DNA of 41,252 nucleotides from a virus. Location: the IMG/VR virus record IMGVR_UViG_3300045988_175715; one strand, 5' to 3'. The notes beneath the pieces were generated by a model. It ran no database searches and was not told the origin of the DNA. It was given only the letters and a program-made list of their open reading frames with translations. This document shows positions 1 through 41,252 of the stretch, one piece after another; the stretch's first letter is position 1, and the number at the start of each line of letters is the position of its first letter. Both the position numbers and the translations under genes were made by a program.

Positions 1-119
1 ATGTTCGTTAGCGCCGTGTCAGGCAACACCCTGACTGTCGTTCGTGGCTTTGCTGAATCGACGGCCGCCGCAGTAACTCAGAATGACGAACTGCTTTACT
101 TGGGTACTGCCAAAAAAGA
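1..119. repeat. 119-bp exact direct repeat with 41134..41252. This is a terminal overlap of a circular or terminally redundant genome, most likely produced by circular-contig assembly.
   Basis: The first 119 bases (atgttcgttagcgccgtgtcaggcaac...ctgccaaaaaaga) are identical to the last 119 bases of the window. The repeat falls inside one continuous capsid ORF. Confidence 0.9.
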
Positions 120-855
120 GGGTTCGTTGGCGCCGAATCCTAAGTACCGCCGTGGCGTTCCTCGTATGAATTACAGCCAGATTTTCCGCAATGGCTGGGG
201 CACGACTCGTACGGCTGCGCACATTAAGTTCATCACTGGAAACAAGGCAACGGAGAACAAAGAAGATGCCGTGTCAATGCACGCGCAGGACATCGAAATG
301 GCTTTGCTGCTTGGCCGCAAATCTCTCAATCAGGTTGACGGCTCCGAAGTGCTGAGCACGATGGACGGCTTGATGAGCATTGTTAAGAATAACACTGCAT
401 TGGCCGCCGCTGCAACTTTGGACTCAATTCAGGAATGGATGTACAGTAACTTCGAGACCTGCCCTGAGGGCGTTCCTAATGAACGTGTCGTTATGACCTC
501 TCTCAATGTACTTTATATTCTCAACAAGCTCATTAGAGATGCCGGCAGCTCGTATTACCCGATTGGGACTGCGACTAAAGTATACGGCCTCGACGTGTAC
601 GCACTTCAGTTGCCGGGAATGCAGGAAGTTAAGATTCTTGCTCACCCGCTGTTCAGCCAGACTGAGTCGCTTAGCAAGTCGATGCTGATTTACCACCCGG
701 GCTTGATTAAGATTGGTTATATGACCGACGCCGAAATCAAGGATGCGACTCCGGTAGGTATGGACGGTCAGGCCAACGTAATTACCTCTGAGCTCACTCT
801 TGAGTATGCAGATGAAAATACCGGAGGCGTTCTCAGTAACATCTATCTGGAGTAA
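1..855 (+). CDS. Major capsid protein, 3' portion. It belongs to the same gene as 40837..41252.
   Basis: 284-codon ORF with no ribosome-binding site of its own. The gene order terminase-portal-scaffold-capsid supports the call. No capsid motif was verified. Confidence 0.6.
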   Translation: MFVSAVSGNTLTVVRGFAESTAAAVTQNDELLYLGTAKKEGSLAPNPKYRRGVPRMNYSQIFRNGWGTTRTAAHIKFITGNKATENKEDAVSMHAQDIEMALLLGRKSLNQVDGSEVLSTMDGLMSIVKNNTALAAAATLDSIQEWMYSNFETCPEGVPNERVVMTSLNVLYILNKLIRDAGSSYYPIGTATKVYGLDVYALQLPGMQEVKILAHPLFSQTESLSKSMLIYHPGLIKIGYMTDAEIKDATPVGMDGQANVITSELTLEYADENTGGVLSNIYLE

Positions 856-860
856 CGATT

Positions 861-1178
861 ATGCAATGTGTAATTAGGGTTTACAATAAGAACCTACGTA
901 GCCTCATTACTTCCAAAGGCCACATTAAGTTGGCAAATGGTATCGGTTTCATTGAGTTGGAATCAGACGAAGAAGTCGGGCCGTTTTCCAAGGAGCTGTC
1001 TAAATTTGCTGCTGTTGAGGCAATTAAGTCTGAAGAAGAAAAGCAGCAGGCAAATGACGAAGCGGCCAAGGGACAGGATGAAGGCAATGAACTTGGCACT
1101 GGCAATGTGGGCTCGGCGCAGTCGTTTAACTTTAATAACTTAGTTAAGGGCTCGAATCCGTTGCCGTCTGTTAAGTAA
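861..1178 (+). CDS. Small acidic protein of 105 aa. Possibly a capsid decoration or head-associated protein.
   Basis: ORF lies immediately after the capsid gene. It is rich in Glu/Asp/Lys and is followed by a rho-independent terminator. Confidence 0.45.
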   Translation: MQCVIRVYNKNLRSLITSKGHIKLANGIGFIELESDEEVGPFSKELSKFAAVEAIKSEEEKQQANDEAAKGQDEGNELGTGNVGSAQSFNFNNLVKGSNPLPSVK

Positions 1179-1191
1179 CAAAGGTAATTAA

Positions 1192-1225
1192 AGCCCTGAG
1201 GCAGAAATGCCTTGGGGCTTTTTTC
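1192..1225 (+). terminator. Rho-independent terminator closing the scaffold-capsid cassette
   Basis: agccctgaggca-gaaa-tgccttggggct forms a roughly 12-bp imperfect stem and is followed by tttttt. Confidence 0.7.
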
Positions 1226-1243
1226 GTATGAAAGGTAATTGAG

Positions 1244-1993
1244 ATGTTTAGTCAAATTGTAGATGATGTCTGTGAACTGTCAAATAGAATTGATATGCGC
1301 GACATTGTTGTTAAGTTGGCTCAGGGAATTATCTCAAGGATTCACAGTAAGCAGTATTTTCAAAGTGATTTGAAGCAGCTTGAATTGACACCTGATACGC
1401 CTAACTTGGAACTTCAAAGTGCCTCAAAGTGGGTATGGAAGCGCAATCCAGATGTAAGGTTAATTAACTCTGTCTGCTACAAGCCGCTTGGATTATACCC
1501 GCCAAACAATCAGCCTAGTGTTGGGCAGAACTTACTTAACAACTACTGGTACAAAGTGGGCGAGAAGTATGTCTTTGTCTTCGGTAGTGGGCAGAATGTT
1601 CTAGGTGAAATTTACGGCTTACCTGTTAATGAAGAGCCGACGTCAATTGAGATAACATATTATAGCTTCCCAAAGAAGTTCGAATATATACCAGAAGCTG
1701 AGCGACTTGTTAAATACGATTGGTTGTCTAATGAGTGGCTAGTTAGAGAAGATGTCCAAAGCGACGAATGGAAGGCGCTTGACTTGGAAGAAGTTAATGA
1801 ACGAGAGGAAGAATTGGCGGCTTACGGAAACTGGCTTCTCAGGGATTACAAGGACGTGGTAATTTCTGGAACGCTAAGTAAGTTGTATGGCTTGCTTGAC
1901 GACTCCGAGCGATTCAAGCGTGAATTCGCCGAGTTCAACCAGCTGTTTGCTGTACTTGTTCAGAACGAGCGCTACGCTAACTTTGGGTATTAG
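1244..1993 (+). CDS. Hypothetical virion protein of 249 aa. Possibly a head-tail connector or adaptor.
   Basis: ORF with ribosome-binding site AAAGGTAATTGAG-ATG. It lies in the structural module. Confidence 0.4.
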   Translation: MFSQIVDDVCELSNRIDMRDIVVKLAQGIISRIHSKQYFQSDLKQLELTPDTPNLELQSASKWVWKRNPDVRLINSVCYKPLGLYPPNNQPSVGQNLLNNYWYKVGEKYVFVFGSGQNVLGEIYGLPVNEEPTSIEITYYSFPKKFEYIPEAERLVKYDWLSNEWLVREDVQSDEWKALDLEEVNEREEELAAYGNWLLRDYKDVVISGTLSKLYGLLDDSERFKREFAEFNQLFAVLVQNERYANFGY

Positions 1994-2009
1994 AGGGGAG
2001 GTAATTGAG

Positions 2010-2156
2010 ATGGCTGATGTAAAAACGCTCCAATTACCTCTCTACGAGGAAGAGAGCAATGATTTAATAGAGCAACTTAATTATAACTTGCAGATAATCG
2101 AAGAGCGGTTGCGGGCCCTCGAAGAAGCTGCGGGCGTTAATCAGAATGGAGGTTAA
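2010..2156 (+). CDS. Small hypothetical protein of 48 aa
   Basis: Internal ATG at 2010 has a strong ribosome-binding site (GGGGAGGTAATTGAG). The upstream part of the listed ORF overlaps the previous gene. Confidence 0.4.
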   Translation: MADVKTLQLPLYEEESNDLIEQLNYNLQIIEERLRALEEAAGVNQNGG

Positions 2157-2161
2157 TTGAG

Positions 2162-2653
2162 ATGGAATTTTCAGCAGAGAAAAGTAAGTGCGGCAGCAAG
2201 AAAGGCGGCCGTAAAAAATTGTTTGGCGGCACTTATGTTTTTGAGGGTGCTACAGTACCCAATATGGTAAGTGGCACACTCGAGGAAGAAGTGCTTAAAG
2301 CTATGTTTAAGGGACAGCGGACTATAACAGCTGTTACAATTAAGTTAGGCCAGATATCCGAGGCCTTTGACAAGACCACGGAGTTAAGTGACATTGTTGA
2401 GTCAACTAACTACACCCCTGTAACCCTTACAGTACCTTCCACCTCAGATTGGGATGTGCTTCAAGATGAGTCGCTGGCGTGGTCCATAAAGACCCGTCAA
2501 TTAACTTTCACAGTTTCCGGCGGCGACTGCCAGTACAACTGTTACTATATGGTTGACCAGGAAGGCAACTTGCTTAGCGTCAGCGCTAAATTAGCTAATG
2601 TAATCACAAAGACGGTAGACTTTACAGGATACTATAAGTTCTACTGCTTGTAA
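2162..2653 (+). CDS. Hypothetical virion protein of 163 aa
   Basis: ORF with ribosome-binding site GGAGGTTAATTGAG-ATG. Confidence 0.45.
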   Translation: MEFSAEKSKCGSKKGGRKKLFGGTYVFEGATVPNMVSGTLEEEVLKAMFKGQRTITAVTIKLGQISEAFDKTTELSDIVESTNYTPVTLTVPSTSDWDVLQDESLAWSIKTRQLTFTVSGGDCQYNCYYMVDQEGNLLSVSAKLANVITKTVDFTGYYKFYCL

Positions 2654-2670
2654 CCTAAGGAGGCCGCAAT

Positions 2671-4500
2671 ATGGTTTCAATAGTTAATAAGAACTTATTG
2701 ATATTCAATCCTAATATAACCTATGATAGAGTCGAAGGCAATCAACTTAACATAACAGACGGCTCGAACATTATCCCGACATACAATGGATACTCGACTG
2801 GCCTTGGCTACAAGCCGCTGTTTTTTATGCCTTACTCAAGGAACGTCGAGCTGAAAAAGGTAGTCGATTTACAGGATGATGCTGGGAAGTTAATTATCAC
2901 AAACAAGTACATTTACCGGTACTCAGCCACCACAGGCGATGGAACAGTGCTGTTGATGTTAAGCAGCGATGCCGAAAATGTGAGTGTAGATTACATTGGC
3001 GCCTACTACTACATCTTGTGCGACCAAGTGCTGTTTAAGTATGACCACTTAATTAACTCCATCACCCAAATCAGCCCCACGGGCTTCCCTCAGAGTGCCA
3101 AGTTCATCTGTGCGACGAATAACAGGTTAATTGCCCTGAGTGATGATGTCATCGCTTGGAGCGCTGTTGGCAATGGAGATGACTTCCAGCCGAGTACAAC
3201 TACTGGAGCCGGTTTTCAGAGTCTGGACTCACTTAGCACTGGTAAGGGAATTGCCTTGGCTAAGAAGAAAAACGGCTTTCTGGTGTTCACATCGGACAAC
3301 GTAATTAGCGCCACCGAGCTGAACACGGCATTGGTTTACAATTTCAAGGAAGCCAGTAAGCATCGGATTCTCAATCGAGACTGCTGCTTAACTAGCACCT
3401 TTGGCATTGTCTACTTCATTGACTCAGACAAGAACCTCTACAGCTACGAGGATTTGGGCTCACTGGGTTCCGGTGGGTTCAAGGTCGTAAATGAGATGTT
3501 AATTGACTATTTCAACTCAATCGACATCGACATCGAATACCTAGACTTGTTGGAAACTCGCTACCTTGTAGTTAATTACTATGGAAACATACTTGGCATT
3601 GACTTGTTGCTTGGGCGCGTTTTCAAGGTACAGCACGCATTAACTGCTGTTCGTGGTTTCAACTTCATTAACTTCCAGCACTTCTGGAACTTCGAGTACC
3701 GCAGTGCTTATAATACAGAATTTAATGAAATAAGCTACTACGGCAACAGGCTGCACGTTGAGTCAATTGGAAGCTTGTCCGCAGAGCAGCCTGACACAAT
3801 GTGTGCTTCAATTAACCTCTATGCAGAATTGCCGCTCGCTGATGCCGTCATAACGCATTTAGTTGATAAACTCGAGCCTGAGTTCAATAAGCTGGAACTG
3901 CCATTACCAGCAGTATTCGATGAAGACTTGAATGGCAGCTTGCTCGATGAAGACCTAAATGACAGTGATTTTGATGTTGACCTGAATGATTATGACAATA
4001 CGTGGAGCAGCGGCTTTGAATTAAGTTGCGGCTTTGAAACAGATGTGTATCAGCAAGCAAAGCGGATCGACAAAGTGGACGCGTTTTTTGAGTTCAACTC
4101 AATTAGCTTCGCACCAGAAATCCCCATCGAGTGCACTACGGTAATAACTCGAGTTGACACTAATATGTCAAGTAACAGGAAGGAGTTCATTTGGGACTGT
4201 CAGCTTCAAGCGCCCCAGCTTGACTGCGCAGTCACCCAGGAACCTGACTTCGAGTGGAACCAGAACATATCAATGGGGTATGATGTGTCAATTACCTTGA
4301 CATCTTCAACTGACGCCTACGGAAACTTGCCACATCACAAGGTGTTAATTGAGGACAAATACTTCGTTGGGCGCCGCCTTGTAGGCAACATCTACAACAC
4401 TGGCGTTTACCACATGCTCAATTATGCTGTAAAAGGCTTTTGTGAGATAACAGGGATACAATTTAACTTATTTAAGGGAGGTCTTATTTATGACAGATAG
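2671..4500 (+). CDS. Large virion structural protein of 609 aa. Possibly a tail tube or nozzle component.
   Basis: ORF with ribosome-binding site AAGGAGG. It lies in the structural block and ends in an acidic D/E/N-rich repeat segment. Confidence 0.5.
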   Translation: MVSIVNKNLLIFNPNITYDRVEGNQLNITDGSNIIPTYNGYSTGLGYKPLFFMPYSRNVELKKVVDLQDDAGKLIITNKYIYRYSATTGDGTVLLMLSSDAENVSVDYIGAYYYILCDQVLFKYDHLINSITQISPTGFPQSAKFICATNNRLIALSDDVIAWSAVGNGDDFQPSTTTGAGFQSLDSLSTGKGIALAKKKNGFLVFTSDNVISATELNTALVYNFKEASKHRILNRDCCLTSTFGIVYFIDSDKNLYSYEDLGSLGSGGFKVVNEMLIDYFNSIDIDIEYLDLLETRYLVVNYYGNILGIDLLLGRVFKVQHALTAVRGFNFINFQHFWNFEYRSAYNTEFNEISYYGNRLHVESIGSLSAEQPDTMCASINLYAELPLADAVITHLVDKLEPEFNKLELPLPAVFDEDLNGSLLDEDLNDSDFDVDLNDYDNTWSSGFELSCGFETDVYQQAKRIDKVDAFFEFNSISFAPEIPIECTTVITRVDTNMSSNRKEFIWDCQLQAPQLDCAVTQEPDFEWNQNISMGYDVSITLTSSTDAYGNLPHHKVLIEDKYFVGRRLVGNIYNTGVYHMLNYAVKGFCEITGIQFNLFKGGLIYDR

Positions 4501-5770
4501 ATTACCTAATAGTGATTACCAAGGCCGAATTTCGCAGTTGGGCTCCGGTAACTTGGAAGAAATCAATGCAGTTTATAACCCTCGAGAGTTCTTCGTTGAC
4601 ACTCGAAACTGGACAGTGGCAATTCACGATGGTGCGACTCCGGGAGGTCATTGGCTTGCTCGGGCCGATTTTAGTAATGTAGCTTCATCTGATATTATCA
4701 ACCAGCTTGAGAATATTCCTGTAACTAAGTTGGCCTTAAACACCTACGAAGGAACTTTCATTAGCGAGGGCGGCAACGATGTGCTGTCCGGAAATAACCC
4801 TCAATTAGCAAAGGTGTCGCTGGGCGGCGCCGCTGCAGTTGACTCAAGTGGGTTCATTTTTTGCCAAGATGCTTCAAATGCTAACTTAAGTAACTTCGCT
4901 GGAAAACGGGTCGAAGCACCTTATGCCACATTCAATATGGTCAGCAATGTTACGCTGTCAAATGGAGCCGTTTTGCACTGTTTCAACTTAATTGGCTCTA
5001 GTGCGTACACCTTGACAATTGAAGCTGGCTGCAAGCTCATTGTTGATGGAACCATCAGCGGCACTGACTTCATTACCGGTGCTGGATCCGTCTACATAGG
5101 TGATTACACTGCCGCTTGCTTCAAAGATACTTTCCAGGGAGATTACTCAACCGGAAATTCTCAGCAGCCTATGTGGACTGCTTTCGAGTCGCTTAAGTAC
5201 TTGGAAGGCAATGGAGTTGTAACCTGCGATGGCGGCACCACGACTTTAACGGCTATGATGAACCCACTTAAAGCCCAGATGCAGCTTTACTTGGATTCAG
5301 GTGGCACTAAGGGAGTGGCTACTAAGACTCGTAGCGCAACATCTAATGGAACTGTAAAAGGAAGTTACTTTATTTGGGATAAAGGAGCCTCAACTTGTGT
5401 TCGGCCGTTAATTAGGTCGACCTCAGCAAATGGCGCCCCGAACTACTCCTCTGAATTGTACAACGGAATATTGTTTACCAGTAATAAGTCGTGGAGTCAG
5501 CCAGTCTTCATTAGCGCTACTGCCGCAGGGCCAGGTGGCTCAACAGCCAGCATAATTATCTCTGCCCCAAATGGTACTCAATTAGAGAACCACCTGTTTT
5601 ACGGCCACTTCACTGGAAGTAGCTCGGGTTGCTCGAGCGGCCAATTCATTATTCCGGCTAATTATCGCGTCCGGTTTAATAAGAATGGTTTGGCTTACAG
5701 AGATAATTGTGTGGTTTGGGGCTACAACCAAAGTAGCTTCAGCAACTTTATGCGTATGCGGATTTATTAA
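4490..5770 (+). CDS. Putative tail fiber or tailspike-like protein of 426 aa
   Basis: Ribosome-binding site GGGAGG. The protein is rich in Gly/Ser/Thr/Asn and has repetitive beta-strand-like segments typical of fibre or spike proteins. Confidence 0.4.
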   Translation: MTDRLPNSDYQGRISQLGSGNLEEINAVYNPREFFVDTRNWTVAIHDGATPGGHWLARADFSNVASSDIINQLENIPVTKLALNTYEGTFISEGGNDVLSGNNPQLAKVSLGGAAAVDSSGFIFCQDASNANLSNFAGKRVEAPYATFNMVSNVTLSNGAVLHCFNLIGSSAYTLTIEAGCKLIVDGTISGTDFITGAGSVYIGDYTAACFKDTFQGDYSTGNSQQPMWTAFESLKYLEGNGVVTCDGGTTTLTAMMNPLKAQMQLYLDSGGTKGVATKTRSATSNGTVKGSYFIWDKGASTCVRPLIRSTSANGAPNYSSELYNGILFTSNKSWSQPVFISATAAGPGGSTASIIISAPNGTQLENHLFYGHFTGSSSGCSSGQFIIPANYRVRFNKNGLAYRDNCVVWGYNQSSFSNFMRMRIY

Positions 5771-5794
5771 ACTTAATTGACGAAAGGATAGAAA

Positions 5795-7843
5795 ATGAGC
5801 AAAGGCGTTTTACGAATTGCTAATGTTACTGGAGAAGGTGTTGACTACAATGACCGTGAAATCAGCACTGAAACCGGCCAGACGCTTAGCGTTTATTTGA
5901 ACAATGCCCGGATTGACTTGGCTCGTGCTGATATGAATAACGTGGCGGCTGACGCTGTTAGGAGTAAAGTAGCAGACGAACTTCAGGAACTTGAAGACGA
6001 GCTGTCGGCTGTTACTGCAGAGTCTGGTGCAAATGCAGCTACGTTGCCGAAAAAGAAGGACTTGTTAATTGGGTTGACCAAACCCTATACGGCCGATATT
6101 GTCACGGTCAGCTCGACTAATACCATCTTACTTAAGTCCTTCCAGTGGTTTAACGGCACGGACTTGGTGCAACATCAGGAAGAAACTGTTACAATCGGTC
6201 CCGAATATGCAGGCCAAGTTGTTTATGCTGGACTTAATGAAAGCGGCATCGGGGAAATAAGTACATCAGATTACGACATCTACTTAGCCCTGTGCAACAT
6301 CTATGTTAATGCAGATGGCGACTTAACGGCCTCGGAGCTTTCAGTGCGGCCGTTTTTGGCTGATTCAAGTACATTTGGCCGCGACCACCCTATAATGGTA
6401 GTTAACTTCGCTGCTCAAGTAACTTCCTCAGATTCGGCCAAGGGCTTGAGCTGCCAAAGTTTCGACTTAATTAAAGAAGGTATCAACTACGCCGGTAATT
6501 CGCAGCGGCCTGACCGCAAGCTGTTTCCTGCTATGCCGTCAATTAACTTCAAATATTACTACCCTAATTATGACCATGACGGCGAAACGGCTCAACCTAA
6601 CATTCAACCTTACTACTACAATACAACAACGAGCACGAAAACTCTGCTTGACTTAAGTAATGGTACTAGTAAATTTGTGGTCTTCAGGTTGGTGTTAATT
6701 GAAACTGGCCAAATCCTCCTGTTGCTTCAGCAAGTTTCGGACGAAAGCCAGCTATTCACTTCAGTACAAGAAGCGGAGCTTGGCTTGAAAGACCTTAATT
6801 GGAACTTAAGTCAGTTAAGCAGCCGCGCAATTTACCTCGACCAGTTCATTGTGTGTTCTGCTGACTTAACTATCTGCCAGATGGCCAATGTTGCTGAAGT
6901 CAGTAATTCGCAGAATATCACGATTAACCAACTTGTTTATGGTGTACTTGATTCAGTGTCACAAGTGCCAAACACAGTTGAGGAGTTTTCTGCAGTATTC
7001 TCTGGATTAACTCCGGTAGTTGGCGGGTGGTTTTTTGTGAAAGGTTCTCAAGTAATGCTCCCTCCAGGTACGTTAGCTGATGGTGGATTATATATGTATC
7101 GTATTAAGTCTATAATCTCAAGTAACATACAATATGATTCTTGGCAAATGGCTTCACGAGATTACGCTACTAATCAAGCTTACTATGTTTCTCAGTATTC
7201 AGCACCTTACATTGCTGTTGCTGATGGTTCAATCGGAATCGGAAGTACATTTATCGGTCAAGTTACAATAGAGCCTAAAGTTAATAACGTTTATGCTAAA
7301 TACACTTTATCAGATTCATCTGGTTGGCCCTTGATTGACTCTAATGGTTCTCTCGCTGTAGCATTAGCTGGCTGGACTGAGGGTATGCCATTTAATGCCA
7401 AGATGCTCTGCGCCGCAACTGAGAAAGTGATGTCAAGGAACTCTCAAATTAGTGCTGCGGATAATGCTGTGGTTACACTTGATAACCAGATTAAGCACTA
7501 TACAATTAGAGTAACTCATATGGCCGGCAGCGCTAAATTGCCTGTTGCTATCACAGTTCCGGCTGGCATTCCGGATGATGCGGTAATTACCTTTGAGCTG
7601 TTAATTGACTGCTCTGACTCAAGCTACGGCTCGCTGGTAACCGGCGTCGAATTTACAATTAACGGCTCAGCTGTTACACCTTACTGGATTGACAGCTCTG
7701 AGGGTACATTCCAAGAGTCGAGTGCTCCATATAAGTTAATTGCCTTGCGGCGTTCATTTAGGTATAATTCGACGGCGGCTCTTCCGGGCTACGAGCCTCA
7801 ATGGATAGCTAACATCGAAGCCGAATATGACACCACGGCGTAA
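5795..7843 (+). CDS. Putative tail fiber or receptor-binding protein of 682 aa, with a low-GC internal segment
   Basis: Ribosome-binding site AAAGGA. GC content drops sharply at about 7080-7500 inside the gene. Confidence 0.4.
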   Translation: MSKGVLRIANVTGEGVDYNDREISTETGQTLSVYLNNARIDLARADMNNVAADAVRSKVADELQELEDELSAVTAESGANAATLPKKKDLLIGLTKPYTADIVTVSSTNTILLKSFQWFNGTDLVQHQEETVTIGPEYAGQVVYAGLNESGIGEISTSDYDIYLALCNIYVNADGDLTASELSVRPFLADSSTFGRDHPIMVVNFAAQVTSSDSAKGLSCQSFDLIKEGINYAGNSQRPDRKLFPAMPSINFKYYYPNYDHDGETAQPNIQPYYYNTTTSTKTLLDLSNGTSKFVVFRLVLIETGQILLLLQQVSDESQLFTSVQEAELGLKDLNWNLSQLSSRAIYLDQFIVCSADLTICQMANVAEVSNSQNITINQLVYGVLDSVSQVPNTVEEFSAVFSGLTPVVGGWFFVKGSQVMLPPGTLADGGLYMYRIKSIISSNIQYDSWQMASRDYATNQAYYVSQYSAPYIAVADGSIGIGSTFIGQVTIEPKVNNVYAKYTLSDSSGWPLIDSNGSLAVALAGWTEGMPFNAKMLCAATEKVMSRNSQISAADNAVVTLDNQIKHYTIRVTHMAGSAKLPVAITVPAGIPDDAVITFELLIDCSDSSYGSLVTGVEFTINGSAVTPYWIDSSEGTFQESSAPYKLIALRRSFRYNSTAALPGYEPQWIANIEAEYDTTA

Positions 7844-7861
7844 ATTAGGAGGAATAAGTTA

Positions 7862-9418
7862 ATGGTGATAAGAACTTCATTAAGGCCCCTTGGAAAAGGG
7901 GCCTCGAATTTAGCCCCTCTTGAATGGTTCAATGGGCTTACTTTGACTTACCCAGATGAACCTCAGATGTCAAGTGAATATAATGCTGACCACGCAGGGC
8001 GGTCAATTTACAATCCTTATATGCAAATGTATGAGGATAGGCTTCGTGGAAGATTCCTAAGTACTGGGCAAAATACATATAATTGTAGACAGAATTATTA
8101 CTTGAAGGGTGCTCTAAATGAAATACTGCCAGCTGGGCTGGTTCAATTTAGAAACATGATTAGGTTCAAAGGTTCTGGATTTACGGCTAATTCAAGTAAT
8201 GACGAGGAAGCTATTGACAGTGCCGAAATGATAAGTAACTTTAATTATCTTGATAGTCAATTAACTTTCGCTTCAAGCGAAAGTCCCGTAACTATTAAGG
8301 ATAATACGCCAGAAATGTTTGGCCCTGTTTATGAACCGGGGCAAAAACATTGGTATGCATCTACTTATTATGCTGATTCAGGCTTAAACCAAATTAACTT
8401 GCGGACCGCCAGAGATTCTTCAAGTAACCCTGAGCAGTGGGTCTTAATGAAGAGAGCATACAAAGCCGGAATTTCTAGGTTTAGCGGCGTTAGCCAAATT
8501 TACGGCCCATTTAGAAACAACACTACAATGCTGGGTGTTATTGCAAACAGAGTTAATGGGGTTCCCGGCTCAGAATCTCAATTAAGTGAGCATCATGGGC
8601 TTAAATCTGGTGGTTCTTATTCGACTGGAGGAAGTTGGGTATCGCAAGAAACAGCAATTAAGTTATATCTACATCGAGGCAGCAAGTCGAAATTTGGTGA
8701 AGCAACTCCATGGAGTTGCTCTTATCATTATGTTAATGGCTTATATGGTGCATTTTGCATTATGGTTGATATGTTCACGTATAATCAATTATCGCATTTT
8801 TATGCTGATTCACTTGATTATGCTAAAGTATCTTGGTCTGCCGGAACATCTGAGGAGAATATTGACGGAGTCATGTCAACTAATCAGACTTTTTGGGATG
8901 CTACTAATGAACAGAAAATCTCAATTTACGCCCCTTGGGCAATGAATAATTCAACACCTAATGATAGATTCTTAGCAGTACTAAGAACTAATTACACTGA
9001 TGCGCCACATACGTTACTTAGCTTAAATTACAATTTTCAGCCTCAACCTGGAAATACTATACCAAACAACAGGCTTAGCTTTACTAATACAGGCATAGCT
9101 GTAGCGGACAATTATAATAAAGTTATGTCACTTCATTCAATGGCTAATTACTTAATTGTCCAGAGAGCAGATTACTCAATTAGGTTGATTCAATTTACCG
9201 ACTCTGGAATTCCAAGTCATAATGTATATAAGGAATTTAAGCCGATTTTTGGCGGTTCAAGTAAATGGGCTGTTATTGGCTTCTTCCGCAATTATGTTTA
9301 CTTCGTGCAAATTAACAATCCTAATGAGCAGATGAGCCGAAATATGGATGAGAACAAGATTGCCTTGAATTCGAAGATTTGCCGCATTCATAGAGATAAG
9401 TTAATGAAGAAAGATTAA
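7862..9418 (+). CDS. Low-GC (~35%) virion or tail-associated protein of 518 aa. Probably part of a horizontally acquired host-recognition module.
   Basis: Ribosome-binding site AGGAGG. Composition is clearly AT-richer than its neighbours, and TTAATTAA is absent. Confidence 0.4.
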   Translation: MVIRTSLRPLGKGASNLAPLEWFNGLTLTYPDEPQMSSEYNADHAGRSIYNPYMQMYEDRLRGRFLSTGQNTYNCRQNYYLKGALNEILPAGLVQFRNMIRFKGSGFTANSSNDEEAIDSAEMISNFNYLDSQLTFASSESPVTIKDNTPEMFGPVYEPGQKHWYASTYYADSGLNQINLRTARDSSSNPEQWVLMKRAYKAGISRFSGVSQIYGPFRNNTTMLGVIANRVNGVPGSESQLSEHHGLKSGGSYSTGGSWVSQETAIKLYLHRGSKSKFGEATPWSCSYHYVNGLYGAFCIMVDMFTYNQLSHFYADSLDYAKVSWSAGTSEENIDGVMSTNQTFWDATNEQKISIYAPWAMNNSTPNDRFLAVLRTNYTDAPHTLLSLNYNFQPQPGNTIPNNRLSFTNTGIAVADNYNKVMSLHSMANYLIVQRADYSIRLIQFTDSGIPSHNVYKEFKPIFGGSSKWAVIGFFRNYVYFVQINNPNEQMSRNMDENKIALNSKICRIHRDKLMKKD

Positions 9419-9430
9419 GGAGGATTAAAG

Positions 9431-10009
9431 ATGATTAACATTATATGCTCAATTATCATTCTAACCCTATACGGGGCTTTAGTTAACCGGATTCGGGGCG
9501 GCCTTGAGCTACCTGGGTTAGGCGAGTTGCCACTTAATAAACTCTGGCAGCCACTCACGTATGGATTAACCATGGCGAATTTTGCTTCAAGCTACTGCCC
9601 CGAAGCTGTAAGCCCAATTACTTATGCAGTACTTAATTGCCTTACTATGTACCTCGGCCAGCAGATTTGTGGCTGGGGAACCTATATAGGTGAATTGACT
9701 ACGGGGCAGCAAAGCTCTCGTGAAGAGTGCCCTGCTATAGATGAGTTAATTAAGAACATAAGTTCACCGAGAGTTTATGGATTTTGCGGCTTGTGCCTTC
9801 GTGGCCTTGTCTGGACATTCTTAATTGGCTTACCCTTATACTCCATACCCCTGATGCTGTCTGGGCTGTTAATGGGCCCTGCATACCTAATTGCCACTTT
9901 GATTTGCCAAGCGCTTAATTGTGATGCGGGCAAAAACGCATGGAACTTAGGTGAGTGGGTTTGGGGCGGCCTACTTTGGTTCTGTATCGCATTAACTGCC
10001 ATAGTGTAG
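9431..10009 (+). CDS. Polytopic, Cys-rich membrane protein of 192 aa. Possibly related to lysis or superinfection.
   Basis: Ribosome-binding site AAGGAGG. There are at least four hydrophobic segments and the gene lies immediately upstream of the lysis cassette. Confidence 0.4.
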   Translation: MINIICSIIILTLYGALVNRIRGGLELPGLGELPLNKLWQPLTYGLTMANFASSYCPEAVSPITYAVLNCLTMYLGQQICGWGTYIGELTTGQQSSREECPAIDELIKNISSPRVYGFCGLCLRGLVWTFLIGLPLYSIPLMLSGLLMGPAYLIATLICQALNCDAGKNAWNLGEWVWGGLLWFCIALTAIV

Positions 10010-10022
10010 CTGAAGTGGCAAG

Positions 10023-10051
10023 TTGACATTTACACGAATTATTGGTACAAT
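10023..10051 (+). promoter_or_regulatory. Sigma70-type promoter for the lysis cassette. TTGACA, 17-nt spacer, TACAAT.
   Basis: ttgacatttacacgaattattggtacaat has consensus -35 and near-consensus -10 elements. It is followed by AAAGGA and the ATG at 10088. Confidence 0.65.
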
Positions 10052-10087
10052 TATTATGAGAGAAGCTAATTAAGAAAGGAATTTACA

Positions 10088-10489
10088 ATGCCGATAGACT
10101 TTGAAATAATGCCTTGCTTAGCATTGATAGCAATTATCTTGCTGAGTACATTCGTGCCGTTTATCACCTCGTGGTTACTTAAGATGCAATGCAACAAGCG
10201 AGAGCTGGCTTTTAGGTTCATCTCAAGGAAGTGGATAATTACAGTAATTCCGTGCGCCACTGTTGTGTACCTAGTTACTTTACACGAGTCACACATGGAA
10301 ACTAAATTGATTGCCTATATCATAATTTGGGCCTCGTGCGTTTCTGGGCTCTTTCTGCTTGGTGAGCATATAAGTCAGGCGCTTTCTAAGCTATACTCAA
10401 TTAAGTATAAAGACGTAAGCATCTCGTTTGATGCCGGCACTGATCACATTAAAATATCAGAAAAGGACAAGTGCGATGGGAAGCATTAA
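10088..10489 (+). CDS. Putative holin of 133 aa
   Basis: Three hydrophobic transmembrane-like segments and a charged C-terminus. It lies directly upstream of the spanin pair. Confidence 0.5.
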   Translation: MPIDFEIMPCLALIAIILLSTFVPFITSWLLKMQCNKRELAFRFISRKWIITVIPCATVVYLVTLHESHMETKLIAYIIIWASCVSGLFLLGEHISQALSKLYSIKYKDVSISFDAGTDHIKISEKDKCDGKH

Positions 10490-10748
10490 GCTACTAGGCG
10501 CTTTTTTAGCCCTGCTGCTAATTGTCTTGATGGTGTCAATTTGGTATGCCGAACGCCGCGAAGCAATTGGGTATGCTAGGGCGAAAACTGAAGTTAATGA
10601 ACTTATAAAAGTTAAGGAGCAAACAGATGATAAAATTACTCAAGCTTCTGTTGAAGTTAATAAGCGCTTTAATGAAATTAACAGCAGCAATAGCAGTTGC
10701 GCTGATTATTATAGCAGCCCTGTGCCTGCTGAGTGCTTGCTCGACTGA
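10476..10748 (+). CDS. Inner-membrane spanin subunit, Rz-like
   Basis: ATG at 10476 has ribosome-binding site AAGGA. The protein has one N-terminal transmembrane segment followed by a charged coiled-coil region. The outer-membrane spanin ORF overlaps it. Confidence 0.55.
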   Translation: MGSIKLLGAFLALLLIVLMVSIWYAERREAIGYARAKTEVNELIKVKEQTDDKITQASVEVNKRFNEINSSNSSCADYYSSPVPAECLLD

Positions 10749-10893
10749 GCGGGTAATTGTACAGAAAGTTCAATGCGCCCAGCTCGTTCGGCCGTCAATT
10801 AAGACCAATGGCGACCTTGTTCAATGGACAGCTTTTCTAGAACGCGCCTATGGCTTGTGCAACGAGCGGCCAATTTTGAAGAAAGTTAATTAA
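10627..10893 (+). CDS. Outer-membrane lipoprotein spanin, Rz1-like. It lies in a different frame, overlapping the 3' end of the inner-membrane spanin gene and extending beyond it.
   Basis: Ribosome-binding site AAGGAG. A signal peptide ends in the lipobox LLSAC. The position and frame relative to the inner-membrane spanin are classic. Confidence 0.6.
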   Translation: MIKLLKLLLKLISALMKLTAAIAVALIIIAALCLLSACSTERVIVQKVQCAQLVRPSIKTNGDLVQWTAFLERAYGLCNERPILKKVN

Positions 10894-10912
10894 GATGAAA
10901 GGAGATAATTAA

Positions 10913-11533
10913 ATGTTTGGTATGACCGGATTAACCAGTAAGCTTTCTGGCTCTTATTCTAAAGAGAAGTCTAAGACGCAGGAAAGTTCATACACTACGC
11001 AATTTAGGTCCGAGTTACTTGACGCTCTCAATGAAGCGGCCTTAGATAACCTTGATGCTTATAGCGACCTAATTAACACCGAAGACCCTCGGGCCACCGG
11101 AGCTTATGACACTTTGGGTCAACTTGCCGAAGATGGCAATATCGATGTAGATGCTATTATGGCGGCTGCTAAGCAACAGTCAGATGAAGCGCTCGGCCAG
11201 AGCTATCAGGACTTAGCTAGGTCTGTTGGTGCTGCCGACAACTCACTTGTGCAGGCTTTCTATGACGAGGCCGTTACCAATGCCGCGACTCAATTAGCAG
11301 GCAAACGTGCTGAACTCGAAGCCGAAGCCGGCAACCAGCAACTTAATGCGAGCCAGGTGTTACTTAACTCCTTGGCGCAAGATGAAGCAATTAGCTTGGA
11401 AGCACTGAACAGTTTGCTTGGCATATTGAAAGGTGCTGAAACTAAATCGCAAGGGACTAGCACGACTAGCAAAAGCGGTTACCAATTATCTAGTAGCATT
11501 GGGGGAAAGTTTAGTCCGAGCAGTCTTTTCTAA
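10913..11533 (+). CDS. Virion protein of 206 aa. Possibly an internal or ejection protein.
   Basis: ORF with ribosome-binding site AAGGAG. It precedes two large proteins, as in podovirus core-protein arrays. Confidence 0.4.
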   Translation: MFGMTGLTSKLSGSYSKEKSKTQESSYTTQFRSELLDALNEAALDNLDAYSDLINTEDPRATGAYDTLGQLAEDGNIDVDAIMAAAKQQSDEALGQSYQDLARSVGAADNSLVQAFYDEAVTNAATQLAGKRAELEAEAGNQQLNASQVLLNSLAQDEAISLEALNSLLGILKGAETKSQGTSTTSKSGYQLSSSIGGKFSPSSLF

Positions 11534-11551
11534 TTTGAAGGAGATTAAGTT

Positions 11552-13321
11552 ATGGCCGAAAATAGTAGTAAATTAAATCCGTTGACGGAAGAGGCCTTGG
11601 TTAATTACATTGTTGAGCACGAGAAAGTTCCTTATTCGTGGAGTAGCTCCAAGCCGCAAAACACCTTTAAGGAACTTGATGCCGCTCAATCTCCAGTAGG
11701 CGCCGCTTTGGCCCAGGAGTACATTGACCAAGCCAACTCAATTAACAACACTCAGCAAGAAGCACTTAATAGAGCCAAGCTCCAAGATGACATTGATACC
11801 AGTGAAACGGCTTTGCAGTTACTTAACCGCAAAGATGAAATCCGCAAGGAGTATGACAACTCAATTAGCTCTAAAATCCCGGGGCCGCTCAAGGTACTCT
11901 TGCCTTTCTTAGCCACAGGTGACATTGCATATCAGCAAGACCTTGCTCGGGTGGACAATCAGCTTAACGAGTTAAGTAAGCAGAAAGAGCAGAAAGACCT
12001 TAATTACACCGCCCGTATGATGCTGGCCACTGGGACTAACCCATTTGATGAACAGCGGGCCGCAAATTTGCAGAAGCAGTTCATGGACCAAAGGGAGACA
12101 ATTAGCTCTAGTGTTTCAACACCTAATACAGCCGACCTTTTAACTGATGTCTATAGAGCTGGGCAGAAAGCTAGTGGTAGAGGAAGCGGTGGCGGCGGTG
12201 GAGGAACTAAAGTAGCTGAAGCTTGGCAACCGCACTACAATATTTACAAGGATTCTAATAAACAGCGGATTGACTTGGCAAGTCAATTTAACGGCGGCGA
12301 ATACGCAACGCAACCTAAGTTTGTCGCGGCTAAAGCTGCTGCTAATGCTGGTGAAGAAGCCCTTAAAGTTGGTGACCCTGTGGTACTTAAAGAAAGCTGG
12401 ACAGTAGCTAATAAAGAAGCTGATGAAGGCTTTAAGGAAATTAGAAGCAACCTAAGTAAAGCAGGCCAAAGATTATTCGACGCGGCAATTAACGGTAATG
12501 GCGTATTAAATCAGCAGAACAAACCCATAGCTTCTGATTACTTTCTCGAAACCGCAAATGAATCTGTACCGTTTGAAGAAGCTGCTACGCTTGAGGGCCG
12601 AATTTTGCGTGATGCTAGATTAAGTTATCAAGGTAGAGTAATATCTGAATTTAACAAGTTACCGGAGCACGTACGCCGTACTGTTGCTGATGTATTTGCT
12701 AAGCAGAATAAAAGAGCATTTAACAGCGAAAGTCCTACTGATGTTCTGATGGCAGATATGTTGATTAGGAATAATGCGGGCGGTTTTTCTAAGGATATTC
12801 AGAATGCCTACCTCAACCAAATTAACTTTGACAAAATCTATGAAGATTCTGTGATTGCGGCTTCGAACAAGAATCAATTTACCAATGGTATTGAACAGGA
12901 GTTCGTTGACTTCACGCTGAATCGCCTTGGCGAAGTGGCCGAAAAAGGGCGCCCTGATTTGGGGAAGTTACTTAATGGTGTTAGCTTATATAAGCAAGAG
13001 GCAATTAACAGGCAGCTAAAAAATCCGCTTACGGGTCTTCAGGCCCTCAAGCTCTTGGCTGACAAGTATGTTAAAGCTAAGATAATCACGCCGCAAACTT
13101 ATGCTATAGTTAATGAAGCGTTGGAATCTCCTGATGTTACCAATATGTTTATTGACTTTAAGCAAGTTCAATACACTGAGGGTAGCTATGGGATTAAGAG
13201 CTTGACTGCTGTCAATGACCTTCCAACTATAGCAAGTCAAATTAACCAATTCCGCAATAGACAAATGGCGTCTATTAGGAACATTAACAATAGGAGTACA
13301 TCTAATGGCAAACGTGAATGA
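11552..13321 (+). CDS. Large virion protein of 589 aa. Possibly an internal core protein.
   Basis: ORF with ribosome-binding site AAGGAG and a Gly run GRGSGGGGGG. Confidence 0.4.
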   Translation: MAENSSKLNPLTEEALVNYIVEHEKVPYSWSSSKPQNTFKELDAAQSPVGAALAQEYIDQANSINNTQQEALNRAKLQDDIDTSETALQLLNRKDEIRKEYDNSISSKIPGPLKVLLPFLATGDIAYQQDLARVDNQLNELSKQKEQKDLNYTARMMLATGTNPFDEQRAANLQKQFMDQRETISSSVSTPNTADLLTDVYRAGQKASGRGSGGGGGGTKVAEAWQPHYNIYKDSNKQRIDLASQFNGGEYATQPKFVAAKAAANAGEEALKVGDPVVLKESWTVANKEADEGFKEIRSNLSKAGQRLFDAAINGNGVLNQQNKPIASDYFLETANESVPFEEAATLEGRILRDARLSYQGRVISEFNKLPEHVRRTVADVFAKQNKRAFNSESPTDVLMADMLIRNNAGGFSKDIQNAYLNQINFDKIYEDSVIAASNKNQFTNGIEQEFVDFTLNRLGEVAEKGRPDLGKLLNGVSLYKQEAINRQLKNPLTGLQALKLLADKYVKAKIITPQTYAIVNEALESPDVTNMFIDFKQVQYTEGSYGIKSLTAVNDLPTIASQINQFRNRQMASIRNINNRSTSNGKRE

Positions 13322-16300
13322 AGCTCTGCCGCCTGAAGTGGAAGAGTTGCTTGGGTTGCAATTTGTCAAAGAAGAGATAATTGACGATGCGATGCCCAAG
13401 CAAGAGCGAGCTGCTAAGCAGGTTGGTGAAGTTAATGAAGCCCAACTTCAAGCTGAGCAGCAAGCAGCTATTGAAGACTTACTTGTGAACTACGAGTCAA
13501 CCCCTGATGGCTTAGCTCAAACTGTTATGCCTGATGAAGTTGAAATGGACGAGCTTCTTGCTCCTGTCATTGATGCTAAAGTTCAGGAAGATATTATTAA
13601 AAGTGAACAAGCTGCGAATGGTGCCGCGAAAGAGTCTTCTGGCGGTTTTGTTGATAAGTTAATTAAGGGCGCCGGTTTCGTAGTTGACTCAATTACCTTG
13701 CCGACTCAATTAGCGGCTAAAGCCGGAAAAGCGGTCGGAGAAGCTGTTGTCGATGCAACCAAAGCTACCTATGAATTTGGCTCTAATGTTGGCGAAGTGG
13801 TGGCTGCAGGTGTAGTGGCTAATGAAGATAAACCAGTTGGCGAACGCATTGTTGGCACCGCTGAGTCAATTGCCGGAATCGGCTACTTGGCGGCCCTGAA
13901 CACGCCCAAAGCAACTGCTAACATTGGCGACTTCTTAATTAACTCTGCCCGCAGAGCGGCCGGTGCATCAGGTGATTTCCATGGGTTTCGCAACATAGTT
14001 GATCAAGCTTATGATTTCATCGGACTTAATGGCCGCGATGATGCTGAGAGTTACGCAGCTATAACCGAGGCAATTACCGGTCAGGCTGACGAGCCCAACG
14101 AGGCCCAACTTTTCGCCGGGCGGTTCCTTGGGAACCTTGCGTCAATTGGAGGCGCAATGGGAATTACCAATCGAGCTATGGGAATTAAAGCAGGTTGGTA
14201 TGGGAATAAAAGCCAGTGGGCCGCTTACGAGAAAGCCAGTTCATTAGCTTCTATCGGCATTAAACCGATTGGCGAAGTGGCAACTCAATTAGCTATTCCA
14301 CTTAGCCGCAATGTTGCTCAGGCCGCGACTAGAGCTGGAATTGGTGAACTTGCATTCTTAGGGGCTTCTTATGAAGACTCTTATGGTAAAGCAGTTGATG
14401 AATACCTGAATGTGTATAAGGAGTCGCCTAAGTGGTCTTGGGGATTGCTGCTTGGTGGAACCGCTTTTGAGTCTATCGCAACGATGCGGCAAGCCAAGAA
14501 TACACTTAATCAGCTTACACGCCAAGCTAACTCAGTGTTCAAGCAGCGCGCTTCAATTAAGCCCACCACAAATTTCGCCTTCGGGGAACAAGTTCTTAAT
14601 AACTCTATTGCTTTTGTTGCGGCTAAGGAATCAGGTAAGCAGCTTTCCCAAGTTGATCAGGTTATTACGGCCGACCTTTCTGATTTACTTGCTAAGGGAA
14701 AAATCGACTCGAAGCTGTTTTCTGATGCCAAGGCCGAATTGACTCAAATGAAGTCAATGAACAACCAGATGAGTAAACAGTTACTTGGGAAGCTTACGAA
14801 AAATCCGCGTGAAGCTTTAGTGCTGAGTAACTTAGCTGACCAGAATCCAATGCTCTTAGCTGCTACTGACAGCATTAAGGACTATAAGACCTTGCTGAAA
14901 AATGAGCCTGTTAAAGCGGGCCAAAATTTGAAGTCAATTAGCTTAGACCAAATTAATGACCGCGCCAAGAAAAATCCGCAGAAGAGCTACTTTGTAGTTC
15001 ACGAAGATGGCACTGTTACTCCGGCTGCACAAATCAAGCCGAGGTTCATTGACTACGCCAAGAAGAGTGATTTTACTCGTGATGCCTCCGGCTTTATCCA
15101 GTACAGGGTTGGCAAGAAAGGTTTGCTTAACACACTGACTGTTGACCCTCGAGTAACTGCGCCAACTTTCGACACCGCCGAAGCTTATGCCTACTTAATT
15201 AAAGCTAATGCTGAGAAGCTGGGTAAAGTGAGTAAAGAGGGCCAGCTTGTGAATAAAAAGATAATTGAGTCCATGGACAAAATGGCGCCCAAAAATCCGT
15301 GGGTCGCTAATGCACTTGCACAGTTAATTGAGGACCAGCCGAAAATTGCCTCCAAGATGGTTTTGGCCACTCCGAAGTCTTACCGGACTATGGCTGATAG
15401 ATTTACCAAGCACTATCTGCTGCGTAAATTAGACCTCGGGCTGGCCGACGACTTAGTTGCTGAAGTGCAAAAATTCGGCTACGAAGTTACTGACCAGTCC
15501 AAGTTTGTAAGCCGGCTTTACAAAGGGCAACTTAATCGAGATGTCAACTCAAGCGGCCTTCGAGATGCTGGCTGGAACAAGCTTGACTTGACTCCTCAGG
15601 ATAAGTTAGTCATTGAAGTTGACTCGGCTAAACTTAATGAGTATGAGCAGATGCAAAATGCTCGGGCGATTTCGGAAGCTAATGCCGCGAATTTTAGCCA
15701 ACAGTTAATTAACATCGGTCAAGGAAATCCGGCCCTGAGAGGCCTTGCCGATATGTTCACGAAGAATCCTCTGGTTGACCAAGTTCGGCAGGTTGATGAC
15801 ATCGTGGGTAGCCACTTGCCCGGCGCCCTGGGTAACCTGTTCAGTAAGATGTATAACTACATTGGTGATACTACAATGGCGGCCGTCAATCGGCTTACAG
15901 AGTTAAGTAACAACTCTATGTACAAGTATCTTACTGACCGGATGCAGCCTCTTAAGCAGGTGGGTGAAAAACTGGGCGAAATTGAGAAGGTGCAACTTAA
16001 TAAGTTTGCCAAGCTAACTAAGATGGGCTTCGAAATTGGCGACGATTTCACCTTGATGACTACGTCTAAGGTGGTTAATGGAGAGCAGATTGAGATGCTT
16101 TCTACGAGAAATGCCATCGCCATAGACAGAGCTGAGCAGATTGGGTTGCTTACTCCAGACCAAGCTAATAGCTACCGCAACTTAGAGACAACGGCATTGC
16201 CAGACTTAGCTAACATTGCTGAGGGCAAAACTCTGGAGTTGAGCGAATCTACAGAAGAGTTCCTTAGCTTGTATAAGTCAATTAACAATGAGCTATACAG

Positions 16301-18632
16301 CGGGCGCAAGCAGATTGTCAGGGCGTTTGGTGGCAATGCACAGTATACGCAGCCTTTCCACATTGCCAACAAACTGGGCTCTGAAGTTAATTTCATCTAT
16401 GATGGCGACCAGTTAATTAGCACCGTAACTGCAAATTCGGCTAAGGAGCTAAAAGCGGCTACTGCTAAGGAACTTGAACTTCTCAATCAGTACTCGCCTA
16501 TGTGGGCCGGCAAGGGTTCTAAGCTACAGGTGAAATCTCGGGCCGACGTCCAGCGTGACCACTTAATTGACCCCGATGAAGAGTGGCTCGGTTGGGTTAA
16601 TGCTGCTGGAGAGTACAGTAAGTTGAAGTACAACAGCGGGCGCTTAGACAGGACGTCAATTGGCTTGGCCTTCGAATACGACCCGGACATTGCCTCGACC
16701 TTGTATAACGACTTAATTAAGCGTGGCCAAGGTTTGGGCAAGATGTACCAAGGGGCGTTCTTTAATCGGGAGGCGCAATATGCCAAGATGCTTGGCGAGA
16801 ATGCTGGCACCTCTCCTGAGGTTCGGACGGCGATTCGCGAGTACATTAACTTACTGAACGGCCGCTCCGTTAATACCTCGCCGACGGTTCAGAAGTTCAA
16901 TGAAGTGGTTGACAGCTTCTACAGTTCAATGTGCGATTTGCACTCAAGTAAGTTGAATGACCAAATTGCCCATGACTTGAAGATTGCCGATGAGCAGAAG
17001 CTGATGGCTAATGTAATCGGGAAGCTGCCAAAAGCTAATGCCCTTGGAGTAACACATAAACTTCAGCAACTTGTAAACTGGAGCTTGCTTCGCTTTGGGC
17101 GCATGAGCCAGGCTGTACTTAATGTACTCGGCGTTGTGCCAATGAGCCACTTTGCCACTATGTCACTTAACCCGACTAAGTGGGAAGACGCCGCTAGCTA
17201 TGCTGCTCGAGTTGGCTTCTACGGGCGCGAAGTTGATATGGCTCAGCGTTGGGGCACTGTTGATTGGCTTGGTGCTTTCTTCGAGGCAACTAAGAAGCAG
17301 TTTAGTAAGAAAGGCAAGGTGATTCTTCAGCTGGCAGAAAAACAGGGGTATGTTAGCCGAGATGCCAACATGCTTCGTGACATTGTCTTCGAGCCAACTA
17401 AAGTAGCGGCCGATTCTGGGCTGTTCAAGCAAGCTTTGAAGTTAATTAACAAAGGTGCCACAGCGGCCGCCGACCAGACGGAAGAGTTAAGTAGGTCTTT
17501 CAGCTTCCTGATGGGCCACGAACTTGCTGGGCGCGCTGGCTTGAAGACTCAGCAAATGAGGTTCATCTTTGCTAAGCAGTTCTCTGACAACGTTGTTGGT
17601 AATTACAGCGTGCTGAATAAACCTAATGTATACAGAGGTGCTGTGCCTGCGCTACTTGGAACCTTTAAGACGTACAAGCTCAATGTAATGCAACAGTTAC
17701 TTGACGCCTACTCTCTGGGAAACGCCTCAGTGCTCAAAGCCTTTGGGACGCAGTACTTGACTTTCGGACTTAATTCGCTTCCTTTTAGTCAAGTAATGCA
17801 GAATGTGATTTTCCCGGTTGAGGGCGAAGAGGATACTTATAGTTACTTGAGAAATATCTTGGGAAGCGACTCCGCTGCTCGGGCCGCAATGTACACCCTA
17901 GGCTCACTTGTTGATACTGACTTAAGTAGCCGTGGCGACATCGACCCTGTTACTGGAGGCTTCCTGCCAATTAACGGTTCATTCACATTGCAGGACATTA
18001 GCCCTGTTGTGTCAATGTTGGACGATTCTGTTAATTTGGTTAAAGATATGTATGGGGCAATGAAGAGCAAAGTTGGCCTGAGCGCCCATCGGCTTCAAGA
18101 GTTAATTAGCCAGTATTCGCCGGTGTCGTCAATTAGGGCTTTTGCTAAATTGGGCAACCAAATGTATGACGAAAACGGTAATGAGTTTACTTACTCAGTT
18201 GACCGCAATGGTAATATCCAGCGGATTAACAGCCTAGTTACTGCACTTGGTTTCAACTCAATTGAGCAAGCTGAAAATTGGCGCCTCGAATCCCGAATGC
18301 GGGCTAGGGACGCAATTAACCAAGAGAAACTTAATGACCTTCGAAAAGCATTTAAGGCCGGCTTTAGGTTCTTACGGTCAGGTAACGTGCAAATTGATAC
18401 TGACTTAATTACCAAAGCATTCGAGGGTTACATTAAGTCTGGTGGCTCACTTGACGCATTCATACCTTGGGCGCAGGCACAGTATAATGCTGCTACTATG
18501 ACTAAGGTTGACAGGCAGATTGAGTTGCTTGGCTCGCAGGACAGTGTTGCGGCGTTTAATGATATGCAGAAGTTAATGAGTGCTTCTTCCTATGAAGCCT
18601 ACAGGGACTTGTTCGAGCCACTTGAAGACTAG
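13305..18632 (+). CDS. Very large virion protein of 1775 aa. It could be an internal core or ejection protein, or a tape-measure-like protein.
   Basis: Single 5.3-kb ORF rich in Ala, Gly, Lys and Gln. It is the last gene of the structural operon. Confidence 0.45.
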   Translation: MANVNEALPPEVEELLGLQFVKEEIIDDAMPKQERAAKQVGEVNEAQLQAEQQAAIEDLLVNYESTPDGLAQTVMPDEVEMDELLAPVIDAKVQEDIIKSEQAANGAAKESSGGFVDKLIKGAGFVVDSITLPTQLAAKAGKAVGEAVVDATKATYEFGSNVGEVVAAGVVANEDKPVGERIVGTAESIAGIGYLAALNTPKATANIGDFLINSARRAAGASGDFHGFRNIVDQAYDFIGLNGRDDAESYAAITEAITGQADEPNEAQLFAGRFLGNLASIGGAMGITNRAMGIKAGWYGNKSQWAAYEKASSLASIGIKPIGEVATQLAIPLSRNVAQAATRAGIGELAFLGASYEDSYGKAVDEYLNVYKESPKWSWGLLLGGTAFESIATMRQAKNTLNQLTRQANSVFKQRASIKPTTNFAFGEQVLNNSIAFVAAKESGKQLSQVDQVITADLSDLLAKGKIDSKLFSDAKAELTQMKSMNNQMSKQLLGKLTKNPREALVLSNLADQNPMLLAATDSIKDYKTLLKNEPVKAGQNLKSISLDQINDRAKKNPQKSYFVVHEDGTVTPAAQIKPRFIDYAKKSDFTRDASGFIQYRVGKKGLLNTLTVDPRVTAPTFDTAEAYAYLIKANAEKLGKVSKEGQLVNKKIIESMDKMAPKNPWVANALAQLIEDQPKIASKMVLATPKSYRTMADRFTKHYLLRKLDLGLADDLVAEVQKFGYEVTDQSKFVSRLYKGQLNRDVNSSGLRDAGWNKLDLTPQDKLVIEVDSAKLNEYEQMQNARAISEANAANFSQQLINIGQGNPALRGLADMFTKNPLVDQVRQVDDIVGSHLPGALGNLFSKMYNYIGDTTMAAVNRLTELSNNSMYKYLTDRMQPLKQVGEKLGEIEKVQLNKFAKLTKMGFEIGDDFTLMTTSKVVNGEQIEMLSTRNAIAIDRAEQIGLLTPDQANSYRNLETTALPDLANIAEGKTLELSESTEEFLSLYKSINNELYSGRKQIVRAFGGNAQYTQPFHIANKLGSEVNFIYDGDQLISTVTANSAKELKAATAKELELLNQYSPMWAGKGSKLQVKSRADVQRDHLIDPDEEWLGWVNAAGEYSKLKYNSGRLDRTSIGLAFEYDPDIASTLYNDLIKRGQGLGKMYQGAFFNREAQYAKMLGENAGTSPEVRTAIREYINLLNGRSVNTSPTVQKFNEVVDSFYSSMCDLHSSKLNDQIAHDLKIADEQKLMANVIGKLPKANALGVTHKLQQLVNWSLLRFGRMSQAVLNVLGVVPMSHFATMSLNPTKWEDAASYAARVGFYGREVDMAQRWGTVDWLGAFFEATKKQFSKKGKVILQLAEKQGYVSRDANMLRDIVFEPTKVAADSGLFKQALKLINKGATAAADQTEELSRSFSFLMGHELAGRAGLKTQQMRFIFAKQFSDNVVGNYSVLNKPNVYRGAVPALLGTFKTYKLNVMQQLLDAYSLGNASVLKAFGTQYLTFGLNSLPFSQVMQNVIFPVEGEEDTYSYLRNILGSDSAARAAMYTLGSLVDTDLSSRGDIDPVTGGFLPINGSFTLQDISPVVSMLDDSVNLVKDMYGAMKSKVGLSAHRLQELISQYSPVSSIRAFAKLGNQMYDENGNEFTYSVDRNGNIQRINSLVTALGFNSIEQAENWRLESRMRARDAINQEKLNDLRKAFKAGFRFLRSGNVQIDTDLITKAFEGYIKSGGSLDAFIPWAQAQYNAATMTKVDRQIELLGSQDSVAAFNDMQKLMSASSYEAYRDLFEPLED

Positions 18633-18747
18633 GGCACCGGGGTGCCCAGTGGGCACAAAACAAAGGAATTAAATTGAAAGGAGGATAAAGAAAATTAGAG
18701 TACAAAAATAGGGTGGAATCTTAATTGATTCCACCCTTTCTTTTTGC
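18632..18747. terminator. Convergent, bidirectional terminator region between the two gene blocks
   Basis: gggcaccggggtgccc forms one hairpin. gggtggaatcttaattgattccaccc forms a second, flanked by an A-tract upstream and by tttctttttg downstream. It works as an intrinsic terminator on both strands. Confidence 0.65.
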
Positions 18748-18781
18748 TTCCTTAACTTGCGTTAAGTTGATACGATTTAAT

Positions 18782-19426
18782 TTAGGAGTGATGTTCTGGC
18801 AGGTTAAAGTAGCTTGGCTCTCGAAAAGTGGCCTCTCGAAGATTCGGGTGAATCTTCTCACCTTTGAAGTGGTAGTCTGCTTCATCGAGATAATTAGCTG
18901 TTACTTCGCCCCTTAACACATAATTCGAGATGATGCGCAAAGCCCGAGGAACTTGCGTGGCCCATTTTGAGTCTGCGAGTTCATTGAGCATTTTAAGTGC
19001 ATTAACATCTGTCATCATTTCTTGAAACTTGAGGGCCGCAGCTCGGAAGTTAACGAACTTCGAAAATCCGTAGTGCCCTAAGTTGAATATCAAGTAGCCG
19101 AAGACTGGCCTGATGACCTTGCTCTTGTACTCGGGCTGCGATTCTGCCAAGTTAATTGACTTCACAATATCATTAGCGGCCCAGCAGACAAGTTGATTGC
19201 GGTCTAGCTTCAAGCCTTTTTCAAGCCGCAATTTGTCTTCAGCTGTTAATTTATGACCCAACCCAATGGTCTGGTTTCCAGTGGTATCTGTGTACAGTAT
19301 GTCCGACCAGCTCTCAATTAAGTAGTACAAGTAAATTGTGCCCTGTGAAATTTTGAGCTCCGGCCAGTGGGCTTGGATTCGTTTAGTTATGGCGCTTATA
19401 ACCAAGCGCCGCTTATCTATTCCCAT
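18782..19426 (-). CDS. Endolysin, a T4-lysozyme-like GH24 muramidase
   Basis: IESWSDILYTDTTGNQTIGLGH matches the T4L catalytic region E-x8-D-T-x-G-x-x-T-I-G-x-G-H. A C-terminal SKWATQVPRALRIIS resembles T4L SRWYNQTPNRAKRVIT. Confidence 0.7.
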   Translation of the reverse strand: MGIDKRRLVISAITKRIQAHWPELKISQGTIYLYYLIESWSDILYTDTTGNQTIGLGHKLTAEDKLRLEKGLKLDRNQLVCWAANDIVKSINLAESQPEYKSKVIRPVFGYLIFNLGHYGFSKFVNFRAAALKFQEMMTDVNALKMLNELADSKWATQVPRALRIISNYVLRGEVTANYLDEADYHFKGEKIHPNLREATFREPSYFNLPEHHS

Positions 19427-19447
19427 AGTTAATTGCCTTTCCTAAGT

Positions 19448-20695
19448 TCATTGAAGATTCATCGAAGATTTGGCCGTCGAGTAGAAGCGCACATTGTTGG
19501 TACCAACCCAAGTAAATACTTTCTTCTCATTGACGAAGCCCTGCAAAATGGCACTGAAGTCAGCGTCCCGCATATCCTTAGCTGCGAGGCGGCTAAGTTC
19601 TGTATAGGTAATTGGGGCCTCTGACTGCCTGATGTAATCAAGCAGCTTCTGCTTAGCCTCACTCAATTTACTCAAACCATATTCACCAAGTGCCTCAGGC
19701 ATTAGTGCCTCCGTTGTGCTCAAAATCTCATCGGCATCTTCATAGATTTCTTTTGTTAATGTAGTACTGTTTGATAAGATGGCGATTGACATTGCCGTCT
19801 TAATTAAGTGTATATGTCGCCGCGCGTTGTAATACGTGAAGCGGAAATCCTTAACTTGCTTATTTAACATATAGAGGTTATCTAAAAATTCTGCTGCTTC
19901 TGGTGTTTCATCGAATGTCGTGTTGCGATATATGAACTCAATGTTCTTGAAGGCGTCAATTAACTCAGGCATCTTATCCGGCGTGAAAAATCTTGGCCTC
20001 GGAATCTGCTTTTCCTTAGAACCATATACAAATATGCACCTACTTACGAAGCCCTGCTCCATTTGCTCGGGCGGCAAAATTTTGGCCAGAGTTGCTGGAG
20101 TTATTGCTGATAATATGTTAATTAAGGGTTCTTTAATTTCTATTCCTTGCCTATTGTAATCTGAGCCGTCCCATAAGTGACTCAAGGTTGTGAATAACTT
20201 AAACGAGCCGGTTCCTGCAAATGTACTAAATTCACTATTTAAGATTAAGGGAGTGCTGAAATTCTTACTTCTTACTTTACATTCTATGTTACTTGTGTCT
20301 GAATTTAACAGGTCGCTTATATCATCTTCTGGTACTATGTGCTCATACTTAAGTAACTTCTTCTCGAGGCGCTTCTGCTGAACATTGGTGATGCCGGCCA
20401 TAAATTGAACCAAGCCGTTACTTCCGGCCTCAAGTTCATTGGGGGCTAAAGTAACATAGCTGGGAATTAGCGGCCTTATTGTATTTATCACCGTTGACTT
20501 TCTGACTCCGGCGTTGCCTACTAAGAGTATCATCTGATTGGGCCAAATTGTCGTGTCGCCTAATTGAAAGGATACTTCCCGAGCGGCACAAGCAGATGCT
20601 ATCCCAAGTAAGCTCCATACAAGGAAAAGCTCCGGAGCTTCTGTATATTGGTTGAGTTCAATGAAGCGCTTAATTAACTTGTTGTGTATGCGCAT
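19448..20695 (-). CDS. P-loop NTPase with a deviant Walker A. Possibly a replication-associated ATPase of the VirE/D5 type.
   Basis: The LLVGNAGVRKSTVI motif is the basis for the call. Confidence is low. Confidence 0.35.
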   Translation of the reverse strand: MRIHNKLIKRFIELNQYTEAPELFLVWSLLGIASACAAREVSFQLGDTTIWPNQMILLVGNAGVRKSTVINTIRPLIPSYVTLAPNELEAGSNGLVQFMAGITNVQQKRLEKKLLKYEHIVPEDDISDLLNSDTSNIECKVRSKNFSTPLILNSEFSTFAGTGSFKLFTTLSHLWDGSDYNRQGIEIKEPLINILSAITPATLAKILPPEQMEQGFVSRCIFVYGSKEKQIPRPRFFTPDKMPELIDAFKNIEFIYRNTTFDETPEAAEFLDNLYMLNKQVKDFRFTYYNARRHIHLIKTAMSIAILSNSTTLTKEIYEDADEILSTTEALMPEALGEYGLSKLSEAKQKLLDYIRQSEAPITYTELSRLAAKDMRDADFSAILQGFVNEKKVFTWVGTNNVRFYSTAKSSMNLQ

Positions 20696-20772
20696 CTTAA
20701 TGATATTCCTTTCTTAATGGAGGGCGAACCTCAGGGCCGCCCTCGCACTTTACCGTACATTAACTTTAAGAG

Positions 20773-20964
20773 TTAAGCAGCTGCCGGTTTAAGAGCTACC
20801 AGCTCAGCAGCCAGCAGCTTAGCTACGTGCGGCGGAATCTGGCACAACTCAGGGGCGATAGTCTGGCTATCGTAAGTGCCGTCGCCAATAGACTCAAGCA
20901 ACTCAACGAGGCTATCATAGTCATCTGCCCACATCGGAGCCGCAGTCTTAATTACTTCTGCCAT
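20773..20964 (-). CDS. Small acidic hypothetical protein of 63 aa
   Basis: ATG with ribosome-binding site AAGGAAA (MAEVIKT...). Confidence 0.35.
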   Translation of the reverse strand: MAEVIKTAAPMWADDYDSLVELLESIGDGTYDSQTIAPELCQIPPHVAKLLAAELVALKPAAA

Positions 20965-21044
20965 CTTAATTTCCTTTCTTATGTTAATTGAGTTAAAACA
21001 AATGTACCGGCTTGGTGGTACCATTACATAATAATTCATTTTCT

Positions 21045-21605
21045 TTAATTTGTCAAGTCAGGGCGCTTTTCTAAAAGTTCGCTAATTACCTCGTCCAAAT
21101 ATTCGCGCTCCATTATCCAGTCGTGGCAAAGTATAGTGGTTTTATGAATAGCTTTTACTTCTTCGGGGAATTCGTAGAAGTCCATTAAGGTAACTGCTGG
21201 TGTTTGATTATCTTCACCTGAGCAGTAGCTTATGCTGCCACGCAAGCCTCGCTGGCTAATGTACTGGCACATTTTAAGCATGTCATCAGCGCTGGCAAAT
21301 CTGTAAACTTCCTTGACCAGGCCGAATTTTTCCCTCCACTCTTGCTGAAGTTTGTAGAAGTCAATTAAGTTTGGAACTTCATCACCTGTGAATATTCGCT
21401 TTACTTCATATTCTGTAGTTGGGATTCCGAAAGTTAATTCGACAACCTCAAATATATGACCATCAATAACTCTGGTTTGCCAGGCCGGCTTTTTGCCATA
21501 CTGGCTAATTAACTTCAACGAGTCAATTTCCGTCCCGAATAAATTTGGGTACTTGAGTATTGTGCTGATACAATCATCTAATCTTTCTTTCAGTATGTTC
21601 GTCAT
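21045..21605 (-). CDS. Hypothetical protein of 186 aa, translationally coupled to the DNA polymerase gene
   Basis: Its start codon lies 1 nt after the polymerase stop, with ribosome-binding site AAAGGA. Confidence 0.45.
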   Translation of the reverse strand: MTNILKERLDDCISTILKYPNLFGTEIDSLKLISQYGKKPAWQTRVIDGHIFEVVELTFGIPTTEYEVKRIFTGDEVPNLIDFYKLQQEWREKFGLVKEVYRFASADDMLKMCQYISQRGLRGSISYCSGEDNQTPAVTLMDFYEFPEEVKAIHKTTILCHDWIMEREYLDEVISELLEKRPDLTN

Positions 21606-21606
21606 T

Positions 21607-24066
21607 TTATAAAGTCCTTTCTTCTAAAGTGTGTAATTTGCTCAGGGCGAAATTTTCGAAGTCGCCTAACTTATATGTGCTCATTAACCGTTTAGACCAA
21701 AAGCGGCCTACTTCACATTCAACGGGTACATGGAACTGGTGGCCATTGTAGTTAATTGGCGCCATCATCTGCTTCATAATCGAGTCTAAGAGGTGTAGTT
21801 TGCTTTCTCGAATGAAGAAGACAATGGAGTCATGCACCTGAACCACCGGAATGAAGTCGCCGGCTTTCAGAGCTTCCTTCATTAACTTGCCATATTCAGG
21901 ATACTCCATTGAGTCAAATTCCTGAGAGCGGCCCTCGAAGTAAGTGTTGACTAAGAAGCGGTTCATTAAACCAGCTGTTCCACCCTGCCCCTTGTAAGCA
22001 GCTATCTGCCGCAAAACTCCATCGACTTTCTCTTTATCCATCTTAATTGGGAACCACGTGGTAAATCCGAAGGCAGTTGAGATGAGTCCTTGATTCGCCG
22101 TTTGCTCGCCGTAGAGGGTGTAGTGCCAGTGAAGTAACTTCGGATATTGTGCTCTGTACCTGCGAAGCGCAATTTCGCATAACTTAATGAAGTCCTTTGT
22201 TACTTTAGGCTTCGGCAGGCCGAGCCGCTCGGCCATCTGCTGAAGTCCCGTTGTGCCGATTTCCGTTAGCAACCTAGCGTACATAGTCCTCGCTGTCATA
22301 AAGTAGTTGCCGCCGTGGCTAATTGGCTTTACGAGTTTTCGGGCGCTGTGCTTATCTCCTTTGTGCGCCAGCACTTCCTCGTAGGGGATTCCAAATACCT
22401 GACTTGCGTGAACCGCATGCGTATCTCTGTCATCAGTAACTACTTGAAACATCTTCTCGTCCGTTGAAGCGGCTACGAAATAAGTATCTGCTTGGCTGTA
22501 GTCGATGTCGGCAATTAAGTAGCCTTGCGGCGCAACGAAAGCTTCCCGAATTTCGGCCGTGATGTTCTGCAAGTTGCGGCCTTTATTGAAGTCCGTTGCC
22601 TTGGCGTTGGCTCTCGAGGTAATTGTGCCCGTGGCGTTAAGCTTGCAGCTTATCTCCGATGTGTTAAGCAGCTTCCCAAAGTCGCTCACGAACTTGTTAT
22701 TCTCTTGATATTCCTTGAGCTTGTTTGCGAACCACTCAATTAACGGGTGCTGCTTAGCTAACTGACTTAATGTGTCGGCGTCCGTGCTCAGGGCCCCGCC
22801 TACTGGTGTGGCTTTAAGTAAGTCGTAAAAGATTTTTCGCTTCGTTGCCACGCTGTTAATGTTGAAGTTAGGCAGGGCGTCGGCGAAGATATATTCGAAG
22901 AGTGCTTTTACCTTATTGGACTTAATTGACTTACCCTGGATAATCTGGGTTAAGTGCTCGCGGTCAACAGGGAAGCTGTGGAACTGCATTTCCATATAAA
23001 TTAAGTTCAAGCGGTGAATCTGGCCGTAATTTCGGGGCGCCCACTTGTAGTGGAAGTTAATTAACTGCAACATATAAAACAAGTTAGTTAGCGTCTGGAA
23101 TGAATCGAGGGCGCAGTAGCGTAGGTAGCGCTTGTATCCATCAACTGTGTGTGGCATTCCGCTTTCCTTAACATCAAGGTCATCTTCCTCACCTCCTCGA
23201 ATCTCCTCTTTCCAATACTTGTACATTGGGTTGACCGAGCTACTTACGTGCCATAGAGCTTTGCGACTCAGCGAATGCATTGAGTAGAAGAGATACTGGG
23301 TGTCCCATCTATAGGCCCAAGCTGGACAACTGTACTTAATTAGGTATGAGTTGTCATAGGTGCCGTTGTGGAAAACGAACCTAATGGCGGTGTTGCTGTG
23401 CAACATTTTAAGTAAGACAAGCTTCTCAAGATACACCTGAATGTTGGATTCGCCGAGGCGGTTTCCGGAGGCATACTCAATTAAGTCGACGCAGAAACTC
23501 AGTGGGGCTTTTGGGTTTGCCAAGTTAATTAGGGTGTATGAGATGCAGGTGATAAGTGAGTTACTGGTTTCAATGTCGCAGCCAATTAGCCACTCGGCGC
23601 CAGAGGCGCTACTTGAGTTCAACCACTCAACGAAGGCCCGAAATTCGGCCGTGCTGTAAATTGGCTTGTAAATGAAATTGAACTGGGGGAGTAAGTGGTA
23701 GCTAAGTAACACCGCCTTCTCACAGATGTGCTCATAGTGAATGCGGCTAGCTGGGTTGAAGAAGCTACTTATCTCTTTGCAACTCAAGTAAATGACGAAG
23801 CTGTTTTCGGCCTCTAGTGAAGTAACTTCCCCTTGGCAGAAGTGCGGCTTCTTGTGGTTGCTTGCATACTTAATGTCGTCTGTTATGAAGATGGTTTCCT
23901 TGAGGCCCAAAAGTGCTTCTTTGTTAATGAACTTGGTAACCTGATTGAAGCCCGTTAGGATTTTGACCTCGGGTTTCGGGAGGCCGAATTTTGCTGCTGA
24001 GTTAATTAACATCTGCCCCAGCATACGGTTAGCTGAATCATGGGAGCTAATGTTTAAGATAATCAT
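21607..24066 (-). CDS. Family A DNA polymerase with a 3'-5' proofreading exonuclease domain
   Basis: Exonuclease motifs are CDIETS, FHNGTYDNSYL and YCALDS. Polymerase motifs are DIDYSQADTYF (motif A), KLVKPISHGGNYFMTART (motif B) and VVQVHDSIVF (motif C). Confidence 0.8.
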   Translation of the reverse strand: MIILNISSHDSANRMLGQMLINSAAKFGLPKPEVKILTGFNQVTKFINKEALLGLKETIFITDDIKYASNHKKPHFCQGEVTSLEAENSFVIYLSCKEISSFFNPASRIHYEHICEKAVLLSYHLLPQFNFIYKPIYSTAEFRAFVEWLNSSSASGAEWLIGCDIETSNSLITCISYTLINLANPKAPLSFCVDLIEYASGNRLGESNIQVYLEKLVLLKMLHSNTAIRFVFHNGTYDNSYLIKYSCPAWAYRWDTQYLFYSMHSLSRKALWHVSSSVNPMYKYWKEEIRGGEEDDLDVKESGMPHTVDGYKRYLRYCALDSFQTLTNLFYMLQLINFHYKWAPRNYGQIHRLNLIYMEMQFHSFPVDREHLTQIIQGKSIKSNKVKALFEYIFADALPNFNINSVATKRKIFYDLLKATPVGGALSTDADTLSQLAKQHPLIEWFANKLKEYQENNKFVSDFGKLLNTSEISCKLNATGTITSRANAKATDFNKGRNLQNITAEIREAFVAPQGYLIADIDYSQADTYFVAASTDEKMFQVVTDDRDTHAVHASQVFGIPYEEVLAHKGDKHSARKLVKPISHGGNYFMTARTMYARLLTEIGTTGLQQMAERLGLPKPKVTKDFIKLCEIALRRYRAQYPKLLHWHYTLYGEQTANQGLISTAFGFTTWFPIKMDKEKVDGVLRQIAAYKGQGGTAGLMNRFLVNTYFEGRSQEFDSMEYPEYGKLMKEALKAGDFIPVVQVHDSIVFFIRESKLHLLDSIMKQMMAPINYNGHQFHVPVECEVGRFWSKRLMSTYKLGDFENFALSKLHTLEERTL

Positions 24067-24143
24067 CTTGCCTTATCCAATTATACGGTTGTAGTTAAGT
24101 GGGTGGGACGAAGCCCACCCACCTGATTTGTTTTGTGAAATGC

Positions 24144-24596
24144 CTAAGCTTTCGGTTTGAACTCGGTCCAGTCAATCTGGTTTCTGGTTACGCCGTCTTT
24201 ACCATTCTGCTCGAAAACCTTGTGCCAAGTAACCTGACCGATTGCCGAGTTAATTAAGTCCATCAAAGTTCCTTGAGTGTCTTTGTTGGCCCCAGTGTTC
24301 AGGATGGCATATTTTACTTTGCCCAAACTTTCAGCAATGTCTTCAGGAGTCTGGTTGAAGATAGGCAGGCTGTAAACCATTTTCTTGCCAATTATCTTGG
24401 AGATGTCCATTGAGCTGCTAACATCGGCGGCATCCTCAATTACGAAGTGAAAGACAATTCTGCTGCTGGTTTCATTGTCAACCTGCTTAACTTCTTCCAA
24501 TTTAAGCGCATAGGTACCTTTCGGCCACACAAAGTTAGTGGATACTTCCTTAACTTCATTAGAGTTGACGTCCAGGAAATTGATTTCATTGCTCAT
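24144..24596 (-). CDS. Hypothetical protein of 150 aa. Possibly a single-stranded DNA-binding partner of the Sak4-like ATPase.
   Basis: ORF with ribosome-binding site AAAGGA. The functional suggestion rests on position only. Confidence 0.3.
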   Translation of the reverse strand: MSNEINFLDVNSNEVKEVSTNFVWPKGTYALKLEEVKQVDNETSSRIVFHFVIEDAADVSSSMDISKIIGKKMVYSLPIFNQTPEDIAESLGKVKYAILNTGANKDTQGTLMDLINSAIGQVTWHKVFEQNGKDGVTRNQIDWTEFKPKA

Positions 24597-24672
24597 AGTA
24601 AATTCCTTTCTTTACTTATAGGTTAATGTTAATATTAATGTTATTTGAGGTGCACTTAATTGAGTGCATAAT

Positions 24673-24746
24673 CTGATTAAAGTGCGATTCAGCACTTTAA
24701 TCAGAAGAGTTGCAAGTGGTTGCAAAATAATTATAAGTGGTTACAA
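24673..24746 (-). promoter_or_regulatory. Candidate middle promoter with operator-like repeats
   Basis: TATAAT on the minus strand (plus strand 24730-24735). It is flanked by direct repeats aagtggttgcaa (24714-24725) and aagtggttacaa (24735-24746). A 13-bp perfect inverted repeat ctgattaaagtgc/gcactttaatcag lies at 24673-24704. The -35 element is weak. Confidence 0.35.
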
Positions 24747-25697
24747 GATTAGCTTGTTTGAAGTTAGTGCAATCGCTGGGCCGGAGGCTTCGTGGGCAGT
24801 TTCTGACTCAATTAACTTGATGTCGTGAATCGGCGCTTCATCGAGTTGGTGGTTGTACTTCTGGAGGATTATGCTCGGAGTTAATTCACTCGACTGGTAA
24901 ATTTTGGGCTCGAGCTGCCGCCCTCCGATGCCGCAAACTTCTGAAGTTGCTTGAGCTGAAACATAATACTTGCCGGCCCTTGAGTAGAAGTAAAGGCATT
25001 CATCGAAGTACTTACTTAGAGCCTCTGACGCATTGATGGTAGTTGACAGCGGGTAGATTTTCCGCTCAATTACCTCACCGGCTTTGTTCTTCCGCTCGAC
25101 TGTCTTGGTGTGTGAAATCACGAAGACCGAGGCCGCTAAGTTGCTGAGCCTGTCAAGGAACTCAAAGAACTCCGTTGAGAGTACCCCGTAGTACTGCTGT
25201 ACTTGACCGTTGTACAGCTTATCCTTGTCAAAGCTACCCATTACATACAGCTGCTTCTCCCTTAACTTATTGAACATACTTTCCGCGAAGCTGGTAAGCG
25301 AGTCGAGGATTATGATTGTATGCTCATCAATGCGGCTTGCGTGAATGCAAGTAAATTGACTTCTATTCTTGAGCAACCGCGCATCGCTGACCACCTCTCC
25401 AGTATCTTGGTTGTAGTAGAAGTCGCACTTGCTTATCAGGGCATTGACGAATGGCAAGATTGTGATGTGCTGCTCGTCCCTAAGCTGAAAGTAGTCGACT
25501 TTATCAAGATGCTTGAACTTGGCCGCTTGGTTGAATATGATGTTCATTGACTTGTCGCAGTCAATGTAGATGATGTGGTAACCTTTGTCAATTAAGTTGA
25601 ACACATCAGTAACAAATGTCGTCTTACCGGTCTTGCCCTCGCCAAAGCAAAGGACTTTTATGACTGGTTTCTTATTAAGATATTCACTCAATTTCAT
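24741..25697 (-). CDS. AAA_24 family ATPase, a Sak4-like recombination ATPase
   Basis: N-terminal Walker A VLCFGEGKTGKTTF. The size and architecture are typical of phage Sak4 proteins. Confidence 0.6.
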   Translation of the reverse strand: MKLSEYLNKKPVIKVLCFGEGKTGKTTFVTDVFNLIDKGYHIIYIDCDKSMNIIFNQAAKFKHLDKVDYFQLRDEQHITILPFVNALISKCDFYYNQDTGEVVSDARLLKNRSQFTCIHASRIDEHTIIILDSLTSFAESMFNKLREKQLYVMGSFDKDKLYNGQVQQYYGVLSTEFFEFLDRLSNLAASVFVISHTKTVERKNKAGEVIERKIYPLSTTINASEALSKYFDECLYFYSRAGKYYVSAQATSEVCGIGGRQLEPKIYQSSELTPSIILQKYNHQLDEAPIHDIKLIESETAHEASGPAIALTSNKLIL

Positions 25698-25766
25698 TTT
25701 AACTCTCTTCGTTCGTTAAATTAATCCAAGATACTTACGTATCACTCTATTGTGGCTTTAGCCCTG

Positions 25767-26759
25767 TTATACCTCAAGTACCTTATATATCTTCTTGGTG
25801 CTATAGGCTTTCCTCGGGTCTTCGGCTTGTTGAAGAGTTAATTGACACTCCGCACCTGATTGACACCACTCGAAAAACGGGCACCGAGTGCCATAGCTGA
25901 CGCAATTACCGCTTTTGTAATAGGCCGCCGTGCTTAGGCCGTTTGACTCAATTAACCTTACAACTTGCCGCAGCCCGTTCATCAGGTTGTCAACGCACTC
26001 TGGGGTCTTACTTAGGTACAGAGGGTTAATTGCGCATTCGGTTCCTTTGAACCTGCAGATTAAGTAAAGGACTTTGATGCTTGAGATGAGCGAGTCCGCT
26101 TCCTGCTGGTCGAACCCAAGTAAGTTCAATATGTTAGTTACGTATTCAACAGTTTGCGGGCTCAGGGCATACTTGCTTAACTCCTCTTCCTCAGAGCTGG
26201 TAGTTGACGAGGTCTTAATGTCACATACTATGATTTCGCCGTTTGTGCGGTCAATGAAGATGGCGTCAATGAAGCCAATGTAGTTGACTTTGTCAAGGGT
26301 AACCTTTCTAGGGGCTGGCGCCACTCCGTTTTTGCGTTCATTGGTGTGCGCAATTAAGTATGTTGTATCAACCTTGAACTCAATGGCCGGTTTCTCGTTG
26401 ATATAAAGTAAGTCGTAGTTGCTGTTCTCGAACCAATTAACAAGCTCCCTCAAAATGCGGTAGGCTGTTAAGAAGTGGTAATTGCCCTGCATCGCCTTCT
26501 TCAACTTAATTGGGTACTTCAACATAAGCACCTTGACTGCTCCATCTAAGTTCCTTGTGATGAGGTAGAACTGGAATGCTTCGTGGACAGCGGTGCCAAT
26601 TATCGAGGCTGCCGAGCTGTGGCGTGGCACTTCGAAGTTACTGCACTTGCTTAGGACAAAGCGCATCGGGCAGCTTCCGAAGCTGCCTAAGGAAGAGTAG
26701 CTAATTGAGATGGCATTTCTGCTCGCTTCGCTCGCTTTGCTTTCATTTGCGTCGCTCAT
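25767..26759 (-). CDS. Cas4/RecB-like PD-(D/E)XK exonuclease with an Fe-S cysteine cluster
   Basis: IVCDIKTSS is the D/ExK motif. One N-terminal Cys (FGSCPMRF) and three C-terminal Cys (CVSYGTRCPFFEWC) match the Cas4 pattern. Confidence 0.6.
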   Translation of the reverse strand: MSDANESKASEASRNAISISYSSLGSFGSCPMRFVLSKCSNFEVPRHSSAASIIGTAVHEAFQFYLITRNLDGAVKVLMLKYPIKLKKAMQGNYHFLTAYRILRELVNWFENSNYDLLYINEKPAIEFKVDTTYLIAHTNERKNGVAPAPRKVTLDKVNYIGFIDAIFIDRTNGEIIVCDIKTSSTTSSEEEELSKYALSPQTVEYVTNILNLLGFDQQEADSLISSIKVLYLICRFKGTECAINPLYLSKTPECVDNLMNGLRQVVRLIESNGLSTAAYYKSGNCVSYGTRCPFFEWCQSGAECQLTLQQAEDPRKAYSTKKIYKVLEV

Positions 26760-27577
26760 TCAGATGCCTCCATTATTTCAAGGCAATTAAGACATATGGT
26801 CTTAGCCGGCCCGAACTCTTCCTGAGGTTTCAATTCGCCGCAAACCAGACACTTGACCCACCGAACTCTTGGAGTTAATGAAAACTTGATTACGTGATTC
26901 TCCTTGATGAGCTGCAAGCGTGCATACTTCAGGGGCGTTTTTCTGACCGCTCGATTAAGTTCAATTCTAAATTGACGCTCGACCTTGGGCTGGGCCTCCG
27001 GAGCCGCGGGCCAAATTGCAGGGTCAATTAAACAGGTGCAGTTAATTGCCGCAAAGCCATCGGCATCGGCCTCATTGACTGCTGTAAGAAGCTTGTGTTC
27101 CAAGGTGGCAAAGGAGCCATTGATGTTAATTACCTTGTTGCACCACCTCCAACAGGTAGCTTTACGGCTACTATGTGAGCCAACTGCTGTTGCTTTCTTG
27201 TACTCTGCTAGCTGGCTCTTTTCCTTAATTAACTTTGTTTCTCCTTTTGAAGATTGCTTGACTTCGGCTGGCATAATTAACAGTGAGAGCAGGAAAGCGG
27301 CCTCGCGGTAGTCAATGGCTTTGATGCGCCAATCGACGGAGTTGCTTAGGTGCTTGTTGATATATTGCTTTATCGCGTCAATCGTGCTTAGTGCATAATA
27401 GTGGCTTAAAGCTACTTCGACGTAAAGGCGCTGGGCACCGGGGTTGCTTGCTATGTGGTGCTCAATTACCGGAATCAGCGTGGCGCCACAGTAGTCCATT
27501 AAGTTGTTTTCTCCCACCGCGCTTAGCTTGACTGTGCTGCTTGTATGCTGATTAGTTTGTTCACAAATCAAGTTCAT
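26756..27577 (-). CDS. Hypothetical protein of 273 aa with a C-terminal zinc ribbon
   Basis: CLVCGELKP...CLNC lies at the C-terminus. A CWRWC motif sits mid-protein. Confidence 0.4.
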   Translation of the reverse strand: MNLICEQTNQHTSSTVKLSAVGENNLMDYCGATLIPVIEHHIASNPGAQRLYVEVALSHYYALSTIDAIKQYINKHLSNSVDWRIKAIDYREAAFLLSLLIMPAEVKQSSKGETKLIKEKSQLAEYKKATAVGSHSSRKATCWRWCNKVININGSFATLEHKLLTAVNEADADGFAAINCTCLIDPAIWPAAPEAQPKVERQFRIELNRAVRKTPLKYARLQLIKENHVIKFSLTPRVRWVKCLVCGELKPQEEFGPAKTICLNCLEIMEASE

Positions 27578-28160
27578 TGTCTAGGTCCTCCAAAAATGCA
27601 AGTTGCTTAGCTTTGTTGCTCCGTTTTTCGGCCGCTTTTTCTTTACGTGCTGAACTAACTGCCGACTTCGTGGCGTACAGGCGGTCGAATGAGTTAATTA
27701 AGATGCGCATATCCTTAGGTTGAACGCAGTTTAGAACCTCGGGATTCTCCTGAAGCCGCTCCATTATGGCACTTACTGTGGTGTCGATTTGCTTCAAGTC
27801 AATGGACTCTTCTATCTTACTCAGCTCATTGTGAACCAAGGATAGCAGTTCGCTTTGCTCGCTGTTAAGCTGCAGGGCTGCGTCGGCCGCTTCTTTGGAG
27901 TACAGGTCAATTAGGTCAGCCAGTGGCGGCATCGCTTCAATGCGGTTCATATAGTCAATTGAGTCCTCAAAATTGGCCAGCGCCGTGAGGTCGGTTGACC
28001 ACACCTGAGCTGATTGAACGGCACCTATTGGGGCATTCAATAAATTGACTTCCTTCGGAGCTGAGGGCTCTTCTGCTTTGCTTTCAACATTCAATGATGT
28101 GTTGGACGCCGCAGGGCCGCCAGCTGGCAGTGTGTTAAGTAATTCATTTAAGCTAATCAT
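27561..28160 (-). CDS. Acidic coiled-coil protein of 199 aa with a C-terminal basic stretch followed by a ...DNELDL tail
   Basis: ORF inside a tightly packed operon. Two other early proteins share the same C-terminal motif. Confidence 0.45.
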   Translation of the reverse strand: MISLNELLNTLPAGGPAASNTSLNVESKAEEPSAPKEVNLLNAPIGAVQSAQVWSTDLTALANFEDSIDYMNRIEAMPPLADLIDLYSKEAADAALQLNSEQSELLSLVHNELSKIEESIDLKQIDTTVSAIMERLQENPEVLNCVQPKDMRILINSFDRLYATKSAVSSARKEKAAEKRSNKAKQLAFLEDLDNELDL

Positions 28161-28371
28161 CTTTGTCTGTTTCCTCTATGTAAAGGTTGATTATTCCGTT
28201 GTTATTATACATCAAGTCAAAGTATAAGTAAACAAAATCTTTGACTGAATGAACTTCCTGCCGCGTTATAAGTCCATTGCGACTGAATGTTACAACTATC
28301 TTAAAGGGTTGTTCTTGGCGACGCTCAATTAACTTGATATGTCGCTTAACTTCTTTCAACTTAATTGGCAT
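28153..28371 (-). CDS. Small hypothetical protein of about 72 aa
   Basis: ORF overlaps both neighbours by 8-11 nt. The start codon choice (MPIKL) is uncertain. Confidence 0.3.
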   Translation of the reverse strand: MPIKLKEVKRHIKLIERRQEQPFKIVVTFSRNGLITRQEVHSVKDFVYLYFDLMYNNNGIINLYIEETDKDD

Positions 28372-28999
28372 CGGCGGCCTCGCCTGCGGCTTCGGCTTTG
28401 CCAATGGCTTCGCCATACCTGATTAACTTCTGCTCGACCCAATTAACTTGAATACCCCAATCAGAGAATAAGCAAAGGTGGTAGCTATAGGACTGCTGTG
28501 CAAGGCACTCGTGAATGTAGCTGCTAAGCTCCCTTCGAGTTACCTTGAGTTTCTCCGAGGCAATTAAGTTATAAACAACTTTGTGGCGCCGCTGTTTCAG
28601 GTGAGAGTCAATTACCTTGATGTTCCCGAAGCAGATTTTAGAGCCGTGTTCGAGCCGGAAGTTAATTAACTCTTTCGCCGGAATCAGCTTGAGCATTCCT
28701 TGAGTCCATCTACCTGGGTACTTACTGAAGCAAGAACCCTCTGAGCCGCAGCCTGTGATAGCTGGGTGCACGGAGAAGCGAGTGATTTCATTGAGTTTCA
28801 TAAGTTCCTTGAGTGCCTTGGCAAAATCGCCCATTGAAGCATAGACGCGAAAGGTCAGCTTGGCTTTCCTGTATGCTTTAACTTCCTCGGCTAGCCTGAC
28901 GGAATTTGGGGCGGCTTTCCGCTGGGTGAACTTGCTTGACTTGGAAGTTGCTTGACGGCTTCTGGAAGCCGGCTTGGAATATCTAGTTATTGTTATCAT
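28361..28999 (-). CDS. Hypothetical protein of 212 aa
   Basis: Internal ATG (MITITRYS) has ribosome-binding site AAAGGA. Confidence 0.4.
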   Translation of the reverse strand: MITITRYSKPASRSRQATSKSSKFTQRKAAPNSVRLAEEVKAYRKAKLTFRVYASMGDFAKALKELMKLNEITRFSVHPAITGCGSEGSCFSKYPGRWTQGMLKLIPAKELINFRLEHGSKICFGNIKVIDSHLKQRRHKVVYNLIASEKLKVTRRELSSYIHECLAQQSYSYHLCLFSDWGIQVNWVEQKLIRYGEAIGKAEAAGEAADAN

Positions 29000-29116
29000 C
29001 TTAATTGTCCTTTCAGTGATGGTGGTTTTAGCCATGTTTGCTATTAATTGCGTTGCGTTGTAGGAGTTACTTTGTAGCAGGTCTGGATTCGTTATTCGTA
29101 ACCTGGGCAGTGGGCA

Positions 29117-30160
29117 TTACTGCCCACTTGCCTTAGTTTCATCTATGTAAGTCTTGCTGGCGATTACTGGTTTAATTAAGTTGCCATCTCGATTAACGTG
29201 TTCGCACTTAATTAAGAGGTCAACTCGAAAGCCGGCCTCGAGCTTACTGCGCATTAAGTCGTCGATTCCAGAGCCGAGGATTACACGCTTTGAAGGCAAT
29301 GTAGTTCCGTCTGACAGCACGGTTTCGGCAGTGCAACAAGTTACTTGAGTTATGATTCGGCCCCTCGTTGTGTAGTTGTAGGCGAATGAAGTTACTTGAG
29401 CCGGAATGAACACAGGGAACTTCAGAGCGGCGACTCGGCTTGTGCGCTTGCTTGGGACGAAGGAGCTACTTGAGTCATAATAGACAAAGCCCTCCCAGTG
29501 GCGCTGACGCAGGACAGCACGCAAGGTGGTTTCGCTGTACTCCAACATAATTAAGTCCAAAGTCCCAAGCGGGCTCGCTGCCTGCTGCTCGAAGCTCATT
29601 CCCGAATTCCACTTAATTAAGTTCTGATAAGAGCCATCAAGTGGGTTGCGACGAGTTGCATTGAACATAGCGAAAGGCAGGAAGTCAAGCTGCGCTGTTA
29701 TGACTTTGCGGCGTAAGGCACTGGAAGTTAATGGAAAGTTCTGATGTTCGCCGGCTACGGTGAGTTCACCCAAGACAATTATACCTTCGTAGCTGTTATT
29801 GCTGTTTGAAGTTCCTGTTGAGTCCATCGCTTTAATTGTGATGCCCTGCAGGGAGTAGCTAAGGAACTCGAGAACCTGATTGAGATTCTTCAGCTGAGCG
29901 GCCTCAAAGGTGTAGCTTAACTTGGCGCGGCCAGTGAAGGTTAATTGCTTTGAACCTTGCTGCAACTTCATTGAAGCGGAAGCGTCAAGTAAGTCAAGCA
30001 AGGGAATTGCAGCGTAGAAGCCGTTGGCTTTCTCCACTAGCCGGATTACATCTGCCTGTGCTAATTGAGAGTCTGACTTAATTAACTTCAAAAGTTCGGC
30101 TCCGCTTTCAACGTGGAGTACTTTCTGAGTGTGCGTTGCACACGGTGTTATGTTGTTCAT
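29117..30160 (-). CDS. Hypothetical replication-module protein of 347 aa
   Basis: Long ORF. Its stop codon lies within an 8-9 bp hairpin at about 29104-29128. Confidence 0.45.
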   Translation of the reverse strand: MNNITPCATHTQKVLHVESGAELLKLIKSDSQLAQADVIRLVEKANGFYAAIPLLDLLDASASMKLQQGSKQLTFTGRAKLSYTFEAAQLKNLNQVLEFLSYSLQGITIKAMDSTGTSNSNNSYEGIIVLGELTVAGEHQNFPLTSSALRRKVITAQLDFLPFAMFNATRRNPLDGSYQNLIKWNSGMSFEQQAASPLGTLDLIMLEYSETTLRAVLRQRHWEGFVYYDSSSSFVPSKRTSRVAALKFPVFIPAQVTSFAYNYTTRGRIITQVTCCTAETVLSDGTTLPSKRVILGSGIDDLMRSKLEAGFRVDLLIKCEHVNRDGNLIKPVIASKTYIDETKASGQ

Positions 30161-30236
30161 CTTAATGTCCTTTCATTGTGTGCCTGCTGGCGCTTGTTTA
30201 TACTGTGTTACTTGATTGTGTTGTTTATATTTGCTG

Positions 30237-31994
30237 TCAAGCTGGCGCTCCTCGAAGCCACTTGTTAAGGAAGTCCTCAATGTAAGCGGCAGTTTCGCTG
30301 TCTGAGTTACTTGAGATAAGATTCTCAATTTTCTCCCTATCCGAAGAGCCGGGCAGCTGGCGGTTTTTGAGCTTGGCTAAGCCACTCTTGTTGTAAATTA
30401 CCCAAGCAAAGTCAGAAGCTCGAGTCAAGGCGGTGTAGGCGTATTCGTTGTTAATTGAGTTGCCGTTTTTCCAGTCAAGTAAATTGATGATGCACCGCTT
30501 GTACGTTGAGCCCTGTGCTTTGTAGCAGGTGATGGCGTTGGCGAGGAGCAAGTTACTTATCTCGCCTATAGTGCTCAAGCTGATTTGGCGTAAAGTGCCA
30601 TAGATGTCAATGAACTCTATAGTTAAAGTATGACTTGCTTTCTTTGAGAAGAAACCCTCTTCATCGGCGCTGTTTTGTGAATCCCCTGACGAGGCGCTCT
30701 GTTGGGCTGACTGCTCAATTAAGTTGTCGAGTTCATCAGGACTCAGTTCGCTGGGCTGCGCTTCGCTTCGCATAATGTCCTTATTCATCGGCGAAGCCCC
30801 TGCCGGCGCCACCACGTCTTCATTAAGTTGCATCTCAATTATGTGGCCCGTTGTTCCGTTAATGTAGCCGTCTTCGTAATTATTCTTCGTGAACATCACG
30901 TTGTCGCCGACGCCGAATAACTTAATTGCCACGCCGCAAAGCACTGCTTGCTTAGTTACGCCGAGATACTTGTTAAGCCGCTGATTGAGAATCTCTTGTC
31001 CAGTAGCTCCGACGTTGGTCGGGGTGATAATGCAGTCCTCTTGTTCATTGAAGCGCAGGTGGTATTTCTCGTTAATTAACTCAATAATCCGATAGAGGTC
31101 AAGGTAGTTTTCGGCCTCAATGAACTTAACGTTCTTGAACTCCTTTGCTTTGATGGCCTGTTGCAGAGCAAGTAAGTTGGCTGACTTGAAGAGGTGAGCT
31201 GCTTGGACGATGTCGTTTCCATCAGCTTGCCGGTGCACAGTGGTAAGATAATTGAGGGAGCAGCCGGAGTGCGCCCCAAAGTAAGCTATGCTTGTCTTGC
31301 CGATGACTGGCTGAAGCTGGTTGATGTCACCTACGAGAATTAACTTATGCAAGCTATGCAGGTCGAGGGCTGCGAGGGTTTGAAGCATAAGTTCGTTGGA
31401 TACCATTGACACTTCGTCGATAATCAGGACCTTTGTGTCAATTCGCTTGTTGGCTGCATTAAAGGTTGGCACAAAGCGCCGGCTTAGGCGGTACCCGCAG
31501 GGCTTACTTGGGTCTGGTATCTCAATTAACTCAGGCACAAATTGAAGCCACTTGTGCAGTGTAAGGCACTGGGGAATGAAGGGTGCGAGCGCTGGGTCTG
31601 ACTTAATTGACTTGATGATGTTAAGCACCGCCTTACCCGTAAACGCGCAGAGGAAGATGCTTGAGGCATCGAACTTCGTTAGCAGCTCCTGCAAAACAGC
31701 CTTCAATGTAAAGGTTTTCCCAGTGCCGGCGGCTCCAGTCAGGATACTTAATTGACTCGAACAGATGTTGCGCACCGCCGATTGCTGGCTTGCATCGAGA
31801 GCATTGTTAAGACAATTAAATTCTGAAGTTGCTTGTGCATCAGTGTCAATTAAGTTAGTTGCCGGTGAAGTTGTCGGTGAAGGCATTGTTTGTGTAGCGT
31901 CAATGGAGTTAGCTTGTTTCAACGGTGAAGGCGCTTGCGCCAGAGCCGATTGAAGCGAGGCTGAGGCAATTAAGTCAGCTAGTGAAATGGGCAT
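30237..31994 (-). CDS. SF1 helicase of the Dda/RecD type
   Basis: Walker A LTGAAGTGKTFT and Walker B LIIDEVSM. CYKAQGSTYKR matches RecD motif V/VI. The N-terminus and one internal insert are low in complexity. Confidence 0.7.
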   Translation of the reverse strand: MPISLADLIASASLQSALAQAPSPLKQANSIDATQTMPSPTTSPATNLIDTDAQATSEFNCLNNALDASQQSAVRNICSSQLSILTGAAGTGKTFTLKAVLQELLTKFDASSIFLCAFTGKAVLNIIKSIKSDPALAPFIPQCLTLHKWLQFVPELIEIPDPSKPCGYRLSRRFVPTFNAANKRIDTKVLIIDEVSMVSNELMLQTLAALDLHSLHKLILVGDINQLQPVIGKTSIAYFGAHSGCSLNYLTTVHRQADGNDIVQAAHLFKSANLLALQQAIKAKEFKNVKFIEAENYLDLYRIIELINEKYHLRFNEQEDCIITPTNVGATGQEILNQRLNKYLGVTKQAVLCGVAIKLFGVGDNVMFTKNNYEDGYINGTTGHIIEMQLNEDVVAPAGASPMNKDIMRSEAQPSELSPDELDNLIEQSAQQSASSGDSQNSADEEGFFSKKASHTLTIEFIDIYGTLRQISLSTIGEISNLLLANAITCYKAQGSTYKRCIINLLDWKNGNSINNEYAYTALTRASDFAWVIYNKSGLAKLKNRQLPGSSDREKIENLISSNSDSETAAYIEDFLNKWLRGAPA

Positions 31995-32233
31995 TTGGTT
32001 ATCCTCTCTGTTTAAGCGGCCTTGCGGCCGATGTTAATTAAGTCGTTAAGGTGCCACAAGGCAGCAGATGGTCGAAGACAAGTAAGTTAAATGTTTCGGT
32101 GTAAAGCACTGGGCGAACGACGAAGGCAAGTTAATTGAGTTTGCCGAAGCGAGCCGTTAGGCGAGCCCTGCTGTCAAGAAAAAAGTGTTAATTGAGCTCA
32201 AAAAACCACTTCGTAGGAAAAATCGTAACGCAC

Positions 32234-32320
32234 GTCCAGTCGGTAATTAAGTTAAAAGTTGGTCAATGTACTCGGATTTTGAATACCTTGAGCAAAAAAT
32301 AACTTAATTACCGACTGGAC
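32234..32320. repeat. Perfect 20-bp inverted repeat with a 47-nt spacer. It could form a large stem-loop or act as a protein-binding site.
   Basis: gtccagtcggtaattaagtt (32234-32253) is the exact reverse complement of aacttaattaccgactggac (32301-32320). Iteron-like repeats tagacaaaa x2 and the inverted repeat ttgcac/gtgcaa follow at 32340-32400. Confidence 0.8.
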
Positions 32321-32458
32321 AGCCCAGTAATTTCAAAGTTAGACAAAATTTGCACCATTCTAGACAAAAATTTTCCATCTAAATTGAGTGCAAATTTGGG
32401 AGTTAAGTAACTTGTTATGTTAAGTAAGCTGTAAAGCCGAAGCTGAAGCGAAGCAGGC

Positions 32459-33109
32459 TTAAAGGTCCAAGTCGTTGTCAATTAAGTCTGCCATCTTAAG
32501 CACCTTCTGGGAAAAACTAGCTTCGTCGGTGGTAACCGACAGAGCTTTAATGAACATCTTTAAGTTAGTTTTTTGTGCTTGAACCTGCTTGGCTCGCTGT
32601 TTACGCCGCTCAATTAACTCTCTTTCCGCTAAGCTAGCTCGGTGCTCGGCGCGTGCACGTAATCGGGCTCTTTGTTCCGCTTCAAACTGCTTGATTCGCA
32701 AGCTTCGATTAGCCGTTTCGGTGGTTAGTTTGTCAATTAAGTTCGATAGAATAGCCGGGGCTGTTTGCGGGTTTTCACTCAATTTAGGTTCATTTACGCC
32801 GCTGGCGGCCGAATCTGCTAACAATTTAATGTAGTCAATGATAGTCAAGCGGGGCAAGTGTTGCAAAACAGCAGAATAACCTGATCGGATTTTATCAGCG
32901 GTGTCGATTGAGCAATCAATTAAGGTAAACAAGCCAAGCAAGGCGGATTTTTCGGGCGGTAAATCAGCAAGTGTAACAATATGACAATCGGTGATGACAT
33001 ATTCAGCGAGGGCGGAAAAATCGGTAAGGGTAAATTGAGATAGCGTTTTAAGCCGGGGTTTTTGAAAAGCGTTTAGATTGTAATAGATGGTTGTGTTTAA
33101 GTTTGTCAT
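32459..33109 (-). CDS. Early protein of 216 aa with a basic helix and an acidic ...DNDLDL C-terminus
   Basis: ORF with ribosome-binding site AAGGA. Confidence 0.45.
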   Translation of the reverse strand: MTNLNTTIYYNLNAFQKPRLKTLSQFTLTDFSALAEYVITDCHIVTLADLPPEKSALLGLFTLIDCSIDTADKIRSGYSAVLQHLPRLTIIDYIKLLADSAASGVNEPKLSENPQTAPAILSNLIDKLTTETANRSLRIKQFEAEQRARLRARAEHRASLAERELIERRKQRAKQVQAQKTNLKMFIKALSVTTDEASFSQKVLKMADLIDNDLDL

Positions 33110-33216
33110 TTCATTGAATCCTTAATGTGATTGTGTGTGATTGTAATGTGATAGTTTAATTAAGTGATAGTATTTAGTTAGATATTACTAGTAAAGGTTG
33201 TAGCTTAGAGCAAGAA

Positions 33217-33240
33217 AGAGGGGCTCAAGCAAGCCCCTCT
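33217..33240 (-). terminator. Intrinsic terminator or attenuator on the minus strand
   Basis: agaggggct-caagca-agcccctct has a perfect 9-bp stem. It is followed on the minus strand by uuucuugcucu. Confidence 0.5.
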
Positions 33241-33256
33241 AATCGTTAGCAAGCAA

Positions 33257-34000
33257 TTAGATGTCTAAGTCATCTTCATCAATACTTGTTTCAACCTTAC
33301 GGTCAATTGCTTTTGCCGCAAGCGCAACAGCGTATCCGATATAGTCATCAGGCGTAAAAGTTACCCCGTGTGCAAAATTAACCGCATTAGGTGATTGCTT
33401 TTCACAATGCCATTTAATCAACGCACGGATATAATCAGCAACAGCAACGCTCTTACCTTTTACTTGAGTTTGGCCTAAAATCAAATTTGCTGTTTGCAAG
33501 TCAGCTAAAAACGTCTTAATTGTCTTCTCATTAATCAAGCTAGCTTTTGCCGGCATGTTGGCTTTTAAGCTAACTACCAAAGCCTTAACCAGGGCATTGA
33601 AAGGTTTCGACAAGGGATTCGCTTGAGCGTTGCCGCCGTTCTGCGGCGTGAGTATGTCGACAATATTATTGAGGTTAGGCAGGGTTAAAAGCTTGCGGAT
33701 GTAGTTACTTAAAAAGTACTTTTCCACAAACTCACGGCAAATGTCATTAAGTCCAGCGACTTCCATAACGTCCGGAATATTTGTATACAATACATCGTAT
33801 TTGCCCTGCTTATCTTTTATCAAGCGGCAAGATAATTGACGGTTGGAAAATCCATCAATAACCCTAACAGCGACGCTTTTAGCCGGTTCACCGGCAACAG
33901 CGGCAACTAGGTTACCATTGTCATCGGCGGTTACCTTAACCGCCTCACTAGCGCCGATTTTATTAAGTGCTTGTAAAAATTCTTCCGTTTCCATTTTCAA
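33257..34000 (-). CDS. Early protein of 247 aa with an acidic ...DEDDLDI C-terminus
   Basis: ORF with ribosome-binding site AAAGGA. Confidence 0.45.
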   Translation of the reverse strand: MKMETEEFLQALNKIGASEAVKVTADDNGNLVAAVAGEPAKSVAVRVIDGFSNRQLSCRLIKDKQGKYDVLYTNIPDVMEVAGLNDICREFVEKYFLSNYIRKLLTLPNLNNIVDILTPQNGGNAQANPLSKPFNALVKALVVSLKANMPAKASLINEKTIKTFLADLQTANLILGQTQVKGKSVAVADYIRALIKWHCEKQSPNAVNFAHGVTFTPDDYIGYAVALAAKAIDRKVETSIDEDDLDI

Positions 34001-34119
34001 TTCCTTTAATTAAAAGAGTTACATTAGGCGGGCTTCCCCGCCGGTTAATTTAGAGGCGCGCCGATTAGACGCAAGGAATAAGCCGGTTTTAATTGAGGCA
34101 ACCGGCAAGCCCGCGGCGG

Positions 34120-34437
34120 TTATCCGTGTTGTCGTAACCATTCCTTCAAGTCATGCCACAAGTATGTAGGAATATCAGCAGGATTATTCTGATATTGCAA
34201 TAATCTAGCTATAACCTCGATTAAGTTACTTGTCACGGCGTCAACGGAATCAACACTTTTTGTGTCGTCGTCAATCTGTAATGCTGAAAAGTCGTCGTAA
34301 ATCAAAATTGTTTTGCCGCCGCGGTTAAATTTATGCACTGCCGCCGATTCGACAAAATCAGCAAAAAACCGCGGCAAATAGTTACTTGTCTTTCTTATCT
34401 CAAGCAAAGCGCTAGCAAGGGAGTAGTATTTTGTCAT
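34120..34437 (-). CDS. First leftward early protein, 105 aa
   Basis: Ribosome-binding site GAAAGGAAAG. It lies directly downstream of a consensus promoter. Confidence 0.45.
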   Translation of the reverse strand: MTKYYSLASALLEIRKTSNYLPRFFADFVESAAVHKFNRGGKTILIYDDFSALQIDDDTKSVDSVDAVTSNLIEVIARLLQYQNNPADIPTYLWHDLKEWLRQHG

Positions 34438-34472
34438 CTTCTTTCCTTTCTCAGTTTGTTTAATATAAGGGT

Positions 34473-34501
34473 ATTTTACAGGACTTTGCTTTTATTGTCA
34501 A
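34473..34501 (-). promoter_or_regulatory. Leftward early sigma70 promoter. TTGACA, 17-nt spacer, TAAAAT.
   Basis: Minus strand reads tttgTTGACAataaaagcaaagtcctgTAAAATaccc, about 35 nt upstream of the 34437 start. Confidence 0.7.
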
Positions 34502-34941
34502 ACAAAAACTACATTAGAATACCAAAAAATTTTGCCTTGTGCAAAAGGGGCTATAGCACCCCAAAGACAAGTGAAGGGCTGCGGCGTATATAAATGTACC
34601 CTCAGCAAATTCGCAAGAAAATTGGCATTTCCAGCCGGCTGATGCTTAATTGACACGTGAATCTGCATTAACTGCGTTAGCAGCTTCGAGGGCCGGTTTC
34701 CAGTTGGGTGCTAATTAGCTTCACAAGTCAATTAACTCCAAAGTGGTCAGAGCGGCTTGCCGCGAAACTCGAGTAACCGGCTTAACCGGACTTCGCTTGA
34801 AGCTAATGAACCTTTGAGGCCGCTTTCTGGTTGTGAAGCTAATTGACTTCGGCTGGTCAGCCGCTGCTTGTCAGCGCCTCGAATTACCAGAAGTAGTTGC
34901 TTAATAGTATATTGACTATAGTAATTGCAGTAGCTGCCCTG

Positions 34942-34970
34942 TTGACATTTGCTGGATTATTTGGTAAGCT
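34942..34970 (+). promoter_or_regulatory. Rightward sigma70-like promoter. TTGACA, 17-nt spacer, TAAGCT.
   Basis: ttgacatttgctggattatttggtaagct shares the TTGACATTT...ATTATTTGGTA architecture with the promoter at 10023. The -10 element is weaker. Confidence 0.5.
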
Positions 34971-34994
34971 AGCTAAAATAGGAGGAATCAAGCA

Positions 34995-35903
34995 ATGACT
35001 TTAATCAATGAAGAATCAAGTGACGAGGCCACGAGCCGCAAAACCACTAGGGTGTTACTGGCCAAAATGAGTGCTGGGGCGCTAATGGCCTTTTGTGAGT
35101 TACTTGAGCGGGGTGACCTGGAGCAGGGCGATGAACTTGTCTATGTCAATTTGGGCTTCGAATGGCCAGAACAGGAGCAGGCCGCTGAAGCGCTCAAGGC
35201 AATTTGCAAGGAGAAGTTAATTAAGTTCACTGAGCTGCAAGGCCACCTTGAGTATGAGATGCTACACAAGTCAATCGAAAAACTCTATAGGCCAAGAGAT
35301 GCTTCACGGAATCTCCAGTGGCAGGGCTTTGTGCAGCGGTTGCAGCGGGGCCGCGGCTGGTGTGGAGGTAAATTGAGATGGGGTGAGTCAATTAAGTGGC
35401 TACTCATAAACCGGTACCTCAAGGAGCAGTACTTGAAGAAAGCTGCTCAGGAGCAGCTAGAACTGCACTTAATTTTCGGCTGTACCACAGAGCGCTCTGC
35501 TGAGCTGACTCGAAGCCGCCTTTCGGTGCCGGTGCTCAGGAACTTCAAGTTAATTAACCCCAACATCGCCAAGGGCCGCAGCAAGGCTTATTGCGTAGAG
35601 TGGTTAAGTAGGAAGGGCTGGGCAATAGGGCGGCTTTACACGGCGGGCTTAATTAAGCCAGGGTGCTGGTGCTGCCGCAGCAGGAACATCAAGGAGCTTA
35701 AGTTGATTAAACAAGAGTGGCCCGAAATTTGGCAGAAGCTCCATGAACTTGAGAAGTTAATTAAGGAACCTTACTACAGGACGCCTCGAGGCTGGGCGCT
35801 GCTTCAAGATGTTAATTACAAGGCCACAAAATTCACCTTAAGTAACACAAGCAACAAGGATAATAAGGCCAATAGTAGAAAGGGCAAGAAAGATGGAAAG
35901 TAA
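34995..35903 (+). CDS. Cys-containing hypothetical protein of 302 aa, upstream of terminase. Function unknown.
   Basis: Ribosome-binding site AGGAGG. Motifs GRGWCGG and GCWCCRSR are present. No methyltransferase, HNH or PAPS-reductase hallmarks were recognised. Confidence 0.45.
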   Translation: MTLINEESSDEATSRKTTRVLLAKMSAGALMAFCELLERGDLEQGDELVYVNLGFEWPEQEQAAEALKAICKEKLIKFTELQGHLEYEMLHKSIEKLYRPRDASRNLQWQGFVQRLQRGRGWCGGKLRWGESIKWLLINRYLKEQYLKKAAQEQLELHLIFGCTTERSAELTRSRLSVPVLRNFKLINPNIAKGRSKAYCVEWLSRKGWAIGRLYTAGLIKPGCWCCRSRNIKELKLIKQEWPEIWQKLHELEKLIKEPYYRTPRGWALLQDVNYKATKFTLSNTSNKDNKANSRKGKKDGK

Positions 35904-36711
35904 TGAAAACAGTAATGTTGAAAATGCTAATGTGAACGAAGTGAACACCGGCGGAAGCATTTGGCAATCACTTAACTCAGGGGCGCGGAGTAAGTTGGTG
36001 CAGTTAATTAACTCCGGAATGCCCACCGCAATGATGGCTGACTTTTTGAACCTCGAACCTAATCAGCTTGCTGAACTCTTGGAAGTTCCTGAGCTTAAAC
36101 AGTTAATTGCCCAGCAGGAAGCAGCTGAGCGCCTGAACTCGGCTGACGCCTCAAGCAAGTGGGACGAAGTCGAGGTGCTAGCTTTGAAGAATGTCCTCGG
36201 GGAACTTAATTCACGGCCAGACCCGGTTTTCGCCCTCAAGGCTGCGGCGGTTGCAAATAAGGCAATTAGGTCGCATAAAGGCAAGCAACAGGCTATGCAG
36301 CAGCTGGTCGAGGGAGCTAAGACTATCACGTTGCAGCTTAATCAGCAGGTCGTCAATGCACTGGTAAATGCGGGGCCAGTGGCGGGGCCGATAGCTCAAT
36401 TAGCACCAGCTGTGCCAAGTAGCTCGGGTAGCTCAGGTGCCGCCAGTAAAGTCCTTGATGTATTCACCGCTAAGGATATGGAGCGACTTGCTCGAGGCGG
36501 CTCTGAGATAGAAGCTTTCTTTGAGCCTGTTCAGCAAGCCGAGGAAACGAGCCCGGCCGGCATTGAGATGCTCAAGCAAGTTGACGACTTAATTGACTTG
36601 CCATCAAGCGCCACCGGAGCAGCTGGAACAGCCGGAGAATCCAGAGAAGTCAGAGAAGCTAAATTTGATAGTACAACAATTAAAGCAGCCGGAGGCGAAC
36701 ATGTTATATGA
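35893..36711 (+). CDS. Putative terminase small subunit
   Basis: An N-terminal helix-turn-helix-like segment (SKLVQLINSGMPTAMMADFLNL) is the sequence basis. The gene lies immediately upstream of the large terminase gene and overlaps it. Confidence 0.4.
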   Translation: MESNENSNVENANVNEVNTGGSIWQSLNSGARSKLVQLINSGMPTAMMADFLNLEPNQLAELLEVPELKQLIAQQEAAERLNSADASSKWDEVEVLALKNVLGELNSRPDPVFALKAAAVANKAIRSHKGKQQAMQQLVEGAKTITLQLNQQVVNALVNAGPVAGPIAQLAPAVPSSSGSSGAASKVLDVFTAKDMERLARGGSEIEAFFEPVQQAEETSPAGIEMLKQVDDLIDLPSSATGAAGTAGESREVREAKFDSTTIKAAGGEHVI

Positions 36712-38188
36712 AGTTAATGCACAAGAATTGCGGCAGACGCTACTTAGCAGTGAAGCCGCCTATATACAATTTGCTTTGGGCGCTCAAGCAGGTGATGACC
36801 TCTTGCCCACGCCGGAGTTCCACTTGCAGATGTTCCGGCTTTTTATTGATGAGTCAATTAAGAGGGTCTGTGTTGCTTGCCCACGGTCGCACGCCAAGAC
36901 CACGATTGCCAAAATAGCTGTTAGCAGGTTAATTCACGGTGCCACTTCAGACATGAACATTGGGTATCTGAGCCACAGTAGCCCGCTTGCCACAAAGGCC
37001 CTAATGGACATCCGGAACTTAATTTGCTCTGAATCCATGATGGCGGCTTTTGGAGTACCCCAGTTCATTAAAGAACAACTCGATAGGGGCGAATACAGTT
37101 TTGAACTTAATGGCCACACATTCAACATGAGTAGCTTTGGTGCAAACAGCCAAATTCGAGGCTACAATGTTAATAACCGCCGAATTGACGTGCTGTTAGT
37201 TGACGACCTCGAAGACCGTAAAGAGAATGAATCCGAAGTCCTCTTTGACAAGCTCAAGCGCTGGTTCTTCTCCGACTGCATCAAGGCGCTGAGCCCCAAG
37301 GGTCGGTTAATTATGTTGGGCAACATCGTCAACAGGAACAGCATAGTCAACGAGAATTGTGCGAGCCCGAAATGGGCGTCAATTAAGTTGAGTGCTCTCA
37401 AGCAAGACGGCACGCCTTTGTGGCCAGAGCTTAACAGCTTCGCTGACCTCATAGCTGAATATAATGAGTATGCCAGTAAGGGCTTAGCTGGGCAGTGGTG
37501 CGCCGAAATGCTTAATGACCCCATGGCCGCAAATACACTGTCAATTGACTTGCAACGCATAACCAGGAGCCCCAAAGTTGACCCAGAGTCAAGTGAGCAC
37601 GAATATGGATTCATCACAATTGACCCGGCAATCAGCCAAGCGGCCTGGGGACACGCGCAGACAATGGCCGTCCATTGCTACTACGAAACCCCGGCGCCCC
37701 ATTGGCAGATAGTCGACTCAAGGGTAGCTTATGGAGAATCACCAGTTGCTTTGTACGCCGCAATGCAGGATATGTGCAGTAAGTGGAATGTCTCAATTGT
37801 GGGCTTCGAGGCCGAAGCGTATCAAGCATCTCTGAAATCGATGTTCGAGTACATGGACTCAGTGAATGATAGTAGCGGTTTAATTGACTACGTCCCGCTA
37901 AAAACGCTCAAGAAGAGTAAAGCATCTAGAATAAAATCTTTTGTTGACTTACTTTACCAAGGCGTATATCATTTAAGTGATAATGATAATTTAACCATTA
38001 CTCAGCTACTTGCCTTTGACCCGACGCGCAAAGACAATTCAGATGACTTAATTGACGTAGAGGCCTATGGCTGCCAGATGCTTGAGCTGCACCTTGAGAA
38101 AATCAAACAGGCCAAAAATCGGAAGTTAAGTAAGTCCGGATACTCAAGTGAGTTGTTACAGCGAATCGCAGCGGCAAGTAGTTTATAA
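36701..38188 (+). CDS. Terminase large subunit
   Basis: ATG at 36701 has ribosome-binding site GGAGG. The P-loop is VCVACPRSHAKTT and Walker B is LLVDDLED. C-terminal acidic motifs of an RNase-H-like nuclease are ITIDPA, VGFEAEAY and LIDVEAYG. Confidence 0.7.
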   Translation: MLYEVNAQELRQTLLSSEAAYIQFALGAQAGDDLLPTPEFHLQMFRLFIDESIKRVCVACPRSHAKTTIAKIAVSRLIHGATSDMNIGYLSHSSPLATKALMDIRNLICSESMMAAFGVPQFIKEQLDRGEYSFELNGHTFNMSSFGANSQIRGYNVNNRRIDVLLVDDLEDRKENESEVLFDKLKRWFFSDCIKALSPKGRLIMLGNIVNRNSIVNENCASPKWASIKLSALKQDGTPLWPELNSFADLIAEYNEYASKGLAGQWCAEMLNDPMAANTLSIDLQRITRSPKVDPESSEHEYGFITIDPAISQAAWGHAQTMAVHCYYETPAPHWQIVDSRVAYGESPVALYAAMQDMCSKWNVSIVGFEAEAYQASLKSMFEYMDSVNDSSGLIDYVPLKTLKKSKASRIKSFVDLLYQGVYHLSDNDNLTITQLLAFDPTRKDNSDDLIDVEAYGCQMLELHLEKIKQAKNRKLSKSGYSSELLQRIAAASSL

Positions 38189-38205
38189 ACAGAAAGGTAC
38201 CTAAT

Positions 38206-40110
38206 ATGTTTACACCAGTAGAAAACTTTAAGGCTTATAGCGAGTCAAGGGAGTTGCGAAGTTACTGTAGTCACTTCGTAGGTATGTGCAGCGACTCGAC
38301 CAACGACCTGGTGCACCTTTGCGACAGAGTGTTAATTGACTTGTATGGTCGAAGCGGGGTAATTGACCGTTATGACGGAGTAACTCGGGACGGCTCTTTG
38401 GGCCTCGGCAACATACAAGAGCTCGTAGGCCGAATTACTCGATACGCGTTAAGCAAGATGAAAAATCGCAATGATATTAAGCTGCCGCTTGCTGCAACCC
38501 AACTTAATGAGGCCGCTTCTGACCTCGTCAATTTACTTATAAGTTCCAATGACAGCTACACAGCCTTTGGCAACCCAAATAACCAGAAGTATGTTGCGGC
38601 GGTGGCGGAGCGCATGAGTCAGGACTTCACTAGGTTCGACCATTTCAACGTGTTACTTCAGGCGTTCAAGTGCATACTTCATTATGGCATTGCCGCAGTG
38701 GAAGCTCGTTGGGATAAAGACTCAATTAACCAGTTCAACGTCGAGGGCGTCACGGAGAATCCGGCGTTCGGTGTGAATCTGAAGTTAATTAACCCCGGCT
38801 GCCTGTACTTCAGTAAATTAACTGATATGCGCTCATTTAGTGAATGTGGTGATTTTTGCGCCTACGTCGAGAGCATCGCCAAAACAGACATACTCAATCA
38901 ATCGCTGCACCCCGAAGTTGGTGACAAGGAACTTTCTGAGTTACTTGAGTGTAGCAGAACAGCCGGCTATCGCGCCGTTTTTTCGATGAACAACCCAAGG
39001 GACTTCAAATACATACTTGACTTCAACCCTTTGCCGCACGACACTGAACGCGATAGTGATATCACACGTGAGAACTTCATTAACAAGACAACTGTCTATG
39101 TGCGCGTTTGCCCTGAGTTACTTGGCTTCGAACTTCCCGGCCTCGAGCCGCTTACCAAGACGCTGCTTAAATTAACTTACATTGGCCAGACGCTAGTTAA
39201 TGCAGAAGTCAGTTCCAATGGAGTCATCCCCGTAGTCGTAGCCCCGATATTCCCCGGAGTTGCTCCGGCCGAAAATCTTACGCCGGTTCAATGCTTCATA
39301 AACTTCTTAATTAACACGAAGCAAAAAGGCGACCGGAAGAAAGTTTACGGACTCAATTTCTACGACCGCAATCGCATCTCACTCAATGAAATCACCAAAG
39401 CTAAGGAAGCTGATGAAGAGTGCCCGTGGATTCCGGTGTCGTCTGAGCCTAATGAGTCGCTTGGGTCTGCCATAATGCACTTCAATGATGCTCCGGATAC
39501 TCAGCATATCTTAAGTGACATCAACCAGATGAAGAACATAATGCAGATTATTATGCCGACTGACCAAGCTAGCTTAATGAGCAGCCTCGACAGAGCAACT
39601 GAGTGGCAGGCCAAAAAGGCACTTGAGACGTCGGGTAAGGCTACGAAGTTAATGGCGCGCCAAATTCAGGCGATGTTAATTACGCCCTTGAAGTCAATTC
39701 ACATCCAGACGATTTTCGACCATGAGGCTACCCTGATGGTCAAAGATGCTCAAGGTAATGATGTTCCGACTGCCATAGGCGAGTTCAGCGGCCGCGGTGT
39801 TATGTACTCAATTACCACCGCAATGACCGGCGTCGATAGAGATATAAAAGCTCAGCAGATGGATACATTCATTAACAAGTTAATTCAGTTGCCGCAAGTT
39901 GCCCAGGAATATGACTTAACTAAGTTGTTCGATTACCAGAGCAGCTTGACAGGGCACCAAATTGACTTCAGTATGTTCAAGAAAGAGTCGCCGATTGACT
40001 CATTGCCAATACAGCAGAGGAACTTAGCTTACCAGTTACTTCAGCAGGCTATGGCACAGCAGCAACAACAGCAGGAAATACCTGTTGACCAAAACAGTCA
40101 AAACATTTAG
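38206..40110 (+). CDS. Portal protein
   Basis: 634-aa ORF directly after the large terminase gene. It has a poly-Gln acidic C-terminus. Confidence 0.55.
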   Translation: MFTPVENFKAYSESRELRSYCSHFVGMCSDSTNDLVHLCDRVLIDLYGRSGVIDRYDGVTRDGSLGLGNIQELVGRITRYALSKMKNRNDIKLPLAATQLNEAASDLVNLLISSNDSYTAFGNPNNQKYVAAVAERMSQDFTRFDHFNVLLQAFKCILHYGIAAVEARWDKDSINQFNVEGVTENPAFGVNLKLINPGCLYFSKLTDMRSFSECGDFCAYVESIAKTDILNQSLHPEVGDKELSELLECSRTAGYRAVFSMNNPRDFKYILDFNPLPHDTERDSDITRENFINKTTVYVRVCPELLGFELPGLEPLTKTLLKLTYIGQTLVNAEVSSNGVIPVVVAPIFPGVAPAENLTPVQCFINFLINTKQKGDRKKVYGLNFYDRNRISLNEITKAKEADEECPWIPVSSEPNESLGSAIMHFNDAPDTQHILSDINQMKNIMQIIMPTDQASLMSSLDRATEWQAKKALETSGKATKLMARQIQAMLITPLKSIHIQTIFDHEATLMVKDAQGNDVPTAIGEFSGRGVMYSITTAMTGVDRDIKAQQMDTFINKLIQLPQVAQEYDLTKLFDYQSSLTGHQIDFSMFKKESPIDSLPIQQRNLAYQLLQQAMAQQQQQQEIPVDQNSQNI

Positions 40111-40113
40111 AAT
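40085..40113 (+). promoter_or_regulatory. Sigma70 promoter inside the portal 3' end, driving scaffold and capsid. TTGACC, 17-nt spacer, TAGAAT.
   Basis: ttgaccaaaacagtcaaaacatttagaat is followed by AAAGGAG and the ATG at 40129. Confidence 0.55.
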
Positions 40114-40128
40114 AAAGGAGTAAAATAA

Positions 40129-40815
40129 ATGGAAACTGAAAACGAACAAGTAAACGATGATGCCGGGTTTTTGGCCAGACTCAAGCAAGTCTTTACGTCA
40201 AGTCAACCCGAAGCGCCGGAAGAACTTAATCCGTTCAAGCAGGTGCCGCCGGCTCAAGCAAGTCAGCAAGCAGCACAAAGTGCACAGGGTGCACAGGGTG
40301 CTCAGCAGGGCAATCAGCAAAGCTCCGGTGATGTATTCAAGCAGTATGTAGCGAAGCAGAACTTCCTTGACGGCGTTGAATACGATGCCGCCGAGCTGAT
40401 GCAAGACCCAAGTAAGTTGGGAAACTTCATTAACTCTGTAGCACAGCGTGCTTACGGCAAAGCTCTGTATGATGCAACCAGTGTAATTGACAAAGCCATT
40501 GAAAACCGCCTCAATGCTTACGACAGCAATGTCAGCAACAAGATTCAGGCGGCCGTTTCAAGTAGGAGTCAATTGGACAAGGCCACTCGGGAGATTCCAT
40601 TGATGAAAGACCCAAGTGCCGCCCCGATTATTACGCAGGTAATGAAAGGGTTTTTGCAACAGGGCAAGTCGCTTGACGAGGCAACTGAAGCAACTAAGAC
40701 ATTTTTGCAGGACTTCAGTAACAAGCTCTCAAGCAAAAGCGCTGATGAAAAAGCAGCTGACAAGCATCGTAAAGACCTTGATGGCCTCTTCGGTAACTTG
40801 TTGATTAGTAAGTAA
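40129..40815 (+). CDS. Scaffolding protein
   Basis: 228-aa protein predicted to be helical and rich in Gln, Ala and Lys, with a QGAQGAQ repeat. It lies between portal and capsid. Confidence 0.5.
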   Translation: METENEQVNDDAGFLARLKQVFTSSQPEAPEELNPFKQVPPAQASQQAAQSAQGAQGAQQGNQQSSGDVFKQYVAKQNFLDGVEYDAAELMQDPSKLGNFINSVAQRAYGKALYDATSVIDKAIENRLNAYDSNVSNKIQAAVSSRSQLDKATREIPLMKDPSAAPIITQVMKGFLQQGKSLDEATEATKTFLQDFSNKLSSKSADEKAADKHRKDLDGLFGNLLISK

Positions 40816-40836
40816 ATTTAACAAAGGAGTAAATAG

Positions 40837-41252
40837 ATGATTCCAGGAATCTTTTCATCTCAGGGAGGTATCAATGCCGAGCGGCTTGATAGCTTCAATA
40901 GTAAATTGTTCCGGTCCCAGCTGGCCGGTACTGCCCCGATATTCTCATTGAGTTCGGGTGCCGCTCAGTTTCAGCTGACTTCGAAAATCCACTACTGGTT
41001 CATGAAGCAGCCGTATAGCTCGAAGTTAATTGCCTCGGCGGCAGCAAACAACTCGGCAACTTCCATCACTGTGGACAAAGGTGCTGTGGTTGAGCCGTCT
41101 TCGGTGATTATGAACACTAAGACTAATGAATATATGTTCGTTAGCGCCGTGTCAGGCAACACCCTGACTGTCGTTCGTGGCTTTGCTGAATCGACGGCCG
41201 CCGCAGTAACTCAGAATGACGAACTGCTTTACTTGGGTACTGCCAAAAAAGA
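40837..41252 (+). CDS. Major capsid protein, 5' portion. It continues in frame across the circular junction into 1..855; the whole gene is about 383 aa.
   Basis: ATG at 40837 is preceded by AAGGAG. The reading frame is open to the window end. 41134 minus 40837 is 297 nt, so this portion is in frame with the ORF at 1..855. It sits directly after portal and scaffold, and a strong terminator follows the gene cluster. Confidence 0.6.
   Translation, partial: MIPGIFSSQGGINAERLDSFNSKLFRSQLAGTAPIFSLSSGAAQFQLTSKIHYWFMKQPYSSKLIASAAANNSATSITVDKGAVVEPSSVIMNTKTNEYMFVSAVSGNTLTVVRGFAESTAAAVTQNDELLYLGTAKK

Follow-up and report, generated by a model that had tools for sequence, protein, structure and literature searches.

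Phage identity and gene content

The window analysed here is a stretch of 41,252 nucleotides (IMG/VR record IMGVR_UViG_3300045988_175715) representing a 41-kb podovirus-like phage of about 40 genes with a SU10-type capsid and a DNA polymerase A. The phage carries its own replication genes, encoding a primase-helicase-like DUF3987 protein (19448-20695), the DNA polymerase A and a helicase, with no tRNA genes present in the window. Megablast and tblastn searches against cultured phages returned no close relative, the DNA polymerase being only 22-25% identical to those of LUZ24/PaP2-like podoviruses, and one scan of genome contigs placed relatives of its TerL, at ≤35% identity, in environmental MAGs. 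A protein of the PAPS-reductase/PP-loop family is encoded at 34995-35903. In this clade its PP-loop reads MSAGAL in place of SGGKDS, a decay which suggests that the protein is inactive.

No HTH regulator and no obviously linked methyltransferase or nuclease was detected in Pfam, PHROG, PADLOC and PDB-sequence searches that included the unannotated early proteins. Likewise, no methyltransferase domain was present in any phage ORF tested and no repressor family was matched among the early proteins. The presence and absence of genes across lineages that do or do not carry the word described below gave too noisy a pattern to nominate any gene.

Abundance and form of the repeated word

An initial annotation of the window, made by manual scanning, reported about 35 copies of the palindrome TTAATTAA where some 1.3 would be expected. 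Exact counting bears this out, with 35 copies in the window compared to 1.39 on average and never more than 5 in 100 dinucleotide-preserving shuffles, an over-representation of 25- to 28-fold (1.25-1.39 expected) and well clear of the fewer than about 5 copies that the annotation had set as the point at which its claim should be abandoned. The excess is real, very large and not due to chance. The copies located by exact word count, given without strand, lie at 1460-1467 (coding, read as TTA-ATT-AAN), 3049-3056, 6467-6474, 9746-9753, 10886-10893, 13659-13666, 13935-13942, 15195-15202, 15705-15712, 16713-16720, 17442-17449, 19800-19807, 20118-20125, 20670-20677, 23057-23064, 24002-24009, 24250-24257, 27225-27232, 27694-27701, 28662-28669, 29172-29179, 29208-29215, 29613-29620, 30078-30085, 31072-31079, 32034-32041, 33156-33163, 34006-34013, 35217-35224, 35550-35557, 35649-35656, 35757-35764, 36004-36011, 38785-38792 and 39307-39314, the two at 29172 and 29208 forming the closest pair of full sites at 36 bp. 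Eight of the 19 coordinates originally offered as examples were exact and the other 11 were displaced by 1-12 nt (13657, 20128, 23069 and 38779 being corrected to 13659, 20118, 23057 and 38785).

The word is degenerate at one position in each half. Together with 25 copies of TTAATTGA and 32 of TCAATTAA, the dozens of further variants that had been noted, and only four of TCAATTGA, the perfect copies make up a genome-wide array (1-41252) of 96 TYAATTRA sites, with order-0 expectation being about one for each variant. The description of TCAATTGA as essentially unseen was right in spirit, its four copies comparing with 2.2 expected from synonymous shuffles, and such double Y/R variants are fewer than independence of the two positions predicts (4 vs ~11). 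The flanks also contribute, as had been proposed in extending the palindrome to A-S at one end and S-T at the other; the -1/+1 position is C/G in 93% of TYAATTRA sites and the -2/+2 position A/T in 54%. With C/G on both flanks in 83 of the 96, the S-TYAATTRA-S 10-mer has 83 copies compared to 0.96 expected by dinucleotide shuffles, an excess of ~86-fold.

The signal extends beyond this full word. In the window, 247 AATT centers have at least one S-TY half-site, at a mean spacing of 167 bp, and the two half-sites co-occur ~1.4-fold above independence (83 vs 58 expected, odds ratio ~2.8). As the halves co-occur only modestly above independence, the reader need not be dimeric. Most of the 8-mer excess is absorbed by high-order Markov models, and the maximal-order ratios of ~1.0-1.2 at every word length indicate a diffuse signal and not a single sharp word. 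Tolerance to mismatch is graded, with sites at 0 mismatches 4.4-fold enriched, those at 1 mismatch at 0.73-fold and those at 2 mismatches at 0.28-fold, a gradient that matches the expectation of a binding-energy model. The initial annotation was sound in placing the signal in the DNA rather than in codon usage and in calling it unusual for a phage, and the word excess on which it was built stands. What needs refining is the unit under constraint, which is not strictly the 8-mer palindrome, since the 7-nt half-site S-TYAATT is enriched ~5-fold by itself and is conserved as well as the full sites.

Reading frame, codon usage and strand

Most sites fall within codons (84 of the 96 TYAATTRA sites), and all but one of the 32 copies of TTAATTAA in coding DNA read TTA-ATT-AAN. 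The earlier view that the word can only be read as Leu-Ile-Lys/Asn holds for these, the exception being the copy at 10886-10893, which by word count and frame map supplies the TAA stop of the gene at 10627-10893. When synonymous codons were shuffled within genes 6.5±2.4 copies of TTAATTAA remained, compared to the 32 observed in coding DNA (z 10.7). Codon pairs show the same bias; TTA-ATT is used in 85 of 137 Leu-Ile pairs (19.4 expected) and TCA-ATT in 39 of 74 Ser-Ile pairs (9.6 expected), while CTT-ATT occurs once where 18.9 are expected. The capsid gene, as had been remarked, mostly encodes Leu-Ile in other ways, with TTA-ATT at one of its four Leu-Ile pairs and no copy of the 8-mer. On the coding strand the S-TYAATT half-site was enriched 5.6-fold, on the template strand 4.5-fold, and the enrichment was seen in every frame that stop codons permit, indicating that the signal lies in duplex DNA. 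These shuffles and the codon-pair table rule out codon usage or Leu-Ile content as the cause, including the Leu-Ile codon-pair usage that had been named as one threat to the original claim, and the excess depends neither on the amino-acid sequence or codon usage nor on the reading frame or strand.

The word had also been noted between genes, and three perfect copies of TTAATTAA and nine variants lie there, with TYAATTRA density being 4.6 per kb in non-coding compared to 2.2 per kb in coding DNA. By word count and gene map the perfect intergenic copies are those at 32034-32041 in the early region, at 33156-33163 and at 34006-34013, the last with flanks that vary and a core kept in all relatives. 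Two intergenic copies of TTAATTGA (32131 and 32188, within 32131-32195) have the helicase gene downstream; that at 32188 becomes TTAATTAA in seven relatives, with greater variability in that at 32131. Heavily variable flanks surround a TTAATTGA at 34646 and a TCAATTAA at 34728 in the divergent early control region (34646-34735), the core being retained or Y/R-switched in relatives. Between convergent genes at 18711-18736 there is a 26-bp perfect palindrome, GGGTGGAATC-TTAATT-GATTCCACCC, resembling a terminator hairpin with the word at its center.

Constraint, spacing and turnover

Constraint was measured in 17 relatives of the window phage that are 87-97% identical to it. Divergence at third codon positions was 0.032 within sites compared to 0.171 outside, a ~5-fold reduction, such that silent positions inside sites are protected in the natural population. 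The third base of TTA diverges at 0.014 (0.00-0.02) before ATT and at 0.20 before other A-starting codons, which rules out a simple effect of 3′-neighbor mutational context. The flanking S positions diverge at 0.06, compared to 0.11-0.16 elsewhere, and 8-mers in frame 0 are retained at 0.84 compared to 0.63 for controls, with single Y/R variants retained like perfect sites (88% vs 87%). Cores between genes persist amid highly variable flanks in the relatives. Conservation exceeds background both within and between ORFs. In its other reading frame (GTT/CTT-AAT) S-TTAAT shows enrichment without conservation. Some amino-acid replacements specific to the lineage create sites, as in TerL, where the window has Ser-Ile (TCA-ATT-AAG) and all five relatives have Ser-Met.

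The sites avoid one another at short range. Among the 247 sites there was no pair closer than 17 bp (24 expected) and only 17 gaps were below 45 bp (57±6 expected), the coefficient of variation of spacing being 0.76 compared to 0.99±0.06 expected, with control words showing no short-range repulsion. Over the long term positions turn over while density persists, the window having 56 sites and the related lineage L017 having 49, of which only 11 positions are shared. A role as a recombination hot spot was rejected, though by a weak test, in that boundaries between identical and divergent blocks in the 17 relatives were not enriched near sites; three of ten lay near sites at the strictest setting and the effect vanished with 28-134 boundaries.

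Related lineages and palindrome purging

The two nearest lineages examined, L017 and L194, share the trait more weakly. In L017 there are 14 copies of TTAATTAA (4.2 by synonymous shuffle), an excess weaker than that of the window, while in L194 degenerate TYAATTRA is enriched (20 vs 8.5) and perfect TTAATTAA in coding DNA is not (4 vs 3.3). As the enrichment in L017 and L194 is weaker, the clade does not show a clean pattern of inheritance. One lineage further out, L024 has no excess of the word (3 vs 1.4). In a sample of 120 IMG/VR loci matching one 14-mer, only relatives of the window were clearly enriched (17- to 60-fold), a very distant 7-kb contig among these matches having a marginal excess (5 vs 0.7), and in other viral contigs of the same dataset the word was not enriched.

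The initial annotation considered such enrichment very unusual for a phage, and the genome that carries it otherwise purges palindromes, in keeping with that view. GATC is almost absent (6 vs 158 expected, 0.04-fold) and CATG is reduced to 0.21-fold, with TTTAAA, ATTAAT, GTTAAC and CCWGG also purged. Other words made up of A and T alone show no enrichment, and several are purged (TTTAAA 0, ATTAAT 5, AATATT 10 vs 17). The GC content of the window is 45.5% compared to 35-38% in L017 and L194 (35-39% in the close lineages overall), and TCGA is normal in the window and purged in L017 and L194. The sets of purged palindromes differ among lineages of the phage family.

Comparison with known repeated sites

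HIP1 (GCGATCGC) of cyanobacteria is an octameric palindrome maintained by selection, for which no peptide, RNA or gene-regulatory explanation holds (PMC5861425). HIP1, its alternates and the phage word are alike in being octamers at about one per kb with a 15- to 300-fold excess, and HIP1 and the phage word both occur in coding and non-coding DNA with conservation beyond background (PMC5861425). The genome-wide over-representation of TTAATTAA exceeds the ~15-fold that is the least expected of a HIP-type octamer, and in frame both words read X-Ile-X (GCG-ATC-GC and TTA-ATT-AA). The phage word differs in being of A/T only, without the GC richness of HIPs or the GATC/CGATCG methylation core, and no cognate methyltransferase was found in the phage ORFs tested. 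Its carrier is a 41-kb phage and not a cyanobacterial chromosome, and the 10-90 kb periodicity of HIP1 is on a scale beyond what such a genome can show. Y/R degeneracy, an abundant conserved half-site and demonstrated short-range repulsion further set the phage word apart. On these comparisons it would best be read as HIP1-like in behavior and not as a member of HIP1. HIP1 itself, USS, DUS and the E. coli Chi sequence have no occurrences in the window.

Dispersed operator arrays are known from mobile genomes, such as the stoperators of cluster A mycobacteriophages, the C1 operators of P1 and the KorB OB sites of IncP plasmids. In these, as here, one short site is repeated across a mobile genome and also inside transcription units. 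Such arrays have ~12-36 copies that are mostly intergenic or transcription-oriented, with a known repressor gene, whereas the phage word has 96-247 copies on both strands, which lie mostly within codons and show no orientation, and the searches turned up no repressor. Chi, USS/DUS and KOPS resemble the phage word in being genome-wide and selected, with density mattering more than position, turnover tolerated and codon choice shaped; they are asymmetric and biased in strand or orientation, whereas the phage word is palindromic and strand-neutral. Over its 8 bp TTAATTAA is identical to the PacI restriction site, with the flanking S and Y/R degeneracy belonging to the phage word only. Phage genomes purge restriction sites, and the 25-fold enrichment of this one presumably means that a PacI-like enzyme is lacking in the host population. 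In the literature, no paper was found that connects TTAATTAA or any iterated palindrome with a phage genome.

Origin of the array

Selection at the level of translation or RNA, whether as codon-pair preference, an mRNA element or off-frame "ambush" stops, would fit a word that closes four of the five alternative frames, TAA or TGA being present off-frame or antisense in most enriched codon pairs and sense off-frame TAA and TGA being raised 1.2- to 1.4-fold. Total sense off-frame stops are raised only 1.13-fold, however, and the mean open off-frame stretch is hardly shortened (13.4 vs 14.2 codons), on which grounds off-frame stop selection was rejected; TCA-ATT is enriched 4-fold though it has no sense off-frame stop, and the similar enrichment of both strands and several frames, with a higher density in non-coding DNA, makes any effect of this class extremely improbable. 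As remote is a by-product of restriction-site avoidance or of a limited word vocabulary, which the many purged words would favor and in which avoidance of ATTAAT helps to account for the exclusion of A at the flank. Synonymous recoding with protein and codon usage fixed, and purging deeper than in the real genome, yielded 4.0 copies of TTAATTAA with restriction-enzyme-like words and 7.7 with A/T-rich depleted neighbors added, compared to 32, and 11.5 and 20.5 TYAATTRA compared to 84, which largely refutes it. A mutational cold spot, or the relic of an AT-rich ancestor left uneroded after a shift from ~35% to 45% GC, is in keeping with the AT-richer close lineages, and low divergence at sites would equally follow from a low mutation rate. 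It appears very unlikely, given that other A/T-only words are unenriched or purged and that TTA before other A-starting codons diverges normally, and it leaves short-range repulsion and site-creating replacements such as that in TerL unaccounted for.

A more substantial alternative, though still a doubtful one, is that the word is a host-genome signature, with a host repair, methylation or nucleoid process or a DNA-binding factor favoring it in whatever DNA replicates in that host and the phage carrying it along. Elhai's model for HIP1 is of this kind, and the behavior of the phage word matches that of HIP1, a feature of host chromosomes (PMC5861425). Over-abundant and purged palindromes differ by lineage, as expected if hosts differ, and domain searches found no phage reader gene. 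Yet the word has no cytosine, such that m5C-linked very-short-patch repair cannot generate it; depletion is milder for one-mismatch neighbors than for two-mismatch synonyms, whereas neighbor conversion predicts the reverse; and short-range repulsion would not be produced by a site-by-site neutral generator. In addition, the window shares the word with L017 and L194, whose GC content and TCGA suggest different hosts, and clear enrichment is confined to relatives of the window among the sampled IMG/VR matches, other viral contigs of the same dataset being unenriched. Less likely again is that a host or phage enzyme modifies the DNA specifically at the word, by methylation or another mark, with density selected to mark the whole genome. 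An 8-10 bp palindrome with Y/R degeneracy does resemble type II methyltransferase or restriction specificity, and relatives of the PAPS-reductase/PP-loop protein act in DNA phosphorothioation, but the decay of its PP-loop, the lack of a methyltransferase domain in any ORF tested and the conservation of half-sites like full palindromes, atypical of a palindromic methyltransferase site, all tell against this. The half-site might instead be the recognition sequence of the primase-helicase or another replication factor, placed on both strands for frequent initiation, in keeping with half-sites on both strands, their roughly even spacing and repulsion, and the replication genes of the phage. Known phage primases read 3-5 nt, sites that need no enrichment, sites 167 bp apart on average are much closer together than Okazaki-fragment priming would need and nothing links the DUF3987 protein to the word, so priming is an improbable explanation.

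The reading preferred here, to which we assign a probability of roughly 40%, is that selection maintains short recognition sites as an array along the double-stranded DNA of the phage. Three functions had been suggested in the initial annotation, a dimeric binding protein, a modification target and a host signature, and each retains some probability. Inheritance in part of the phage family, taken with short-range repulsion, favors such a selected array over a passive host signature. The half-site S-T-Y-A-A-T-T, two of which overlap to give S-TYAATTRA-S, would be dispersed evenly in interchangeable copies, and its most likely reader, by binding or in some other way, would be a sequence-specific protein, probably a dimer, acting genome-wide. 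We infer that the reader is a protein and that it would be passed on with the phage and not come from the host, its action being likewise conjectural. Our preferred guess is that the word marks or organizes phage DNA such that a phage factor would act there and not on host DNA, which could serve protection, compaction, replication priming or packaging.

To our knowledge, some 30 years of work on HIP1-type hyper-abundant palindromes have brought no function that is accepted. In the phage, silent-site protection, short-range repulsion and turnover at a maintained density make a clear case for selection. A HIP1-like phenomenon in a 41-kb phage of about 40 genes, ~20 of them encoding unknown proteins, is experimentally tractable, with hundreds of natural variants and sister lineages that lack the word or have another one to aid its study. 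The coexistence in one phage of extreme pressure to purge palindromes and selection to accumulate one of them bears on k-mer host prediction, codon-pair recoding of phages and models of restriction avoidance.

Distant relatives have over-abundant palindromes of their own, GCTAGC in L023 and GCAATTGC/TTGCAA in L193. It is conceivable, if rather speculative, that the phage family uses lineage-specific, evenly spaced words of this kind, S-TYAATTRA-S being that of the window, as a "self" code that runs through the whole genome and is read by a phage protein evolving along with it. Such a reader would distinguish or organize phage DNA, as a form of phage "chromatin" or as a protection or priming system, and the code would evolve alongside the extreme purging of restriction palindromes. 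If so, it would be the phage counterpart of HIP1, with a reader that can be searched for in a tractable 41-kb genome.

An Over-Abundant Palindrome and Its Half-Site

The perfect 8-mer palindrome TTAATTAA occurs exactly 35 times in the window against a mean of 1.39 and a maximum of 5 in dinucleotide shuffles, in keeping with the initial annotation, which had estimated about 35 copies by eye and offered 19 example coordinates, eight of them exact and the other 11 off by 1–12 nt. The single Y/R variants TTAATTGA and TCAATTAA are present in 25 and 32 copies, respectively, and the double variant TCAATTGA in four. The flanking pattern proposed by the same annotation also held, with C/G flanking 93% of sites and A/T one position further outward in 54%, and the 10-mer form of the word, S-TYAATTRA-S, is found in 83 copies against 0.96 expected. 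Coding copies of TTAATTAA are read in frame as TTA-ATT-AAN, the single exception furnishing a stop codon, with non-coding DNA (6.3% of the genome) carrying 12 sites at twice the coding density.

Examination of 463 AATT centres identified the left half (S-TY) at 184, the right half (RA-S) at 146 and both at 83, against 58 under independence (odds ratio about 2.8). The excess is graded by mismatch number, being 4.4-fold with none, 0.73-fold with one and 0.28-fold with two. Maximal-order Markov ratios are only 1.0–1.2 at each word length such that the excess accumulates gradually, as would be expected of a degenerate site of the weight-matrix type that is present in many partial copies. Sites with only one half are conserved equally to full sites, S-TTAAT lacking the AATT centre shows enrichment without conservation, and the minimal unit under constraint is therefore the half-site S-TYAATT.

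Codon Usage, Reading Frame and Palindrome Purging

Shuffling synonymous codons within each gene of the window left 6.5 ± 2.4 coding copies of TTAATTAA against the 32 observed, leading to rejection of codon usage or amino-acid content as the cause. The same control gave 4.4 against 27 for TTAATTGA and 3.4 against 21 for TCAATTAA, with TCAATTGA matching expectation (four observed, 2.2 after shuffling). Leu-Ile pairs are written TTA-ATT in 85 of 137 cases (19.4 expected) and Ser-Ile pairs TCA-ATT in 39 of 74 (9.6 expected), with CTT-ATT used once against 18.9 expected; these codon-pair counts and the shuffles uphold the earlier view that the signal is not an effect of codon usage or of Leu-Ile content. 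The Leu-Ile pairs themselves number 137 against roughly 76 expected from composition by our own arithmetic, and some sites overlap lineage-specific replacements, as in the terminase, where the window has Ser-Ile and five of five relatives have Ser-Met, indicating that the pressure extends into protein sequence.

Enrichment of the half-site reaches 5.6-fold on the coding and 4.5-fold on the template strand, and extends to every reading frame permitted by stop codons. Together with the intergenic copies this argues against codon-pair, translational and mRNA explanations and supports the DNA-level signal suggested at the outset. Since TTAATTAA leaves only one of the five alternative reading frames open, selection for off-frame stops was considered and rejected, sense off-frame stops being just 1.13-fold up and open off-frame stretches averaging 13.4 against 14.2 codons.

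Purging of short palindromes and other words is extreme in the window and in six related lineages of its family (L017, L019, L021, L023, L024 and L194). In the window GATC occurs six times and CATG 33 times against 158 expected for each, TTTAAA is absent, ATTAAT occurs five times against 66 expected (maximal Markov) and GTTAAC three times against 32, with CCWGG, GTCTC and GGATG likewise depleted. GATC is avoided in all lineages and most are cleared of CATG altogether, GATC being fully and CATG usually absent over 12–21 kb in the relatives, with GGCC, GCGC, AGCT and TCGA as lineage-specific extra purged 4-mers. The word as a by-product of restriction avoidance or palindrome purging was rejected by a recoding simulation in which protein sequence and codon usage were fixed and avoided words purged beyond the natural level: recoded genes contained 4.0 copies of TTAATTAA, and 7.7 with A/T-rich depleted neighbours added to the purge, against 32 in the real genes.

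Evidence of Selection Among Natural Relatives and Turnover Between Lineages

Projection of 17 relatives (87–97% nucleotide identity) onto the window revealed a third-codon-position divergence of 0.032 within sites against 0.171 outside. The third base of TTA diverges by 0.00–0.02 before ATT, against 0.20 before other codons starting with A and 0.17 otherwise, which rejects a simple mutational context. Protection extends to the flanking S positions (0.06 against 0.11–0.16), and perfect sites are retained to the same degree as single-variant sites. Where intergenic DNA is highly variable, the core is either kept or switched between T and C at position 2 or A and G at position 7, with the flanks varying freely.

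A tree from concatenated terminase, portal and capsid identities grouped the lineages L017 and L194 together, joined by the window, then L024, then distant lineages. L017 has an excess of the word (22 copies where composition predicts 2.7; 14 where synonymous shuffling gives 4.2) with weaker enrichment in L194, where TYAATTRA occurs 20 times against 8.5 and perfect TTAATTAA is not enriched in coding DNA (four against 3.3). L024 has no excess (three against 1.4). Distant family members have other over-abundant palindromes, namely GCTAGC in L023 (41 against 12.0 ± 2.9 after synonymous shuffling; 48 against 2.6 expected from composition) and GCAATTGC (11 against 3.4), TTGCAA (40 against 17.5) and CAATTG (32 against 17.5) in L193. 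In a sample of 120 listed IMG/VR loci that share a single 14-mer form of the word, only the window's own relatives were clearly enriched. Proteins of L017 and the window are 69% identical, and the two have similar numbers of in-frame sites (49 and 56) with 11 shared positions (0.55 expected by chance), such that density rather than position is kept in the long term.

Sites are distributed across nearly all genes, being scarce in the capsid, scaffold and two early genes. The longest stretch free of full sites, about 3.3 kb on the circle (39315–41252 and 1–1459), holds the scaffold and major capsid genes, which have the highest GC3 in the window and presumably the highest expression.

A Proposed Array of Recognition Sites

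The 247 centres with at least one half-site are never less than 17 bp apart (24 such gaps expected), with 17 gaps below 45 bp against 57 ± 6 and a gap coefficient of variation of 0.76 against 0.99 ± 0.06, a repulsion absent from control tetramers. Diminishing-returns selection on nearby sites, or a factor with a footprint, would produce such a pattern. Taken together, the facts fit an array of recognition sites that is dispersed over duplex DNA and kept by selection, with a putative sequence-specific protein as the simplest reader of the array; whether phage or host would supply this reader, and its role, we can only infer.

Host-driven generation of the word is a live rival, set against a short-range repulsion that a site-by-site neutral generator would not make. 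Also live are the word as a modification target and as priming sites. Searches of the unannotated ORFs of the window detected no methyltransferase, HTH regulator or defence-related family. Candidates for the reader, headed by the unannotated early proteins, are the products of 32459–33109, 33257–34000, 34120–34437, 26756–27577 (zinc ribbon), 28361–29035, 29117–30160, 35893–36711 (TerS-like) and 34995–35903. A weak test gave no sign that recombination breakpoints concentrate at sites. Cyanobacterial Highly Iterated Palindrome 1 (HIP1), which is likewise unexplained (PMC5861425), is the closest known phenomenon to the array. Hyper-abundance and conservation are common to both, but the present word lacks the defining sequence and methylation features of HIP1 and is therefore not a member.

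The Phage Genome and Local Features

At 41,252 nt, the window represents a phage genome that is complete and was assembled as a circle, in which nt 41134–41252 are identical to nt 1–119; this 119-nt end repeat marks the contig as a circular or permuted assembly, with the capsid gene spanning its ends (40837–41252, then 120–855). The layout is podovirus-like, encoding an SU10-type major capsid protein, portal, large terminase, a 1,775-aa internal protein, family A DNA polymerase, RecD-like helicase, PD-(D/E)XK nuclease, AAA_24 ATPase and a DUF3987 primase-helicase-like protein. No close relative was found among cultured phages, the polymerase being 22–25% identical to those of LUZ24/PaP2-like podoviruses. 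Metagenomes are rich in close relatives (16 IMG/VR genomes, terminase identity 91–99%), one of which was deposited as 'MAG TPA ... Caudoviricetes sp.', and a protein cluster has 569 members. A near-consensus sigma-70 promoter (TTGACA-17-TAAAAT; 34473–34501, minus strand) is directed at the leftward early genes and AGGAGG is avoided within genes (two against 15 expected), which together suggest that the host uses classical promoters and initiates translation at Shine-Dalgarno sequences.

A PAPS-reductase/PP-loop family protein (34995–35903, plus strand), encoded immediately upstream of the terminase genes, has its ATP-binding loop SGGKDS decayed to MSAGAL with the GWCGG and CWCC motifs invariant, and may be a pseudo-enzyme. 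Three unrelated early proteins (32459–33109, 27561–28160 and 33257–34000, all minus strand) have similar acidic C-terminal tails (…DLIDNDLDL, …DLDNELDL and …IDEDDLDI), a possible docking motif by which all three would bind the same partner. Between convergent gene blocks, a perfect 26-bp palindrome (18711–18736) with A-rich and T-rich flanks and a folding energy of −19.8 kcal/mol (z −5.9) is probably a bidirectional terminator with the loop TTAATT. Five copies of the context AATTGAGATG lie at gene starts, including 2153–2167, in which the stop codons upstream come from the TTAATTGA word and the next ATG is directly preceded by a GAG spacer, an arrangement suggesting that the word is used for translational coupling.

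Follow-up and report, generated by a model that had tools for sequence, protein, structure and literature searches.

Short C-terminal peptides organize the best-studied replisomes, in the form of the tails of phage T7, the SSB tip, and the clamp-binding motifs. The T7 tails have longer acidic runs than the tails described below, and they end in a Phe that is essential for function. They are carried by an OB-fold SSB (gp2.5) and a hexameric primase-helicase (gp4), and they compete for basic patches on gp5 (bioRxiv 10.64898/2026.05.20.726333; PMC10359462). The SSB tip is 9 residues long and recruits 17 or more partners (PMC7145534), and experiments with phage HK620 show that its Sak4 binds, and needs, the last 6 residues of the cognate SSB (PMC5928155). 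On their common hub, clamp-binding peptides occupy a hydrophobic pocket that has basic residues on its flanks (PMC3012046; PMC11139829). The beta-clamp consensus is Q-phi-x-[LM]-[FL] or Q-phi-x-[LM]-x-[FL] (PMC11139829), and the PIP-box or T4 gp45 clamp-binding peptide is Qxxhxxaa, with two aromatic residues (PMC3012046).

Here, we describe three proteins (pA, pB, and pC) that share a short acidic C terminus and are encoded by a member of a podovirus-like phage clade that is abundant in the human gut. The window is the whole 41,252-nucleotide stretch of IMG/VR virus record IMGVR_UViG_3300045988_175715, and every feature for which coordinates are given below is on its minus strand.

Results

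The three genes are located in the cluster that encodes the helicase, exonuclease, Sak4, and polymerase. pA (33257..33994; 245 aa; family unassigned) ends in SIDEDDLDI, encoded by its last 9 codons (33260..33286). The sequence-only reading had placed this gene at 33257..34000, with a TTG start at 34000, but the ATG at 33994 is the most likely start because the TTG is not conserved in relatives; public gene calls also give a protein of 245 aa. pB (32459..33109; 216 aa) has a variable N-terminal domain, followed by a long basic predicted helix and the tail DLIDNDLDL (last 9 codons, 32462..32488). pC (27561..28160; 199 aa) has a disordered, variable N terminus, a conserved helical core with the motifs FEDSIDYM..RI..MP and IMERLQENPE, a basic linker, and the tail EDLDNELDL (last 9 codons, 27564..27590). 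A near-consensus sigma-70 promoter (34473..34501; TTGACA, 17-nt spacer, TAAAAT; 11/12 matches) heads a leftward early operon in which a 105-aa gene is followed by pA as the second gene, and a terminator-like hairpin (33217..33240), with a 10-bp stem and then a T-rich run, is 17 nt past the pA stop codon. All three products had been described as early proteins, which is reasonable for pA, with this promoter before it and this hairpin after it; pC sits in the DNA-metabolism cluster. A RecD/Dda-like SF1 helicase (30237..31994), which we used as the anchor to find related genomes, is encoded between pB and pC. Downstream of pC is a Sak4-like AAA_24 ATPase (24741..25697; Pfam PF13479, phrog_124), separated from it only by a Zn-finger ORF and a PD-(D/E)XK exonuclease (25767..26759; Pfam PF12705), the Zn-finger ORF being inserted between pC and the exonuclease. 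A family-A DNA polymerase (Pfam PF00476) is at 21607..24066.

The shared acidic tail is real, in that all three ORFs end as the sequence-only reading described, but the tail is not strictly D-L-D-[LI]. pC ends in E-L-D-L, with D-L-D further in, and the common motif is therefore [DE]-L-D-[LI]-COOH. Of the 331 stop-delimited six-frame ORFs that are 40 codons or longer, only pA, pB, and pC have a [DE]L[DE][LIVMF] terminus, and DLD[LI] is absent from every other ORF of at least 80 aa in the genome. The chance of such an ending is 9.9e-5 per terminus, which gives a probability of 7e-9 for three or more of 36 genes. In a looser test, in which any reduced-alphabet 4-mer common to at least three termini was accepted, this outcome was reached in 155 of 20,000 random sets. 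We conclude that the three-protein motif is not due to chance.

The tails, whose loss in orthologs had been named beforehand as refuting the proposal of a docking motif, are kept in all the relatives examined and in three sister lineages. All of the ~30 close relatives keep the tail, and all three tails are present in each of the 25 genomes that have all three genes in the fetched DNA. Every one of 26 distinct pA relatives ends in LDI (the 90% cluster of pA has 831 member sequences), every one of 30 distinct pC relatives ends in ELD[LI], and 120/120 pB cluster representatives end in DLD[IL]. Each of the 84 distinct sequences (26 pA, 28 pB, and 30 pC) ends in either Leu or Ile, and these two residues swap freely. 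Across the clade, the tail has the composition [DE]-[DNS]-[DE]-L-D-[LI] or, in a longer form, roughly [S/L]-I-[D/N]-x-[D/E/S]-[D/E]-L-D-[L/I]-COOH.

In the sister lineages (L056, L057, and L058), the helicase is ~55% identical and the family-A polymerase is 62 to 69% identical to that of the window. At each of these loci, exactly three ORFs out of 124 to 177 six-frame ORFs end in LD[LI], and these are the syntenic orthologs of pA (tails SIDEDELDI in L056, SIDESELDI, and AIDEDSLDI), pB (INFDELDI, INLDELDL, and INESLLDI), and pC (LEMELDL, LELELDL, and IDEDELDL). The bodies of pA and pC are 44 to 52% and 46 to 55% identical, respectively, and that of pB is only about 26 to 29% identical; L-D-[LI] nevertheless belongs to the mere 12% of ungapped columns that do not vary in pB. 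Near-identical 9-mers are found on nonhomologous proteins, as in SIDEDELDI of L056 pA and SIDEDELDL of L058 pC. The tail codons vary synonymously (TTA/CTT/CTC/CTG/TTG, GAC/GAT, and ATC/ATT), which argues that selection acts on the peptide and not on the DNA. Judged from these comparisons, the tail motif is under purifying selection at the amino acid level, and its interpretation as a selected short linear C-terminal motif is well supported.

No ORF ends in LD[LI] at the outgroup locus, L059 (helicase ~34% identical), but exactly three ORFs there have acidic-hydrophobic tails, which are EEEEVIFDI, SDIEIFID, and DDDIIIVED. The carrier of DDDIIIVED is the pC ortholog (ending in ELDDDIIIVED), and the pC ortholog of a second member of the lineage ends in EEDDDVVVVED. 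The other two carriers, putative counterparts of pA and pB, share their position upstream of the helicase. The change of tail is thus seen in one lineage, represented by L059 and one pC sequence from the second member. That all three L059 tails depart in sequence from those of the window suggests coevolution with one shared receptor. Beyond the clade, acidic-hydrophobic termini are only mildly enriched (18 of ~650 genes, compared with ~1.8% expected from a rough composition estimate).

Apart from their tails, the three proteins had been considered unrelated, and this holds at the detection limit, since the three family alignments, compared with one another by hhalign, score probabilities of only 0.3 to 2.3%. 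The pA, pB, and pC families have no detectable homology to any Pfam, PHROG, or PDB entry, and pA has no match in phage-BLAST either. None of the three matches an SSB family in Pfam or PHROG, neither an OB-fold nor a glycine-rich linker could be detected in them, and they are not recognizable as an SSB or a hexameric helicase by comparison with Pfam, PHROG, and PDB. The AF2 models are of low confidence, with a mean pLDDT of 39 for pA and 55 for pB, and the five beta strands at residues 19 to 70 of the pA model are not interpretable. A basic helical stretch had also been noted ahead of the tail in pB and pC. Between residues −50 and −11, pB indeed carries a net charge of +7 and pC one of +6, and AF2 predicts a helix at residues 114 to 190 of pB with a pLDDT of 70 to 83. 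The net charge of the same region of pA is −1.

Distant homologs of pC were detected in 14 IMG/VR phage loci (hmmsearch E-values of 6e-8 to 8e-3). The family has a common layout, in which a helical core with IM..[LI]Q.NPE is followed by a basic linker and, at the C terminus, by a short tip that is mostly hydrophobic. The linker and tip are always present in the 14 distant phages, and the tip is acidic in many members. The pC homolog is directly upstream of a PD-(D/E)XK exonuclease in 14/14 of the distant loci, and a homolog of the Sak4-like ATPase is downstream of this pair in 11/14.

Discussion

As in T7, similar short acidic tails with a hydrophobic end are found here on members of a single phage's DNA-metabolism set that have no detectable homology to one another. 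In T7, the tails dock on a single receptor, gp5, for which they compete, and the phage described here also has a family-A polymerase. The tails differ from those of T7 in that there are three carriers instead of two and in that the terminus is L-D-[LI], with Leu or Ile instead of Phe. SSB-Ct, which is a hub-and-spoke recruitment peptide, has a layout in common with these tails, in which an acidic run leads to hydrophobic residues at −3 and −1, with any residue between them at −2, and the carboxylate is free. It is carried by an OB-fold SSB, behind a disordered linker, and is recognized by Sak4, RecO, PriA, and others, and this phage encodes a Sak4-like ATPase. However, the topology is reversed, in that many proteins carry the peptide here and presumably one receptor reads it, and the tails do not have the Pro at −2 or the Phe at −1 of the canonical SSB-Ct (D-D-D-[IL]-P-F). 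Clamp-binding peptides, such as the PIP-like T4/RB69 gp43 tail and the beta-clamp motifs, are likewise short terminal peptides common to several different proteins. The tails and their orthologs do not fit the beta-clamp motif, as they have no Gln and have Asp or Asn at the second position, where the motif calls for an aliphatic residue; nor do they fit the PIP-box, as the window-clade tails have neither aromatic residues nor Gln. No clamp gene is recognizable in the phage genome. 

The explanation that we favor, and that we think probable if only just, is that the tail is a shared C-terminal docking peptide for one common, putative receptor, comparable to the T7 gp2.5 and gp4 tails or the SSB tip. 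Three proteins without detectable mutual homology would have acquired and kept this tail, and the last 4 to 9 residues of each would serve as the docking peptide at the free C terminus. The acidic residues would steer the tail to a basic surface of the receptor, and Leu at −3, Leu or Ile at −1, and the terminal carboxylate would enter a small hydrophobic pocket. In early infection and DNA metabolism, a single hub would in this way tether pA, pB, and pC, or the three would compete for it. We infer both the binding and the common partner, and we consider a phage-encoded part of the recombination and replication machinery the most likely receptor. The pC-exonuclease-Sak4 neighborhood, together with the binding of an SSB tail by Sak4, shifts the list of candidates toward the recombination module. 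In order of preference, the candidates are the module of the Sak4-like ATPase (a candidate by precedent only) and the PD-(D/E)XK exonuclease, then the family-A polymerase (by analogy with T7 gp5), and then the RecD-like helicase or a 150-aa protein downstream of Sak4.

Acidic tails also act as intramolecular regulators, as in T7 gp2.5, E. coli SSB, and HMGB1, and one alternative, which we consider unlikely, is that the tail, serving as a DNA mimic or autoinhibitor, folds back onto a basic helix of the same protein that probably binds DNA, so that no shared partner is needed. The strongly basic stretches just before the tail in pB and pC, the long predicted helix in pB, and the basic linker kept throughout the pC family are consistent with such a role, as is the finding that, in T7 gp2.5, the tail and ssDNA are competitors for the OB fold of the protein (PMC10359462). 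However, pA has the same tail without a basic stretch, what is conserved is the specific L-D-[LI] terminus and not bulk negative charge, and neither the same 4 to 9 residues on three unrelated bodies nor a joint, different version in the outgroup would be expected. Going by T7, in which both occur, an intramolecular role is compatible with docking. An intramolecular role or a protease tag would likewise yield conservation. Known bacterial C-degrons, such as those of ssrA (...ALAA) and MuA (...RRKKAI), are nonacidic, and acidic residues beside the terminus disfavor recognition by ClpX. We therefore regard it as very unlikely that the tail is a C-terminal degron, that is, an exposed hydrophobic C terminus that targets pA, pB, and pC to a host AAA+ protease (ClpXP, ClpAP, Lon, or FtsH) and limits their lifetime after the early phase, even though the motif is at the extreme C terminus with a free carboxylate and an aliphatic last residue and at least pA is an early-promoter gene. 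A protease or adaptor signature is absent, and the pC tip is kept in very distant phages within the exonuclease (and mostly Sak4) recombination cluster, which points to a constitutive functional contact.

It is also improbable, in our estimation, that the tails imitate the C terminus of a host protein, for example the SSB tip, or attach to a host hub, for example the beta-clamp, so that the three phage proteins would be recruited to, or block, host replication and repair. The order of acidic run, hydrophobic residue, any residue, hydrophobic residue, and C terminus is the layout of the E. coli SSB tip D-D-D-I-P-F (PMC5928155), the different L059 tail could reflect a different host, and in the early operon, which is the usual site of host-takeover genes, the first sizeable products are pA and pB. 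On the other hand, the tail is without the Pro and Phe of SSB tips and fails the beta-clamp consensus (PMC11139829), and the fixed position of pC beside phage recombination genes favors a phage partner; a host protein is the less likely receptor. We give almost no credence to chance or composition, or to a DNA-level signal (an overlapping gene, a terminator, or a dispersed repeat) that happens to translate as L-D-L. The next ORF of the window does begin within the last codons of pC, and part of the pB-tail DNA is one copy of a genome-wide ACTTAATTRAC repeat. Nevertheless, lineages that have neither the gene overlap nor the repeat retain the tail and encode it by other codons, and the probability that three or more genes would end in this way by chance is ~7e-9; the comparison of orthologs refutes a chance or DNA-level origin of the tail.

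The docking-peptide explanation has a bolder form, which we put forward tentatively and consider doubtful as it stands. The tails may constitute a phage-specific hub-and-spoke code, in which an interchangeable address peptide, ELD[LI], is carried by at least three nonhomologous proteins and read by one coevolving receptor, with a related lineage using [IV]IFDI/IIIVED on three tails. If true, this code would be distinct from the SSB-Ct, clamp, and T7 motifs and would be a new, lineage-tunable way of organizing a viral recombination/replication factory or of hijacking a host hub.

The logic by which short C-terminal peptides organize well-studied replisomes would be the same here, with a new sequence, in a phage clade that is very common in human-gut metagenomes. 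The three carriers are ORFan families, for which the motif is a direct experimental handle on the receptor, and the identity of this receptor would begin to assign functions to them and to the widespread pC family. If the code is truly lineage dependent, it would be a clean natural example of motif-receptor coevolution in viruses.

Genome context of the three tail-bearing proteins

The 41,252-base window is the whole contig of a phage genome. Its structural genes, among them that for an SU10-type major capsid protein, are on the plus strand, and its early and DNA-metabolism genes form a leftward block at 18.8 to 34.4 kb. This block encodes a RecD/Dda-like helicase (30237..31994), a PD-(D/E)XK exonuclease (25767..26759), a Sak4-like AAA_24 ATPase (24741..25697), a family-A DNA polymerase (21607..24066), and a DUF3987 helicase-like protein (19448..20695). 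The last gene of the block (18782-19426, minus strand) has no Pfam match at an E value of ≤0.01; some sources label members of its 90% cluster "GH24 phage lysozyme." Just downstream of the Sak4-like ATPase gene, where an SSB gene is usually found, is an ORF for a 150-amino-acid protein (24144-24596, minus strand) that has no family match and no tblastn match in 50,697 phage records. Three sister lineages retain the C-terminal motif of this protein, IDW[TV][EQ]FKPK; in a fourth, the motif is degenerate (FDWEDYKTAE).

No close known phage was found by megablast. In deposited phage sequences, the best tblastn matches to the polymerase are ~22% identical; they include those of Pseudomonas PaP2/119X-type, Polaromonas, and Gordonia phages. 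Related contigs carry the source label "human gut metagenome." The number of relatives of two tail-bearing proteins, pA and pB (532 clusters at 90% identity for pB and 831 member sequences in the 90% cluster of pA), indicates that the phage clade is abundant.

Three unrelated proteins end in [DE]-L-D-[LI]

The minus-strand ORFs pA, pB (32459..33109), and pC (27561..28160) end, as the sequence-only reading had it, in SIDEDDLDI, LIDNDLDL, and LEDLDNELDL, respectively. That reading placed pA at 33257..34000; the end holds, but the start is almost certainly the ATG at 33994, which gives a protein of 245 amino acids (33257..33994). A common D-L-D-[LI] ending is correct for pA and pB but not for pC, which ends in E-L-D-L, so that the common motif is [DE]-L-D-[LI]-COOH. 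Among ORF termini in six frames, this ending is limited to pA, pB, and pC, and DLD[LI] is absent elsewhere in any long ORF. The probability of finding three such termini by chance among 36 genes is ~7e-9, and 0.8% of random sets have any shared reduced-alphabet 4-mer. A basic stretch precedes the tail in pB (+7) and pC (+6), as had been noted, and is missing in pA. The proteins are otherwise unrelated, with no homology among the three families detectable by hhalign. The shared-tail observation is thus confirmed and strengthened.

Searches with pA, pB, and pC gave nothing significant in Pfam, PHROGs, a PDB-sequence profile search, or tblastn against 50,697 phage records, and source annotations of the three families are "hypothetical" only. 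AlphaFold2 models had a mean pLDDT of 39 for pA (single sequence) and 55 for pB (with 60 close homologues). The pB model has one confident long helix (residues 114 to 190), and the next helix continues into the tail.

The tails are conserved in close relatives and sister lineages

Whether the motif is kept in orthologues was the check named in the sequence-only reading, and it is kept both in close relatives (16 IMG/VR genomes and 17 metagenome contigs) and in three sister lineages. All three tails are present in 25 of 25 genomes in which all three genes lie inside the fetched DNA; for the relatives from IMG/VR, pB identity is 73 to 88%. DLD[IL] is the ending of all 120 pB cluster representatives. 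The fetched loci together contain 26 distinct pA, 28 pB, and 30 pC sequences, and all but one, which ends in L-N-I, have L-D-[LI] at the terminus. Whether pB ends in L or in I does not track the ending of pC in the same genome, and the two residues are interchangeable.

Sister lineages were found by comparing the helicase with 50%-identity representatives and then using the sister helicases to reach syntenic contigs of ~40 to 42 kb. In three of these (L056, L057, and L058), the helicase is ~55% identical and the polymerase is 62 to 69% identical to that of the window. Each has exactly three six-frame ORFs ending in LD[LI], and these are the syntenic orthologues of pA, pB, and pC. The identity of pA and pC is 44 to 55%; that of pB is only ~26%. 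Most of pB cannot be aligned, and 12% of its ungapped columns are invariant; these include its L-D-[LI] terminus despite the divergence of the body. The extended consensus is [S/L]-I-[D/N]-x-[D/E/S]-[D/E]-L-D-[L/I], and near-identical 9-mers occur on nonhomologous proteins (SIDEDELDI on L056 pA and SIDEDELDL on L058 pC). Tail codons differ synonymously between lineages, which indicates selection on the peptide rather than on the DNA. Orthologue comparison therefore gives good support to the tail as a selected, shared short linear motif and bears out this part of the sequence-only interpretation. IMG/VR scans with sister helicases P0121 and P0122 found no related phage, a pC profile search of genome contigs gave no match, and the sole distant metagenome match (L078) was rejected as a spurious pattern match.

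In a more distant lineage, L059, the helicase is ~34% identical to that of the window, and no ORF ends in LD[LI]. Tails that are both acidic and hydrophobic occur on exactly three of its ORFs: two upstream of the helicase, ending in EEEEVIFDI and SDIEIFID, and an orthologue of pC (28% identity; E value, 1e-10) ending in ELDDDIIIVED. A second pC of this lineage ends in DDDVVVVED. Three tails that jointly take another sequence are what a shared, co-evolving receptor predicts, and the change appears to fit such a receptor in this one lineage, where the two upstream proteins are putative counterparts of pA and pB.

pC is part of a conserved recombination gene cluster

With a pC HMM, homologues were detected in 14 more distant phages (40 to 48 kb); the matches are weak but consistent (E values, 6e-8 to 8e-3). 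In all 14, as in pC, a helical core with IM..Q.NPE is followed by a basic linker and then a short tip, and the tips are mostly hydrophobic and many are acidic (e.g., GLDF, DLGF, GLGI, DDLM, DIEF, and NLKF). The gene lies directly upstream of a PD-(D/E)XK exonuclease gene in 14 of 14 loci (distant phages among L079 to L102), and a Sak4-like ATPase gene then follows in 11. This synteny places pC in a conserved recombination gene cluster, one without a previously described third component, and the pC family is unannotated. Judging from these alignments, the C-terminal tip of pC is ancient, and the L-D-[LI] form that pA, pB, and pC have in common is restricted to the window clade.

At its end, pC shares 17 nt (27561-27577) with the predicted beginning of the next ORF (26756..27577), whose product carries a zinc-finger-like CxxC...CxxC motif at its C terminus. 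In the sister lineages, two small Cys-rich ORFs are found in this position and the overlap is absent, so the overlap cannot account for the conserved pC tail, and we rejected it as a cause.

Overall, phages outside the window clade show only mild enrichment of acidic-hydrophobic termini. Upstream of the helicase in more distant phages is a family of 244 to 268 amino acids that ends in IDDLF, LDDLI, or VDDLI (L101, 8864-9622; L105, 2104-2838; L079, 957-1763). We detected no homology between pA and these similarly positioned DDL[FI] proteins, and the distant tail-bearing proteins have no match in PHROGs. A possible scaffold protein, encoded immediately upstream of the capsid gene (40129-40815, plus strand), has an acidic-hydrophobic DLDGLF near its C terminus that loosely resembles the three tails; its sister-lineage counterparts end in NDLDNLFSGLL and KELDDLFAGL.

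Promoter, intergenic regions, and repeats

A near-consensus sigma-70 promoter (34501..34473) ahead of pA and a terminator-like hairpin (33240..33217) after it make pA plausibly an immediate-early product. The divergent intergenic region 34438-34994, between this leftward promoter and the rightward genes, has several inverted and direct repeats of the AATTGAC / GCTAATTAGCTTCA type and is likely a regulatory region. The gap between pB and the helicase gene (31995-32458) is an unusually long 465 nt of noncoding DNA with 5 to 6 copies of a TTAATT-type motif and a 40-nt inverted repeat (32234-32273 / 32281-32320; 83% complementary), and it may be an origin or operator region.

Over the whole window, on both strands and with ≤1 mismatch, the 11-mer ACTTAATTAAC (consensus A-C-T-T-A-A-T-T-[A/G]-A-C) occurs in 75 copies versus ~1 expected, e.g., at 3047-3057, 24249-24259, 30076-30086, 32033-32043, and 35216-35226; the hexamer TTAATT occurs in 226 copies. 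The 11-mer copies are mostly intragenic, and within ORFs the sole reading is Leu-Ile (TTA ATT). The motif is enriched in L056 (1.28 per kb) and L057 (0.96 per kb) and is not enriched in L058 or L059. Possible roles are as a site for binding, uptake, packaging, or modification.

A proposed docking peptide for a common receptor

The best-supported reading of the tails is that they would serve as a shared C-terminal docking peptide. The acidic residues would steer the tail onto a basic surface, and a pocket on a single receptor would take up the carboxylate and the residues at -3 (the Leu of L-D-[LI]) and -1 (the last residue). Chance or a DNA-level artifact is excluded by the ~7e-9 probability and the synonymous tail codons. 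Intramolecular autoinhibition, in which the tail acts on the basic helix of its own protein, is less likely than docking, since pA has no basic stretch. Also less likely are a protease degron, for which the acidic context is atypical, and mimicry by which the tails would engage a host hub.

Docking of this kind has precedents. The T7 proteins gp4 and gp2.5, the analogy drawn in the sequence-only reading, have acidic tails that bind and compete for basic patches of the polymerase; many partners are recruited by the 9-residue SSB tip (PMC7145534); and Sak4 depends on the six C-terminal residues of its SSB (PMC5928155). All three systems have been studied experimentally and work in the same way. 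Unlike the SSB tip, the window tails lack Pro and Phe and so fail the sequence definition of SSB-Ct, and assignment as a beta-clamp motif or PIP box fails on sequence rules. The tails would thus resemble these motifs in how they work while lying outside those classes. Our preferred candidate receptor is the Sak4-like ATPase or exonuclease module, based on the Sak4 precedent and pC synteny, followed by the family-A polymerase, suggested by T7, then the helicase or the 150-amino-acid protein, and last a host hub. The tails would represent a new version of a familiar device, carried by uncharacterized proteins of an abundant gut phage clade.

Follow-up and report, generated by a model that had tools for sequence, protein, structure and literature searches.

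The window analysed here is a 41,252-nt stretch of DNA from a 41-kb double-stranded DNA phage that encodes PolA and a DUF3987 helicase/primase-like protein. On its minus strand, a non-coding intercistronic spacer of 464 nt (31995..32458) runs from the stop codon of a 216-aa open reading frame (TAA, 32459-32461) to the start codon of a helicase gene (ATG, 31992-31994), as delimited by the list of open reading frames. The downstream gene (30237..31994, minus strand) encodes an SF1 RecD/Dda-like helicase (PHROG 325 at 1e-51; Pfam AAA_19 and AAA_30). The upstream gene (32459..33109, minus strand) encodes a protein of unassigned function with a long basic helix and an acidic C-terminal tail. Neither this 216-aa protein nor a neighbouring protein of 247 aa matched any PHROG or Pfam family, and all the listed homologues of the former belong to the same phage family. 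An AlphaFold (AF2) model of the 216-aa protein was poor (pLDDT 56) and was set aside as evidence; together, PHROG, Pfam and this model identified no recognisable initiator gene beside the gap.

The phage uses bacterial-type expression signals, with strong Shine-Dalgarno sites and an early promoter of the form TTGACA-17-TGnTAAAAT, and has a divergent early/late junction at 34438-34994. Inside the gap, a simple scan of the minus strand detected no sigma-70 promoter-like or terminator-like site, including intrinsic terminators with a GC-rich stem and a U-tract. Read-through from the upstream gene is therefore the simplest transcript model, and we infer that the gap is transcribed through from upstream. 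A Bacteroidetes-type promoter (TTTG / TAnnTTTG) considered within the hairpin P1 described below has the wrong spacing, and was also rejected because of the strong Shine-Dalgarno sites and the canonical -35 and extended -10 elements of the early promoter. Contig ends cluster close to the locus (33129-33219) but fall at differing nucleotides, in repeats and beside a hairpin, and were thus read as assembly breaks and not as a true genome end.

A preliminary description of this DNA had presented the gap as a non-coding region and a candidate origin or structured RNA, and had named coding capacity in relatives as evidence against that reading. Neither the window nor any of 26 distinct relatives has coding sequence in the gap, which in the relatives measures 357-508 nt and holds no open reading frame of at least 80 aa. 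A 36-aa open reading frame on the plus strand was rejected as a gene because it is interrupted by stops in L003, L004, L007 and L010, and a minus-strand frame with an ATG was rejected because 1-nt indels shift it in the relatives. Independent gene calls on other contigs also leave the gap empty.

Alignments with relatives and the GC profile divide the spacer into a conserved AT-rich island of about 240 nt (32170..32410, minus strand) and two hypervariable flanks. The GC content of the island is 33-36%, compared with 45% for the genome. Identity to nine relatives is 0.87-0.89 in the island, 0.47-0.59 at 31801-32200 and 0.71 at 32401-32500. The island has diverged by 0.05-0.10 in most relatives and by 0.17-0.26 in three divergent ones, whereas fourfold-degenerate sites in the helicase gene have diverged by 0.14-0.34. 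The island thus changes at about one third of the rate of these sites, which on the alignments shows it to be under purifying selection, and it is the functional core of the gap.

The 5′ flank (32411..32458, minus strand) carries a GCTTCG/CTTCAG/CTTCGG micro-repeat at 32436-32454, whose unit count and sequence vary among relatives, and it folds no better than shuffles (z +0.9). This micro-repeat is the triple (G)CTTCRG repeat of the preliminary description; it can be seen in the sequence, does not reach the TRF threshold and sits in a flank that varies by indels. The 3′ flank (31995..32169, minus strand) is marked by indels and lineage-specific tandem duplications, and its fold as a whole is likewise not superior to that of shuffles. 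At its end, about 10 nt before the helicase Shine-Dalgarno sequence (GAGAGGA, 32002-32008), stands a small hairpin (CGGCC-GCAA-GGCCG, 32017-32030), and most variants have a hairpin of different sequence at this position. An enrichment of sense-strand tetraloops in the flanks (GNRA, UNCG and UMAC; 23 versus 4) was dropped as evidence because the flanks fold like shuffles, and on their antisense strand no less well.

Taken as RNA, the whole gap folds better than expected on the sense strand (z = -7.6) and less markedly on the antisense strand (z = -5.0). The larger of two hairpins in the island, P2, spans 87 nt (32234..32320, minus strand) and consists of a 21-bp lower stem, an internal loop and an interrupted upper stem. 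Its base is a perfect 20-bp inverted repeat (32234-32253 / 32301-32320), found exactly as it had been reported, which extends to 40-nt arms with 83% complementarity; no other inverted repeat in the 41-kb window is as long. Both arms do carry TAATTAAG; this word had been singled out, but it is not peculiar to the locus, since the window has 59 occurrences of AATTAAGT where 2.2 are expected. The check on conservation proposed at that stage shows the inverted repeat in all 27 distinct versions, although only this window matches perfectly at 20/20, and the stem contains one to three U·G wobbles in most relatives. All relatives essentially retain a 15-bp core (TCGGTAATTARGTTA / TAACTTAATTACCGA, at 32300-32314 / 32240-32254), a few of them with a single mismatch. 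None of the 27 versions differs in the 3′ arm TTAATTACCGACTG, and the 5′ arm varies mostly through U·G and G·U wobbles. Matches to the invariant 15-mer elsewhere lack the 5′ arm and were dismissed as chance.

Folding, which had also been suggested as a check, gives P2 an energy of -45.5 kcal/mol as RNA (z -11). The sense strand is the stabler in 22 of the 27 versions (means of -39.0 versus -33.6 kcal/mol for the antisense strand), and the P2 of the window itself is equally stable on both. Two P2 pairs show changes on both sides, and the six pairs at the foot of the stem are disrupted in six versions (L008, L010-type and L012-type). When retention of the hairpin was simulated under random mutation, the L012-type sequence kept P2 better than expected (p = 0.02), and the L010-type sequence did no better than random mutation (p = 0.26). 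P2 forms a strong hairpin as DNA as well (-25 to -28 kcal/mol; z -9 to -10), which speaks for an unlikely alternative: the AT-rich island would be a lytic replication origin, in which P2, and perhaps P1, would be extruded as hairpins or a cruciform or bound by an initiator as inverted half-sites.

The second hairpin, P1 (32346..32397, minus strand), pairs over about 23-25 bp, several of them G·U, and is interrupted by one mismatch or bulge. Its outer stem is formed by the ttgcac/gtgcaa inverted repeat noticed earlier, which is real and longer than described, at 10/10 matches (AAATTTGCAC / GTGCAAATTT, 32346-55 / 32388-97). P1 is a good RNA hairpin and a poor DNA hairpin: its energy is -19.9 kcal/mol in the RNA sense (z -4.4), -13.0 in the antisense and only about -9 as DNA. 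The sense strand is stabler in 27/27 versions, with means of -24.6 versus -15.5 kcal/mol. When the three divergent sequences are set aside, two pairs are G·U throughout the sequences counted and four further pairs alternate between G·U and Watson-Crick. The L012-type lineage has accumulated 18 substitutions and 4 deletions in P1 and still folds at -20.5 kcal/mol, whereas a random-mutation simulation gave a mean of -8.7 kcal/mol (p = 0.002). P1 is followed by AUUUUUG, but its long, AU-rich stem is not of the intrinsic terminator type. The weakness of P1 as DNA counts against an origin, as does the fact that its non-Watson-Crick positions become A·C mismatches on the other strand.

Features of an origin are otherwise weak. 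The element is unique in the genome, lies within the replication module where it adjoins the helicase gene, and is AT-rich, a trait that is not specific to origins. An RNA fold does not account for its conservation at the level of sequence, which extends to one invariant arm and to the tail that lacks structure. Conversely, the island contains no iteron array. The preliminary description had listed tandem repeats of TTTTGTCTA, but there are two copies 21 nt apart on the minus strand (32361-32369 and 32340-32348), TRF reports nothing in the gap, and the window has no excess of the 9-mer (11 matches versus 16 expected). The first copy belongs to the 3′ strand of P1 and is altered to TTTCTGTCTGG in the L012-type lineage, so that only one of the two is conserved; the second forms the invariant tail of P1. 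The DnaA box TTWTNCACA is absent from the gap, and no initiator gene was recognised next to it. The GC-skew inflection that had been proposed as a check does not appear: cumulative skew climbs along the entire window and has no extremum at 32 kb, although skew is a weak test for phages. Phasing of T-tracts, as expected of bent DNA, is not significant (coherence 0.62, 7 tracts).

Transcribed, structured non-coding origins do exist in phages, such as that of the lactococcal Ceduovirus phages with its PE1-T transcript (PMC7150918). The Ceduovirus ori is a non-coding region of several hundred bp that has no ribosome-binding site or open reading frame, is conserved within the lineage, and has RNA structure regarded as relevant (PMC7150918). 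The element described here resembles it as a structured non-coding region of several hundred bp conserved within its lineage. In the origin reading, the T-rich invariant tail of the island would serve as an unwinding element, and transcription might prime or activate the origin as in Ceduovirus, a variant that we also regard as unlikely. In Ceduovirus, two promoters flank the ori, which is placed between early and late modules that diverge, whereas the present element sits inside a unidirectional operon and has no detectable promoter. The same analogy would make the early/late junction at 34438-34994 an equally natural site for an origin.

Across the proposed pairs, most non-Watson-Crick positions are G·U, with 237 G·U cells in the alignment compared with 42 A·C cells. 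In relatives the stems are kept largely through wobbles that pair only on the gene-sense (minus) strand, which favours a cis-acting intercistronic RNA. Single-stranded DNA, too, tolerates G·T mismatches, and the bias between strands is therefore no strict proof of an RNA. Covariation is not significant: 93.0% of cells are paired versus 92.8% in column shuffles, the RNAalifold covariation term is near zero, and changes on both sides affect only 2 pairs (4 cells). The sequences are too similar and too closely related for covariation to settle the RNA structure. Nonetheless, the G·U bias and the retention of P1 through heavy turnover lend indirect support, and the alignments show that the predicted pairing is biased to the sense strand and that the predicted hairpins are kept. 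Of the earlier proposal of an origin or a regulatory RNA hairpin, the RNA part has gained support, and the origin part has gained nothing beyond AT-richness, uniqueness and proximity to replication genes. The element is most likely a folded RNA in the messenger of the operon and not a replication origin; to the claim that the conserved core is a sense-strand RNA element we assign a probability of roughly 0.45.

Structure alone does not explain why the P2 3′ arm is invariant, or why the 62-nt unstructured tail that follows it is conserved. This tail (32172..32233, minus strand) consists of invariant columns, ends in the invariant AATTAACACTTTTTTCTTGACA, and has no stable fold (z = +0.33, like shuffles). 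A weak candidate helix within it, P3 (32187-32229, minus strand), shows changes from UU/GG to CC/GG but is mismatched in most sequences, and was rejected as a terminator for this reason. A run of six U residues (32179-32184) is preceded by no stable stem. An invariant TTGACA at the end of the island was considered as a sigma-70 promoter and rejected because a -10 element is present in no variant. Long-range helices that might close the domain (GGGCUGU/ACAGCC and UGUC/GACA) show breaks or consist of invariant columns only, and thus gain no support.

The abrupt end of conservation after the U6 run, together with its onset just before P1, resembles the limits of an RNA gene. On these grounds P1, P2 and the tail could form an independent small non-coding RNA, a stable RNA of about 230 nt acting in trans on host or phage targets, with the conserved single-stranded tail as its seed or protein-binding region. 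A variant by analogy is that this RNA could be diced into small RNAs; phage Φ24B reportedly yields a microRNA-size RNA from a hairpin precursor. The only weak Rfam resemblances of P2 are indeed to microRNA precursors, a resemblance that follows from its shape. No promoter-like site lies upstream of P1, however, the U-run lacks a stable terminator hairpin, the candidate helices are broken in several relatives, and no target could be proposed. Rfam gave no match at the gathering score in the window, and only chance-level matches (E of 2.8 or more) in 31900-32600, while ARAGORN found no tRNA or tmRNA. We consider an independent RNA gene decidedly doubtful.

As a cis-acting RNA, the element would act within an intercistronic leader of a replication-gene operon. 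In this model, the 240-nt core (32170-32410) would fold on the gene-sense strand (minus in the window) into two long, near-continuous helices, P1 and P2, followed by a conserved single-stranded tail. It would provide a post- or co-transcriptional signal that uncouples expression of the helicase gene, and of the replication genes beyond it, from that of the early gene upstream, possibly a signal for processing by a double-strand RNase, for stability or for attenuation. In polycistronic phage messengers, the double-strand-specific RNase III cuts helices of about two turns, and here the small hairpin before the helicase Shine-Dalgarno sequence could then cap the new 5′ end after cleavage. Attenuation or anti-termination would be a close alternative to such processing. 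RNase III processing specifically is a tentative possibility well short of even odds.

Processing hairpins cut by RNase III occur in the polycistronic early RNA of phage SP82 in Bacillus. The idealised RNase III substrate is 22 bp, and such sites are found on most T7 transcripts (PMC3867540). The helices here, of about 23-25 bp in P1 and 21 bp in the P2 lower stem, match this length and that expected of an RNase III site (about 20-22 bp). As in the R-sites of T7, long helices of roughly two turns lie in an intercistronic gap of an early/middle operon, and flanking small hairpins could stabilise the products. Unlike T7, which has many sites per genome, this phage has one locus, and no further long hairpin of the RNase III type was found in its genome. 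The present element also differs from T7 R-sites in the strong sequence conservation of one arm and of the 62-nt tail, and its cleavage is putative.

The nut sites of lambda and the put sites of HK022 act as RNAs in processive antitermination. Like the present locus, they have conserved stem-loops in pairs, placed in a leader that separates early genes from those that follow in time; here, in contrast, the gap has no downstream intrinsic terminator, no similarity in sequence to these sites was seen and no partner protein was identified. Single-strand origins (sso) and primosome assembly sites in rolling-circle plasmids and single-stranded DNA phages are long imperfect palindromes that function on one strand. 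In an sso, tolerated G·T wobbles would also yield the strand bias seen here. The present phage differs in having a 41-kb double-stranded genome with PolA and a DUF3987 protein, and neither a rolling-circle Rep nor conserved sso motifs were found.

The phage family is very common in human-gut metagenomes, with hundreds of protein variants and dozens of near-complete 41-kb contigs. It is uncultured, and most of its genes are without annotation. A conserved, strongly structured element in the middle of the replication operon is one of the few clues to how expression or replication is organised. The element has no Rfam counterpart; its kind is familiar. If it is a signal for RNA processing or attenuation, it would mark the switch from early to replication genes; if it is an origin, it could be used to build replicons and to infer from coverage in metagenomes how actively the phage replicates. 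The element was not found outside this phage family. A search for the host detected no close relative among 185,579 species-representative genomes or GenBank phages. Scans of IMG/VR, genomes and metagenomes for more distant relatives that might improve covariation gave only helicases that are at least 83% or at most 39% identical, with no intermediates. Three extra contigs proved to be recombinants of known variants only.

A further reading treats the hairpins as by-products of a cluster of protein-binding sites in double-stranded DNA, an operator or nucleation site at which a protein would read an AATT-centred palindrome. The gap contains three exact sites for the palindrome STYAATTRAS, with near-matches in both P2 arms, and the copies at both ends of the island and in both P2 arms are invariant. 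The motif is genome-wide, however, and does not single out this locus; P1 has no copy of it and yet provides the best evidence of structural selection; and binding sites do not predict the G·U bias. We regard this reading as very unlikely. A more elaborate form, to which we give a similarly slim chance, makes the island the specialised hub of an undescribed DNA-level STYAATTRAS system. A phage protein recognising the palindrome would have its origin or nucleation site there and might serve replication, condensation or protection, with the invariant palindromes and hairpins as its high-affinity entry point.

Independently of the hairpins, the palindrome is an observation in its own right. STYAATTRAS spans 10 bp, is exemplified by GTTAATTAAC, and occurs in 83 copies in the window where about 1 is expected (about 86-fold over-represented). 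The word is written into the genome of this phage family partly by forcing codon choice, so that, with this excess, something appears to read the palindrome. Its copies are spread throughout the genome at about 2 per kb, and as an observation it is more unusual than the hairpin element.

In the minus-strand operon, the genes for a 216-aa protein (32459–33109) and the helicase (30237–31994) are separated, as the preliminary description held, by a gap at 31995–32458, which is non-coding in relatives too. The same helicase (83–97% identity) is encoded by sixteen IMG/VR contigs and nineteen ENA contigs, and upstream of it, in all contigs with enough flank, lies a gap of 357–508 nt without an ORF of at least 80 aa; candidate small ORFs in the gap are broken by stops or 1-nt indels, and gene calls on three further contigs placed none within it. 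Alignment of 27 distinct versions reveals a conserved island (~32410 to 32170, minus strand) between hypervariable flanks. The island shows 0.87–0.89 identity to nine relatives; for these nine, identity falls to 0.47–0.59 in the stretch from the island to the helicase core and to 0.71 on the island's far side. In most relatives, the island diverges by 0.05–0.10 per site, compared with 0.14–0.34 at fourfold-degenerate sites of the adjacent helicase. Thus, the island is under purifying selection. It is AT-rich (33–36% GC) and present in one copy per genome, and a 22-nt invariant stretch of it was found in this phage family only; matches of an invariant 15-mer elsewhere in IMG/VR are attributed to chance, the partner arm being absent. 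The variable flank between island and helicase (equivalent to window ~32017–32100) carries lineage-specific tandem duplications, namely GGCCACAA three times in contig L005 (3940–3985), CGCTTCAACAT three times in L014 (columns 560–600 of A1, an alignment of the gap region) and AACGTAGCTTC three times at the start of L132, a pattern suggestive of slippage during replication at small units able to form hairpins. The helicase's own N-terminal part (31800–31994, codons 1 to ~65) is of low complexity and hypervariable among relatives (identity 0.58–0.59), with a 12-nt tandem repeat at 31857–31882; helicase length in the family ranges from 547 to 613 aa.

Folding predicts the same two hairpins in every version, a recurrence among relatives that, for the inverted repeat, had been proposed as a check. 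On the minus (sense) strand, P1 (32346–32397) is a nearly continuous 23–25-bp helix, broken once by an A·A mismatch or bulge, and in P2 (32234–32320) a 4×4 internal loop separates a 21-bp lower stem from an upper stem with interruptions. The lower stem holds the perfect 20-bp inverted repeat noticed at the outset, which lies exactly at 32234–32253 and 32301–32320, extends to 40-nt arms (83%) and is the longest in the genome (fold z ~−11). The other small motifs reported from the gap fared unevenly. The ttgcac/gtgcaa repeat is real and in fact matches at 10/10 positions. TAATTAAG is present in each arm as described, but it is part of a genome-wide motif (AATTAAGT, 59 times versus 2.2 expected), and the CTTCRG triplet exists but sits in a flank that differs among relatives by whole units and unrelated sequence. 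The supposed tandem tagacaaaa repeats amount to just two copies, 21 nt apart, of a word that shows no enrichment, and TRF detects no array within the gap. The 62 nt after the hairpins are as conserved as the hairpins themselves, have no stable fold (z +0.33) and terminate in an invariant AATTAACACTTTTTTCTTGACA. Six versions lack pairing at the base of P2, and P2 of the L010 type (named for one relative's contig) is preserved no better than chance (p = 0.26).

The window's perfect repeat masks the question of strand, and it is the relatives that reveal pairing on the sense strand. Most of them have a P2 whose 5′ arm is GUUCAG…UAAUUAGG, opposite an invariant 3′ arm, and the arm variants give U·G and G·U wobbles where the other strand would have A·C mismatches; over the proposed pairs, G·U cells number 237 versus 42 A·C cells. 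P1 includes two pairs that are G·U throughout the sequences counted and another four that are G·U in some and Watson–Crick in others. Sense RNA is stabler than antisense in 27 of 27 versions for P1 (mean −24.6 versus −15.5 kcal/mol) and in 22 of 27 for P2 (mean −39.0 versus −33.6 kcal/mol). As a DNA hairpin, P1 is poor (~−9 kcal/mol). Single-stranded DNA also tolerates G·T pairs. The structure of P1 is retained through heavy sequence change in the lineage of contigs L012, L015 and L137, where GUACUCAC…GUGAGUAC replaces UUGCACUC…GGGUGCAA, with 18 positions changed and four bases deleted. This altered P1 folds to −20.5 kcal/mol, compared with −8.7 ± 3.3 kcal/mol after an equal number of random changes, and the observed value was reached in 0.2% of trials; the same randomisation gave p = 0.02 for P2 of this lineage. 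Formal covariation does not rise above column shuffles in this set, whose sequences are too similar and too interrelated for such measures; only two pairs have changes on both sides, and the RNAalifold covariation term is near zero.

The wobble pattern, in indicating one strand and not duplex DNA, speaks against the other reading in the preliminary description, a replication origin. The element is unique, AT-rich, conserved as sequence and located in the replication module; P2 folds well as a DNA hairpin, and Ceduovirus phages have origins that are structured and transcribed (PMC7150918). However, the gap contains neither an iteron array nor a DnaA box, no recognisable initiator lies next door, T-tract phasing is not significant, and the inflection in GC skew that was to be looked for does not occur. 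By analogy with Ceduovirus, the divergent junction at 34438–34994 would be at least as natural an origin site. This 557-nt non-coding stretch between the early (minus) and late (plus) arms holds the canonical early promoter (34501–34473, TTGACA-17-TGnTAAAAT), just upstream of which, on the minus strand, lies a terminator-like hairpin (GGGGTGCTATAGCCCC+TTTTG). The junction also has a 19-nt inverted repeat with a copy of the genome-wide palindrome STYAATTRAS (34646–34664 and 34717–34735), is more conserved (0.66–0.86) than the neighbouring early genes (0.43–0.53) and is not unusually structured (z ~−1.5).

Judged from sequence, the element is best read as an RNA structure acting in cis within the operon's intercistronic leader. 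A scan of the minus strand found nothing resembling a promoter or a terminator inside the gap, and a promoter-like sequence of moderate strength (TTTACT-17-TACTAT), located after a strong terminator (33240–33217), serves the upstream 216-aa gene as its candidate promoter; the simplest model is thus that transcription would read through from that gene into the helicase. The helices of P1 and P2, about two turns each, match the idealised 22-bp substrate of RNase III, a site for which is found on most T7 transcripts (PMC3867540). In most variants, a small hairpin of differing sequence stands ~10 nt upstream of the Shine–Dalgarno site and could serve to stabilise a 5′ end produced by processing. 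An equally good fit would be attenuation or anti-termination where early genes give way to replication genes. Structure by itself does not account for the invariant 3′ arm of P2 or the invariant unstructured tail; this sequence is read in some way, whether by a protein, through an alternative pairing or as DNA. Searches against Rfam and for tRNA and tmRNA gave no match to the element. It resembles RNase III sites, leader/antitermination hairpins and transcribed origins in different respects, and its sequence features do not place it in any one of them; of a familiar general kind, it is a conserved structured element that is new and restricted to this lineage.

A 10-bp palindrome, STYAATTRAS (for instance GTTAATTAAC, CTTAATTAAG and GTCAATTGAC), occurs throughout the genome in 83 copies versus 0.96 expected from dinucleotide shuffles (for example at 1459, 3048, 16712, 23056, 32033, 32130, 32187 and 39306), and its density is 2.5/kb in family loci versus 0.006/kb in unrelated viral loci. 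Within genes it occupies its sole stop-free frame, and codon choice is bent toward it (TTA-ATT in 84 of 133 Leu-Ile dipeptides versus 19 expected); intergenic DNA carries the core hexamer at roughly twice the density. Conservation of the palindrome sites exceeds that of background 10-mers (0.61 versus 0.42, p ~0.003), the site list shows no strand bias, and invariant copies lie at both ends of the island and in both arms of P2. A DNA-binding protein, a modification target and a priming site are possible roles; a literature search on the word returned nothing relevant. DLID peptides are encoded by the palindrome GACTTAATTGAC. Early proteins carry acidic C-terminal tails, …KMADLIDNDLDL-stop (32459–32490) and …DEDDLDI-stop (33257–33280), and the helicase N-terminus reads MPISLADLIA… (31970–31994).

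The window is a complete phage genome of ~41.1 kb, a circular assembly given that 119 bp are identical at both ends (1–119 and 41134–41252); ORF 1..855 (major head protein) is probably only the last part of a gene spanning the circular junction. Structural and packaging genes, including those for the major head protein and the large terminase, occupy the plus strand, and the minus strand carries the early/replication arm (34437 down to 18782), which encodes a family-A DNA polymerase, a Sak4-like ATPase, a PD-(D/E)XK nuclease, an SF1 RecD/Dda-like helicase and a DUF3987 helicase/primase-like protein. Strong Shine–Dalgarno sites precede 28 of 33 genes. The family, with hundreds of protein variants and dozens of ~41 kb contigs found, comes from human-gut metagenomes (ENA contig titles). 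GenBank phages gave no nucleotide match, the polymerase is at most ~24% identical to those of cultured phages, and species-representative bacterial genomes yielded no close relative. Where the plus and minus gene arms converge (18699–18748), a 22-nt inverted repeat flanked by A- and T-runs (AAAAATAGGGTGGAATC…GATTCCACCCTTTCTTTTT) looks like a bidirectional intrinsic terminator. The ~41-kb contigs of relatives end unusually often 1–2 kb or less upstream of the helicase, at points equivalent to window 33129–33219 and also 32186, 32090 and 32666 (L001, L006–L008, L126, L129, L132, L134, L142 and L153), several of them in the 33110–33256 intergenic region, directly after the terminator hairpin or within CA-rich repeats. 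The exact end nucleotide varies, so that these ends look like places where assembly broke in hypervariable or repetitive DNA and not a physical genome end.

Follow-up and report, generated by a model that had tools for sequence, protein, structure and literature searches.

A probable divergent early/late control region and its conserved single-copy module in an uncultured podovirus-like gut phage

The gap between the two divergent operons of a lytic podovirus-like gut phage is probably an early/late control region that would work at the level of DNA, as judged from its sequence. Across seven lineages only the two promoters (by position) and one single-copy module of ~80 bp, block A (34547–34623), are kept. 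An earlier note on this DNA had left a list of options for the region (origin, packaging site, operator sites or structured non-coding RNA) and relied on a duplication, a long-range complement and small palindromes. The list can now be narrowed, but the features relied on are not what is conserved. In the mechanism proposed here, block A would be the recognition site for one or more sequence-specific proteins, and the lineage-specific repeats would act as accessory binding sites. The region is an ordinary kind of control region in a new phage group with no cultured member.

Genome context and relatives

The window, meaning the whole stretch of 41,252 nucleotides analysed here (IMG/VR record IMGVR_UViG_3300045988_175715), is the complete 41.1-kb genome of an uncultured podovirus-like phage from human-gut metagenomes. 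An early/replication block on the minus strand encodes a Dda-like helicase, PolA, a primase, a Sak4-like protein and an exonuclease, while the plus-strand block runs in the order 302-aa gene, TerS, TerL, portal and major capsid protein. From the gap, the early/replication operon reads leftward and the packaging/structural operon rightward. Its earlier description as a divergent control region between early and structural operons agrees with these flanking blocks and with the retention of both promoters in position.

34438–34994 (557 bp): divergent gap between the minus-strand ATG at 34437 and the plus-strand ATG at 34995
35893–36711: terS, with a weak HTH match to the small terminase of phage PaMx41

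The relatives fall into two sets. The close group comprises 24 distinct gap variants from the window's own species-level group, in genomes that are otherwise ~90% identical. The distant set comprises six lineages with the same gene order, whose neighbouring proteins are 32–50% identical to those of the window. Within the close group the gap is a recombining mosaic of modules that are present or absent, indels of 10–100 bp, tandem 9-mers and 7-mers, and loop inversions. Runs that carry these phages include DRR595525, SRR20981862, SRR26879384 and SRR28623931. Searched with blastn, 50,697 phage records contained nothing matching the region. Pattern scans returned the close group plus chance matches among metagenome contigs, and chance matches only in the genome collection. 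For the conserved 245-aa early protein (33257–34000) adjoining the gap, the predicted structure was too poor to use (pLDDT 59.5, pTM 0.37).

The region had also been described as exceeding the genome average in GC content. This is true of the core at 34680–34880, which at 53.2% GC lies at the 97th percentile of 200-nt windows, but the gap as a whole has 43.3% GC against 45.5% for the genome.

Early and late promoters

34473–34501, minus strand: early (leftward) sigma-70-type promoter, with -35 TTGACA (34501–34496), a 17-nt spacer and -10 TAAAAT (34478–34473); the first early gene starts at ATG 34437
34517–34535: AATACC box and A6T4 tract, UP-element-like, upstream of the early -35
34942–34970, plus strand: late (rightward) promoter, with -35 TTGACA (34942–34947), a 17-nt spacer ending in TGG and -10 TAAGCT (34965–34970)
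34980–34985, plus strand: Shine-Dalgarno AGGAGG of the first late gene, 9 nt ahead of ATG 34995

Both promoters are real-looking on sequence criteria, being outward-facing, properly positioned ahead of a ribosome-binding site and start codon, and kept in position in seven lineages. As they face outward, the ~440 bp between their -35 boxes should be transcribed by neither, and the window scan called no promoter or terminator within 34502–34941. As predictions, they fix the transcription starts for both halves of this gut-phage group.

The leftward promoter proposed in the earlier note was recovered by the promoter scan as TTGACA-17-TAAAAT, with 11 of 12 matches. In the close relatives and in the lineages L034, L035, L072, L081 and L082, a -35 of TTGACA or TTGCAA can be read at the corresponding position; the scan calls an early equivalent only in L038 (TTGCAA-17-TAGAAT), and not in L034, L072 or L035. 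The early promoter is bracketed by an imperfect inverted repeat (34470–34487 / 34506–34523) formed by GGTATT at 34470 and the AATACC box. All 24 close variants contain GAATACCAAAA, and the distant lineages carry at the equivalent place GGTATT followed by a T-run, in the opposite orientation.

The rightward promoter is less canonical than had been proposed. Its -35 is perfect, its spacer is 17 nt and TGG provides an extended -10, but the -10 hexamer matches at only 3/6 positions (T1, A2 and T6), which explains why the scan does not call it. The promoter is identical in all 24 close relatives. Equivalents called by the scan are TTGACT-16-TACAAT in L034, TTGACA-17-TAGCAT in L072 and TTGACA-17-TATGCT in L038.

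A conserved module between the promoters

Block A, which the earlier note did not single out, consists of a GC dyad, 23–25 bp, the sequence TAT(A/T)TAAAT and a conserved tail, and this internal geometry is fixed in seven lineages.

34547–34562: GC dyad GGGG-CTATAGCA-CCCC, the first element of block A
34563–34586: GC-rich spacer, variable in sequence and fixed in length (24 nt; 23–25 nt in the other lineages)
34587–34595: 9-mer TATATAAAT, single copy in the genome
34596–34623: tail ..TC..C.AA....CAAGAAAATT, written as invariant alignment columns

In alignments, all seven lineages have a GGG...CCC dyad with a centre of 4–8 nt. The 9-mer TATATAAAT is identical in 24/24 close variants and in six of the seven lineages; L081 has the variant TATTTAAAT, which lies inside a perfect 10-bp palindrome, TATTTAAATA. 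Block A occurs once in the genome and its distances to the promoters differ among lineages. In L034 the gap is only 229 bp long and block A directly abuts the late -35. The combination of fixed internal spacing with a variable distance to each promoter indicates that block A behaves as a self-contained unit. As the sole non-promoter cis element common to the seven lineages, it is the place to seek an origin, a packaging site or an early/late switch. If a role can be assigned, block A would become useful for engineering these phages or following them, by way of vectors based on a plasmid origin or pac site and of terminus-aware assembly.

Two further identities for block A were discarded. A repeated phage-specific promoter was ruled out because block A occurs only once. 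A trans-acting sRNA was rejected as the variable 5' part has no consistent target, and the best duplexes were at extreme-value level and in non-homologous places. In the distant lineages block A folds no better than shuffled sequences. Searches for block A in PaMx41, EBPR podovirus 3, Aeromonas P5 and Polaromonas Tiera found nothing convincing.

Repeats and palindromes of the central gap

The remainder of the gap, blocks B and C (34625–34935), holds the features on which the earlier note concentrated.

34628–34655, plus strand: weak third repeat copy, TTTCCAG..GCTTAATTGAC; the matched part (34628–34648) is 71% identical to 34697–34717, and the copy ends in a genome-wide box
34684–34722, plus strand: repeat copy 1, holding the 10-bp palindrome GCTAATTAGC (34710–34719); core present in 22/24 close variants
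34733–34782: 50-nt core, including the hairpin-type repeat GCGG-CTTG-CCGC (34752–34763); nearly invariant in 21/24 close variants
34812–34850, plus strand: repeat copy 2, holding the box GCTAATTGAC; core present in 16/24 close variants
34850–34878: two overlapping GC hairpin-type repeats, CGGCTG-gt-CAGCCG and (GC)CGCTG-cttgt-CAGCG

The duplication reported earlier is present and extends to ~40 bp rather than about 30 bp, with 30/40 positions matching between 34684–34722 and 34812–34850 (local alignment score 26, against 15.1 ± 2.1 in 1000 shuffles). Together with the weak third copy, within which the box TAATTGAC lies at 34647, it makes up three diverged copies of a 25–40-bp element at spacings of 69 and 127 bp; the window contains no tandem array. 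The long-range complement is likewise perfect and longer than described, at 14 nt instead of 12 (arms 34713–34726 and 34831–34844), a length reached by about 0.4% of shuffles. It is made of copies of the genome-wide box described below, and its perfect form is kept in only 3/24 relatives. All four small palindromes are also found (34632–34641, 34752–34763, 34777–34789 and 34850–34863); only that at 34632–34641 is uninterrupted, the other three being arms of 4–6 bp around spacers of 2–5 nt. The label "palindrome-dense" holds weakly, as palindromes with arms of at least 4 bp are in excess (33 vs. 19.4 ± 5.5 in shuffled sequences, p about 0.02), but those with arms of at least 5 bp are not clearly so (9 vs. 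5.1 ± 3.0, p = 0.13). Additionally, 12% of equal-sized windows of this genome equal the gap in palindrome count.

Conservation of the repeats, which the earlier note had set as a test, gave a divided answer. They are kept inside the close group, where they vary, but the duplication, the complement and the palindromes are all absent from the six distant lineages with the same gene order. The 50-nt core is also absent from the distant lineages, and it shows no covariation within the close group because there is hardly any variation there. In the overlapping repeats at 34850–34878 there is one compensatory change, from C:G to T:A, among relatives. The loop there is flipped from cttgg to ccaag in L049 and L068, and a similar flipped loop (tcaag) occurs in L005; these inversions point to an inverted repeat acting at the DNA level.

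It is possible, if on balance doubtful, that blocks B and C are mostly tolerated, recombination-prone filler in which boxes, short tandem arrays and GC mini-hairpins accumulate and which is not itself essential. The modular presence and absence, indels, tandem repeats and loop inversions across the 24 close variants are consistent with this, and L034 gets by with its 229-bp gap. Filler would not be expected to include a 50-nt core that is near-invariant in 21/24 variants, however, nor to keep both repeat copies in most close variants, and the conservation of the gap matches or exceeds that of the adjacent early gene. The same 50-nt core also counts against the DNA-level control region favoured here, which leaves it unaccounted for.

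A structured non-coding RNA was the one option of the original list to find no support. On this view, considered very unlikely, the GC-rich and palindrome-rich core (34680–34880) would fold into a rod-like RNA or into a long 5' leader for the late operon, its central helix being formed by the 14-nt complement. The minimum-free-energy fold of 34525–34995 does form a long helix from the complement, with the variable inserts of relatives at the apex of the rod. In several relatives G-U wobbles preserve 10 pairs, on the plus strand alone, and the GYCGCTG/CAGCGRC hairpin has its single compensatory change. Against this, 34525–34995 has folding z-scores of only -1.38 (plus strand) and -0.82 (minus strand) relative to dinucleotide shuffles, and the variable position of the long helix shows G-C, G-U, A-C and A-U at about chance frequencies. 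The rarity of the perfect complement (3/24 close variants), the loss of the whole core from six related lineages and the DNA-level character of the loop flips also argue against an RNA. The stretch lies upstream of both promoters, and the scan found neither a promoter ahead of it nor a terminator after it. The covariance check that had been suggested, made with RNAalifold on the relatives, yielded terms of -0.29 and +0.6 kcal/mol, with one compensated pair in each of blocks B and C. Searching the whole window against Rfam gave no match at gathering scores and only chance-level matches at E-values up to 10 (E ≥ 0.35), and a tRNA/tmRNA search found nothing. On these results, the eye-catching palindromes are not an RNA gene.

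Coding readings fared no better. A conserved ORF in relatives, named in the earlier note as evidence against a control region, was not found; the best small-ORF family is present in 17/28 gaps, with inconsistent lengths and in no distant lineage. A leader peptide starting from the ATG inside TATATAAATG was rejected because this ATG is missing in L034. An attP site was also rejected, with no integrase in Pfam and PHROG scans of the larger ORFs, no tRNA-like sequence and no match in 185,579 species-representative genomes.

A genome-wide palindromic box

The palindromic box STYAATTRAS is present in 83 copies, against 17.8 ± 2.3 after synonymous-codon shuffling. It is selected at the DNA level and maintained at synonymous sites. 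The duplication, the 14-nt complement and the small palindromes of the gap are largely built of its copies, which in the gap comprise GCTAATTAGC and three occurrences of TAATTGAC. Two box copies make up the longest inverted repeat of the gap in most relatives. Sister lineages have a different hyper-abundant palindrome, such as CTA(C/G)TAG in L034.

A dimeric phage or host protein might recognise roughly 80–230 copies of the box in coding and non-coding DNA. The control region would then be the nucleation or regulatory node of a "highly iterated palindrome" system, with block A as its unique origin/packaging module. This is improbable, and no binding protein or methyltransferase was identified for the box. 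The purpose of such a system could be genome coating, silencing, self-marking or episome maintenance.

DNA uptake sequences and the stoperators of cluster-A mycobacteriophages resemble the box in being short motifs that are many-fold over-represented, occur in coding DNA in both orientations and are selected at synonymous sites, but they are not palindromic, as the box is. HIP1, the highly iterated palindrome of cyanobacteria, shares the same properties (PMC5861425). The box is distinguished from all three by its sequence and by its occurrence in a 41-kb phage. It may be the more surprising result of this analysis, and would make it testable, in a genome of 41 kb, why highly iterated palindromes are found in some genomes.

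Candidate roles of the conserved module

The first choice for block A, made tentatively and by analogy, is an origin-type element. This choice follows from its layout of short repeats, dyad and AT box and from its place where the replication operon begins, with divergent promoters on either side; the arrangement resembles the ori of phage c2. Close behind come two other possible roles, as a signal for packaging or terminal repeats and as a promoter/operator of the early-late switch; the three can overlap. Of the GACAAA/TTTGTC copies at each locus, 3/4 in L035, 3/3 in L081 and 4/7 in L082 lie within 60 nt upstream of the dyad, where only 0.04–0.14 copies would be expected by chance. The stretch beside the dyad holds a perfect DnaA box in L038, and in L038 alone.

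Several observations weigh against an origin. The window itself has no exact GACAAA iteron beside the dyad, and its AT box, at 9 bp with GC-rich flanks, is short for an unwinding element. Cumulative GC skew climbs through the gap without inflection (a change of sign in AT skew merely tracks gene orientation), and no origin-binding initiator was recognised among the early proteins. TATATAAAT and the tail are also invariant at the nucleotide level, which points to specific recognition of the kind seen at a pac or cleavage site more than to AT-richness as such. Elsewhere in the genome, a second non-coding gap (31995–32458), upstream of the helicase gene, is an equally good origin candidate and contains, at about 32.3 kb, a long inverted repeat that keeps its structure from lineage to lineage.

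The invariance is more easily accommodated if block A is a pac site or a terminal-repeat/concatemer-junction signal for the terminase, with the neighbouring repeats as TerS binding sites, a role that is somewhat doubtful. Block A is single-copy, and the late operon begins 0.4 kb downstream of it and terS 1.3 kb downstream. The N-terminal HTH segment of TerS ([SA]xMP[TML]xxM[AS]D[FY]L) is highly conserved in seven lineages, which fits an invariant DNA site. In PaMx41 the gap at the same position has CTAATCCTGG in about three tandem copies. Circular permutation of every assembly and a 119-nt overlap in the assembly of the window fit terminal redundancy; terminally redundant ends have been reported for phage Shea, a distant architectural relative (PMC13348215). 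However, every lineage has the 302-aa gene between the region and terS, and in L081, the sole lineage whose 9-mer differs, the TerS HTH has not changed correspondingly. Contig ends miss the gap and are scattered over 30.6–34.1 kb at hypervariable or tandem-repeat sites. They were also rejected as genome termini, since although 7/16 IMG/VR contigs end 0.9–4.4 kb left of the gap, the five mapped ends lie at different hypervariable or tandem-repeat positions, indicating assembly breaks.

The alternative of a second, upstream promoter in the early direction, with an operator (the conserved spacer and dyad) and an attenuator, is unlikely, although its geometry is suggestive. On the minus strand, TTGCGA (34616–34611) lies exactly 17 nt from TTATAT (34593–34588), a promoter-like arrangement facing the early genes. 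The full order would be an A/T-rich stretch, TTGCGA, 17 nt, TTATAT(A), a GC-rich discriminator, about 20 nt, the GGGG/CCCC hairpin and a T-rich tail, and the output a short (~45-nt) terminated RNA or a read-through leader. The TTG is placed exactly 17 nt from TTATAT in the window, L034, L035, L038 and L072, and L081 has TTAAAT with that spacing. A/T-rich DNA lies upstream, the discriminator is rich in GC, and variation in the close group falls in the mid-spacer and discriminator, with none in the TTG or the 9-mer. Independently, the terminator scan calls the dyad and its T-rich tail as terminator-like in the early direction in L035 and L072. In the window, by contrast, the hairpin of only 4–6 bp fails the terminator criteria. 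The promoter scan never calls block A, since on neither strand does TATATAAAT offer a canonical -10 hexamer that has A2 as well as T6. Conservation of the 9-mer also far exceeds that of the real -10 boxes in these regions. The putative RNAs of ~45–65 nt fold like shuffled sequences (z -0.4 to +0.5), and no lineage shows a consistent target for their variable 5' "seed".

Comparison with known systems

The central early/late control region of phi29 contains the promoters A2c, A2b and A3 with binding sites for p4 and p6. Like it, the present gap is compact and non-coding and has early and late operons leading away from it in opposite directions, with a single late operon and inverted repeats between the promoters, those of phi29 being protein-binding. 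Tandem promoters in the early direction, if present here, would perhaps parallel A2c and A2b. Unlike phi29, in which A3 has no consensus -35, both promoters here have one, and block A has no phi29 counterpart. In lactococcal phage c2, the ori is non-coding, lies between divergent early and late clusters and depends on a transcript, as demonstrated by plasmid replication assays. The gap shares with it the place between divergent operons, the non-coding character, the richness in repeats and palindromes and an internal promoter-like element. There is no sequence similarity between the two, and the AT box of the gap is only 9 bp.

Packaging signals near terminase genes include pacL-pacC-pacR of SPP1 (upstream of and inside gene 1), cosB/cosN of lambda upstream of Nu1, and the terminal repeat of T7, which is rich in short repeats. 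Like these, block A is a unique cis site heading the terminase operon, with short-repeat flanks and a near-palindromic core that becomes perfect in the L081 palindrome. It differs from them in sequence and in the extra 302-aa gene between site and terS.

Among phages compared for architecture, Pseudomonas phage PaMx41 (Fredfastierviridae, Jamesmcgillvirus) differs in its TerL, which is only 27% identical, in having no block A homologue that could be found and in lacking a genome-wide TTAATT-type box. It is similar in that a Dda-like helicase and PolA are encoded on a leftward early/replication arm and that the rightward arm, TerS-TerL-portal, closes with a protein of roughly 1800 aa. Between gp04 and its small terminase gene, at the same place as the gap described here, PaMx41 has a non-coding gap of ~350 bp with short CTAAT-containing tandem repeats.

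Genome layout around the gap

The window covers a complete genome of phage type. Nucleotides 1-119 are identical to 41134-41252, inside the capsid gene; this terminal identity is an assembly overlap, a circular-assembly artefact, and the unique length is therefore 41,133 bp. Pfam, PHROG and tRNA scans of the window found no integrase and no tRNA.

Gene blocks and main genes of the window
34995 through the window end/start to 18632, plus strand: block that also encodes a portal-sized protein, the SU10-type capsid protein and a 1775-aa protein
34437 to 18782, minus strand: block encoding a Dda-like helicase, PolA, a DUF3987-type primase, a Sak4-like protein and a PD-(D/E)XK exonuclease
34995-35903, plus strand: first late gene, 302-aa degenerate PAPS-reductase-like protein
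35893-36711, plus strand: small terminase candidate (TerS), with weak HTH similarity to the PaMx41 small terminase
36593-38188, plus strand: large terminase (TerL; phrog_38, E = 2.5e-49)
40837, continuing across the window junction, plus strand: SU10-type capsid gene, 383 aa

The nearest cultured phages, the Pseudomonas 119X/PaP2/PaMx41 group (Fredfastierviridae), have a genome architecture identical in layout but a TerL identity of only 27%, and the phage group of the window has no cultured representative. Given the flanking gene blocks and this shared architecture, the non-coding gap at 34438-34994 is the point of divergence of both genome halves.

The 302-aa late protein belongs to the PAPS-reductase/PP-loop family, with a degenerate nucleotide-binding motif and conserved GWCGG and GCWCCR motifs. 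Its family profile matches PDB chain 21fy_C ('PptA', E = 1.9e-6), its gene sits between the gap and terS in 7/7 lineages, and it may be a DNA-modification enzyme. The listed TerL ORF, from a TTG at 36593, shares 119 nt with the TerS ORF (36593-36711); the real TerL start probably lies downstream. A 245-aa early protein (33257-34000) is encoded directly left of the gap, or one small ORF away, in every lineage compared, with 37-49% identity in four others (L034, L035, L038 and L072 protein P0065); it has no family match and a low-confidence predicted structure. Acidic tails end both this protein (...DEDDLDI) and the early minus-strand protein at 32459-33109 (...DNDLDL).

The gap in close relatives

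The gap passed the tests applied to divergent sigma-70 promoter regions, in agreement with the divergent control region proposed in an earlier note. The leftward promoter was recovered as described. Its rightward counterpart, invariant in relatives, combines a perfect -35 with an extended -10 (TGG), but its TAAGCT hexamer is weak and the promoter scan did not call this promoter. The proposed duplication is real and spans ~40 bp (34684-34722 vs 34812-34850), with an alignment score above all 1000 shuffles, and the long-range complement is a perfect 14 nt, rare in shuffled sequence. All four small palindromes are present, although short-palindrome density is marginally above shuffles and ordinary for this genome. 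GC-richness holds for the core (53% at 34680-34880), whereas the gap as a whole is slightly below genomic GC.

The gene adjoining the gap retrieved 16 IMG/VR contigs, and a pattern scan added human-gut metagenome contigs. The close set comprises 24 distinct gap versions whose neighbouring protein is 86-99% identical.

Retention of gap features among the 24 close variants
cagccggctg: 3/24
ccggcttaaccgg: 5/24
cggctggtcagccg: 6/24
TATATAAAT: 24/24
perfect 14-nt complement: 3/24
repeat copy 1 (core): 22/24
repeat copy 2 (core): 16/24
50-nt core 34733-34782: 21/24
late promoter: 24/24

The repeat cores are thus kept in most close variants, but none of the repeats and palindromes in the earlier note occurs in the gaps of six distant lineages. 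Alignment of the close variants reveals a mosaic, in which modules are present or absent and indels range from ~10 to 100 bp. Some strains carry tandem 9-mers and 7-mers in the gap. In two relatives (L049 and L068) one hairpin-type repeat carries its loop in inverted orientation, and a third (L005) has a similarly flipped one. Contig ends cluster 0.9-4.4 kb left of the gap because contigs break at hypervariable or tandem-repeat early sites. Several IMG/VR contigs end at the early intergenic gap 33110-33256, where relatives have (gtttgcttgc)n tandem repeats (e.g. L002 1-110), or at other hypervariable early-region sites.

RNA structure and the palindromic box

The stretch between the flanking promoters is upstream of both, and hence neither transcribes it. 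The structured RNA that had been offered as an option failed the tests applied: Rfam gave no match, folding energies fell inside the shuffle range, and in consensus folds of the gap to the right of 34625 (blocks B and C, to 34935) the covariation terms were -0.29 and +0.6, each block having one compensated pair. Where the long helix varies among close variants, every one of the four base combinations is seen about as often as chance predicts. The evidence points away from RNA. A conserved ORF, which the earlier note had named as counting against its reading, was sought in the gap and none was found.

The long-range complement is explained more simply by a palindromic box, since each copy of such a box is complementary to every other. 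This box, of consensus a-S-T-Y-AATT-R-A-S-t, is hyper-abundant through the window in both orientations, in coding and non-coding DNA. AATTAA is over-represented 6.7-fold, TAATTGAC has 40 copies in the 41-kb window, far above expectation for any 8-mer, and STYAATTRAS has 83 copies vs 17.8 +/- 2.3 after synonymous-codon shuffling. The Leu-Ile codon pair is TTA-ATT in 79/126 cases (63%) vs 14% expected. Forms of the box include ACTTAATTGAC (14x) and AGTTAATTAAC (13x), and example positions are 2496, 3500, 5774, 34647, 34727, 34840, 36590 and 38049. The gap holds three TAATTGAC boxes of mixed orientation, and its longest inverted repeat is a box pair in most relatives. Sister lineages have other hyper-abundant palindromes, e.g. 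CTA(C/G)TAG in L034; PaMx41 has none.

A module conserved across lineages

Protein searches found the six distant lineages (L034, L035, L038, L072, L081 and L082), with unchanged gene order, neighbouring proteins 32-50% identical to those of the window, GC of 36-42% and gaps of 229-477 bp. Outward-facing promoters at both gap edges are common to 7/7 lineages, and alignments identify one module in all seven, at 34547-34623 in the window and in a single copy in its genome. Its parts are a GGG..CCC dyad, a GC-rich spacer whose sequence varies but whose length is fixed at 23-25 nt, TAT(A/T)TAAAT, and a tail with invariant ..TC..C.A.....CAA.AA. The module is self-contained, as its distances to both promoters vary (45 to 107 nt to the early -35, about 5 to about 320 nt to the late -35).

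GACAAA/TTTGTC repeats lie directly beside the dyad in three lineages, against a chance expectation of only 0.04-0.14: three in L035 (4990-5017), three in L081 (2700-2745) and four in L082 (2724-2782), with orientation flipping between lineages. The window has no exact copy beside its dyad. The corresponding stretch in L038 (~1060-1070) holds a perfect DnaA box, TGTGGATAA.

Possible functions

These comparisons establish that promoters diverge from the gap, that it contains a conserved DNA module in single copy, and that its repeat and box arrays are lineage-specific; the gap is fairly likely to be a DNA-level control region. The module, repeats and boxes would act as predicted protein-binding sites. 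As an early/late switch region the gap would work like the phi29 control region, as an origin region like c2 ori, and in packaging like SPP1 pac and lambda cos beside terminase genes, with no common sequence in any case. The conserved module and the genome-wide box are the items worth following up.

Three roles suit the module about equally well. An origin-type element is tentatively placed first, by a small margin and as less likely than not: repeats, dyad and AT box lie where the promoters diverge and the replication arm begins, a layout comparable to the origin of lactococcal phage c2. However, GC skew has no inflection at the gap, the AT box is very short, a recognisable initiator was not found, and the helicase gene is preceded by a rival, a long inverted repeat with a structure conserved across lineages. 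A packaging or terminal-repeat signal, only slightly less probable than an origin, would fit the module's place as a unique site heading the terminase operon, the highly conserved TerS HTH, the circularly permuted assemblies and the terminal redundancy described for the distant relative Shea (PMC13348215). As probable as packaging is a second promoter in the early direction, equipped with an operator and an attenuator. In the lineages inspected, the minus strand has a TTG spaced 17 nt from TTATAT, then a GC-rich discriminator and a hairpin followed by a T-tail, with the hairpin scored terminator-like in two lineages (L035 and L072), but a canonical -10 is absent from both strands.

Further non-coding features

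A second non-coding gap (31995-32458), upstream of the Dda-like helicase gene, contains a perfect inverted repeat, whose 20-bp arms (32234-32253 and 32301-32320) enclose a 47-nt loop, and two TAGACAAAA boxes (32340 and 32361). Long inverted repeats occupy the matching place in 3/3 other lineages examined (L034 4237-4448, L035 2845-3136, L072 5427-5780); they differ in sequence and share an architecture with flanking A-run and T-run. Candidate functions of this repeat are RNase III processing, transcription termination in both directions and replication initiation.

The palindromic box also belongs to many translation-initiation regions. An AATT-containing box, e.g. aggtaattgagATG, lies between the Shine-Dalgarno and start codon in 12/31 genes, including those starting at 1244, 2162, 5795, 10088, 10913 and 18782.
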